A stretch of DNA of 64,000 bases from Prorocentrum cordatum (taxonomy: Eukaryota), in the NCBI GenBank assembly GCA_963575745.1, contig CAUYUJ010000179.1:1-64000 (forward strand), given 5' to 3'. Below the pieces are notes generated by a model. The model had not been told where the DNA came from. It ran no database searches and saw only the letters and a list, made by a program, of their open reading frames with translations. This document shows, in pieces, positions 1 through 64,000 of the stretch. Position 1 is the first letter of the stretch. Every line of letters begins with the position of its first letter. Both the position numbers and the translations under genes were made by a program.

Positions 1-413
1 GTAGTAGTAGTAGTAATAGTAGTAGTAGTAGTAGTAGTAGTCGTAGTAGTAGTAGTAGTAGTATGATTATTAGTAGTAGTAGGCGTAGCAGAAGTAGTAG
101 TAGTCGTAGTAGTAGTAGTAGTAGTAGTCGTAGTAGCAGTAGTTGTAGATGTAGCTGTGCTGTTAGTGGTGCTACTGGTACTCGTAGTATTGGTAGTTGT
201 ACCCGTGTAGTAGTAGTACTAGTCGTAGTCGTAGTCGTAGTAGTAGTAGTAGTAGTAGTAGTAGTCGTAGTAGTAGTAGTAGTAGTAGTAGTAGTCGTAG
301 TAATCGTAGTAGTGGCGGTAGTCGTAGTAGTAGTAGTAGTAGTAGTCTTCGTAGTCGTAGTCTTCGTAGTCGTAGTCGTAGCAGTAGGAGTAGTAGTAGT
401 CGTAGTCGTAGTC

Positions 414-454
<41 letters not shown>

Positions 455-659
455 CGTAGTAGTAGTAGTAGTAGTAGTAGTCATAGTCGTAGTCGTAGTC
501 GTAGTCGTCATTGCAGGAGCAGTAGTTGTAGTTCTGGGGAGCGTGCGCGCAGACGTAGTAGTAGTAGTAGTAGTAGTAGCAGTAGTAGTAGTAGTAGTAG
601 TAATCATAGTAGTGGTCGTAGTAGTTGTAGTAGTCATAGTCGTCGTAGTAGTAGTGGTC

Positions 660-697
<38 letters not shown>

Positions 698-783
698 TAG
701 TTGTAGTAGTAGTAGTAGTAGTAGTAGTTGTAGTAGTAGTCGTAGTAGTAGTTTTAGTGCTCGTAGTCGTAGTCGTAGTAGTC

Positions 784-818
<35 letters not shown>

Positions 819-950
819 CGTAGTAGTCGTAGTAGTAGTAGCAGTAGCCGTCGTTGTGGTAGTAGTAGTCGTAGTAGTCCTAGTAGTAGTAGTAGTAGTA
901 GTAGCAGTAGTGGCAGTAGTCGTAGTTGTGGCAGTAGTAGTAGTAGTGGC

Positions 951-994
<44 letters not shown>

Positions 995-1263
995 CAATGG
1001 GCGTGGTTGTAGTATTAGTAGTATTCCTAGTATTAGTAATAGTAGTAGTAGTAGTAGGGTATAGTCGTAGTAATAGGAGTAGTACTAGTAGTCGTAGTAG
1101 TAGTAGTAGTAGTAGTAGGAGTAATAGTAGTCGTAGTAGTAGTAATAACAGTAGTAGCAGTAGTAGTAGTAGTAGTAGCAGTAGTAGTAGTGGTGGTAGT
1201 AGTAGTAGTATTATAGTAGTTGTAGTCGTAGTAGTAGTAGTAGTAGTAGCAGTAGTAGCAGTG

Positions 1264-1307
<44 letters not shown>

Positions 1308-1438
1308 AGTGGAATCGTAGTCGTAGTAGTGTTCGTACTAGTAGTCGTCATCGTAGTAGTGACAGTAGCCAGCAGCTCGCTAGCCCGCTAGCTAGCTAGC
1401 TAGCAGGCTAGCAGTAGTAGTTGGAGTAGTAGTCGTAA

Positions 1439-1472
<34 letters not shown>

Positions 1473-1473
1473 C

Positions 1474-1512
<39 letters not shown>

Positions 1513-1719
1513 TTACGAGTAGGAGTAGTAGTAATAGTTGTAGTAGTCGTAGTAGTAGTAGTAGTAGTAGTAGTAGTCGTAGTATGAGTAGTAGTAGGAG
1601 TAGTAGTAGCATCAGTAATATTTTTTAGTAGTAGTACGATTATTTTTGTTTGTAGTAGTAGCAATCATATCTGCAGCTGTGGTAGTAGTAGTAGTAGCAG
1701 TAGTAGTAGTAGTAGTAGC

Positions 1720-1753
<34 letters not shown>

Positions 1754-1787
1754 CCAGTGGTAGTCGTAGTAGCAGTCTTCGTAGTAG

Positions 1788-1827
<40 letters not shown>

Positions 1828-1903
1828 CGTAGTAGTAGAAGTGGTAGTAGTAGTAGTAGTCGTAGCAGTAGTGGTGGTAGTAGTAGTAGTAGTAGTAGCA
1901 GTC

Positions 1904-1971
<68 letters not shown>

Positions 1972-1978
1972 AGTAGTC

Positions 1979-2033
<55 letters not shown>

Positions 2034-2047
2034 AGGAGTAGTAGTAC

Positions 2048-2134
<87 letters not shown>

Positions 2135-2136
2135 TG

Positions 2137-2175
<39 letters not shown>

Positions 2176-2220
2176 TGTAGTAGTATGTGGTAGTATGTAG
2201 TAGTATGTAGTAGTATGTAA

Positions 2221-2258
<38 letters not shown>

Positions 2259-2279
2259 ATAGTAGTAGTAGTAGTAGTC

Positions 2280-2311
<32 letters not shown>

Positions 2312-2363
2312 CGTAGTCGTAGTTGTAGTCGTAGTCGTAGTCGTAGTCGTAGTCGTCGTAGTT

Positions 2364-2400
<37 letters not shown>

Positions 2401-2495
2401 AAGTCGTAGTGGTAGTAGTAGTAGTAGTAGTAGTAGTAGCAGTAGTAGTAGTAGTCGTAGTCGTAGTGGTCGTAGTAGTAGTCGTAGTAGTAGTA

Positions 2496-2539
<44 letters not shown>

Positions 2540-2700
2540 AGTCGTCGTAATCGTAATTGTAGTCGTCATCGTAGTCGTAGTCGTAGTAGTCGTAGTTGTC
2601 GGGGTCGTTGCAGTTGTAGTATTTGTGGTATTTGTCGTAATAGTGCTTGTGGTCGTCGTAGCAGTAGTCGTATGCCAAGTAGTGGCTGCTGTAGAGGCCG
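1..2700. repeat. (GTA)n/(GTC)n compound microsatellite
   Basis: Direct reading. Confidence 0.98.
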
Positions 2701-2859
2701 TAGCTGTAGACACCGAATGGCAGCAGTTTCCGTGACAGCAGTATTCCGAGTTTGATGTGTAGTAGACAGCAGTTGCAAGTGTTTTTGTAGCTGCACCCTG
2801 TCGGGGAGGGCGACTTAGGGGCCCATGCGTTGCGCAGCCGTGGTGGCCGGCGCGTCGAG

Positions 2860-2909
2860 GCGCCCAAGCTTGCGGGCGTGCGAGCCCTGCGCAGCGAGGA
2901 CATCCCCAG
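2860..2909 (+). CDS. NMT: N-myristoyltransferase internal exon a (upstream exons lie outside the window)
   Basis: AG|G acceptor at 2858-59. Encodes APKLAGVRALRSEDIP(R), matching the NMT segment P-K-x-x-G-(L/V)-R-x-x-x-x-x-D-(I/V)-P. AG|GA donor; phase fits the next exon. Confidence 0.8.
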
Positions 2910-3659
2910 GAGCGGCGGAACCCCTTAATGCTTGGCCTTTGGGAAAGGGACAGGCAGGGGCGCAGGGATGGAGAGATGCGGGGGGGAGGGAGGGAGGCAG
3001 TGAGGGGCGGGGAGGGACGGAGGGAGGACAGAGACAGAGGGATGGACGGAGGGATGCAGCAGGAAGGGGGGGATAGGTGACGGGGAGGGGGGGAGGGAGG
3101 GAAGGAAGAAAGGGGTGTGGATGGCAGAGAGAGGGATCAAGATTTCTTTTCCCCTTTCGTCTCTGCAATTCACTTCTTCCCATCCGCCTTCCTTTCCCCT
3201 TCTCCGCTTTCCTCCTTCTCCCTCTTGTTGTCGCGCTCCTCCTCTTGTGAATGTCCAGAGTCCTATCATGAGCGTTGGGAGGTGTGGTGGGGCGGGAGGG
3301 GGGGATGATCGCGCGGGGGGCCTAGACGCTGGTGCAACAGTGTTTTTGCAGGTAGGGTCTGCTTGGTAGACAGTTTGGAGGTGTTCTCTGACACTTCACC
3401 ATTTATCTTGCATCGCGAAGGCGTCGCGTAAGTTTAGGTATGCATTGTTTTGGGCTCCCTCTTCGGCGACTGCCCTATCATCTGCTGTTGGGTTCAGAAC
3501 GGGCTGCCCTGCACTCGCGCAAGGTGGCCAGGTATTCACACTTTTCCCCCAAACCATCATGTGGTGTTGGGTCCTCGTTTTGAAGAGACGGTCCCTGCGT
3601 TCCCCCTCCTTCCTCCTCCCTCCCCCTCCTTCCTCTTCCCTGTGTTTCACTCAGCCAGT

Positions 3660-4895
3660 ACAGCGTTTCGTGGCCTCATAGGGAGCTCCACCGAAGGTCC
3701 GAGTGCTACCGCCCGCATGCGCCCCCACCCCCCATTCATTTCGACACACCCCTCACACGCTTCGTGGCCCCATAGGGAGCTCCACCGAAGGCCTCAGTGC
3801 CACCGCCCGCATGCGTCCCCCACACCCATGTCGGCACACTCGTCACACGTTTCGTGGCCCCATAGGGAGCTCCACCGAAGGCCCCAATGCGTCCCCAACA
3901 CCCATGTCGGCACACCCCTCACACGTTTCGTGGCCCCATAGGGAGCTCCACCAAAGGCCCTAGTGCCACCGCCCGCATGCGTCACCCACACCAATTTCGG
4001 CACACCCCTCACACGTTTCGTGGCCCTATCGGGGGCTCCACAGAAGGCCCGAGTGCCACCGCCCGCATGCGTCCCCCACACCCATGTCGGCACACCCCTC
4101 ACACGTTTCGTGGCCCCACAGGGAGCTCCACCGAAGGCCCCAGTGCCACCGCCCGCATGCGTCTTCCACACACATTTCGGCACACCCCTTACACGTTTCG
4201 TGGCCCCATAGGGAGCTCCACCGAAGGCCCCAGTGCCACCGCCGCATACGTCACCCACACCTATGTCGGCACACCGCTCACACTTTTCGTGGCCCCATAG
4301 GGAGCTCCACCGAAGGCCCCAGAGCCACCGCCGGCATGCGCCCCCCACACTCATTTCGACACACCCCTCACACGTTTCGTGGCCCCACAGGGAGCTCCAC
4401 CGAAGGCCCCAGAGCCACCGCCCGCATGCGTCCCCCACACCCATGCCGGCACACCCCTCACACGTTTCGTGGCCCCACAGGGTGCTCCACCGAAGGCCCC
4501 AGTGCCACCGGCCGCATGCGTCACCCACACCGAATTCGACATACCCCCCACACGCTTCGTGGCCCTATGGGGCCCACGGTGCCGCCGCCCGCATGTGTCA
4601 CCCACGCACATTCCTTCACACCCTTCACGCGTTTCGTGGCCCCGTGGGGAGCTCCACCGAAGGCGCCAGTGGCTGCGTTCGCATGCGCCCACCGCGCCCA
4701 TGTCGGCACACCCATGATACGTTTCACGGCCCCAAAAGGGGCTCCACCGACGGCCCCACCACACCTCTTTCGACACACCTCTCACGCGTTTCGTGGCCCC
4801 ATAGAGAGTTCCACCGACGGCCCAAGTGGCCGACTGGACAAATTTTGGCACACACCTCACACGTTTCGTGGCCCTGTAGGGAGCTCCTCCGAATG
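3660..4895. repeat. Minisatellite, unit about 90 bp, about 14 copies
   Basis: ACGTTTCGTGGCCCCATAGGGAGCTCCACCGAAGGCCC recurs at about 90-bp spacing. Confidence 0.95.
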
Positions 4896-5074
4896 CGGCG
4901 CATACAACGACGGTGCTCGCAATTGCATATCGTTGGGTCCTCCGCCATTTTTTTGTTCTCTTTCTCTCTCTCTCTCTATCTGTCTTTGTTTTGTTTGTTT
5001 TCTCTCGCTCTGTCTTTCTGTTTCTCCTTTTTGTAGGGATATACATCCCCATCTGTATCCATGTACATCTTCAT

Positions 5075-5253
5075 TTATGTATGTATGTCTATGTTTTCGC
5101 ATGCATGCATGCATGCATGCATGTATGTATGTATGCATGCGTGCATGCATGTGTGTGTATATATGTATGTATGTGTGTATGTATGTATGTATGTATGTAT
5201 GTATGTAGGTAGGTAGGTAGGTAGGTAGGTAGGTAGGTAGGTAGGTAGGTATG

Positions 5254-5285
<32 letters not shown>

Positions 5286-5639
5286 CATGTATATATGTAT
5301 GTATGTATGCATGTCTGCACACATTCATAGATGCATGCATGCATGCACCGCATGTATGTCTGTTCGCACATATATATACATATATACATGGATGTACATA
5401 TACATATGTACGCATGCATGTGTGTATGTATGTATGCATGCATGCACGCATGTAATGTAATGTAGTGTAATGTAGTGTGATGTAGTGTAATGTAGTGTAT
5501 TGTAATGTAGTGTAATGTAATATAATGTAATGTAATGTAATGTAATGTAATGTAATGTAATGTAATGTAATGTAATGTAATGTAATGTAATGTAATGTAT
5601 GTAAGTAGGTATGTCTGTCTGTCTGTCTGCCTGCCTGCC

Positions 5640-5672
<33 letters not shown>

Positions 5673-8102
5673 GCATGCATGCATGCATGCATGCATGCAT
5701 GCATGCATGCATGCATGTATGTATGTATGTATGTATGTATGTATGTATGAAAGAGCGTGTTCTACCGCTGCTGGTGGAAAACCGAGGGGGGGTCACTGGG
5801 GGTTCCTAACCCGTCTACTGGTTCGAGACCCCCCCCCGTCCATCACGAAAGGGGGGGGAGTCACTACCGGTTCGAACCCCCCCCCCTCCAAAACCAGGGG
5901 GTGTCACCACCGGTTCGAACCTCCCCCCCCCCCCCGAAAACCGGGGGGATCACTACCGGTTCGAACCCCCTCCCCCCCGTCGCCGCCGGCAAACGATGCC
6001 CGCTCCTCGGGACAGTTGGAGAATAGTGGGACAGTGGTGGGGACAGTGGTGGGAACGGTGGTGGTGGGCACAGTGGTGCGGGGACAGTGTGACAGTGTTG
6101 CGGACAGTGGTGGGGACGGTGGTGGTGGGGACAGTGGTGAGGGGACAGCGGGACAGCGGTGGGGACAGTGGGACAGTGGTGGGGACGGTAGTGGTGGGGA
6201 CAGTGGTGAAGGCGGTGGTGAGGACAGTGGTAGGAGAGTAGTACAGTGGGGAGAGTGGTGGGGACAGTGGGGACAGTGGGACAATGATGGGGACAGTGGG
6301 GACGGTGGGACAGCACAGTGGGACAGTGGCGGGGACAGTGGGACGGAGGTGGGAACAGTGGGGACAGTGGGACAGAGGTGGGGACCGTGGGGAAAGTGGG
6401 GAGAGTGGGACCGTGGTGGGACAATGGTGGGGAGAGTGGGGACAGTGAGACACTGGGGCACTGGTGGGGACAGCGGGGACGATGGTGGGAACAGTGGGGA
6501 TAGTGGCACAGTGGTGGGGACTGGTGGTGGGGACAGTAGTGTGGGGACAGTCGGAATGTGGTGGAAACGGTGGGACAGTGGAGGGTACAGTAGTGGTGTC
6601 GACAGTGGTGGGGGCGGTGGCGAGGACGGCGGTGGGATAATGGGACAGAGGTACAGTAGGGACAGTGGTGGGGACAGTGGGGACAGTGGTGGGAACAGTG
6701 GGATCGCTCAGTGGGACAGCGGCGGGGACAGTGGGACAGTGGGACAGTGGGGACAGTGGGACAGTGGTTGGGGCCGTGGAGAAAGTGGGGAGAGTGGAAC
6801 CGTGGTGGGAACAGTGGTGGGGACAGTGGGGACAGTGCGACAGTGGTGGGGGCACTGGTGAGGACAGTGGTGACGGTGGTGGGAACAGTGGGGACAGTGG
6901 TGGTGAGGACAGTGGTGCTGGGGAGAGCAGTGCGGGATGTGGTGCGGACGGTGGTAGGGACCCGGAGTTGTGTGCTGGCGGTGAGCGTGGGGCGGAGGGG
7001 GGGAGGGGTTCGAACTGGTAGTGACCCCCCCGGTTTTCGAGGGGGGGGTTCGAACCGGTCCGGTAGTGACACCCCCCGGTTTTTGAGAGGGGGGGGGGTT
7101 CGAACCGGTAGTGACCCCCCCCCCCTTTTAATGATGGATTGGGGGGGGGGTTCGAACCGGTAGTGACCCCCCCGGTTTTCTGGAGGGGGGTGGGGGGGTT
7201 CGAACCGGTAGTGACCCCCCTCTGGTTTTCTGGGGGGGGGGGGGGGAGGGGTTCGAACTGGTAGTGACCCCCCCCCCGTTTTTCAAGAGGGGGGGGGGGG
7301 TCCCCCCGGTTTTCCGGAGGGGGGGGGGGTAAGGGGAGGGTGGGGGGGTTTGCCGGGGGAAAGGGGGGGGGGTCCAGCAGGGGATGGATCACGCTCTCTC
7401 GTATGTATGTATGTATGTATGTATGTATGTATGTTTGTATGTATGCATGCATGCATGCATGCATGCATGCATGTATGTATGTATGTATGTATGCATGTTT
7501 GTTTGCATGTATGTATGTATGCATGCATGCACGCATGTATGTATGTATGTATGTATGTCTGAATGTCTGTGTATGCATGTATGTATATGTATGTATGTAT
7601 GTGTGTATGTAGGTAGGTAGGTAGGTATGTATGCATACATGCATGTATGTGTGTAAGTACGTACGTACGTACGTACGTAGGCATGCATGCATGTATGCAT
7701 GCATGTATGTATGCATGTATATATGTATGTGTGTATGTATGTATGCAGGTGTGTGTATAGTTGTATGTATACTTGTATGCATGTATGTTTGTATAGTTGT
7801 ATGTATGTGTGTATGCATGCATGTATATATATATATATATATATGTATGCATGCATGCATGCATGTATGCATGCATGCATGCATGTATGTATGTATGTAT
7901 GTATGTATGTATATGTACATATATATATATATCAATATATGTATGTAGGGAGGCAGACCGGCAGACAGGCAGGCATGTCTGCCTGTCTGTTTGTCTGTCA
8001 GTATGTCTGTATGTCTGTATGTCTGTATGTCTGTATGTCTGTATGTCTGTATGTCTGTATGTCTGTACGTCTGTATGTATGTATGTATGCATGCATGCAT
8101 GC

Positions 8103-8133
<31 letters not shown>

Positions 8134-8294
8134 TGTATGTATGTATGTGTGTGTATGTATGTATGCATGTATGTATGTATGTATGTATGTATGTATGTAT
8201 GTATGCATGCATGCATGCATGTATGTATGTATGTATGTATGTATCAATATATGTATGTAGGGAGGCGGCAGGCAGGCATGCAGGCATGTCTGCC

Positions 8295-8345
<51 letters not shown>

Positions 8346-8563
8346 ATGCATGCATGCATGCATGCATGCATGTATATATTAATATATGTATGTAGGGAGG
8401 CAGGGAGGCAGACAAGAAGGCATGTCTGCCTGCCTGTCTGTCTGACTGTCTGTCTGTCCGTATGTATGTATGTATGTATGTATGCATGTATGTATGTATG
8501 TATGTATGTATGTATGTATGTATGTATGCATGCATGTATGTATGTATGTATGTGTGTATGTAT
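5075..8563. repeat. (TATG)n/(CATG)n/(TCTG)n/(TGTAA)n compound microsatellite, interrupted by the 5748-7401 element
   Basis: Direct reading. Confidence 0.95.
5748..7401. mobile_element. Non-autonomous DNA transposon (MITE/foldback-like) with TIRs, flanked by TA
   Basis: Left end TGAAAGAGCGTGTTCTACCGCTGCTGG versus reverse complement of right end CGAGAGAGCGTGATCCATCCCCTGCTGG. Subterminal arrays of TCACTACCGGTTCGAACC (left) and their inverse (right). Central (GGGACAGTG)-type minisatellite. TA on both sides. Confidence 0.8.
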
Positions 8564-8599
8564 GCCGGAGTACTGGGGCCCGGGCCCCAGGTCGGCACG

Positions 8600-10020
8600 C
8601 CCTCCTAGATTCCCCCCCGCCTCCCCCTTTGGCCCCGCCCCCTCTGGAGCCTCCTGGGCCTCCCTCCGGTCACCCTGGCCGCTTAGAACGCCCTCCAGGG
8701 GACACGAATAAGCGACGAGAGCGGCTCAATAGGGCCCAAGACGCCCCGACGTGGCTCAAGATGGTCAAAGAGCTTCGAAGAGGCCTCCAAGACGCCCCAG
8801 GAAGGCTCCAAGATGCTCCCCGAGAGGGCCCAGGATGGCGACATTTGTTCCATATATATATATATATATATATATATATCTATAGCGGGGTACGAGGCCG
8901 GGGGCCTCTGACCAGCTGCCTCGACTCGCCATGGGGGGAACCCCCCCGGGCGTCTCCAGAGCCGCTTCGGGGCGTCTCCCGAGCGGCTCTGGACGGACCC
9001 TGGCGCTGTTTCAGCACCAAGAATGATTCCCATCTTCGACCCATGTCGCCGAAGCACGTGGTAGAGGTTTCGGGAGGCCTCCAACATGGCTCCAGACGCT
9101 TCCAGGAGCACTCCCAAGAGAGCCCCAGGAGGCCAAAATTGATGGTTTTCCGATGGTTTTGGAAGGATTTAGGCCTTCTGTTTTTTTCGGTTGTACGACG
9201 CTCCAAGACGGCCCAGGAGGTCTCCAGGTCCGCCCCCAAGCAGCCCCAGAGGTCCCCAAGACAAGCCCAAGGCGGCCCCGGAGCCCAAGGCTGGCCCAAG
9301 AAGCGCCCACGACAGCCCAAGAAGGCTCCAAAACAAGCCCAAGAAGGGCCCAAGAGAGGGACCGCGTACCGAACACCCAGGGCTCCCGCCTCAACAGTGA
9401 CCCTGGAGGCCCAGGCAGCCCCCAAGAGTCCTCCAACGTGGCTCCAAACGCTTCCAAGAGCACTCCCACGAGGGCCACAGCAGGCCAAACATTGATGGTT
9501 TTACAATAGTTTTGGAAGGGTTTGGGCCTTCTGATCTTTGCGGCTATCCGACGCTCCTAGGCTGCCCTGGAGGCCTCCGAGACCGGCCCCAAACAGCTCC
9601 AGAAGCGCCCAACGCCGCCCCGAGGCGGTCCCGGAGAGCCCCAAGCTGGCCCACGAAGCGCCCAGGGCAGCCCACGAGTGCCTCAAAACAGGCCCGAGAG
9701 GTGTCCAAGAGACGGACCGCGTCCGGAAAACCCAGGGCTTCCGTCCCAAGAGAGCCCCAGGAGGCCCCAGGTAGCTCCCAAGAGGGTTCAAACATGGCTC
9801 AAGACGCCTTCAGGAGCACCCCCAAGAGGGTCCCAACAGGCCAACATCGTTCATTTTACGTAGGAATTGGAGGATCTTGGCCTTCTTGTCTTTTCGGCTT
9901 TCCGACGCTCCAATAGGGCCCAGCGCGCCTCCAGGTCCGCTCCCAAACAGCCCTAGGCGGGCCCAGGGAGCCCCAAGAAACCCGCAAGACTGGCCCTACG
10001 CAACCCAAGAGTTCCTCGGC
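8600..10020. repeat. CCAAGA-rich degenerate dispersed repeat (related copies at about 11965-12350 and 22200-22620)
   Basis: Recurrent CTCCAAGA, GGCCCAAGA and GGCCCCAGGA motifs. Confidence 0.7.
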
Positions 10021-10232
10021 AGGATAGTCCGGGAGGGGGAAAGACCAGGGGAGCCTCTGGCGCCCCATGCTCCGGGAACGCTCCTCTGGAACATGGCGCT
10101 TCCGGAACACGTGGCTTGCAGTGTACGCCGCCGTCTTCGTGGTAACAATCGTCGCGGGCATCGCACCTGAACGGTGACCTCAACTAGAACCTGAGCGCGC
10201 GCGCGAAGCGCGCGCGATGGTTCTAGTATGTG

Positions 10233-10264
<32 letters not shown>

Positions 10265-10396
10265 TGTATGCATGCATGCATGCATGTATGTATGTATGTA
10301 TGTATGTATGTATGTATGTATGTATGTATGTTTGTATGTTTGTATGTTTGTATGTTTGTATGTATGTATGTATGTATGTATGTATGTATATATATA

Positions 10397-11431
10397 CATA
10401 CCTATACGACCACCCTTCGGGTGATAAGGAGGTTCGGGGGGTGGGGAGCCAACGTCTCACTCGATCGGTCTCACTATCGATCTCAGTATCGATCTCACTA
10501 TCGGTCTCGCTCGATCGATCTCACTCGATCGATCTCACAATCGATCTCACTCGATCTATCTTATTCGATCGATCTCACAATTGATCTCACAATCGATCTC
10601 ACAATCGATCACACAATCGATGTCACATTCGGTCTCAATATCGATCTCACTGTCGATATCACAATCACTCTCACAATCAACGTCATCATCATCATCAGCA
10701 TCATCAACATCAACATCATCACCAACATCGTCATCATCATGAGGGCTCTATCATCATCATCATCATCATCATCATCATAAACATCATCATCAACGTCAGC
10801 ATCATCATCGGGGCAACATCATCATCATCACCATCATCATCTCATCATCATCATCGGGACGCAGTCATCGTCATCATCATCAGCAACATCATCATAATCA
10901 TCATCATAATCGGGACACCATCATGATCACCATCGTTCTAATCATCAACATTATCATCAACATCGTCATCATCCTCGGGACACCATCATCATCATGATCA
11001 TCGCATCATCATCATCGACATCATCGTCATCAACAACATCATCATCATCATCATTGGGGCACCATCATCATGAGCAACATCATCATCAACATCGTCATTA
11101 TCATTTGTAGCATCATCGGGACACCATCACCATCACCATCATAATCATCATCATCATCACCATCATCATCATCAGCATCATCATCGGGACACCATAATCA
11201 TCATCAACAGCGTCATCATCAACATCATTATCGCCGGGACACCACTTCCATCAACATCATCATCACCAACATCATCGGAATCATCATCATCATTATCGTC
11301 ATCATCATCGGGACACCATCATCGTCATCATCAACATAATCATCATGAACATCATCATCCTCATCATCGGTACACTATCATCATCATCATCGACACCATC
11401 ATCAACATCATCATCATCTTCATCGGGAGAC

Positions 11432-11523
<92 letters not shown>

Positions 11524-11892
11524 CATCATCATCATCATCATCTCGCGGGGCGGGACACCGGCGGGACACCGCGCTCCGCGGGACACCGCGGCGCGGGACA
11601 CCGCGGGACACCGGCGGGACACCGCGGGGCCCTGGCCGCCCGGAAGGGAATCATTTGGTCGGCCGCGCCTCAGCCACACGGGACACCAGCGGGACACCGG
11701 CGGGACACCGCGGGCCCCGGCCGCCCGGAAGGGAGAGTCATTTGGTCCGGCCGCGCCTCAGCCACAGGAGACTTTCTCTCGCCCGCCCACGCAGCTTCGC
11801 CTCGCCCGCACGGCACGCACGAACACGAAACCGAAATCGATTTCCCGGTAGGGGGGCTCTCCGTTCCACTTCGATCTCCCCCCTCACCTCCG

Positions 11893-11893
<1 letters not shown>
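10397..11893. repeat. Composite dispersed repeat, copy 1
   Basis: Begins CATACCTATACGACCACCC..CGGGTGATAAGGAGGTT, contains TCGATCTCAC, (ATC)n and GGGACACC repeats, and ends GGCTCTCCGTTCCACTTCGATCTC. The same ends occur at 24582-25460. Confidence 0.7.
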
Positions 11894-11952
<59 letters not shown>

Positions 11953-12801
11953 ATATATATATAGCATCTTCGCTTTTTAGGTCATCACAGCGCCCAGGTC
12001 GGCCCAGGAGGCCCCGAAGATCGCCCCAAGACGGCCTAACTGGCCCCCAAGAGAGCTTCAAGACGGCCCAAGAGAGCCCCACAACGTTCGAAGAGGCGCC
12101 CAAGACGGCCCAAGATGGTCTCAAGAGGGGAAACTCCAGCTCATATGTCGAGCCCTCCGCCCCAAGCGGACCTCCCAGACCGCGAGCAGGCCCCCAAGTG
12201 GCACCCTAAAGGCCCGAAAGAGGCCCCAGGAGGCCCCTACGCAGTCCCCAAGGGGCCACAAGAGGCTTCAAGACTGGCTCCAAGGGGCGCCCGAGAAACA
12301 TGCCAGGAGACCCCAACAGGTATGCAAGAAGCCTCTGGCCCACAACCCAGGCACGGTGGCAGTACGAGCCGCGAGCGGACAGCACGCCACCCTGCAGTCC
12401 AGTCGGGTTTGCTTCGCCTTGGCGGGCGCTCAGCGTCGCGCTAGCCTGGGGGGACGAGGACCGAGGAACTTGGTTAGCGGGGCATTTTCATGGCCCGTCG
12501 CCCAGCAATGGGGTGGGCCATTCGTAGCCCATCCCGTCGCCCACGACATTTCGCCTCCTGCCAGGGTGTCCCGATGCGTCCCCCCGCCGCGAGACGCGGT
12601 CAAGGGGGTCCTGGGGGGCGTTCAAGGTTGAAGCCGCAGTGTCCCGAGGTGCCCCCCCGGCTGCGAGACGTGGTCAAGGGGGGTTTGCCCAGGAGGCGTT
12701 CCAGAGGAGCGCAGAGCGAGGAGCGAGGAGGTTGGTTGGTTCTCCTGGTTTCCGCTCGAATCCCCACCCACTCTCTGTCTCTGTCTCTGTCTCTGTCTCT
12801 G

Positions 12802-12836
<35 letters not shown>

Positions 12837-12978
12837 TGTCTCCTCGGGTATCCCCCCGTTGTGTCCTGAGGCGCCCCCTCGGCCGCGAGACGCGGTCAAG
12901 GGGAGGCAGGGATGAGGGATAAAGGTGCAAGGGGTGTGGGAGATGGAGGAGAGATCGGATAGCACTTCCCCATCGGAG

Positions 12979-13045
12979 GGTGACGGAGCTGCTTTCTGGC
13001 TATCTGAAGAAGTTCCCTCTGCATCCTGAGCTGAACCTGGACGAG
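12979..13045 (+). CDS. NMT: N-myristoyltransferase exon b
   Basis: AG|G acceptor. Encodes (R)VTELLSGYLKKFPLHPELNLDE, matching NMT V-x-x-LL-x-x-YL-x-x-F-x-L-x-P. AG|GT donor at 13046. Confidence 0.88.
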
Positions 13046-13779
13046 GTCGCCGAAGCTTTTTCTATGCCTTCCCCCTTCTGTTCTGTTGTCGTCGTCGTCT
13101 GTCTCTTCCCTGCCCTCGTCGTTGTCCTCCCCCCTATCGCCTGAACCTCAGCTTCCCCTCGTACCCTTCTCCTCCTGCAGCTCCCCTTCCCCACACCTAC
13201 CCTCTGTCTCCGCGATCTTCCTTTTATACCCTCCCCTCCGCCCCGCCTCCACACTCCTCCTGCCACCTCCTTTCTTCCCCTTCTCGCCTTCCCCCTCCTG
13301 CTCCTCCTTTGCGCCCCTCGTGCAGATGAGGCGCCTTCCCCCAGTGCGCCTCATCCTGATGCTGACCGGGCTCAGCGTTCTATTGCTGGACCCCCGGAGT
13401 GCCGACCCATGGGCTGGCGGCGCAAATCTGTGGGCGGCCGTGTCGCTTGCACGTGCTGGCGATCCACGTGAGCCTGAGTGCGGGGCGCGCGTGAGGGCGC
13501 GCCGGTTCGGCGCGCTTGCATGCCCCGCGTGCGCCGCTGCGGACCGCCAGCGCGAGCCGAGCGCTGCGTCCTGTGTGTCGCACTTCTTCTCGGGAAGGCA
13601 GGCCAGTTCAGCATCCAGCATCCACATCCTCCTGCTCCCCTGCAGCCTTCCTTCCTCCTCTTCCTATATCCCTTCTCCTTGTAAACAACTTCTCCCTGTC
13701 GCCCCAGACGTGGCGGTAGGGCGGGCCAGGTGTTTCGCCAGAGGCTCTCTCACAACCTATGATCTTGAAGCTTGACATG

Positions 13780-14510
13780 TGTGACAGTTTCACGGATGGA
13801 TGGGGGGGGGGTCGTTTTCAAAATGTGGTTATCGCCTCACCGCCGCAACTGTTTTGCGGATGGATGGGGAGGGGGCTTTGCAAAATTTGGCAAGTCTGTC
13901 ACCGTTTCACGGACAGAGGGTGGTGGTTTTCAAAATTGGTTCCCGCCGGAGTGTCGCGCGCAGCCTGCCCAATAGTTTGCAACAGCTCTACGGATGGAGG
14001 GTGGTTCTTTTTCAAATTTGTGTACTCGCTTTCGCGCCGCGCACATTCGTCTTCAAAGTGTACAGCAGTTTCACAGATGGAGGGCAGTTGGTTTTCAAAT
14101 TTGTGTTTCTGCTTTAGCGCCGCGCACACTCGCACTCGTCTTAAAACATTTTTAGTTATTTTAGGGAGGGGTGGGGGGCGTTTTCAAAATGTGGCTCTAG
14201 CCTTAGCGCCGCAACCGATTCACACATGCAGGGGGGTCGTTTTCAAAATGTGGCTCTCGCTTCAGCGCCGTGCACATTCGTTGTGCAAGTTTGCAGCAAC
14301 CTCAAGGATGAAAGGGGGTCCGTTTTCAAAATGTGGCTCTCCCCCTAGCGCCGCGCACATGCGTTTTCGAAAAGTGCAACAGCATGTCGTTTTCGAAATG
14401 GTGCTCTCGCCCTGGCGCAGCGTACGTGTAACTTACTACAAGTTTGCGAAAACTTCACGAGTGGAGGGAGGGTCCTTTTCAAAGTGGGGCTCTCGCCTTA
14501 GCGCCGCGAG
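13780..14510. repeat. Degenerate tandem repeat, unit about 70 bp
   Basis: Recurrent TTTTCAAAATGTGGCTCTCGC..AGCGCCGC. Confidence 0.8.
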
Positions 14511-14512
14511 CA

Positions 14513-14548
<36 letters not shown>

Positions 14549-15734
14549 TGTGTCAGACTTTTGGAATTGTTTCAAACTTTTGGAATTGTCAGGGAGGGCT
14601 TTCCCTCACAGCTGCTAATGGAATGTCCCGCTCTTTCTTCTCGCCCCACTAATGGCCCACATATTTCCCACTAATGGCCCGTTAGTGCCCCGCTAATGGC
14701 ACACTATTCGCTACACTGATGGCCCCGCTAATGGTGCACTAATGAATTTGGCCCACTCGTGACCCACTAATGGCATTGACCTGCTGCCCACCCATTCATG
14801 GCGCACGAGGCATGCGAGTCACTTTTGACACGCTAACGACCCACTAATGATATTCTACGGTTCGCTTCTTATTTGTTTTTCGCGTTGACGCGATTGCGAA
14901 GGCCATTATTGCCACATCAGGCGGTCATTAGCGTGCCATTCGCCAGGTCCGAATGTACTGTGAGGCAGGGCCCTTCATCATATTGGTTTCACGGGTTGAG
15001 CACTGGTCGTTTTCAAAATGGGGCTCTCGCCTCAGCGCCGCGCGCATTCGTTTTTGCATGCAGCGTTCGACAGGATGGACGGCTGCTTCTTTTTCCCGAC
15101 ACTTAGATATGGCCTGAAACTTCGCTCGGTTTCAAGGCCCGCAGCTTCAATTCACGCAGCGCTGCACGGATAAATGACGGCCACTTTCTGAAGCGGAGCA
15201 GTCGTTTGAAACATTGTCGAACATCATGATCACACGGGTAAGCTTTTGCAACAGTTAGATTGGAAAGAGGGAGTGCTTCTTCGAAAGGGGGATCTCGGAC
15301 ACCTCGCTGAACTGCGTGATTATTCGTGTTCACGTTCCTGATTACGGGCCAGACGGATGCAAGGCGATTCGTTTTCATAGCGGGGCAGTCGTCATATCGG
15401 CAGGCCCAATGGTGCTGTTACTTCAATGGGGGGGCGCTTTTTGTGTTGAAAAGGAGGACTTCTAATCAGGGGCGTATGGGGAATGGGCTTGGGACGGGAA
15501 GGTGCATGCAGCATCAACTATGCATCTGTGGTGTATTTTGGTCCTCCTCTTCTCCTCGTGCTATCTCCCCGCAATCCTGGTCCTCCTCCTTGTCGCCTTC
15601 GCCTCTTGATCCGTTTGCCCCTTGCTGCTGCTCTTCCGAACCTCCTCCGCTCCCCTGCTCGCCATCGTTCTCGTCTTCCTGCTGCTGCTCCTGCTCCCTC
15701 CCGAGTCGCTCTGGTCCGGCCGCGATCGGGGGAG

Positions 15735-15771
15735 GTCTCGCACTGGATATTGCCGAGGGACGGGGTGGTCT
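15735..15771 (+). CDS. NMT: N-myristoyltransferase exon c (3' boundary non-canonical, 15771-15773)
   Basis: AG|G acceptor. Encodes VSHWILPRDGVV(Y), matching NMT E-V-x-H-W-x-L-P-x-x-x-V-V-Y. Confidence 0.88.
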
Positions 15772-16389
15772 ATCCGAGCTGGCCGACGCCTTCCCGCTTC
15801 CTGGGGGCTGCTTCTGCGACGGGGGGGAGGCGGTGGGAAAATATTGGCAAGCAGAGGAAGAGGCGGAGGAGGAGGAGGAGGAGGAGGGGGAGGAGGAGGA
15901 GGAGAAGGAGGAGGAGGAGGAAGAGGAGAAGGAGGAGGAGGAGGAGGAGGAGGAGGGAGATCATGTTAGCCGCACATGCGGTGCAATCCAGCCAAGGGCT
16001 AGGAAAGCTCATGTGAGACTGGGGCGATGACTTCAAGGACCTGATCATTGCCCTTGGCATGGGAGGGATGCATTACCTCTCGAACTCGCTCTACATTTTC
16101 GTGGAGTTGGGCACTGCTTGGGCAACCTCGGCATTCCTCAGCAAGTTTGCCGAGCTGTCCCGATGCAGCCATGCATCCACAAGCCATGCACATGCGCAAC
16201 GTGTGCCTGCAGGGTGGGCCTGCTAATAGTGCACGACCGCCAACACTGCAGCCTGGCTGCGTCCACCAGCTCAGCTTGTCGGCGGGTGACAGGGGGAACC
16301 TGCTCATTAGCAGGATGGAACCTGCTCAGTAGCAGGAGGAGGAGGAGGAGGAGGAGGAGGAGGAGGGATCGCCACCTCAGGGGTGACAG

Positions 16390-16740
16390 GGGGGGACCTC
16401 ACTGTGGCCAAGCGGTCAGTACCTCTCGAGTACACGTGTGGACACTGTACAGGGCAGCTGGCATTACCGCCGGGCTGTGTCCTGGAAGTGCGTACGTATG
16501 GGGCGCATGTGTCAACTGTATGCAGGACCGCTGGCTCTGCCGCCTGGAGGTCAGTACCTCTTGAGTGCATGGGTAGCCAGCATTGCCTCCAGACTGTGCC
16601 CTGGATGTCGATATCTCTTGTGTGCCCGTTTGGAACGTGCGCCGAACCGCTAGCATTGCCTCCGGGCTGTGTCCAGGAGGTCCGTACCTCGTGCGTCCTC
16701 GTGCTGAGTGTGTTCAGGACCGCCATCATCAACGCTGGGC
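16390..16740. repeat. Degenerate copies of the 72-bp minisatellite family also found at 50600-51485
   Basis: GCATT[A/G]CC..CGGGCTGTGTCC[T/A]GGAGGTCAGTACCTC motif. Confidence 0.8.
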
Positions 16741-17359
16741 GTAGTCGTGGAGGTCAGTTCCACTTGTGTATCCTTATCATGCCGCCCCGCTGTTCCCGCT
16801 CCCGCAGGCTGACCTGATGGGCTGATCAGCTGTGCGAGCCAGGCGTCTTCAGATCATTCGTGTGATAGTGGTGCCCCTGTGCGTCTTCAGGTCATCCCTG
16901 CAGGGGGTGTAGAGCAACTTCGGCACAGTGAGCAGCAGGAGGAGGAGAAGGAGGAGGCTGAGGAGGAGAAGGAGGAGTGAGTAGCGATGAGCCAGGCGCG
17001 AAAACAAAGTCGGAGGGGGCGAAGTAGGATAATGAGCAACCGAAATAAGAGGACGAGCAGGGCAATTCATGTATGAGGAGGATCGAAACCACAGTAAACT
17101 GAATAATCCGAAGATGCATCAATTATACTGCAATGCGCCTGCCCGTCTTGAGCCCCCTCCTGTAAGTACGGGACGTGTCCGTTTGAGAATGAACGCCCCA
17201 TGGTCCTTCAATTCAGGCGAGAGCCCTGTCTATACATGTGCCGCCTTCATTCACAATGCATTTTCTCTAAAAGCGTTTGGATATAATCAGAGTGAGGGGG
17301 CCGAACGGCCATTCACTGTCCCTGGGTGGCTGAAGTGCGCTTCCGCGGTGCGGATTGTT

Positions 17360-17997
17360 GATGGTGTTGCTGCTGCTGTTGTTGTTGCTGTTGCTGCTGC
17401 TGTTGTTGTTGTTGTTGTTGTTGGTGTTGGTGTTGGTGTTGGTGCTGTTGCTTATTGTTGCCATTATTGTTGTAGTTGTTGTTGGTGGTGTGGTTGTTGT
17501 TGTGGTTGCTGTTACTGTTGCTGCTTCTGTTGCCGTTGTTGCTGTTGCTGTTGTTGCTGTCGTTGTTGTTGTCGTTGTTGCTGCTTCTGTTGTTATAACT
17601 GTGGCTGTTGTTGTGGCTTTTGTTGTTGTGGTTGTTGTTGCTGTGCTTGTTGTTGTTGTTGTTGTGGTTGTTGAACATTATTACTTCTAAAGAATAATTA
17701 TTGTTGGGCCCCCTGGTGCACGCCCCCCTCGCCGCGCCTAGGCCGCAACCACATTTTCATCATTTTCGTGAGGAAGTCTCAGGCAAAACGGGGGAGTCCG
17801 GATCCGGTTGTTTTGTTGACGCCCGCTTTCCCTGTCAAAAAACAATATAAAATGACATGTCTTGTTCTAACATAACCAAACTTCAAGAATCCCTTGCAAA
17901 AAATAAGGTAAAGTGGACATTCGCGCGCGCAAGACGAAATCCTTCCAAAACCTTAGTTTTCGTAACGATTTTAACATAAAAACATCAAAAAACAAAT

Positions 17998-18030
<33 letters not shown>

Positions 18031-19381
18031 GGTGTTTTGCGAGCAACTTTTTCGAACTTCTGCAACAACGGTTGCGCACCTGCCAGGGCCATCATCCCTG
18101 TCAAATAATACCATGCGGGACACATTCGTTTTTTCTTCGCGCGCGCACGCCGTCGTCGTCGGCCGCGGGGCCCTGAATAGTAGCCACGGTCGTCCGCATG
18201 CCACGAAGTGAAGTGTCCGAACGTCATAGGGCGGGAAGCTGGGTGTGGGTGGTGGCGAAGAGTCGTTTGGAAATTTGGTAGAGCTTGAACCGGCCCCCCC
18301 ACAAAGTGGGGGTATTGCCCGCCTCCTATGAAAACCCTGGCACTGGTGAGAACGGAGTGTCCCCACGTGCTAGTAATTGTTGTTGTTGTTGTTGAACATT
18401 ATTACTTCTAAAGAATAATTATTGTTGGGACCCCTGGTGCGCGACCCCCCCCAAAACCTAGGCCGCAGCTACATTTTCATCATTTTTTAGCGAAAGCTTC
18501 AGAAAAGTGAATTATTACCGGATCCGGTTTTTTGTTGTACTCCGTTTTCCCTTGCAAAAAACACTATAAAATGAAAATTCTTGTTCTTACTTGATCAAAT
18601 TGCAAGAATCTCTTGCAAAAAATAAGGTAAAGTGACATTCGTGCGCGCAAGACGAAATCCTTCCAAAACCTTAGGTTTCGTAACGATTTTAACATAAAAA
18701 CATCAAAAACCCAATGGTTTTTTAAGAAAAAATTGTCAAAATGTTCTTCCGCGCGCTCTTGCGGATTCGTAGGAAAACCAACACTTTTTAAACAATTCTG
18801 TCAAACGGGCTTTTGCGAGCAACTTTTTCGAACTTCTGCGACAACGTTTGCGCACCTGCCAGGGCCATCATCCCTGTCAAATAATACCATGCGGGACATA
18901 TTCGTTTTTTCTTCGCGCGCGCACGCCGAAATCTCCAAAAATCATTGGGTTTTTAAGAATTTTTAGCACCGCGCATCATAAAATCACACGAATCGCACCG
19001 TAGCTCTCCTCTGGCTCTCTGTCTTGCTCTCTCTCTCTCTCTCTCTCTGTCTCTCTGTCTTGCTCTCTCTCTCTCTCTGTCTTGCTCTCATATCATGCGC
19101 AACAAATGCACGATGCGGGGCACATGCGGGGCCCAAACAAGTGATTAACCTCTGCGGGTGTGTACTCCACGCCAGTGTAGTATCCACGATCGTCCGCGCG
19201 CCACGAAGTGAAGTGTCCTGACGTCATAGGGCGGGAAGCTGGGTGTGGGTGGTTCCCGAGAGTCGTGTGGATGTTTGGTAGAGCTTGCATTGCCCCCCCA
19301 CGAAGTGGGGGTATTGGCTGGCGTCGCATGAAAACCCTGGCACTGGGGAGAACACTGAGCGTTCGGGTAAAATGAGTTACG

Positions 19382-19419
<38 letters not shown>

Positions 19420-20949
19420 GAACATTATTAATTCTAAAGAATAATTATTGTTGGGGCCCCTGGTGCGCGCCCCCCCCGCCGCGCCTAGGCCGCAGCCACA
19501 TTTTCATCATTTTCGTGAGGAAGTCTCAGGCAAAACGTGGGTGTCCGGATCCGGTTGTGTTGTTACGATCGGTTTTCCCTTGCAAAAAATATGGCAAAGT
19601 GGACATTTCTTGTTCTAACATAACCAAACTTCAAGAATCCCTTGCAACAAATAAGGTAAAGTGGACATTCGCGCGCGCAAGACGAAATCCTTCCAAAACC
19701 TTAGTGTTCGTAGCGATTTTAACATAAAAACATCAAAAAACCAATGGTTTTTCAAAAACAAAGTGTCAAAATTTCATCCCGCGCGCTCTTGCGGATTTGT
19801 AGGAAACCCAACAATTTTTAAACATTTCTGTCAAACGGGCTTTTGCGAGCAACTTTTTCGAACTTCTGCAACAACGGTTGCGCACCTGCCAGGGCCATCA
19901 TCCCTGTCAAATAATACCATGCGGGACACATTCGTTTTTTCTTCGCGCGCGCACGCCGTCGTCGTCGGCCGCGGGGCCCTGAATAGTAGCCACGGTCGTC
20001 CGCATGCCACGAAGTGAAGTGTCCGAACGTCATAGGGCGGGAAGCTGGGTGTGGGTGGTGGCGAAGAGTCGTTTGGAAATTTGGTAGAGCTTGAACCGGC
20101 CCCCCCACAAAGTGGGGGTATTGCCCGCCTCCTATGAAAACCCTGGCACTGGTGAGAACGGAGTGTCCCCACGTGCTAGTAATTGTTGTTGTTGTTGTTG
20201 TGGTTGTTGCTGTTGTGGTTGTGGTTGTGGTTGTGGTTGTGGTTGTGGTTGTTGTTGTTGTTGCTGTTGTTGTGTTTGTTGTTGTCGTGATTGTTGTGAT
20301 TGTTGTTGTCGTTGTTGTTGGTGGTGTGGTTGTTGTTGCTACTGTTGTTGTTGAATTCTCATTCCTGAAGAATAATTATTGTTGATCCCCCCCACTGGTG
20401 CATACTGTTTTTCTCAATCAAAGTGTGCCCCTCGACGCTCGCACCCTGTTTTTTGACAGGGGAAGTCTTGATGCTCAAACTGGGCCCCTGGCCCCCGGGT
20501 TACAACAACAACAACGGCTCCCGCCTGAGGCTTCCTTGCAATTTAGCCAAGACCCCCGCTCCCGCCCGAGACTTCCTCGCATTTGATTTAGGAATCGCGC
20601 TCTCGCTAGGAACTTCTTTTAATTTATTCAGGAATCGCTCTCCCGGCGCTCTGGAGTCGCGCTCTCGCTGGAGACTTGCTTGCAATTTACTGAAGAATGG
20701 CCTTGCGTTGGAATTTCCTGCAATTTACCCCGCTGTCGCCATTTGGGTCCCCCTCACTGTCCTACGTGGCCCAGTTGCTACCCTCAGTGGCCCCATAGTT
20801 GCCTTCTGTGGCCCCGCATTATCTGCACTTCGTGGCCCCCGCTCGTTCGCGCTCTTCGTGGCCCCATACGCATCCCTTCGTGTCCCCGCTGTCGCCCTTC
20901 GTGGCCTACTTTGTGCCCTTCGTGGCCCTGTTGTCGTTCTCTCTCGCTC
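17360..20949 (-). repeat. Head-to-tail array of 0.7-1 kb repeat modules separated by (GTT)n
   Basis: Shared start (GTT)n-GAA...AAGAATAATTATTGTTG at about 17671, 18392, 19418 and 20351. Confidence 0.85.
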
Positions 20950-21049
20950 NNNNNNNNNNNNNNNNNNNNNNNNNNNNNNNNNNNNNNNNNNNNNNNNNNN
21001 NNNNNNNNNNNNNNNNNNNNNNNNNNNNNNNNNNNNNNNNNNNNNNNNN
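20950..21049. other. Assembly gap (100 N)
   Basis: N run. Confidence 1.
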
Positions 21050-21700
21050 TCATTCGCGGAATCGAATATCCATCCGATCCAGCACTAGCGCGCGCTGGGA
21101 GAACGGATGCCTGTCGGCTTGCTGCTGACAGGCACGCCGATATCGGCAACAAGCCGCGCTGCTGCTTTAAGGGGGGTCCAAGCAAGATCCTCGGCGAACC
21201 CTTCGCTGAACATATCGCCAACGAAATCGAGAAGGTCAACGTCGCATGACAAACGTAGAAGCCGAAGAAGTTCTTTGATGCTAGCGTCATTGATTCCTGA
21301 TGCTGGGGCGAGTCCGAAAGGGGTGAATTCATATCGCCCAAACTGTTGGCGCGTTGCACAATAGAAACCCAGGAGGTCGGCGTCGACTGGATTCCCCTTT
21401 TTATAAAGATATAATAAATAACTAATATTTTTTGTTGGAAAAAAACTGGAGGTCGATGGCGAGCGTGAAGCTGCCGTGCCGGACGCGCGACACAGCCATG
21501 TCCAATGTTCCGTAGGCGACCCCAACTTCAGGGGGCCGTTCATTCACGCGACCTCTCCGGAGGTATAAAATGAATCTTGCCATCGTTCTTGCTCGGGCGC
21601 AGAATCATCGACGCCCCCCCCCTTGGCTTCGAAAGCAAATTGCAAGGATTGATGTTCAACTGCGGTGGGCGCGGCTGACCCCGAGGAAACATGCGCACTT
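21050..21700 (-). pseudogene. Degenerate reverse transcriptase fragment, DIRS/LTR type
   Basis: Minus-strand peptides INPCNLLSKPRGG, RYEFTPFGLAPA, LDFVGDM (degenerate [Y/F]xDD) and LVADIGVPVSSK occur in the usual RT order. Truncated by the N gap. Confidence 0.55.
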
Positions 21701-24094
21701 TGCCCAGACGCCCCAGTCTGTTCCCCTCGGCCTCCGCCCAGGAATCGCCGGCGGCAAGCGAGGGATGATTCGGGGCGCGCTTTGGCGCTCTAGCGGACGG
21801 CGCCCGAGGGCTGCTAGTTGTTGCGCCCCGGTGCGCGCTGCGACAGCGCGCGGCGCGACGCAGACGCACAGTTCCGTGCCGCTCTGCGCGAGCGGACGGC
21901 ACCTGAGCGTCGCAGGGTTGCTTTTGTGACGTAAAGGTCCGCGCTGCGCTGGCGCAAGCTGGCCGTCGCGCAGCGCGACCGGAGCGCGCGTCGACAACGG
22001 GCGCAGATCTCGGCGGCGTGGGGGCGATCAAACCTTCAACCGGGGGGCCGCAAGCGCGCGGCACCACCCCCCGGGCCTGCGCGCGTAGAGGCAATGAAGA
22101 GAGGATGGAAGGTAGAAAAAAAAGGGTATCCGCGAAAACCTCGTTTCCCGAATGCAGAGCCTCCTCAGAAACTACGCTTCCCGTTTTTCGGCGTCCCCAC
22201 GCCCCATGATGGCCCAAGAGCCCTTCAAGAGGGCCCAAGAGGGCGCACGAGGCCCAAGAGGACTCCAAGATGGCCCAAGAGGCCTCCAAGACAGCCCAAG
22301 AAGGCCCCAAGAGAGGCCCCAGGGGAGGAACACGCAACAACAGTTCGAGCCCTCGGCCCTGAGAAGCCCCAGGAATCCCCAAGAGGCTCCTCAGAGGCCC
22401 CAAGAGTCCCCCAACAGGCCCTCAGGAGGCCTCCAAGAGGCCCGCAAGCGCCCCCAGGAAGCACCCCATATGCCCCCGCGAGCACGCAAGCAAGTGCCAA
22501 CGACCCGACGCGTTTAAGAGTTCCTAAGAGGCCACCAAGAGGCCTCCCGAACGAGCTCCCGCAGGCAAAACGCTTCCAGACGGCCCGCGACGCATTCAAA
22601 ACTCCCCCAGTGGCCACCAAGAAACCTCACATGCCGAACGCAAGGCCTGATAAAAACACCCGCCGCCCCTGCAGTTCCGCACCGCGAAAAACCACTCGGT
22701 CAGTCGTCAACGGCACGCAATTATGAGCCGGCGGAATGAGCGAAGCGATTCAATAATCACCAACTTCGGAGAACGCGTCTCAGCGTCCAGGCCAATCAAG
22801 CTTACCCAAATACTCACATGGGGATGCCACCACGCATCTGCGAAGGCCCAACAACAGTAAAAACGCCTCACAGAGCCCACTAGGCCCAAGACGGCCTCCA
22901 TCCAACACCTCGTCACCCCACGAGAACCCAAACAACTGCGACTGCATCGTGAACCCCCCAGGCTGTCCGAACGTAGTGCCACGAAACGCTGCGCATACAG
23001 GAAGAGAAGAGGGAAACACGCAAGAAGGCGAGGTCGCGCCTGGGGGGCGCCCCCGCCGGCATGGGCTGCTGTCGTAGGCAACAGGCAGAAGAATACAGCA
23101 CCGGGTGGGGACCCGAATTTCGGCCACGCCGCCGTTGCTGATGCTGCTGCCCATGCCTCCGACGGCGATCCAACGTGGCCCCTGGAGCTCTGGAACCCTT
23201 GCGTGGCCTTCTTTCTATCCGGAATTGCTGTCTGCCAATCGTACGGCCTGAAAACGGCCCTTGGACGTCGGAATCGGTGCGAAAACTAACCATTGCTTTT
23301 CAATGCGCTAGAGGTATGGGTTTTCCTCCTACTCCTCCGAGTTTCCTTCCTGCGTCTCCACGTCTCTTGGGGGTGATAAAGACGGCGCTGCCACCCCCTG
23401 CTGCTGCATGTGGCTGCTTCTTCTCCTTCTCCTTCGTCTTTGGCCCCTTTCCTTTTTATTTTCTCACCTCCTGCTCCATTTCCGCCTCCACCGTCTTCGT
23501 ACCTTCTGCATCCTCCCCCTTCCGCCTCCTACACCTTCTTCCGCCTCCTCAGCCCGCATCCCTGCTCCACTCCTCCTCCGTATCCGCCTTCTCATCATTC
23601 TCCTCCTCCTGCTCCTAGTCTTCTACCCCTCCTCCTTCTCCTCCTCCTCCTCCACTGTTTTCGTTCTCCTCCTCCTCCTCCTCCTTCTCCACCGTTTTCG
23701 TCCCATCAGACCTTCTCCCTTCTCCTTCGCCGACAGGTGACTCCAGAGGCCCCTGGGGGTCCCCAGCGACTCCTGGACGTCCCTGGAGGCCACAGAGGAC
23801 TCACAATCAAAAAAATACGCAAACAATAGTCCCAAGATTATCGTTGATTATTTTTGAACATTCCTCCTGTAGAGGGACAGGCCCGACTTAGACCTCGACC
23901 CTCAATCTTCGAACTTCGATCCTCCTCCACCTTCCCTTCCCCTCCCCTGGGGGCTTCCCCGTTCCCCTCGTCCCCAAGGCCTGGTGGACCACAATCGGCG
24001 CGGGGGCGCGCCGGGCGATCCTGCGCAAGAAGAGTCAAGGCTCGGGTGGAAGGAGCAGCAGCAGGAGGCGGAGGAAAACAAGAAATATATTGAA

Positions 24095-24212
24095 CAAACC
24101 CACACACGCACACGCACACGCACACGCACACCCACAACAACATGCACACGCACACGCGCACGCACACGCACACGCACACGCACACGCACACGCACGCGCA
24201 CACGCACACGCA

Positions 24213-24278
<66 letters not shown>

Positions 24279-24580
24279 CACGCCCACGCCCACGCCCACG
24301 CCCACGCCCACGCCCACGCCCACGCCCACGCCCACGCCCACGCGCACGCCCACGCCCAGGCCCACGCCCACGCCCGCGCCCACGCCCACGCCCACGCCCA
24401 CCCCACCCCCACGCCCCGCCCACGCCCCACGCCCACGCCCACGCCCACGCCCACGCCCACGCCCACGCCCACGCCCACGCCCACGCCCACGCCCACGCCC
24501 ACGCCCACGCCCACGCCCACGCCCACGCCCACGCACACACACACACACACGCACACACACACACACGCACACACACATAC
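24095..24580. repeat. Hexamer microsatellites (CACACG)n, (CCGACG)n, (CCCACG)n
   Basis: Direct reading. Confidence 0.95.
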
Positions 24581-24581
24581 A

Positions 24582-25460
24582 CATACCTATACGACCACCC
24601 TGCGGGTGATAAGGAGGTTGGGGGGGGTAGGGGCCCAGCAATGGGCAACAGTGGTGAATGTTGTTGTGACAGTGCCAGAGGATAGTTGCGTTGCCGCTCG
24701 CTCTTGGGAGCGTTGGTGTCGAGTTGTTTACGTCACCCTTCGCTCTTTGGCGCCTTGGTACCATTCGGCCCTCCCCCTGGGAACCTGCCCAACTTGCGCA
24801 ACGGCAGCTAACGGCGCCATTTGGCCACAGAAGACTGAAGCGCTGGCAAAGCTTGGCGCAGCCCGCGCCCCCTCTTGCACTATCGATCTCACTATCGATC
24901 TCTTTATCGGTCTCACTCATCGATCTCACTCGATCAATCTCACCATCATCTCATGCCACGGAAGGGAATCATTTGGTCCGGCCGCGCCTCAGCCACACGG
25001 CCACCATCAACAAATTTAAAAACTTCAAAAAATAAAAATCCACATAGAAATAAAAACCAGAGTCAAACATAAAACACCAATAAATCAGGCCAAGGGCCTC
25101 GTTCAGCAAGCGGACACCGGCGGGGTCCGCGGCACCGCTGGGCCCCGGCCGCCCTGAAGGGCAAGGGGGGAGGGAAGGGGGGATCATTTGTCCGGCCCGG
25201 CCGCGCCTGCGCCTCAGCCCACGTGGAACACCAAGCAACCACGTCCAAGAACACAAAAACAAAACAAAAAATAAGCAGCCAGCGGGACACCGGCGGGACA
25301 CCGCGGGCCCCCGGCCGCCCGGAAGGGAGACATTTGGTCCGGCCGCGCCTCAGCCACAGGAGACTTTCTCTCGCACGGCACGCACGAACACGAAACCGAA
25401 ATCGATTTCCCGGTAGGGGGGCTCTCCGTTCCACTTCGATCTCACCCCCCAACCTCCGAC
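24582..25460. repeat. Composite dispersed repeat, copy 2
   Basis: Shares both termini and the GGAAGGGAATCATTTGGTCCGGCCGCGCCTCAGCCAC blocks with 10397-11893. Confidence 0.7.
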
Positions 25461-25484
25461 ACACAGACACACACACACACACAG

Positions 25485-25525
<41 letters not shown>

Positions 25526-26084
25526 CGCACGCACACCATCCAGCGCGGCACGTTCTCCACACAGCAGGGGTTGCGCGCATACCGTACAACGCGGCACATT
25601 CTCCACACAGCAGGGGTGCGCAAGGGGTGGTCCCTGAGCGCGGCGTCTATGCGGGCCAGGGCGCATCCTGTGCGGAACGACGCTCTTGTTCCCCATGTGT
25701 TCCGTGGGGTTATAGTGTTCCTCCCACCCGCGTCGCACCCGCGTCTCACTCACCCACCTGCCTCTATTGTCCCCTCTTCCTCTTCCTTCCTCCCTTCCTC
25801 GCCGCATCCACACGCAACACATGCACGGCACCTACATGAGACACGCGTCGGCATACAGCCGCACACACACGTACACACACCATGCAACGATAGTGCACAC
25901 CTGGCGTGTTCACTGCATCGTACACCAAAGACGTGTGCACCAGATAATGCGCACCCACATGAGACACACGTCCAAATACAGCCCGGCACACAATATACAA
26001 ACACACGCGACACGCAGGCGCAGACCTACTCACTCACATTTCACATGGCGCACACACCACACAACACAGACGCCCAAGACTCGC

Positions 26085-26830
26085 AGGGCGTGGCAGGCGT
26101 GGCATCTGTTCGACACCCGAGGGGGCGTGCAGGGGGTGGTCCCTGAACACGGCCTCTATGCGGGCCATAGCGCAGGGTACGACAAGCACGGCACGTTCTC
26201 GACACCAGCGGTGGTGCTCGGGGGCGGTCCCTGAACGCGGAATTTATGCGGGCCATGGCGCTGGGCACGGCAGGCGTGGTAACTCCTCAACACCAGAGGG
26301 TGTGTGCCAATGGTCCCTGGGCGCGGTCCCTATGCGGGCCATGGCGCAGAGCACAGCAAGCGTGGCACTTTGTCGACACTAGAGGGGGTGCGCGGGCGGT
26401 AGTCCCTGAGCGCGGTCTCTATGCGGGCCGTGGCGCAGGGCACGGCAGGAATGGCACTTTCTGGACACGAGAGGGGGCGCGCAAGAGAACTTCCTCAGCG
26501 CGGTCTCTATGCGGGCCATGGCGCAGGGCACGGCAAGTATGGCACTTTCTTGGCACCAGGGGGAGTGCGCGGGGAATGTTCCCTGAGCGCTGCCTCTATG
26601 CGGCCCATGTCGCAGGGCACGGCAGGCGTGGCACTTTCTCGACACCAGGGGTGGTGCGCGGGGGGGGGGTCCCTGAGCGCGGCCTCTATGCGGGCCATGG
26701 CGCAGGAAACGGCAAGCACGGCACGTTCTCGACACCAACGGTCGTGCGTGGGGGGTGGTTCCTGAGCGCGGCCTTTATGCGGGCCGTGGCGCAGGGTATT
26801 GCAGGCGCGGCACTTTCTCGACACCAGGGG
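26085..26830. repeat. Minisatellite, unit about 89 bp, about 8 copies
   Basis: CCCTGAGCGCGGCCTCTATGCGGGCCATGGCGCAGGGCACGGCA recurs. Confidence 0.9.
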
Positions 26831-29037
26831 TGTGTGCATCGCGCTATCGCTCGAAACTTCCTTGTGACTCATGTTGGATTGACGCTTCAACAACCCGCCC
26901 GCTCGACACGGTCGTCTGGGCCCGCCCGCCTGACCTGCCCGTTCGGGTCCGCCCGTCCGGCCCGCCCGTCTGGTTCTTCCGCTTGTGCTCCTGCTCCTAG
27001 CCCTCCTCCTGCAAATCTCTCTCATGCTCCATCCTCCTCCCTCCCTCTTGTCTCTTTCCTTCTCCCTTCCTTCTCCTGTTTTACCGGCTGCGCCAACTAC
27101 ACGCGGCAGGTAGGGAAGATAGAACCCCCCAAAGGGGTACGATCAAAGACGAAGAAGGCCGGACATCGGGGATTTAGAATATACGCGTTGAGCGGCACGC
27201 GAGCAGAGAAGAGCGAACATTAGTACAACTATTGAATTCCCATTCCAAAACAAACTACTGTTGATCCCAACTGTCTGATGCACATTGTGCTTTTCCAATG
27301 AACGCTCGAGCGAAGGAACATATTGGTGTTCAAACTGGCCCCCTGGTCCCCGGGTTACAAAAACAACGGCTCCCGCCAGATACTTCCTGACATGTTGTTT
27401 CAAAGCCACGCTCTCGCGCGGGACTTCCTCACACTTTCTTCAGGAATCGCGCTCTCGAGTGGGACTTTCATCCAAGTTATTCAGACGCCGTGCCCTCGAG
27501 ACAGATGACTCACGTGATTGCATCCATCGTACTTAAGGACCACATCCCAGAAATAATTTCGAGCACCCAGAACAGTGTCGAAAGAGTGTTGGAATAAAGT
27601 CGAAACGGTGTCGGACGAGTGTCTCCCAGGGCCCGGCACGTGAAAAGCCTGGAGTTTTGGGGTACTGTTCTGGCGCTCGAAATTCTTTCTGGTGATCAAG
27701 GCTAAAGTAGGTTGGAACACCATAAGACTCACGCTCTTCCTTTGGATTTCTGCACGATTTGTTTGGGAGCCGCGATGTCGCTCGGGACTTCCTTGCGACT
27801 CATGCAGGACGCACGCTTCAACAACCCGCCTGTTCGACCTGGCCGCCTCGGCCAGCCCGCCCGACCCGCCCGTTAGGGTCTACCGGATGGATCTGCCCGT
27901 CTGGTTCTGCCACGTGCTTTCTGCTCCAAGCCCACCTTCTGCTACTCTCTCTTTCTCTTGCTCCATCCTCCTCTCTCTCCCTTGCCCCTTCCTTCCATCC
28001 GTCCTCTCCTACCCTGCCTTAGGGGCTGCCCGAAATACGCACTGCAGGTACGAAAAATATACCGATGATAGGGGTACAGTCGAAGACGAAGAGGGCGGGT
28101 ATCGAGAATTTGGGATATACGTTATATACGTGTTGAGTTGCACGCGAGAAATTGACAAGAGCGGGCAGTCTCAAACTGAGTGTTGTTGTTGCTGTTGCTG
28201 TTGCTGTTGCTGTTGTTGTTGCTGTTGTTGTTGTTGTTGCTGTTGTTGTTGTTGTTGTTGTTGTTGTTGAACATTATTACTTCTAAAGAATAATTATTGT
28301 TGGGGCCCCTGGTGCACGACCCCCCCGCCGCGCCTAGGCCGCAGCCTCATTTTCATCATTTTCGTGAGGAAGTCTCAGGCAAAATGGGGGAGTCCGGATC
28401 CGGTTGTGTTGTTACGATCGGTTTTCCCTTGCAAGAAATAAGCTAAAGTGGACATTTCTTGTTCTAACATAACCAAACTTCAAGAATCCCTTGCAAAAAA
28501 TCAGGTAAAGTGGACATTCGCGCGCGCAAGACGAAATCCTTCCAAAACCTTAGTTTTCGTAGCGAGTTTAACATAAAAACATCAAAAAACCAATGGTTTT
28601 TTTTTTTAAAAAAAAAAATGTCAAAATTTCATCCCGCGCGCTCTTGCGGATTCGTAGGAAACCCAACACTTTTTTATCATTTCTGTCAAACGGGCTTTTG
28701 CGAGCAACTTTTTCGAACTTCTGCAACAACGGTTGCGCACCTGCCAGGGCCATCATCCCTGTCAAATAATACCATGCGGGACACATTAGTTTTTTCTTCG
28801 CGCGCGCACGCCGTCGTCGTCGGCCGCGGGGCCCTGAATATTAGCCACGGTCGTCCGCATGCCACGAAGTGAAGTGTCCGAACGTCATAGGGCGGGAAGC
28901 TGGGTGTGGGTGGTGGCGAAGAGTCGTATGGAAATTTGGTAGAGATTGAACCGGCCCCCCCACAAAGTGGGGGTATTGCCCGCCTCCTATGAAAACCCTG
29001 GCACTGGTGAGAACGGAGTGTCCCCACGTGCTAGTAT

Positions 29038-29135
<98 letters not shown>

Positions 29136-31155
29136 GAACCTTAATTACTAAACAATTATTATTGTTGGACCCCCTATATTCGCCCTGGCGCTCTCGCCGA
29201 GGCGCCGGCCGCATTTCCTCTGAAATTGAGGATCACGCTCAAGCGTTTTGGGGTTCCGCCAAAACCGGCTCCCCAACAACAACAACGCTCCGGCTCGAGA
29301 CTTCCTCCTTTTTTACTCGGGCTCGGTGCTCTTGCTCGCCGCCGAGGGCGGCTCCCGGGCCGGACGCCCGGGTCGGCGCTCGAGCCGGCGCCCGGGCGCC
29401 AGAAAATCGAGTTCCGAGGCGGCGCCGAAAAAAAACCATTCCAATACACATTTTTCTTCCGAAAATGCTGAATTTCTGCTTCCGGCGCCCGGGAGGCCGT
29501 CCTGGGCCGATTCCAGAGCCTGGGCCGGCCCGGCTCCCGGGCCGGACGCCCGGGTCGGCGCCCGAGCCGGCGCCCGGGCGCCGGAAAATCGAGTTCCGAG
29601 GCGGCGCCGAAAAAAGGCCATTCCAATACACATTTTTCTTTTGAAAATGCTGAATTTCTGCTTCCGGCGCCCGGGAGGCCGTCCGGGCCGATTCCGGAGC
29701 TCGGGCAGGCACCCGGCCCGGCCGGCACCCGGCCCGGCTCCCGGGCCGGACGACCGGGCAGTTCCGATCGCGCCGAAAAGAGGCCATTCCAATACACATT
29801 TTTCTTTCGAAAATGCTGAATTTCTGCTTGCGGCGCCCGGGAAGCCGTCCTGGGCCGATTCTGGAGCGGCTTTGGGCCGGACGCCCGAGCCGGCGCCCGT
29901 GCGTGGTGCTTCTCTGCTTCTGGCGCCTGCGCAGCTTCCCGAGCCGCTTCTGGAACCATATCTGGGCCGGTCCAGCGATAGGTTTCCTGGATGTGCTGAA
30001 CCATCAAACTTTTTGAGACTTCTGCGTCTCAAGGATAGGGAGAGAAGACATTAAAGGAGGATCCAAAAGCAACGTCGCTATGAACGCTTGGCTGCCACAA
30101 GCCAGTTCTACTTACCTGGACTACTACTACCGTTACCACTACTACTAGTGCTACAGCCGCAACAACAATATCATCAACTGCTGCTACTACAACTACTCAT
30201 CCTTCCTCCCCCTCCTCCCCCTCCCTTCTCCTCCTCCCCCTCCCTATCTCTCTCATCTCCCCCTCCTCTTCCTCTTCCTCTCCCTCTGAGATGCGGGGCA
30301 TGCGCAAGGCGATTGCGAAGGCGATGTGCCGTCCGAGCTATGGATGTTGAAGTTCCTCGGAAGAGGTGGTGGCTAAACCTTCTTGGGCGGGATATCTGGG
30401 TGAGGGAATATCGGATCCCGCATGCCAGAAAAATCCCCCATGATGGGGTGTGTTATCCAGATGGATGCATGTGTCATGTGGAAGCATGGCGCATGAGGGT
30501 AAAATGATTGTTGTTGTTGTTGAACATTATTACTTCTAAAGAATAATTATTGTTGGGACCCCTGGTGCGCGACCCCCCTCCAAAACCTAGGCCGCAGCTA
30601 CATTTTCATCATTTTTTTGCGAAAGCTTCAGAAAAGTGAATTATTACCGGATCCGGTTGTTTTGTTGTACTCCGTTTTCCCTTGCAAAAAACACTATAAA
30701 ATGAAACTTCTTGTTCTTACTTGATCAAATTGCAAGAATCCCTTGCAAAAAATAAGGTAAAGTGGACATTCGTGCGCGCAAGACGAAATCCTTCCAAAAC
30801 CTTAGGTTTCGTAGCGATTTTAACATAAAAACATCAAAAACCCAATGGTTTTTTAAGAAAAAATTGTCAAAATTTTCTTCCGCGCGCTCTTGCGGATTCG
30901 TAGGAAAACCAACACTTTTTAAACAATTCTGTCAAACGGGCTTTTGCGAGCAACTTTTTCGAACTTCTGCGACAACGTTTGCGCACCTGCCAGGGCCATC
31001 ATCCCTGTCAAATAATACCATGCGGGACATATTCGTTTTTTCTTCGCGCGCGCACGCCGAAATCTCCAAAAATCATTGGGTTTTTAAGAATTTTTAGCAC
31101 CGCGCATCATAAAATCACACGAATCGCACCGTAGCTCTCCTCTGGCTCTCTGTCT

Positions 31156-31189
<34 letters not shown>

Positions 31190-31507
31190 GTCTAGCTCTC
31201 TCTCTCTCTCTGTCTTGCTCTCATATCATGCGCAACAAATGCACGATGCGGGGCACATGTGGGGCCCAAACAAGTGATCAACCTCTGCGGGTGTGTACTC
31301 CACGCCAGTGTAGTATCCACGATCGTCCGCGCGCCACGAAGTGAAGTGTCCTGACGTCATAGGGCGGGAAGCTGGGTGTGGGTGGTTCCCGAGAGTCGTG
31401 TGGATGTTTGGTAGAGCTTGCATTGCCCCCCCACGAAGTGGGGGTATTGGCTGGCGTCGCATGAAAACCCTGGCCCTGGGGAGAACACTGAGCGTTCGGG
31501 TAAAATG

Positions 31508-31546
<39 letters not shown>

Positions 31547-34500
31547 GAACATTATTTCTTCTTAAGAATAATTATTGTTGGGACCCCTGGTGCACGACCC
31601 CCCCGCCGCGCCTAAGCCGCAGCCTCATTTTCATCATTTTCGTGAGGAAGTCTCAGGCAAAACGGGGGAGTCCGGATCCGGTTGTGTTGTTACGATCGGT
31701 TTTCCCTTGCAAAAAATAAGCTAAAGTGGACATTTCTTGTTCTAACATAACCAAACTTCAAGAATCCCTTACAACAAATAAGGTAAAGTGGACATTCGCG
31801 CGCGCAAGACGAAATCCTTCCAAAAACTTAGTGTTCGGAACGATTTTAACATAAAAACATCAAAAAACCAATGTTTTTTCAACAAAAAAATGTCAAAATC
31901 TCATCCCGCGCGCTCTTGCGGATTCGTCGGAAAACCAACACTTTTTAAACATTTCTGTCAAACGGGCTTTTGCGAGCAACTTTTCGAACTTCTGCGACAA
32001 CGGTTGCGCACCTGCCAGGGCCATCATCCCTGTCAAATAATACCATGCGGGACACATTCGTTTTTTGCGCGCGCACGCCGTCGTCGTCGGCCGCGGGGCC
32101 CTGAATAGTAGCCACGGTCGTCCGCATGCCTCGAAGTGAAGTGTCCGAACGTCATAGGGCGGGAAGCTGGGTGTGGGTGGTGGCGAAGAGTCGTTTGGAA
32201 ATTTGGTAGAGCTTGAACCGGCCCCCCCACAAAGTGGGGGTATTGCCCGCCTCCTATGAAAACCCTGGCACTGGTGAGAACGGAGTGTCCCCACGTGCTA
32301 GTAATTGTTGTTGTTGTTGTTGTGGTTGTTGCTGTTGTGGTTGTGGTTGTGGTTGTGGTTGTGGTTGTGGTTGTTGTTGTTGTTGCTGTTGTTGTGTTTG
32401 TTGTTGTCGTGATTGTTGTGATTGTTGTTGTCGTTGTTGTTGGTGGTGTGGTTGTTGTTGCTACTGTTGTTGTTGAATTCTCATTCCTGAAGAATAATTA
32501 TTGTTGATCCCCCCCACTGGTGCATACTGTTTTTCTCAATCAAAGTGTGCCCCTCGACGCTCGCACCCTGTTTTTTGACAGGGGAAGTCTTGATGCTCAA
32601 ACTGGGCCCCTGGCCCCCGGGTTACAACAACAACAACGGCTCCCGCCTGAGGCTTCCTTGCAATTTAGCCAAGACCCCCGCTCCCGCCCGAGACTTCCTC
32701 GCATTTGATTTAGGAATCGCGCTCTCGCTAGGAACTTCTTTTAATTTATTCAGGAATCGCTCTCCCGGCGCTCTGGAGTCGCGCTCTCGCTGGAGACTTG
32801 CTTGCAATTTACTGAAGAATGGCCTTGCGTTGGAATTTCCTGCAATTTACCCAAGCGCTGCGCTTCCGACACCCAGGCACCCAGGAGTCGCGCCCATTGT
32901 GGCCCCATGTGCGTGCCCTTCGTGGCCCCGCTGTCGCCATTTGGGTCCCCCTCACTGTCCTACGTGGCCCAGTTGCTACCCTCAGTGGCCCCATAGTTGC
33001 CTTCTGTGGCCCCGCATTATCTGCACTTCGTGGCCCCCGCTCGTTCGCGCTCTTCGTGGCCCCATACGCATTCCCTTCGTGTCCCCGCTGTCGCCCTTCG
33101 TGGCCTACTTCGTGCCCTTCGTGGCCCTGCTGTCGTTCTCTCTCGCTCTCGCTTTCGCTCGTCGTCGCCGTCGTCTTCGACGTCGCCGTCGTCTTCGACT
33201 CCGTCGTCGTCGTCTTCGTCGTCGTCGTGGTCGGTCCCCTGTCCGTCCCTCTTGGGGTCGGGTCGACGGTCCGCGGCCGCCCCGCCGATCAGCGCTGCCG
33301 ATGGCCAGGCCGACGGTCCGCGGCCGCCCCGCCGCTTGTTGGGGCCCGGCCTGCAGGGAAAACAGGTATACCCCCCAAAAGGGGTTCGATCGAAGACGAA
33401 TAGGGCGGGTATCGAGGGTTTCGGAAATACGCGTTATTGGACACTCGAGCATATAAGGGCGAACAGTCTTAAAATTATTGTTGAATTCTCATTCTTAAAG
33501 AATCATTATTGTTGATCCCCCCCCACCGGTGCACATCGATTTTTCAATTGAAGTGCCCCCCCCGGGGCTCGCACTTTGTTTTTTGTCAAGGAAAGTTTTC
33601 CTGCTCAACCTGGCCCCCTGGCCCCCGGGTTACAACAACAACGGCTCCCGCCTGAAATGTCCTTACAATTTAGCCATGACCCCCGCTCCCGCCCGAGACT
33701 TCCTCGCATTTTATTCAAGAATCGCGCTCTCGCTTGGGACTTCCTTACGATTTATTCAGGAATCGCTCCTCCTGCGCTCTGGAGTCGCGCTCTCGGTGGA
33801 GACTTGCTTGCAATTTACTGAAGAATAGCGCCCTTGCGTTGGAATTTCTTGCAATTTACTCAAGCGCCGCGCTCCCGACATCCAGGCACCCAGGAGTCGC
33901 GCTCACGCTTAGGACTCCTTCACAGATTACCTAGGAATCGGGATCTCGCTGCCCTTCGTGGCCCCGTTGCAGCCCTTCGTGGCCCCCTCGCTTTGTTTCG
34001 TGGTCCCGTTGCAGCCCTTCGTGGCCCCCTCGCTTTGTTTCGTGGCCCCGTTGCAGCCCTTCGTGGCCCCCTCGCTTTGTTTCGTGGCCCCGTTGCAGCC
34101 CTTCGTGGCCCCGTTGCAGCCCTTCGTGGCCCCCTCGCTGCCCTTCGTGGTCCCGTTGCAGCCCTTCGTGGCCCCCTCGCTTTGTTTCGTGGCCCCATAT
34201 ATGTATGCCCTTCGTGGCCCCCGCTCGTTCGCGCCCGTGGTGGCCCCATATGCATGCCCTTCGTGGCCCCCTCGCTGCTCTTCGTGTCCCCGTTGCTGCC
34301 CTCAGTGGCCCCGTCCGTACCCTCCGCGGCCCAACATACGTATGCCCTTCGTGGCCCCCGCTCGTTCGCGCCCGTTGTGGCCCCATGTGCATGCCCTTCG
34401 TGGCCCCGCTGTCGCCGTTTGTGGCCCCCTCATTGTCCTACGTGGCCCAGGTGCTACCCTCAGTGGCCCCATCGTTGCCTTCTGTGCCCCCGCATTATCT

Positions 34501-34679
34501 GCACTTCGTGGCCCCCGCTCGTTCGCGCTCTTCGTGGCCCCATACGCATTCCCTTCGTGTCCCCGCTGTCGCCCTTCGTGGCCTACTACGTGCCCTTCGT
34601 GGCCCTGCTGTCGTTCTCTCTCGCTCTCGCTTTCGCTCGTCGTCGCCGTCGTCGTCGTCGTCGTCGCCGTCGTCTTCGA

Positions 34680-34715
<36 letters not shown>

Positions 34716-36270
34716 GTCGGTCCCCTGTCCGTCCCTCTTGGGGTCGGGTCCGACGGTACGCGCCGCCGTGCCGAATCGAGCGCTGGTACGCCCTGGCCAG
34801 CCGCAGAGCCGTCCCGCGTATAGGCCGCCCCGCCGCTTGCCGGGGCCCGGCCTGCAGGGAAGAAAGGTATACCCCCCAAAAGGGTTCGATCGAATACGAA
34901 AAGGGCGGGTATCGAGGGTTTGGGAAATTCGCGTTAGTCGACACTCGAGCAGATAAGGGCGAACAGTCTCAAAATGATTGTTGTTGTTGTTGTCTTTGTT
35001 GTTGAACTCTCATTTCTGAAGAACAATTATTGTGGATCCCCCCACCAGTGCATACTGTTTTTTGTCAATCAAAGTGTGCCCCTCGACGCTCGCACCTTGT
35101 TTATTTTTCAGGGAAAGTCTTGAGGTTCAAACTGGACCCTTGGCCCCCCGGATTATAACAACAACGGCTCCCGCGTGAGACTTCCTCACAATTTAGCCAG
35201 GACCCCCGCTCCCGCCCGAGACTTCCTCGCATTTTATTTAGGAATCGCGCTTTCGCTAGGGACTTCATTTTTATTTATTCAGGATTCGCTCTTCCGGCGT
35301 TCTGGAGTCGCATTTGCTTGCAATTTACTGAAGAATAGCGCCCTTGCGTTGGAATTTCTTGCAATTTATTCAAGCGCCGCGCTCCCGACACCCAGGCACC
35401 CAGGAGTCGCGTTCACGCTCAGGACGATCTCGCTGCCCTTCGTGGCCCCGTTGCAGCCCTTCGTGGCCCCCTCGTTTTGTTTCGTGGCCCCGTTGCAGCC
35501 CTTCGTGCCCCCCTCGCTGCCCTTCGTGGCCCCCTCGCTGCCCTTCGTGGCCTCGTTGCATCCCTCCGTGGCCCCCTCGCTGCCCTTCGTGGCCCCATAT
35601 CTGTATGCCCTTCGTGGCCCCCACTCGTTCGCGCCCGTGGTGGCCCCATATGCATGCCCTTCGTGGCCCCGCTGTCGCTATTCGTGGCCCCCTCGCAGCC
35701 CTTCGTGGCCCCCTCGCTGCCCTCAGTGGCCCCGTCCTTGCCCTCCGCGGCCCAGTATAGGTATGCCCTTCGTGGCCCCCGCTCGTTCGCGCCCGTTGTG
35801 GCCCCATGTGCGTTCCCTTCGTGGCCCCGCTGTCGCCGTTTGTGGCCCCTTCACTGTCCTACGTAGCCTAGTTGGCACCCGCAGTGGCCCCATCGTTGCC
35901 TTCTGTGGCCCCGCATTATCTGCCCTTCGTGGCCCCCGCTCGTTCGCGCTCTTCGTGGCCCCATACGCATTCCCTTCGTGTCCCCGCTGTCGCCCTTCGT
36001 GGCCTACTTCGTGCCCTTCGTGGCTCTGCTGTCGTTCTCTCTCGCTCTCGCTTTCGCTCGTCGTCGTCGTCGCCGTCGTCGTCGTCGCCGTCGTCGTCGT
36101 CGACGTCGTCGTCGTCGTCGTCGTAGTCGGTCCCCTGTCCGTCCCTCTTGGGGTCGGGTCGACGGTCCGCGGCCGCCCCGCCGATCAGCAATGCCGGTGG
36201 CCAGGCTGACGGTCCGCGGTCTGTTTTTTGTTTGTTGTTTGTTGTTTGATGTTTGTGATTTGTTGTCGTC
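26830..36270 (-). repeat. Second array of the same (GTT)n-delimited module families, with internal CTTCGTGGCCCC short repeats
   Basis: Same junction motif at about 27232, 28267, 29134, 30520, 31545, 32473, 33481 and 35002. Near-identical spurious ORFs recur (e.g. 20091 and 32213). Confidence 0.85.
29345..29900. repeat. GC-rich tandem repeat, unit about 175 bp, 3 copies
   Basis: CCATTCCAATACACATTTTTCT..GAAAATGCTGAATTTCTGCTT occurs three times. Confidence 0.9.
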
Positions 36271-36600
36271 GTCCCGCCCGCGACCCGGCCCGCGACCCAC
36301 CCGCGACCCACTCGTGACGCACCCGCGGCGTACCCGCGACCCACCTGTGACCCATTCCCGACACATCCCGCGACCCACCCCCGACCCATCTGCGACAACA
36401 CTGCGACCCGCCCGTAAACCCGCGACCCACGGCGCGACCCGCCCGCGACCTATCCGCGATCCACCCGCGACCCACCCGCGACCCACGCGCGACCCACCCG
36501 CGACCCACGCGCGACCCACGCGCGACCCAGGCGCGACCTACCCGCAACCCACCCCGCAACCCACCCCGCGACCCACCCGCGACCCACCCCACGCCCGCCG
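36270..36600. repeat. CGCGACCCACC short tandem repeat
   Basis: Direct reading. Confidence 0.9.
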
Positions 36601-36682
36601 TCTCAGTCGTATCCGCAACTGCGGTGTGCTAATACTTACGGGCGCTTCAAGAGAGAGAGAAATATAGATAAACAAAAGAAAT

Positions 36683-36722
<40 letters not shown>

Positions 36723-37290
36723 AGAGAGAAATAAAGAGTCAAGCTTCGGGGTCATAAGCGAGAAGGGCGTCTCAAGCGAAGTGCACTGCCCGCCGTGCCG
36801 ACACGTGTGGTGGTCAAAGCAGGGGAAGTTAACTATAAGGAAACAGAAGTTTAGGACGAGGAGGAAATGCTGGAGGAGCAGGATCGGACTCCCCACGTCC
36901 TCCTTCCCCCTCCACCTCCCTCCCACCTACCTGGCACCCCCCTTCCTACCAGTCCTTTCTTCCTGTCTCCTTCTTCCCTCCCGCCCTCCCCCCTCAGCCC
37001 TCCCTTGCCCTGCCGCCCTCGCTCTCCAAGCCTTCCTTCCCCCCCTCTTCCTTCCTGCCCTCCTTCAGCCCCCGCTCCCTGTTCCGCCTCCCTCGCGCCC
37101 CCTTCCTCTCAGTCCTTCCTTCCCTCCCTCTTCTCCCCGCCCTTCCGCCTCTGCCCCTCCCTGTTCTCCCCCCCTCCCCCCTCCCTTTCTGCCCATTCTC
37201 CGCCCTGCCCCTGTCCAGGGGCAGGGGGCAGAAACCTGGCAAGCGGGCGCCCTTGGGGTCGGCCCCCGCTCGAGGGGTGCGGGCCGGCGG

Positions 37291-37322
37291 ATTCCTACGT
37301 CCGCGAGGACGAGCGGGGCGAC
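37291..37322 (+). CDS. NMT: N-myristoyltransferase exon d (5' boundary non-canonical, 37291-37293)
   Basis: Encodes (Y)SYVREDERGD, filling the gap between VVY and [10 protein letters not shown] donor at 37323. No AG at the required acceptor position. Confidence 0.78.
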
Positions 37323-37459
37323 GTAGCGCGGCCGCAGCGGGCGGCCCCGAAACGTCCAGGCGGCAGGGCGAGCGGGGCTCGGCGGAGGCGAGGACCGGAT
37401 CGACCCAGCGGTTTTCCGCCGTCGGGGGCGACTGTCCCAGGGCGGCCGGACAGCTTATA

Positions 37460-37825
37460 CTCCTCTCCTCCTCTCCTCTCCTCTCCTCTCCTCTCCTCTC
37501 CTCTCCTCTCCTCTCCTCTCCTCTCCTCTCCTCTCCTCTCCTCTCCTCTCCTCTCCTCGCCTCTCCTCTCCTCTCCTCTCCTCTCCTCTCCTCTCCTCTC
37601 CTCTCCTCTCCTCTCCTCTCCTCTCCTCTCCNNNNNNNNNNNNNNNNNNNNNNNNNNNNNNNNNNNNNNNNNNNNNNNNNNNNNNNNNNNNNNNNNNNNN
37701 NNNNNNNNNNNNNNNNNNNNNNNNNNNNNNNTCTCCTCTCCTCTCCTCTCCTCTCCTCCCCTCTCCTCTCATCTCCTCTTTCCTGTCTTTTCCACTCCTC
37801 TCCTCTCCTCTCCTCTCCTCTCCTC
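37460..37825. repeat. (CTCTC)n microsatellite spanning an assembly gap
   Basis: Direct reading. Confidence 0.95.
37632..37731. other. Assembly gap (100 N)
   Basis: N run. Confidence 1.
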
Positions 37826-38999
37826 GTCTTTCTCCCCGTCCTCCTCCTGCTCATCCTCCTCACCATCTGCTCCGTAGCCGTTTTGGCTGCAGGTGCGAAG
37901 TTCCGCAGGGGAGCAAATGGGTACTGCTTTTCCGCGGCTCGCAAGGCTGCTCAGCCTGGCATCTCTTCCCTAGCTTGGACGGAAGTGCTGCGCGCCGCCG
38001 CCTTGAGCTTAGCTTTCTCTCCGAGCCTGGGCGGTCGAGCTACGCGCTGCCGCCCAGAGCCTCCCAAGAAATTGCAGTTTTTTTTTGGTTCAGGGTTTCA
38101 GGAACCTGCCATGTGGAACCCGAATTTTCCGACGCCACCGATGCATCAGCGATGCATCGCGATCCCTCGACCCCACCTGCTCGGTCCCCATTTGGAGGTT
38201 TCTAGGCAGGGAGGGATGAAAAGGGATGTTGAAGGGAACCGACAGTGTTGATTTGGAGCCAAGCGCTCGCAGCGAGGGCCACAGTTGCGACAGCGAGCGG
38301 CGCCCTCGCATGGGCGTCAGACACGCATTTGAGTCGGACCCCTGCTGACGCGCAAGTGCCAGGTACATGCTTGATTGGGACTGGCGATTTCGCTTGAGCC
38401 AGTCTAAACTCGAAGAGTGCTCTGGCTTCAATACTGGTAGCATCCCTGATTGGGACTGGTGCTCGTTTCAGCGCGGGCCATCTCCCTTGTTAGGAACGGG
38501 ACTGTCGTCTGAGCGTGCACCACATCCCTCATTGGGATTGGTGCCTTGGCGCCTGAGTAAGTCACATCCCTTGTTGGGAATGGTGCTGTCGCCTGAGCGC
38601 TGGCAACATGCTTGATTGCGAATATTGCGGCTTTCGCCTCAGTGCTGGCCGCGTTTCTGATTGGGAATGGTCTTATCGCCTCATCGTTGGCCACATACAT
38701 CATTTGGGAATGATGCCCTCGTTCCAGCGCTGGCCACATTTCTGATTGGGAACGCTTTTATCGCTTAAGCGCTGGCCACATCTGGCGCGCGAGCCTTGAT
38801 ACCGTCAGCACTTTTGTGATGCCGGTGGCCTGTGTCGCTCAATCACAGTGCCTTTTTTGCAGCCGCGCGCGCGATTCACGCGATTCGCCTGGCCGCTGGC
38901 CAGTTCAACTGTAAATGGGTCATGATGGCACGGGCGCAGTGTCGACAGGTATACGTCAGGTCAGGGATACGTCAGGTTAGGGACGGTGGCTAGGGTGTA

Positions 39000-42280
<3,281 letters not shown>

Positions 42281-42378
42281 GAGAGGAGACGGGGAACGGA
42301 GATGCAAGGAGAGGGTGGGTGGTTGTATGGGAGGAGGACATGGGGGGGTGCGAGGGGGAGAAGGAGCGGACTAGCCAG

Positions 42379-42495
42379 GTGAATGACTTCCTCTCGTTCT
42401 ACTCCCTGCCCTCCAGTATCCTCAACAACCCGAAGCACGACAACCTGCAGGCGGCGTACTCGTATTGGAACGTCGCGACCACGGTGCCGCTGCAG
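42379..42495 (+). CDS. NMT: N-myristoyltransferase exon e
   Basis: CAG|G acceptor. Encodes [39 protein letters not shown], with the NMT DFxSFYxLPS and AAYSY motifs. AG|GA donor. Confidence 0.95.
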
Positions 42496-42694
42496 GACAG
42501 CTGCCACTTCTCCGTGTCTTCCGGGTGCGACTCCTTGTGCTTCGTGGTCCACATCCTAGGTCCTCCACGTCCTCCCTGTCCTTCGCGTCCTTCCTCCCCC
42601 TCTTCGTCGTTCCCGCCTTTGCCCTCGTCGTTCGTTCTCGTCCTTGTGCTGTCTCTCCCCTCTCCCTCTCCTCCTTGGCCTGTCCCCCAAAGAG

Positions 42695-42734
42695 GACCTG
42701 ATGTACGATGCCCTCATCCTCGCCAACAGGCTGG
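42695..42734 (+). CDS. NMT: N-myristoyltransferase exon f
   Basis: AG|G acceptor after a pyrimidine tract. Encodes [13 protein letters not shown] (NMT LM-x-DALILA). GT donor at 42735. Confidence 0.92.
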
Positions 42735-44333
42735 GTCCAGACGGCTCTGCCCCAGGCCGCCCTGCAGCAAGAGAAGGGGACGGCAAAGAAAGCAGGGAGG
42801 AGGGGCAGGCGATGGGGAGAGGACGGGGGAGTATCGGCGGCGGGATCAGGAGCAGAATGAGCCGGCGGTGGCGGTGACGATGACGACGACGATTGGGGCG
42901 ATCAGGAGGGGGACGAGGAGGACGAGGACGGGGGCGGATGGCGAGGGTGAGCACGAGCGGGACGATGATGTGGGGGATGAGGGAGGGTGGGCGAGGGTGG
43001 GCGAGGGACTAGCGGGCATCGGTGGGAGGAGGAGGAGGAGAAGGCAGGGATGAGGAGGAGGAGGAGGAGGAGGATGACTTGAGGTAATATGGCTTTGGGC
43101 CGCCTGAACCTCGCCAGTGGGCCCAGTTTCCTGGTGTCACCAGCCTGTAGGGCACGGTGGCCCGACGAAGCAACGTGGCCATCTTGGTCCAGACACTGCG
43201 GGAAGGTAGACGACGCATGAGAACCTGACGCGATATGTGTCGCCTATCCTCGTGCAGAGAGGGAAAAGTGAAGAACTTCTCAGAAAATGGATGTCGAGAG
43301 CTATGCGTTCTTGTGGGAACCTGGTGAAGGCATGCGTAGGTTAGCTCCTGGCACACAGGTTAGCTGGGCAGCTCACCGGTGCACTCTTGCCTCTTTCTCT
43401 TCCAGTGCGATGCATTGCATCGTGTTGCCGCAGGGGCCCACATGCCCCAGGTGACCAGAAAACGTTTCCCGTTTTCTGGCTGGAGTTTCCGCCAGTGCTA
43501 AGGAGACCACTCATTGATGTGACAGGGGGCATGATTTGTCCGCCCCAGCGTGTCCTCATAAGCACTGGGCAAACTAGGTCCCTATAGGGCTCTCACCAAA
43601 GGGGGGTGGCCTCCTAAGGTGCTCATGTGCGTGCTTCACGCTCGGGCGCGCGCCGATTAACAAATCCTCTGGTGTGCCTACATGAAAACTCTGATGAGGC
43701 AAACTATCGTGGTGCAAAGTCCAGAGTGCGATCGACGCACCATCTCCGTGACATTTGGAGGGGGCAGGATTTTTCCGCCTCTGTTTCGCCTACACGTTGC
43801 CATTGGGTTGGAGGGTAACCTGTCTGGACGGGCCAAGCTTCGCTTTCTGGTATTGTGCGGTGCTGTGATGTGTGGTGCGTGAGGCAGCCTGTGACATTAA
43901 TGGAGTGGCGTGTGAAAGATTGCTCCAGTGGGTGTGGGATTGGGGCGTGTGACAGAGTGCCATCCGTGTTGGTAGTTCAAGTCCTCAGCTCCCCAATGAC
44001 AGGGCCAGAGATGTTTCGTGACAATTTCGTGCCCGTATGTCGTCTGCTGGACCAGACGGCAACTCCTCCAACTGGGCGGTTGCCTTCCGACCTGACTGCT
44101 GGGGTGGAAATTGGGAACCAGCCGAGGCGGATACACGCCTCCGAAGCTAGTTGAATTTCATGCGGATCGTCTACGAGGGTCTCCTACAAAAGAATTACCC
44201 TTAGGTCCTGGAATTGGCTCAAGGCCCGGCTCAAGGCCCGGCGCGGCTGGATTAATCCAGCCCCCTTGGATTAATCCATTCCCCTACTGTTATTCTCTCA
44301 CCATACCCTTTCCCTTACCCGCTTGCTGCCGCG

Positions 44334-45332
44334 ATGCCGGCAGAGAAGCACCACATGGGGACGCCACTCGGAGGAGAGCGTAAGCAAGCTCGCCTCGATT
44401 CTCCACTGGACCAGATGGATGGCGACAACGAGGTTGGCGGAGGTGGAGGAGCAGGCAACACTAGCCAGGAAGACATGGACGTAAAGGAGATGATGAGGGT
44501 CATGATGAAGGACATGAAGGAGATGAAACTGATGATAACGAGGAGCGAGAGGATTGCGCAGGAGGCTAAGGACGAGGCGACGTCGGCGAAACAGTCGGCA
44601 TTCAAGGCGACCTTGGACATCAGCGGCCTGGAGGACAAGTTCGATAAGTTCCAGCAGTCGGCCGTTACGAAAGAGGACGTGACCAGGATGATCGAAGAGA
44701 CGATGTCTCAATGCACTACTCCGCGCAACTTGGCTACGACGTCCATTCCATCCACAGCAACGGCCGTCGTCGGGAACGTGCCCAACGCAACGACCTTTGA
44801 GGATGCAGCGAAACGGGCATCTACTCTCTGCATGGACCATGGCCTTCCAGCCCTGGCGGCCCGGAACATGTACTGCAAGAGCGAGTTCAAGGGCGTGTTC
44901 TTTGTCAAATTGATGTCGGACGCGTCGCGCCAGATGTTCCTTGACACTGTCAACTCGTTCGCGAGAGGGCAACCGGGGGGCTTCGGGAACACTGTCTGGG
45001 CGAAGCCGGACCTCCCTTTCGACATCCGCATGCAGCACGGCGTCCTTTTCGGGCTCCGCCGGCTGCTGGCGACGTGGGGCTTCAACAAGACGTGCGTCAA
45101 GGTCAACACGGATGACTCCTCCTTGTCTGTCGCAGGGACCGTGGTGGCCAAGACGGTGGTGAAGGACTACCAGCTGGAGCTGAAGTGGGTGGACCAGGAG
45201 TGGGGGAAGTGGGATGCACTGCAGTCGTCTTCAGAGCTCTCCGAGATCACCGCCGGCGCCCAGGGGAAGCTCGACAGGGCGAAGGCCTTCCTCGAGAGCA
45301 AAGGGAAGGGGAAAGGCCCTGGACTCCACTAG
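44334..45332 (+). CDS. LINE ORF1-like protein (332 aa, coiled-coil-like N-terminal half)
   Basis: Uninterrupted, high-complexity ORF directly upstream of EN-RT; ends in KGKGKG. Confidence 0.75.
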   Translation: MPAEKHHMGTPLGGERKQARLDSPLDQMDGDNEVGGGGGAGNTSQEDMDVKEMMRVMMKDMKEMKLMITRSERIAQEAKDEATSAKQSAFKATLDISGLEDKFDKFQQSAVTKEDVTRMIEETMSQCTTPRNLATTSIPSTATAVVGNVPNATTFEDAAKRASTLCMDHGLPALAARNMYCKSEFKGVFFVKLMSDASRQMFLDTVNSFARGQPGGFGNTVWAKPDLPFDIRMQHGVLFGLRRLLATWGFNKTCVKVNTDDSSLSVAGTVVAKTVVKDYQLELKWVDQEWGKWDALQSSSELSEITAGAQGKLDRAKAFLESKGKGKGPGLH

Positions 45333-48232
45333 GGGTCACAGCGGTGTGTGGGCGAATGCGACGTTTCACCCCTCGTGGCGGGGAGCGGCGAGGAGGCGGA
45401 CCTGTGCGAAGATGCGGGCCGCCACAGTTTTGACAGTTTGGTGAGGATTTGCTCGTGGAATGTTGAGGGAATGACGGATTTAAAGGAGGGCGAAATTTGC
45501 AGATATATGCGTGCGACTGCCATCGATATTGTATGTATGCAGGAGACGCACCGGCCAAACTCTGACCACTACGACACAGAGGACGGATATCTGGTGATCC
45601 TGTCGGGCAGTGCTGGGGTCCACCGCGAATCAGCCGGAGTGGGTTTTGTAGTCGCTCCACAGATGAGGCGTAGAATTTGCGGCTACTGGCAGTTCGACAA
45701 CCGAATTGCTACGATTAAGATCCGCACAGTCTATGGTAATATTACGCTGTGTACTGTTTACGCTCCACACAACGAGAAACCCACAGAGGAAAAACTCGAC
45801 TTCTACGATCGTCTTCAGCGCCACGCACGCTGTCGGATTATCACAGTATGGTCCTAGATATTTCTTCGGGGATTGGAATGCGAGGCTAGGCAAAAGACGT
45901 GCTGGGGAGGAGGACATAATGGGCGAGTACACGTTTGGTCGCGAGGCGAAGAGAAAGGTCGACCTTCCCAACCGGGACTTGTTTACAGAATTCTGCATGG
46001 ACCTCCAGCTCCTCGTGGCGAACACGCTGAAACTCCACCCGGCCGATCAGACAGCGACGTGCCATGAACCATCCGTTCGGCCTGGCAGTCCAATCAACGA
46101 CGTCGGCTTCAATGTCTTGGATTACTTGGTTATTCCTGCTGCTCGCGAGCAGGACCTTGGAGATATTCGAAGCGACACCTCTGCTACTCTAGCTTCACAT
46201 CATTTCCTTGTGCTGGCAACCATTGTGGCGGGCGCGCCAGAGACCTCTGAGCGCCGGCCAGCAAACCGGCGGAAGAATTGGGCCACCCTGCAATCGCCAT
46301 CTGGGAGACGAGAGCTCACGAAAGAAGTTGGACGTCGCATGGAAGAGTCCGCAGGGTTACATAGTTTAACGCTGAGCTGGAAGACGGCGTCTGCGCCTGT
46401 CATGGCGGCCGCGGACACCGCCGTGCCATATTTTCCATGCGCAAGCCGAACAAACCCTGGATCTCAGAGCGCACGCTGGCACTCATCACCCAGAGACGCC
46501 ATGCGCGAACTGCAGGCGATTGGAGCGCCGAGCTGCGACTGAGAAACTCCGTGAAGCAGTCGGCCAAGCAAGATCGCAGTACGTGGCTTGAGAATCTGAC
46601 AGCTACTGGAGACTGGAGTTGCATCAACAAGATATCAAAGGGCAAGGGCCGGCCGCAAGGGCGACTTCACAATCGAAACGGCGATCCGGTTACGACAGAC
46701 GAGCGCGCGGAGACATTCGCGGAGCACCTCAGCAATATCCAGTGGCACGTGCGCCCTACAACTCTGACGCCAGTCACAGACGATGCGATCTACCAGGCGT
46801 TGAACGTGAATCTGGATCGCTTTACGGATGCAGAATTACGGCGTGCCTTACAGAAGTTACGCCCTGGAAGATCTTGCAAAAGAGGGGGCATCCCAGTAGA
46901 AGTTTACAAAGCTCTCGCTGCTGAGCCAGGGCACTTGAAGTGGTTGCTCGACATATGCAATGCCGCGTGGGTGGAGAAACACCTGCTGGATGATGGGTGC
47001 GAGTCTCATGTGAGCTTACTCTACAAGAAGGGCGACCCAGCAAATCGCGACCACTACCGGCCCTTGTCGCTTCAATGCGTCGCCATGAAAGCATTCTCCG
47101 CCATGCTCAAGTAGAGGCTCCTGGACGCGGGCGTGGATGAGAGATTGTGGGCGTCCCAATTTGGTTTCCGACCTGGTCGCAGCACCGAGCGCACCATCTA
47201 TGTTGCCCTGAGGCGCATAGAAACAGCCAGGGCGAAAAAAGGAGGGGCTGTCACCCTGGTGGCGCTGGATTGGAAGAAGGCATTTGACAGCGTACACATA
47301 GAGAGCCTGCTGGGCGCGTTACGGCGGATTGGCGTTCCATCTGAGTTCCGGGAGATGGTCGGTGTGATGATGGAGAGAAGGATGTTCGTGGTGAGGGAAT
47401 GCGACAACCAGTCCGCTCCCAGACCCCAGCTTTCTGGGATCTCACAAGGTTGCACCCTCAGCCCGCTGCTGTTCGTCCTGGTCATGACTGTGCTCTTGCA
47501 CGATGCCGCCTCGAAGCTTACCGGTGGAGCAGAGGAGGCGCGCGTCAAGGGCGACGTGTCCGAGTGCGTTTACGCAGACGACGCGCTCTGAATCGGCTCC
47601 AATGAAGAGCACTTGAACGAGCTTCTGGGTGCCGTTGCCTCCGCGGGCACGCGCTACGGAATGGAGTTGCATTGGGGCAAGTTTCAGGTGCTCGCAGTTC
47701 AGTCGAAGGGCGAGATATACGCCCCTGATGGTACTGCCCTCAGCCATGTGCAGCACGTAGAATACCTTGGAGCACATCTGTTGGCAGATGCAGACATGGG
47801 CCACGAATTGGGCAGAAAAATCGGAGAGGCCAAAAGGAATTTCACAACGTTGCGAAAAGTCTGGTCGCATTCTTCCTTGACCTGGCCACGAAAGCCGCGG
47901 ATTTACACATCGATTGTGGAGTCTAAATTATTATGTGGGCTAGCAGGGTCGTGCCTGACAAAATCGCAGCTGCGGCGGTTGGGCGGCTTCCCGAACAGGT
48001 GTGTCTGGCAGATCATAGGCGTCCGACCTTCATGGATTTCGCGCGTACGGAACACAGACGTGCTGAGCCGTGCAGACCACGCCCCAGCGAGCCAGCAACT
48101 TCTACGCCGGCAGCTCCTGCTCTTCGGTCAAGTGCTACGCGCCGATCGAGGACACCCGCTGCGGACGTGCACGTTCGCTTCCGGCTCACTGACACCACAG
48201 ACAGATGCTACAACGAGGAGGGTTGGTAGGCC
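45333..48232 (+). pseudogene. LINE ORF2 (APE endonuclease + reverse transcriptase), disrupted
   Basis: EN motifs SWNVEG, MQET, GVGF, VYAPH, GDWNA, LDY. RT motifs KKGDP..YRPLSL, QFGFRPGRS, LDWKKAFDSV, GISQGCTLSPLLF, YADD, YLG. Frameshifts near 45830 and 46435; in-frame stops at 47112 and 47589. Confidence 0.93.
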
Positions 48233-48369
48233 ATTGGTAGCACGGCAGCAGCCGAGGTTGCAGCGCAAACTTGCCAATACGATCGTACTATACGCGCCCT
48301 GTTTTAATTCCACGTGCACTCCTCCTCCTCCTCCTCCTCCTCCTCCTCCTCCTCCTCCTCCTCCTCCTG

Positions 48370-49500
48370 GTCGTCCCAGTGTGACCCATTTGCGCGCCGT
48401 TCCCGTTCGTGGTGCCCTGAGCCCCCGGCGCAGAAGTGCAGCTTCTCACTGGTAGCCGACTGCAGTGTCCCGGCGTGCAGCCAAGGCCCTGGCTCTTCTT
48501 TAAGCCAGCGTTCATGCCCACGCACCGCTTGGTGTATGGTTTGTCAGTCAGCCTGGAATCCTCCCTTCTCTAAGAGGGGGCGGACCGTTGTCCAGGCATC
48601 CCCATTAAAGGTGCAGAGGGACATCGCCGCAGAACTCTGTGGGATGACCAGTGCTGACAAGACTGGCCGGGGCTCAGGGGGTATTGTTGCCCTAATTCTG
48701 GGCCGCCCTCTGCCCTTGCGGCGGCGGCGGTCGGCTCGCCTCTCCCCAACCCAACGCGGTCGTTACCTCGTCGGGGGCGGCGCCGATTGGCGGGAGCGGG
48801 CAGTCGCCTCCACGTCCATGGCCGCCGGGGCTGCGGGCGCGCCGGGATTTCTGGGGGCGCCCGGGCTGCGCTCCCCGCGGCGTCGGCGCTCGCCTCGCCG
48901 GCGAGCTGCTCTGTGGCCTCCTCTTTCCGCCTCGGAGGCTGCGGCGACCAGGAAGATTTTCGAGGCACATTTTGCCTCTGGGCCCGTGCCGGGGACTGGT
49001 GGTTATGGTTCTTCTGACTCCGGAGGCTTGTTGGTGGTGCCTCCAGTTCTGTGGGGTGCTCCGTCTGGATGTTGATGTCGGGATGCTTGCGGAGGAAGTC
49101 CACAGTGTCTGCCACGGTGGGCTTCTTAACCCCCGCGGTTATCGGCGGATCCATTCGCAGCTTGAGGGCCTTCTGCTGCTCCCGGGTTGCGCGGATGTCC
49201 ATGACGAGATTGAATCTGGGCGGACATGGCGGCGTGCTTGCCGCAAAGGCCGTCGATCTGGTCGCCTATGGACTCCATGTCTGTGATCTCTTGATCGAGC
49301 ATCTTCTTCACTTTTGAGCGCCGCGCAGTGACCGCCTGGTACTGGTCTGAAGTGCTCAAGGCTAGAAACTCCTTCTCGAGGCGCTTCAAGCGTTCCGCTG
49401 CTGCCAAGTAGTTCTGGTTTGCCCTTGCCGTGCCCATCTTGGCATGTTGCTCGTAGAAGTTGACCTCGGCCTTGGCCATTGCGACCTTAGAGAGCGGGTG
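48370..49500 (-). mobile_element. Remnant of a second element in opposite orientation (coiled-coil ORF1-like segment plus a possible endonuclease start)
   Basis: Frameshifted high-complexity ORFs 49479-49126 and 49202-49070, followed at 48624 by MSLCTFNGDAWTT, which resembles the first EEP/APE strand motif. Confidence 0.4.
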
Positions 49501-50599
49501 GGTCGGAAGCTTGGCATCTCTCCACGCTGGGCCCTGTGGGGGGTCCTCGACTGCCGCCCCTTTGTGTCTTGTGCGGGGCAGCCGTAGGGCCCGGGGGCTC
49601 TACGGTGGAGTGGAAGGGCGATGGAGCCGTCCTGGTGAAGTCGGAGTTGTCCTTGGCGCGGGGGAAGTGCTGGCCGTCGCGTTCGGGACGCTGTCCCCGC
49701 GGGGGTGGTCGCCGGGTGCTTGGATGGCTAGGCGTCGGTGCTGGCACGGTCGGCGCGGGAGCGGATGCTGGACATTCGTCCCCGCGGCTGCACGTGACAG
49801 GATGGCCCAGTGCGTCCACAGGTGCTCGCTGGAGTACGCCATCGCATCGCGGGTGCGGGCTTGGACGAAGCCCTTTGTTGCCCTCTATGCGATGGGTAGG
49901 CTGAGCCAGGGCCTTCATGGTATGTGCTGTGTGAGTCGGGGCGACGCCGCAACACTTGAGCCTTATCGATTGCGGAGGTGGATGGGGGGTGTTTGCGCAG
50001 GATCCTTCAGAGCTTCGGAAACATTGTATTGCGTCCGCTCTGTCCCACGTCGCCCCACGACCCAACGAGAGATAGGACCCTGTGGATAGTGGCAGCGTTC
50101 ACCTCCAATGGTAGATCTAATTGGGCAAGACAGGTTTCGTTCCCCCGCGGGGCCGGTGAAGCGATGGCAGTTGGAAATTTCTGGGTCCCTGGTGGCCCAG
50201 AGACAATGGAGGGCATCTCAGTTCTGGAGATGTGGCCAGAACTTTGGGGGGCGATGTGGTCTATCCTGGGAGGGTGTGCGCCATCTCGGAGTGGTCCAGG
50301 GAGGGATCTCGTGGTCTTGGGGCTGTCATGGGTGCCATCGAAAGTTCTACTTGGCTGTATTGGGGCCTAATCGGCCGTAGAGGGGGAGCGACCGAAGTGG
50401 CTGCAGGTCCCTCCAGCACCCTTGACTGGCGGAGTGGAGGCCTCAGAGCGGCCGGAGCCTCGATGAGGGAAGGAGGAAGAAATCAGAGGAGAAGGTCCCC
50501 TTGTCACCCCCTAGCGTTGTAGCTGAGAAAGTGGCGTAAGTGGAAAGGGCCGGCGGCCTCGTCGCCGGGTTGAGTTTAGTAGATCAAGGTCCTTTGGTA

Positions 50600-51485
50600 C
50601 GTGTGGAAGGGTATGCAGGACCGCCAGCATTGCCACTGGGCGGTGTCCTTGAGGCCAATGCCTCGTGTCTCGCAGGTGGAGTGGCTGTGCAAAATGGGGT
50701 GAAAGCAGGATCGCCGGCATTGCCGCCAGGCTGTGTCCTGGAGGTCAGTACTTCTGGTGTGCGAGTGTGGAGTGGAAGCGAGACCACCAGTATTGCCGCT
50801 GGGCTGTGTTCCGGAGGTCAGTACCTCTGGTCTGCGAGTGTGGAGTGAACGTAGTACCGCTGGCATTGCCGTCGGGCTTTGTCTCGGAGGTCAGTAATTA
50901 CCTTGGTGTGGGAGTGTGGGACGACAGGAGGACCGCTGGCATTGCTGCCGGGCTGTGTTCCGGAGTTCAGTGCTTCTGCGCTGAGCGAGTGTGGAGTGAT
51001 AGCAGGACCGCTGGCATTGCAGCTGGGCTGTGTCCTTGAGCTCAGTACCTCTGTGGTGAGCGAGTGTGAAGTGATAGCAGGACCGCCAGCTCTGCCGCTA
51101 GGCTGTGTCCTGGAGTTCAATACCTCGGTGGTGCGAGTGCGGTGTGGATGCAGGACCGCCAGCATTGCCGCCGGACTGTCCTGGAGGTCGGTACCTTCTG
51201 TGGTGTGCGGGTGACGATTGAAGGCAGGACCGCCCGCATTGCCGCCGAGCTGTGTCCTGGAGGTCAGTACCTCTCGTGTGCGAGTATTGAGTGGAACCAG
51301 GACCGCCGGCATTGCCGCCGGGCTGTGTCCTGGAGGTCAGTATCTCTGGTGTGCGAGTGTGGTGTGACAGCAGGACCGCCGGCATTGCCGCTGGGCTGTG
51401 TCCTGGAGGTCAGTACCTTTGGTGTGTGAGTGTGGAGTGGAACCGGGACCGCCGGCATTGCCGCCGGGCTGTGTCCTGGAGGCCA
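50600..51485. repeat. Minisatellite, unit about 72 bp, about 12 copies
   Basis: GGACCGCCGGCATTGCCGCCGGGCTGTGTCCTGGAGGTCAGTACCT recurs (e.g. 51309, 51382, 51454). Confidence 0.93.
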
Positions 51486-52812
51486 GCCAGCATCCTTGCT
51501 GGCCCCTTGCCGCCGTCTCGCCGCTGCTCACTCCGACGGGGGCTCGGCTGGGGTGCTCGTCGGGTGTGGCTAAGCCGCACCCTCAGTGACGCCCCGTGCG
51601 TCCCCAGCCGATTCCCCCAGAGGAGTTTGGAGCAGCAGTGGCACGGGGAGGAGGAGGAGGAGGAGGAGGAGGAGGAGGAGGAGGAGGAGGACGAGGAGGA
51701 GGAGGAGGAGGAGGAGGACGAGGGGGGGGAGGAGGAGGAGGAGGAGGCGGAGGGCGGCGGCGATGACGATGGCGATGGCAGTGGTGATGGTAACGACGAT
51801 GGTGGTAATTCTGTTGCTGATGCTGATGCTGCTTGCTGTGAGAACGAGCAGGAGGATGCGGAGAGCGAGGATGGGCAATTAGATGAGGAGGAGGATGAGG
51901 AGGGCGATGAGCAATCAGAGATCGTCAATGCGGACAATGATGACGCTGCTGATGATCAGAGCGTGAATTACCTACCCTGCTTTCGCTTCCAGGCAACGCC
52001 AAGCCATACCACGCGCCTCATCGTCGAGCGGCCTGACCAGTACAGGCTGCAATTTGGCATCGTTTGGTATCTCTTGGAAGCGAGGGTGGTCAAAGGCGCG
52101 GTAGGTTTGTTTTCCCCCTAGATGATGCTGATGATGATGCTGATGATGATTATGCTGATGTTGATCATGCTGATGATGATGATGATGATGATGAAGAAGA
52201 AGATGCTGCTGCTCCTGATGATGATGCTGCTTCTGCTGATGCTGCTGCTGATATTGATGATGATGATGATGCTTCTACTGCTGCTGATGACGGTAGTGGC
52301 GTTGATGATGCTGCTGCTGACGACGACGACAACGACCACGACGACGATGATTATGATGATGACAGTGATGGTGATGAAGGTGCTGAAGATGCTGCTGATT
52401 ATGATGACGACGATGACGATGACGCTGCCGATGATGATGCTGATTTTGATGATGATGCTGATGATGATGCTGGTGGTGGTGAATATGATGATGATTATAT
52501 GATGCTGATGATGCTGACTAACACGATTATGACGATGATGATGATAATGCTGATGCTGATGACGATACTTATGATGATGGAACTGATGATGCTGATGCTA
52601 ATGATGCTGCTGCTGATGATGATGATGATGCGGATGCGGGTGATGGTGATGATGATGGTGACGATGACAATGATGATGCTGATGATGATGATGCTGATAC
52701 TGATGCTGATGATGATGCTGATGCTGCTGATGATGTTGATGATGTTGATGATGCTGCTGCTGATGATGGTGATGATGATGCTGATGATGATGCTGATGAT
52801 GATGCTGATGGC

Positions 52813-52855
<43 letters not shown>

Positions 52856-53157
52856 CTGATGATGATGTTGATGATGATGGTGATGGTGATGGTCATGTTG
52901 ATGCTGCTGCTGATGATGATGGTGCTGATGATGATGATGATGATGACAACGATGTTGGCGATGTTGATGATGATCAGGATGAGGATGAGGATGAGGAGGA
53001 GGAAGAGCTGGAGGGCGAGCAAGAGAGGGCGCTGATATTTTCTAACAGATAGCGACGTTAGAGGCAGGGACGAGGAGGGAGGGAGGTGAAGATGGTGGTG
53101 GTGGTGGTGGTTGTGGAGTCGCCATGTCCCGATGCGGCCGCTCGCTTGCGGCTCAAG

Positions 53158-53239
53158 CGGGTTTTGATGTCTTCAACGCCTTGAACGTGATGGAGAACGA
53201 CCAGTTCCTGAAGGAGCTCAAGTTCGGCATCGGCGACGG
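53158..53239 (+). CDS. NMT: N-myristoyltransferase exon g (start 53158 if AG is used, 53161 if non-canonical)
   Basis: Encodes [26 protein letters not shown](G), containing the NMT FDVFNAL motif and the KFGxGDG signature. GC donor at 53240. Confidence 0.96.
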
Positions 53240-54245
53240 GCTCTCCGCTCAAGCCGGGAGATAAGTGTTGTGCGTGCACATGCATGCGGGTGTCTCTTTC
53301 TGCCTCTCTCTATACATGTGTATATGTATGTATGTACGTACGTACGTGCGTATATATGTATGTATGTATGTATGCACGTATGTTAGCCAGCGTGGACCCC
53401 AAACCGTGTGTTTCTAGCAATCGATGTTGTGCAGTCGATGTGGAGCATTGATGTGGTGCAATGTATGGGGAGTAGTCTGTTTTGTGGTGTCGTCTACTAT
53501 TTTGTTTTTTTTTGTGTAGTCTATGGGGTGCCATCTCAGCAGCTCAATGCAACACAATTTCAAATCAAAACGCAGCAAGGCAATGCAAAGCAAGGCAACA
53601 CAAAGCAATGCAATGTGATCCAAAGCAAAGCAAAGCAACACAATCCAAAGCAACGCAAAACAATGCACAGCAATGCAACACAACTCTATTCGAGGTGGCG
53701 TCATATCTAATACGACTATAATGAGGGTGGGCCCATCTTTATTAGGACGCTGTCAGAGGTTGCTCGATCTTGAAACGGACTGTAATAGAAGGTGCAGCAT
53801 CACCAATGGGATTATTTTAGAGGTAGCTCCATCACTAATTGGATCCTGGTAAGTTGCCCCATCCCCTATACGATCCAATCAGAGGTGGATCCATCTCTCA
53901 GGTGACCCATCCTAGATGGGATTATGTTAGAGGTCGCTCCATATCTAAGAGGAGTCCAGTAGATGTGCATCGAGTCCACATATAAAATAACGCAATTGAG
54001 ATGGGTTCGTCCCTGGTAGGATTCTATTAGAGGTGGCCCCATCCCTATGGGGGTTTCTAGAGAGGAAGAGAGAACAAGAGAGGGAGAGAGACAGAGAGAG
54101 AGAGAGTAACAAACATATATACGTACATGTATATATAAACACTAATGAAACGAGAGAGAGAGAGAAAGTGAGAGAGAGAGAGAGAGACATATGTATACAT
54201 GTATACATGTATACATATATTTATATATCTAGATTCACATATATA

Positions 54246-54278
<33 letters not shown>

Positions 54279-54310
54279 GCAGAGAGAGAGAGAGAGAGAC
54301 AGAAAGAGAG

Positions 54311-54344
<34 letters not shown>

Positions 54345-54945
54345 CGAAAGAAAAAGAGACAGATAGAGAGAGAGAGAGAGAAAGCTCTTCAAGAGTCCTT
54401 TATCTCCCCTCCACGGGCCGGGGCCGGGGCAGGGGCTGGTGCAGGGGCAGGGGCCGCGGCTGGGGGAGCCCGGGCCGATGCGGGGGGGGGGGTCAGGACT
54501 TCCCTTGCCGCTAGGGGGACCACCCCTGAACCCCCCATTCTCCACGGGGGGGCCGCCGGGGGAGGCGGGGGGGGGGCACGACCCCCGGCGAAGCCCCCCG
54601 GGAAACCCCAGGGACATCCCCCCAAGACCCCCTCTCCCCGTGGGGGAAGGGACAAAGGGAAGGGGCTTCCCTTCGACGTGGTTGCGACATTGTTCGGTCC
54701 CCCCTGTTTGTTCGGTCTCTCTCACGACGACAACGATTCAAAGGTTACTGGCGTACTTCAGTTCGGTTTGGGCTGGGTCGAAGGGCCTCTCACACACGCC
54801 TACTGGGTCGGCGCATTTATTTTGTGTGTATGCTCTCTCTTCCATCCTTTCTCCAATCTCATTCCTCATCCTTGTCCTTTCCTCATTCTCCTCCTGCGCC
54901 CCCTTTCCCTCTTGCTCCTTCCATCTACGCCGCCCCCCCGTCCAG

Positions 54946-54956
54946 GTTCCTGCAGT
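54946..54956 (+). CDS. NMT: N-myristoyltransferase micro-exon h (11-13 nt)
   Basis: Pyrimidine tract then CAG|G. GTTCCTGCAGT supplies (G)FLQ(Y), giving GDG-FLQY-YLYNW in the required phase. Confidence 0.75.
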
Positions 54957-55404
54957 ATCCGCGGGGCCGAGCGCCGTTACTCCGGGCTCCCACAGTGTCC
55001 CCAGCCCGCTCCGCTTCAGGGCAGAATGAGGAGGGAGGAGGAGGAGGAGGAGGAGGAGGAGGAGGAGGAGGAGGAGGAGGAGGAGGAGGGATGATGCGGA
55101 CGAGGGGAACAGGATGAGGCGGAGGAGGGGAGAGTGTGGAGGAGGGATGGATGATGGTGAGGATGTTGTTGAGTGTGATGGGAATGGTGATAAAGAGGTC
55201 GCTGATGGTGAAGATGTTCGTGCCGATGATCATGATGCTGATGATGCTGCTGCTGATGCTGATTCTGATGATGATGCTGATGATGATGCTGATGATGGTG
55301 GTTAGTGTGGTGCTGCTGCTGCTAACGATGACGACGACGATGATGCTGCTGATGATGATGAGGATGGTGGTGGTGGTGGTGGGGGTGATTCTGAGGATGA
55401 TGAC

Positions 55405-55462
<58 letters not shown>

Positions 55463-55596
55463 TTGAGGATGACGATGACGACGATGATGATGATGGTGAC
55501 GATGACGACGATGCTACTGCTGATGATGGTGATGATGTTGAAGATGCTGCTGCTGCTGATTATTGGTGGTGATGCAAATGCTGATGCTGAAGATGG

Positions 55597-55640
<44 letters not shown>

Positions 55641-56522
55641 CGACCGAGGACGACGGTTATGATGCTGCTGCTGCGGTGATGGTGATGATGATGATGATGA
55701 TGATGCTGCTGATGATGATGATGATGATGATGATGATAATGGTGTTGTTGGTGGTGGTGGTGATGATGAGTGTCAGGGTTGTGATGATTATGGTGGTGGT
55801 AACCATGACGATGATGATTATTCTGGTTATGATTAGCGGCCTGTTGATGACATCGAGAGTTGGGTTACCAGACGAAGGATGATGGTATTGCCAAGCTGAT
55901 TGCAGATTATAAGTGAGGGCTGGTGATGATGATGATGATGATGATGACGATGATGATGATACTGATGATGATTCTGATGATGGTGCTGTTGCTGATGATG
56001 GTGATGATGACGATGATGATGATGACGAGCATGTTGCCAACAAGTGCTAGCAGGGCATGAATGTATATTTTGATGCTGATGGTGATACGTGTGCTGACGA
56101 TGCGTATGATGATAATTCTGATGATGATGCTTGGGATGATGACGATGCTGCTGCTGATGATGCTGATGATGACGATGATGATGATGATGACGATGATGAT
56201 GACGACGATGCCGACAGTGGTGGTCGTGATGGTGATGCTGATAATGATGATGATGATGATGATGATGATGCTGCGTCGGATGCTGCTGCTGTTGATGCTG
56301 CTGATGATGCTGATGATGATGATGATGACGATGGTGATGATGATGATGATGATGCTGATGCTGATGCTGATGATGATGATGACACTGGGTTGATGGTGAT
56401 GATGCTGCTGTTGCGATGATGGTGGTGATGCTGATGCTGATGACGGTTATTATGCTGCTCCTGCGGCTGATGATGATGATGACAGTCATGATGATAATGA
56501 TGATTGTGATGATGATAATGAC

Positions 56523-56562
<40 letters not shown>

Positions 56563-56563
56563 T

Positions 56564-56595
<32 letters not shown>

Positions 56596-56601
56596 ATGAT
56601 T

Positions 56602-56670
<69 letters not shown>

Positions 56671-56676
56671 TTCATG

Positions 56677-57290
56677 ATTCCCTACCTAGGCTCTGCCTAG
56701 AAGGGCTCTTACTCTCTGGGCTTAAAGGGGCCGGGCAGTGAAAAGCGCCCCGGGCGGTTTCCCCATTATCCGCCCTGCGATTCCCCCAGTTACGTCCCTT
56801 AGCTCAGCGTTGCTTATCTCATCTTAGCTTAGCTTATTTCATCTTAGCTTAGCTTAGCTTCATCTTAGCTCAGGTTTATCTTAGCTTAGCTTCCCTTCAT
56901 CTTAGCTTCGCTGAGCTTTAGCATAGCATAGCATTAGCATGGGTGTAATTCCCTACCTAGGCTCTGCCTAGAGGGTTAGCTTAGCTTAGCTTAGCTTAGC
57001 TTAGCATAGCGCAGCACTGCATTAGCATAGCATAGCATAGCATAACATAGCCAAGCATAGCATAGCATAGCATAGCATAGCATAGCGCAGCATAGCATAG
57101 CATAGCACAGCATAGCATAGCATAGCGCAGCTTAGCATAGCATAGCTAGCATGGCACAGCGCAGCATGACATAGCATAGCATAGCTTAGCGCAGCATAGC
57201 ATAGCATAGCATAGCGCAGCACAGCATAGCATAGCATAGCATAGCATAGCGCAGCATAGCATGGCATGGCATAGCATAGCATAGCATATC
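56677..57290. repeat. ATTCCCTACCTAGGCTCTGCCTAG direct repeat (56677 and 56948), each followed by (CTTAG)n/(CATAG)n pentamers
   Basis: Direct reading. Confidence 0.85.
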
Positions 57291-57939
57291 TCCAATTTCT
57301 AGCTAGGGTCGCACTGGGATAATAATGCTGATGATGATGCGGATGGTAATGATGACGATAATGCGGATGATGATGCTGCTGATGATGATTATGATGATGA
57401 TGATGCTGATGATGATGATGATAGTGATGCTAGTGATGATATTCATGATAGTGATGATGATGGTGATGATGATGTCGATGATGATGGTGATGGTGACGGT
57501 GATGGTGATTGTGATACTGCTACTGCTGCTTCTGATGATGATGACGATTGTGATGGTAATGGTGATGGTAATAGTGATGGTGATGGTGATGGTGATGCTG
57601 CTGCTGATGGTGATGATGATAATGATGATGATGATGATGATGATGATGGTGGTGATCGTAATGACGAGGATGTTCTTGATTGGGACGATGCTAATGTTGA
57701 CGATAACGATGATGGTGATGAGGAAGATGATGATAACATTGGTGATGATGATGACGATGATGATGATGATGATGATGCTGGTGGTGGTGATGATAGTGAT
57801 GATGGTGGTGGTGATGATGATGATGATGGTGATGATGATTACTATGATGATGACGATGCTGCTGATGATGATGATGGTGATGATGGTGATGATGAAGATG
57901 AAGATGAAGATGAAGATGAAGATGAATCGATGATGATGC

Positions 57940-57975
<36 letters not shown>

Positions 57976-58351
57976 GTATCATTATTTTTGGAAGACGAGG
58001 CGCGGCATGAGGAGCTAAATGAGGAGGTGGCATGATGATGCTGGCAATCTCAAGCAGACGAACATAATGGGAGTACGTAATGGGAGTACGATTATTCACC
58101 GCAGGATGACATGCAATATGGTATGTTGCTGCTGATGGCGATCAGCCTGGCGATCATAATGAGGAAGACGGGGTTCAGTATGGTGGGATCGGGCTGCGGG
58201 GTGATAGTAAGGATGATGGTGTTGATGTCGATACTGAGGAGAAGCAGGATGAGGATGAGGATGATGAGGAGGAGGACGAGGAGGAGGAGAGGAGGAGGAG
58301 GAGCGTGGACACCATCGCCGCAGATGGGCCTCTGTGCCCTGGCACCGGCGG

Positions 58352-58416
58352 ACTACCTCTACAATTGGAAGTGCCCTAAGATCGATCCTGGCGGCGTCGG
58401 GTTGGTGCTTCTGTGA
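58352..58416 (+). CDS. NMT: N-myristoyltransferase last coding exon i (5' boundary non-canonical)
   Basis: Encodes (Y)YLYNWKCPKIDPGGVGLVLL-stop, the typical NMT C-terminus. Confidence 0.95.
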
Positions 58417-58417
58417 G

Positions 58418-60119
<1,702 letters not shown>

Positions 60120-61028
60120 GATCCAGCAGACCTGGCAGCGTGTGGAACCACCTCGTGCGGGCCCGCTGCGTGACTTGCTCCAGGATGCTTCAATGCGCGG
60201 GGCGGCGGCTCCCAATTGGCGCCGCTGTGTGCGCCTTCGTGGCCACGGCTGGATCCGCCTCGGATTTACAGTCGGGCCGCTCCCCAGGACGTCCCCTGAT
60301 CGCCGATCTGGGCCGGATCGGTCGTCGTCGTCGTCGTTGTCGTCGTCGTGGTCGTCGTGGTGGTGGTGGTGGTCGTCGTCGTCGTCTTCGTCGTCGTCGT
60401 CTTCGTCATCGTCGTCGCTGTCGTCGTTGCTGTCGTGGTCCTCTCTTCCTCCTTCGCAAACCTATTGTGGTGCAAGGGTGTTCCGTCGGCGTGCTCGAGG
60501 CCGTACAATCCTGCAACGTGTGCGCAGTTCGTGTAAGTAGCAGCCAGGCCCCATTTCGATCCGTTCGATCCGATCCGATGTCGATTCTGGCCAGCCCGAC
60601 CCGATTTTGTTCCAATGTTCGGGCGATCCGATGCGGGACCAGGGCTGTCGCGCACCCCGATTCGGTTCGATTCCGACTCAGTATTCTTGTAGCCCGATCC
60701 GACGGGCATTCCGATTCGATTTGGTTTCCCGATTCGATGCTGATTGATCCCCACCTCATGGGATGCATCAAAGGGGGAACCCACAGTGATCATGTGTTAC
60801 AAATGCGTTTGCAGATAGTCTGGGAGTCGAATTGGGATGCTTTGGCGTGGCGAGCGCACGAGGGCACCAGGCTTTACTAGAGTCTGTGAGAACATATTCA
60901 GTCGAGATTTTTTGCAGACAGCCGGAGACGAAAGCACATGCAGCTTGCAACGAACTGGCAGTCCTCGCATCTATTTCTGCGATGTGTCAAACTCGAGTTG
61001 GGCGTTTGTAGTGCATGCGGTGCTTGAA

Positions 61029-64000
61029 GCTGGGACGACTCTGCGCTTGCGTGCGAATCCGAGCGCTGACCGGATCGGGCGGTCTGTAGATCAAGCTCTG
61101 GGCGGGCCGCCTGTTGAAGGGACGATCGACGGAGGTGCTTTCCTGGTGGCACAGGTACTTGCAGTTCGTCTGCTTGCTGCGGGCCTCTCGGGTTCAGAGG
61201 TGTCGACGCGGGGTCAGCTCAAGACTCAGGGAAGTTTCTCACGGCGGCAGACGGGCTATCAGGCTCCGCTGCAGTGTTTTGAGCTGGGACGACCCTGCGC
61301 TTGCGTGCGGGTGTGGGCCCCCTTATCGCTGCAGACATCGGGTGGCCAGTAGATCAAGCCCCGGGCGGGCCGCCTGTTGAAGGGATGCTCGACGGAGGTG
61401 CTTTCCTGCTGGCACAGGTACTTGCAGGTGTCGACCCGGGGTCAGCTCAAGACTCAGGGAAGTTTCTCACGGCGGCAGACGGGCTATCAGGCTCCGCTGC
61501 AGTGTTTTGAGCTGGGACGACCCTGCGCTTGCGTGCGGGTGTGGGCCCCCTTATCGCTGCAGACATCGGGTGGCCAGTAGATCAAGCCCCGGGCGGGCCG
61601 CCTGTTGAAGGGATGCTCGACGGAGGTGCTTTCCTGCTGGCACAGGTACTTGCAGGTGTCGACGCGGGGTCAGCTCAAGACTCAGGGAAGTTTCTCACGG
61701 CGGCAGACGGGCTATCAGGCTCCGCTGCAGTGTTTTGAGCTGGGACGACCCTGCGCTTGCGTGCGGGTGTGGGCCCCCTTATCGCTGCAGACATCGGGTG
61801 GCCAGTAGATCAAGCCCCGGGCGGGCCGCCTGTTGAAGGGATGCTCGACGGAGGTGCTTTCCTGCTGGCACAGGTACTTGCAGGTGTCGACGCGGGGTCA
61901 GCTCAAGACTCAGGGAAGTTTCTCACGGCGGCAGACGGGCTATCAGGCTCCGCTGCAGTGTTTTGAGCTGGGACGACCCTGCGCTTGCGTGCGGGTGTGG
62001 GCCCCCTTATCGCTGCAGACATCGGGTGGCCAGTAGATCAAGCCCCGGGCGGGCCGCCTGTTGAAGGGATGCTCGACGGAGGTGCTTTCCTGCTGGCACA
62101 GGTACTTGCAGGTGTCGACGCGGGGTCAGCTCAAGACTCAGGGAAGTTTCTCACGGCGGCAGACGGGCTATCAGGCTCCGCTGCAGTGTTTTGAGCTGGG
62201 ACGACCCTGCGCTTGCGTGCGGGTGTGGGCCCCCTTATCGCTGCAGACATCGGGTGGCCAGTAGATCAAGCCCCGGGCGGGCCGCCTGTTGAAGGGATGC
62301 TCGACGGAGGTGCTTTCCTGCTGGCACAGGTACTTGCAGGTGTCGACGCGGGGTCAGCTCAAGACTCAGGGAAGTTTCTCACGGCGGCAGACGGGCTATC
62401 AGGCTCCGCTGCAGTGTTTTGAGCTGGGACGACCCTGCGCTTGCGTGCGGGTGTGGGCCCCCTTATCGCTGCAGACATCGGGTGGCCAGTAGATCAAGCC
62501 CCGGGCGGGCCGCCTGTTGAAGGGATGCTCGACGGAGGTGCTTTCCTGCTGGCACAGGTACTTGCAGGTGTCGACGCGGGGTCAGCTCAAGACTCAGGGA
62601 AGTTTCTCACGGCGGCAGACGGGCTATCAGGCTCCGCTGCAGTGTTTTGAGCTGGGACGACCCTGCGCTTGCGTGCGGGTGTGGGCCCCCTTATCGCTGC
62701 AGACATCGGGTGGCCAGTAGATCAAGCCCCGGGCGGGCCGCCTGTTGAAGGGATGCTCGACGGAGGTGCTTTCCTGCTGGCACAGGTACTTGCAGGTGTC
62801 GACGCGGGGTCAGCTCAAGACTCAGGGAAGTTTCTCACGGCGGCAGACGGGCTATCAGGCTCCGCTGCAGTGTTTTGAGCTGGGACGACCCTGCGCTTGC
62901 GTGCGGGTGTGGGCCCCCTTATCGCTGCAGACATCGGGTGGCCAGTAGATCAAGCCCCGGGCGGGCCGCCTGTTGAAGGGATGCTCGACGGAGGTGCTTT
63001 CCTGCTGGCACAGGTACTTGCAGGTGTCGACGCGGGGTCAGCTCAAGACTCAGGGAAGTTTCTCACGGCGGCAGACGGGCTATCAGGCTCCGCTGCAGTG
63101 TTTTGAGCTGGGACGACCCTGCGCTTGCGTGCGGGTGTGGGCCCCCTTATCGCTGCAGACATCGGGTGGCCAGTAGATCAAGCCCCGGGCGGGCCGCCTG
63201 TTGAAGGGATGCTCGACGGAGGTGCTTTCCTGCTGGCACAGGTACTTGCAGGTGTCGACGCGGGGTCAGCTCAAGACTCAGGGAAGTTTCTCACGGCGGC
63301 AGACGGGCTATCAGGCTCCGCTGCAGTGTTTTGAGCTGGGACGACCCTGCGCTTGCGTGCGGGTGTGGGCCCCCTTATCGCTGCAGACATCGGGTGGCCA
63401 GTAGATCAAGCCCCGGGCGGGCCGCCTGTTGAAGGGATGCTCGACGGAGGTGCTTTCCTGCTGGCACAGGTACTTGCAGGTGTCGACGCGGGGTCAGCTC
63501 AAGACTCAGGAAGTTTCTCACGGCGGCAGACGGGCTATCAGGCTCCGCTGCAGTGTTTTGAGCTGGGACGACCCTGCGCTTGCGTGCGGGTGTGGGCCCC
63601 CTTATCGCTGCACACATCGGGTGGCCAGTAGATCAAGCCCCGGGCGGGCCGCCTGTTGAAGGGATGCTCGACGGAGGTGCTTTCCTGCTGGCACACTTGC
63701 AGTTCGTCTGCCCACGGCCGTCCTGAGGTTCGGAAGAGTCGACGCAGGGTGAGCTCAAGACTCAAGAGTCTTCTCATGATGGCATACAGCTTATCAGGCG
63801 CCGCTGCAGTGTTTTGAGCTGGGACAACCCTGCGCTTGCGTGCGGGTGTGGGCCCCCTTATCGCTGCAGACATCGGGTGGCCAGTAGATCAAGCCCCGGG
63901 CGGGCCGCCTGTTGAAGGGATGCTCGACGGAGGTGCTTTCCTGCTGGCACACTTGCAGTTCGTCTGCCCACGGCCGTCCTGAGGTTCGGAAGTGTCGACG
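61029..64000. repeat. 228-bp satellite, about 13 copies, running off the window end
   Basis: Identical ORFs recur at exact 228-bp spacing (61529, 61757, 61985 and onward). The edge copies are diverged. Confidence 0.98.

What the first reader, a model, noticed from the sequence alone, without database searches (positions are those of the whole stretch)
15772..37290. 21.5-kb non-canonical intron (ATCCG...GGCGG) with complementary ends in the NMT gene
Seen: exon c reads GTG GTC TAT then CCGAGCTGGCC. Exon d is preceded by GGGCCGGCGG and reads AT TCC TAC GTC. Joining them gives LPRDGVVY-SYVREDE. Every register that keeps this peptide has non-G[T/C/A]-AG ends (AT..GG, TC..GA or CC..AT). The only nearby in-frame AG (37273-74) would replace DGVVY with GCGPAD. 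The termini are complementary: 5' ATCCGAGCTGGCCGACGCC..GGGGGCTG versus reverse complement of the 3' end ATCCGCCGGCCCGCACCCC..GGGGGCCG. The AT is duplicated across the junction. Known: NMT is a conserved, normally essential enzyme, and non-canonical introns with paired ends are described in euglenids and in the parasitic dinoflagellate Amoebophrya. Inference: a structure-defined or transposon-derived intron class may be spliced over very long distances alongside ordinary introns in the same gene.
Basis: partly seen in the sequence, partly recalled or inferred. Interest (0 to 1): 0.85.

Follow-up and report, generated by a model that had tools for sequence, protein, structure and literature searches.

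The report
Non-canonical paired-end introns in dinoflagellate NMT
An essential enzyme gene of a dinoflagellate is interrupted by a very long intron that lacks the usual splice signals yet is removed precisely from the messenger RNA, and a second intron in the same gene carries the same unusual ends, which points to an intron class that standard gene annotation would miss.

Summary
Exon c (15735-15771) and exon d (37291-37322) of an N-myristoyltransferase gene lie about 21.5 kb apart, and no register that keeps the peptide has G[T/C/A]..AG ends. Contigs from 4 of 4 public runs, one on record as polyA RNA, lie on a relative's cDNA across this junction with no inserted or missing letters. All 19 listed differences equal the window's exon letters. 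That rejects the canonical alternatives and the idea of misjoined paralogues.

Two more introns in this gene lack AG. One is f2|g (54957-58351), which follows a 13-nt microexon I found and has near-identical termini (T|ATCCG...CCGGCGG|A). The other is e'|f (42735-53160, GT..GG). All three share 5' RTCC and 3' GCGG, while six neighbouring introns are G[T/C/A]..AG.

The ends of c|d and f2|g zip into a 5-bp terminal helix; the other six introns reach 2 bp or fewer, and random site pairs reach 5 bp in 3.8% of trials. The wider complementarity is only modest (8% tail).

There is no sign of transposon origin. The intron length is uncertain (gap, 98% repeats). Not excluded: an identical paralogue that lacks these introns.

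Verdict: a real non-canonical intron class, a new variant of the Amoebophrya and euglenid kind.

The parts
2860..2909 (+). NMT exon a (…APKLAGVRALRSEDIP-R); preceded by acceptor ..TCGAG|G; upstream exons lie outside the window
   Evidence: tblastn with P0007 and blastn with L001
2910..12978 (+). intron a|b, GA..AG (AGG repeated at both borders)
   Evidence: boundary table
12979..13045 (+). NMT exon b (VTELLSGYLKKFPLHPELNLDE)
   Evidence: Pfam NMT_C weak hit
13046..15734 (+). intron b|c, GT..AG
15735..15771 (+). NMT exon c (VSHWILPRDGVV-Y); AT at 15772-73 may belong to exon or intron
   Evidence: RNA contigs carry its variants at L001 909 and 921
15772..37290 (+). intron c|d, non-canonical (register AT..GG; also TC..GA or CC..AT): T|ATCCGAGCTGGCC...GGGCCGGCGG|AT; 21,519 nt as assembled
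   Evidence: joined without gap in contigs of 4 of 4 runs
15772..15786 (+). 5' terminal arm: 15772-15776 pairs with 37292-37288; 15780-15786 pairs with 37287-37281
   Evidence: duplexfold, terminal zipper count
37281..37292 (+). 3' terminal arm including CCGGCGGA (37284-37291), the 8-mer shared with the f2|g acceptor
20950..21049 (.). 100-N assembly gap inside intron c|d
37291..37322 (+). NMT exon d ((Y)SYVREDERGD), 32 nt
   Evidence: RNA contigs carry its six variants at L001 944, 947, 956, 966, 968, 971
37323..42378 (+). intron d|e, GT..AG; holds the second 100-N gap (37632-37731)
42379..42495 (+). NMT exon e ([39 protein letters not shown])
   Evidence: Pfam NMT_C 1.2e-11
42496..42694 (+). 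intron e|e', GA..AG, 199 nt
42695..42734 (+). NMT exon e' ([14 protein letters not shown])
42735..53160 (+). intron e'|f, no AG acceptor in the register used by the mRNA (GT..GG; GGGT repeated at both borders): G|GTCCAGA...CAAGCGG|GT; holds a LINE-like element
   Evidence: the GT..AG alternative (extra GCG codon) is rejected by 0 gaps in contigs over L001 21-1190
53161..53239 (+). NMT exon f ([27 protein letters not shown])
   Evidence: Pfam NMT_C 1e-10
53240..54945 (+). intron f|f2, GC..AG
54946..54956 (+). microexon f2 (G TTC CTG CAG T; with 54957-58 = 13 nt identical to L001 1211-1223), encodes FLQY
   Evidence: pattern search, single hit between exons f and g; collinear contigs
54957..58351 (+). 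intron f2|g, non-canonical, same termini as c|d: T|ATCCGCGGGGCCGAG...GGCACCGGCGG|AC; 5-bp terminal helix 54958-62 with 58352-48
   Evidence: X5 polyA-RNA contig covers L001 813-1288 with 0 gaps
58352..58416 (+). NMT last exon g ((Y)YLYNWKCPKIDPGGVGLVLL, stop TGA 58414-58416)

Best explanation
The window holds the 3' half of a dinoflagellate N-myristoyltransferase gene, cut into tiny exons (11-117 nt) by nine introns. Positions 15772-37290 are a genuine intron that is removed from the RNA between T|AT and GG|AT, so exons c and d join seamlessly.

It belongs to a small class in this gene. That class also includes f2|g (54957-58351) and, in weaker form, e'|f (42735-53160). The class starts with RTCC (ATCCG in two cases) and ends with GCGG (CCGGCGG in two cases), instead of G[T/C/A]...AG.

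In the two ATCCG...CGGCGG introns the first and last bases are reverse complements (AUCCG/CGGAU). In the transcript they can form a short terminal helix that puts the two cut sites side by side, whatever the distance between them (3.4 kb or more than 21 kb).

Shown: the boundaries in the DNA, the shared termini, the pairing potential, and the presence of the precisely joined form in RNA-derived contigs.

Inferred:
- This locus, and not an identical copy elsewhere, is the template.
- The termini are the recognition signal.
- Removal is by a tolerant dinoflagellate spliceosome helped by the helix. I give about even odds against a separate endonuclease-ligase route. The grounds are that R-T at +1/+2 and G at -1 are kept, and that e'|f (GT..GG) looks like an intermediate between the ordinary and the ATCCG type.
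For: (1). Contigs of 4 of 4 laid runs (X1, X7, X15 labelled 'RNA?', X5 on record as polyA metatranscriptomic RNA; four studies) lie on L001, the cDNA of a related species, across the c|d, e'|f, f|f2 and f2|g junctions with 0 gaps. Records 1, 5 and 18 cover L001 21-1190. Record 15 covers 813-1288.

(2). All 19 of 19 differences listed between L001 821 and 979 equal the letters of window exons a-e. The window-predicted mRNA has 40 mismatches to L001 813-1288, against 41 seen in X5 record 15.

(3). The nine exon pieces join into an open frame of 165 codons plus a stop. It is 94% and 93% identical to P0006 and P0007.

(4). c|d and f2|g share TATCCG at the donor and CCGGCGGA at the acceptor. The 8-mer occurs only 4 times on the + strand of 64 kb, and 2 of those are these acceptors. 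e'|f shares TCC and GCGG.

(5). The terminal Watson-Crick run is 5 bp in c|d and in f2|g, and 2 bp or fewer in the other six introns. Random site pairs reach 5 or more in 3.8% of trials.

(6). The duplex energies of c|d and f2|g are the two strongest of the eight introns.

(7) Both c|d boundaries lie well inside contigs, 5.2 kb and 16.2 kb from the gap. f2|g has no gap at all.
Against: - No whole genome is held. An identical NMT copy without these introns cannot be excluded as the source of the mRNA.
- The runs are Logan contigs, not reads. They show that the joined form is present, not that other forms are absent, and three of the four runs are RNA only by guess.
- Table 3 was cut (238 rows not shown). 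The letters at the f2|g and e'|f junctions were not seen directly; only the gap counts and mismatch totals were.
- The wider end complementarity is individually weak (8% tail for each intron), and e'|f has almost none.
- The class rests on two to three introns of one gene.
- Nothing here shows a lariat, a circle or any other trace of the mechanism.
Confidence: 0.7

Rival explanations
1. The mRNA comes from another, identical NMT copy (a tandem duplicate or a retrocopy) that lacks these interruptions. The window's copy is a dead gene whose exons were split by three large insertions.
For: Dinoflagellate genes are often multicopy. At least two further, more diverged NMT transcripts are present in the same runs (records 3, 4, 6, 7 and 19). 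No genome is held to count copies. Short direct repeats at the borders (AT; GGGT) could be read as target-site duplications.
Against: - Across L001 813-1288 the window-predicted mRNA and the RNA contig differ by at most one letter beyond what the cDNA guide predicts (40 versus 41). The extra letter falls in the 30-nt interval that holds the ambiguous f2|g junction base. A dead copy with three old, repeat-filled insertions would be expected to have drifted.
- The border repeats are of unequal length (2, 1 and 4 nt).
- There is no transposase or other TE protein in the 21.5-kb stretch.
- No further copies of the paired termini were found in the roughly 55 kb of introns. Random insertion would land there, not three times in 498 nt of coding sequence.
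- If the other copy were a retrocopy, its parent mRNA must still have been spliced at these sites.
Confidence: 0.12
2. The introns are real but are removed without the spliceosome. A helix-recognising endonuclease and an RNA ligase cut at the base of the terminal stem, as proposed for euglenid nonconventional introns, which leave as circles.
For: The first and last bases of c|d and f2|g pair with each other (5 bp), and the cut sites sit at the end of that helix. There is no GT/AG and no shared polypyrimidine tract. The euglenid precedent comes from review passages.
Against: - e'|f keeps GT at the 5' end and has almost no terminal pairing, yet it shares RTCC and GCGG. That fits a sequence-read signal better than a structure-read one.
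- R-T at +1/+2 and G at -1 are the positions a spliceosome reads.
- The 5-bp helix is short and there are only two cases.
- No bulge-helix-bulge geometry was seen.
Confidence: 0.15
3. Assembly artefact: exon c and exon d are adjacent, or separated by an ordinary intron, in the real genome. The non-canonical flanks would come from misjoined repeats around the gap.
For: There is a 100-N gap at 20950-21049. The 2.6 kb before it is about 98% identical to 30508-33148, so order and length inside the intron are unsafe.
Against: - The two boundaries are 5.2 kb and 16.2 kb away from the gap, in unique sequence.
- Exon d sits in the right order and orientation between exons c and e.
- All exons match one and the same transcript.
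- f2|g shows the same termini in gap-free sequence.
Confidence: 0.03

Closest known systems
Non-canonical introns / introner elements of Amoebophrya A25 and A120 (Farhat et al. 2021, PMC7789003; passages read)
   Same: A dinoflagellate lineage. The boundaries are neither GT-AG nor GC/GA-AG. The 5' and 3' ends are complementary and can form a hairpin that joins the exon borders. Short direct repeats overlap the borders, so the register is ambiguous. They occur in the same genomes as canonical introns.
   Different: - Those introns were studied at 40-1000 nt in compact genomes of about 100 Mb, with inverted repeats of 8-20 nt and direct repeats of 3-5 nt, no family-wide terminal motif and no U1 snRNA found.
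- Here the introns are 3.4 to over 21 kb, in a repeat-rich locus of an organism whose NMT is closest to core dinoflagellates.
- The uninterrupted terminal pairing is only 5 bp and the direct repeats are 1-2 nt (4 nt in e'|f).
- The termini are sequence-specific (ATCCG...CCGGCGG).
Euglenid nonconventional introns (review PMC11282704, passages read)
   Same: Non-canonical junctions. The ends are brought together by base pairing. TSD-like repeats sit at the junctions. Lengths range from tens to thousands of nucleotides. They coexist with conventional introns in one gene.
   Different: - The lineage is unrelated.
- The euglenid pairing is +4..+6 with -8..-6 (CAG/CTG). In the AT..GG register used here, +4 and -6 are both C, so that pairing fails, and pairing starts at the terminal bases instead.
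- Circular excision is shown for euglenids and is untested here.
Identically repeated intron boundaries of dinoflagellates (Mendez et al. 2015, PMC5032977, sections 11 and 15 read), and 'noncanonical' borders with 4-6 identical bases in Amphidinium carterae (Bachvaroff and Place 2008, PMC2488372, section 6 read)
   Same: Core dinoflagellates. A 2-9 nt repeat at both borders is kept once in the mRNA. The 3' site is 'often', not always, AGG. A 26-kb intron is on record. The six ordinary introns here and e'|f (GGGT, GT..GG) fit this pattern.
   Different: That pattern always has AGG at the 5' site and GG inside the repeat. c|d (repeat AT) and f2|g (repeat A) have neither. No terminal inverted repeat or ATCCG/CGGCGG motif is described in the sections I read.
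Dinoflagellate introners (Roy et al., bioRxiv 10.1101/2020.10.14.339549; part 1 of 4 of the text read)
   Same: Introns of Symbiodinium and Polarella with inverted repeats and target-site duplications at the borders.
   Different: Those use G[A/C/T]..AG sites made from the element end and a 4- or 8-nt TSD, and they form families of hundreds of similar copies. Here there is no AG, no constant TSD, no internal similarity between the two introns beyond about 25 nt at the 5' end, and no further copies in the window.
U12-type (AT-AC) introns (consensus recalled, not from a call)
   Same: AT at the 5' end followed by TCC.
   Different: The recalled 5' consensus is RTATCCTT and the 3' end is AC or AG, with a TCCTTAAC branch site close to it. 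Here the 5' end is ATCCG, the 3' end is GG, and I saw no such branch motif in the last 60 nt read. Farhat et al. state that the minor spliceosome is reported absent from other alveolates.

Membership tests
N-myristoyltransferase (Pfam NMT_C, PF02799) | Match to the C-terminal NMT domain above the curated cut-off | tested here: met
   Exon e ORF scores 45.1 bits and exon f ORF 42.1 bits, against a cut-off of 27.9. The joined 165-aa product is 94% and 93% identical to P0006 and P0007, which carry PF02799.
N-myristoyltransferase (whole enzyme) | N-terminal NMT domain (PF01233) in the same gene | not testable with these tools
   No PF01233 hit among the + strand ORFs of the window. L001 positions below 786 have no match in the window. 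The upstream exons lie outside the window and no genome is held. RNA contigs with the window's variants continue over L001 21-1190.
Spliceosomal introns of dinoflagellates (GT/GC/GA..AG) | G[T/C/A] at the 5' end and AG at the 3' end in at least one register that gives the observed mRNA | tested here: not met
   c|d allows only AT..GG, TC..GA or CC..AT. f2|g allows AT..GG, TC..GA or CC..AC. e'|f has GT but ends in GG. The canonical alternatives would add 3 or 9 letters, and the contigs show 0 gaps. The other six introns meet the feature.
Amoebophrya-type introner elements (Farhat et al. 2021) | Non-canonical boundaries supported by RNA | tested here: met
Amoebophrya-type introner elements (Farhat et al. 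2021) | Inverted repeat of 8-20 nt between the 5' and 3' ends | tested here: inconclusive
   c|d has 5 bp at the termini in one pairing, or 4 bp + 2-nt bulge + 7 bp (one of them G-U) in the alternative pairing. f2|g has 5 bp and then interrupted pairs. No uninterrupted repeat of 8 nt or more was found.
Amoebophrya-type introner elements (Farhat et al. 2021) | Direct repeat of 3-5 nt overlapping the borders | tested here: not met
   c|d has AT (2 nt) and f2|g has A (1 nt). Only e'|f has 4 nt (GGGT).
Amoebophrya-type introner elements (Farhat et al. 2021) | Many similar copies in the genome | not testable with these tools
   Only 64 kb is available. Two introns share termini and there are no other copies in the window.
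Euglenid nonconventional introns | Pairing of +4..+6 with -8..-6 | tested here: not met
   In the AT..GG register of c|d, +4..+6 is CGA and -8..-6 is GCC, and +4 C faces -6 C. The pairing instead starts at the terminal bases.
Euglenid nonconventional introns | Excision as full-length circular RNA after the conventional introns | not testable with these tools
   It needs RNase R or circular-junction reads.
DNA transposon / introner insertion | Terminal inverted repeats plus a target-site duplication of constant length, a transposase or related copies | tested here: not met
   The border repeats are 2, 1 and 4 nt. There is no transposase domain among 121 ORFs of both strands inside 15772-37290, nor among the + strand ORFs scanned earlier. 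There are no further copies of the termini.
U12-type introns | 5' RTATCCTT and a TCCTTAAC-like branch site near an AC/AG 3' end (consensus recalled) | tested here: not met
   The 5' ends are ATCCGAG and ATCCGCG and the 3' end is GG. I saw no such branch motif in the last 60 nt read.

The most novel reading that the evidence does not exclude
Core, large-genome dinoflagellates carry a second intron class, unrecognised so far. It is defined by RTCC...GCGG termini (ATCCG...CCGGCGG in full form) whose ends pair. A helix-guided step that is indifferent to length (here more than 20 kb) removes these introns from essential genes. Because every annotation pipeline I read about admits only GT/GC/GA-AG, these introns would be systematically missing from dinoflagellate gene models.
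Probability: 0.4. Interest if true: 0.85.

Novelty: new variant of a known kind. Interest (0 to 1): 0.72.

Why it matters
N-myristoyltransferase is normally an essential enzyme. Here its message can only be made if introns without GT/GC/GA..AG ends are removed exactly, one of them across more than 20 kb.

The dinoflagellate genome papers I read state that their mappers and gene predictors were modified to accept GC and GA donors. Introns of this kind would then be forced into wrong models, such as extra residues, split genes or 'pseudogenes'.

A defined terminal signature (ATCCG...CCGGCGG, or more loosely RTCC...GCGG) makes the question testable at once on existing genomes and transcriptomes. 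One can ask how many such introns exist, in which lineages, and whether they link the hairpin-ended introns of the parasite Amoebophrya to free-living dinoflagellates.

It also offers a natural test case for how two splice sites find each other over very long distances.

Tried and rejected
Paralogue counting was therefore impossible.
- Translating 15-kb chunks for Pfam failed on stop codons. I used stop-to-stop ORFs instead.
- Canonical readings of c|d (GA donor 15759 or GT donor 15765 with the AG at 37273-74) and of e'|f (GT..AG with an extra Ala codon) would add letters. The contigs have 0 gaps, so these readings were rejected.
- 'Exons from different paralogues misjoined at the gap' is rejected. 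All exons a-g match one transcript, while the paralogue contigs differ far more (113 other letters over 588 nt).
- U12-type, euglenid +4..+6/-8..-6 pairing and bulge-helix-bulge geometry do not fit.
- Transposon origin: no TE protein domain inside the intron and no other copies of the termini.
- MAFFT alignments of the three intron ends were uninformative.
- Rfam found only an rRNA fragment, and ARAGORN found no tRNA.
- Minus-strand ORFs outside the intron gave no family above cut-off.
- The three look-ups of earlier findings gave nothing relevant.
- I did not lay reads on the window itself, because the c-to-d span exceeds the 20-kb limit and only one call was allowed. Unspliced forms, DNA cover of the borders and the gap were therefore not examined.
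- Literature searches found no description of RTCC...GCGG or AT..GG introns in core dinoflagellates. Subscription papers, such as the final Roy et al. 2023 and Shoguchi et al. 2013, and all supplements were not seen.

Full report
WHAT THE WINDOW IS

The 64-kb window is eukaryotic, repeat-rich and about 55% G+C. It has two 100-N gaps, at 20950-21049 and 37632-37731. No whole genome is held for it.

Pfam scans of stop-to-stop ORFs found pieces of the C-terminal N-myristoyltransferase domain on the + strand: a weak hit at 12923-13141, 45.1 bits at 42214-43050 and 42.1 bits at 53046-53261.

A protein search with the exon e piece returned 94 NMTs. The named ones are dinoflagellates (Symbiodinium, Effrenium, Prorocentrum) at 68-80% identity over that piece. 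Two unnamed metatranscriptome proteins, P0006 and P0007, are much closer.

The contig that encodes P0007 was fetched as L001 (1329 nt). It is 85-98% identical to the window's exons at the DNA level, so I used it as a cDNA guide.

GENE STRUCTURE

With tblastn, blastn and direct reading, the 3' half of the gene resolves into nine exon pieces:
- a: 2860-2909
- b: 12979-13045
- c: 15735-15771
- d: 37291-37322
- e: 42379-42495
- e': 42695-42734
- f: 53161-53239
- f2: 54946-54956(58), a 13-nt microexon (GTTCCTGCAGTAT, identical to L001 1211-1223, encoding FLQY). It was the single hit of a degenerate pattern between exons f and g.
- g: 58352(54)-58416, with the stop at 58414-58416

Joined, these give 165 codons plus a stop. 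The product is 94% identical to P0006 and 93% to P0007.

Six introns are of the usual dinoflagellate kinds:
- the acceptor before exon a: AG|G
- a|b: GA..AG
- b|c: GT..AG
- d|e: GT..AG
- e|e': GA..AG
- f|f2: GC..AG

Most of these carry the short repeated border sequence known from dinoflagellates (Mendez et al. 2015, sections 11 and 15 read).

THE OBSERVATION

Exon c ends ...GTG GTC T AT|CCGAGCTGGCC. Exon d is preceded by ...GGGCCGGCGG and starts AT TCC TAC GTC.

The join gives HWILPRDGVVYSYVREDERGD. P0006 reads exactly this, and P0007 reads it with one difference.

The only registers that keep this peptide are AT..GG, TC..GA and CC..AT. The nearest in-frame AG (37273-74), combined with the GA donor at 15759 or the GT donor at 15765, would add 3 or 9 bases.

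RNA EVIDENCE

Exon e is held by 18 of the 21 listed public runs, 6 of them on record as RNA.

The c-to-d span exceeds the 20-kb limit of read laying and only one call was allowed. I therefore laid the contigs of four runs from four studies on the cDNA guide L001 at 80% likeness. The runs were X1, X7 and X15, labelled 'RNA?', and X5, on record as polyA metatranscriptomic RNA.
- In each of X1, X7 and X15, one contig of 1235-1294 nt covers L001 21-1190 with 87 other letters and 0 gaps.
- In X5, a 487-nt contig covers L001 813-1288 with 41 other letters and 0 gaps.
- All 19 differences listed between L001 821 and 979 are the letters of window exons a to e. This includes both variants of exon c (909, 921) and all six of exon d (944, 947, 956, 966, 968, 971).
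- The window-predicted mRNA has 40 mismatches to L001 813-1288, against 41 observed.

Hence a transcript with this locus's own exon variants joins c to d with no letters added or lost. The canonical alternatives are rejected. The exons on the two sides of both gaps belong to one paralogue; other contigs in the same runs are clearly different NMT paralogues (for example 113 other letters over 588 nt).

Caveats:
- These are contigs, so they show presence only.
- Table 3 was cut, with 238 rows not shown.
- Three of the runs are RNA only by guess, although an intron-free contig across at least eight intron positions is cDNA-like.

A CLASS, NOT A ONE-OFF

The same zero-gap contigs also settle two other junctions.

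Intron f2|g (54957-58351, 3395 nt, no gap) reads T|ATCCGCGGGGCCGAG...GGCACCGGCGG|AC. That is nearly the same as c|d, T|ATCCGAGCTGGCCGAC...GGGCCGGCGG|AT.

Intron e'|f (42735-53160) could have been GT..AG with one extra Ala codon. The collinear contigs exclude that. The junction used has GGGT at both borders and ends in GG (G|GTCCAGA...CAAGCGG|GT).

All three share RTCC at the 5' end and GCGG at the 3' end.

The 8-mer CCGGCGGA occurs four times on the + strand of the window, and two of those are these acceptors.

Three contigs each show one mismatch more than predicted: X15 records 8 and 9 and X7 record 23. X5 record 15 shows the same. The common interval is L001 1217-1246. This is what is expected if the f2|g junction reads TAC instead of TAT, which would favour the AT..GG or TC..GA register. 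This is an inference, because the row itself was not shown.

END PAIRING

I zipped each intron's 5' end against its 3' end, with a slack of 3 nt.
- c|d gives 5 consecutive Watson-Crick pairs (15772-76 with 37292-88).
- f2|g gives 5 (54958-62 with 58352-48).
- The other six introns give 2 or fewer.
- Random site pairs in the window reach 5 or more in 3.8% of 20,000 trials.

The duplexes of the first and last 30 nt are the two strongest of the eight introns (-28.7 and -27.1 kcal/mol). Each lies only in the 8% tail of GC-matched random pairs.

They amount to the same fact as the shared motifs, since ATCCG and CGGAT are reverse complements.

WHAT IS INSIDE THE INTRON

Pfam scans covered 121 ORFs on both strands and the + strand ORFs scanned earlier. 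No transposase or any other family scored above its cut-off.

The intron contains:
- microsatellites and minisatellites
- a roughly 1-kb repeat unit in several copies
- a 2.6-kb stretch before the gap (18380-20949) that is about 98% identical to 30508-33148
- a 154-nt fragment of large-subunit rRNA on the minus strand

The length of 21.5 kb is therefore an assembly figure and not a measurement. Both borders lie in unique sequence far from the gap.

HOW IT MOST LIKELY WORKS

Shown:
- the borders
- the shared termini
- the pairing potential
- the precisely joined RNA form

Inferred:
- This locus is the template.
- The termini are the signal.
- The helix brings the two cut sites together regardless of distance.

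I favour removal by a tolerant spliceosome. The grounds are that R-T at +1/+2 and G at -1 are kept, and that e'|f (GT..GG, little pairing) bridges the ordinary type and the ATCCG type. A euglenid-like endonuclease-ligase route cannot be excluded.

The main rival is an identical paralogue without these introns. Four points weigh against it:
- the near-perfect identity of all exons to the transcript, despite old, repeat-filled interruptions
- the unequal border repeats (2, 1 and 4 nt)
- the absence of such termini anywhere in about 55 kb of introns
- the absence of any TE gene

It needs the whole genome to be settled.

COMPARISON WITH WHAT IS KNOWN

- Amoebophrya strains A25 and A120 have RNA-supported non-canonical introns with 8-20-nt inverted repeats and 3-5-nt direct repeats, studied at 40-1000 nt (passages of PMC7789003).
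- Euglenids have nonconventional introns paired at +4..+6/-8..-6 and excised as circles (review passages).
- Core dinoflagellates are known for GC and GA donors and for repeated border sequences. 'In some cases noncanonical' borders with 4-6 identical bases were noted in Amphidinium carterae (section 6 of PMC2488372).
- The dinoflagellate introners in the part of the Roy et al. preprint that I read all use G[A/C/T]..AG.

In six literature searches I found no description of AT..GG or RTCC...GCGG introns in core dinoflagellates. Subscription papers and supplements were not seen.

I therefore rate this a new variant of a known kind. It works like the Amoebophrya and euglenid paired-end introns, but it fails their defining measures (repeat lengths, pairing positions). 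It has its own terminal sequence and a far larger size.

VERDICT

- The mechanism and the genome-wide extent are open.
- Interest is 0.72.

Noticed in passing
window 54946-54958: A 13-nt microexon (encodes FLQY of the conserved GDGxLQYYLYNW stretch) lies between a GC..AG intron and the second non-canonical intron. Without it the gene looks broken between exons f and g.
   Followed up: yes
window 42735-53160: Intron e'|f has a GT donor but ends in GG. The tempting GT..AG reading, with one extra Ala codon, is excluded by the collinear contigs. GGGT is repeated at both borders.
   Followed up: yes
window 45333-47588 (+): A LINE-like retroelement fragment lies inside intron e'|f: Exo_endo_phos (5.7e-06) followed by RVT_1 (4.7e-22).
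   Followed up: no
window 29954-30107 (-): A 154-nt fragment matching eukaryotic LSU rRNA (Rfam RF02543, 72.9 bits, model positions 2828-2984) lies inside the long intron.
   Followed up: no
window 17.5-20.9 kb and 28.2-33.1 kb: A repeat unit of roughly 1 kb occurs in several copies, separated by (TTG)n tracts. 18380-20949, which abuts the gap, is about 98% identical to 30508-33148. This may mean a collapsed or doubled stretch in the assembly.
   Followed up: partly
window about 61.1-63.6 kb: The ORF list shows a strict 228-nt periodicity downstream of the NMT stop, which suggests a long tandem array. It was not run through Tandem Repeats Finder.
   Followed up: no
L001 564-566: The cDNA guide has an in-frame TAG where its listed protein P0007 has Lys. 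All laid contigs read A at position 564, giving AAG. This is probably an error or variant in that one contig.
   Followed up: partly
runs X1, X7, X15 on L001 (records 3, 4, 6, 7, 19): At least two further, clearly diverged NMT transcripts are present in the same runs, so the organism expresses several NMT paralogues.
   Followed up: no
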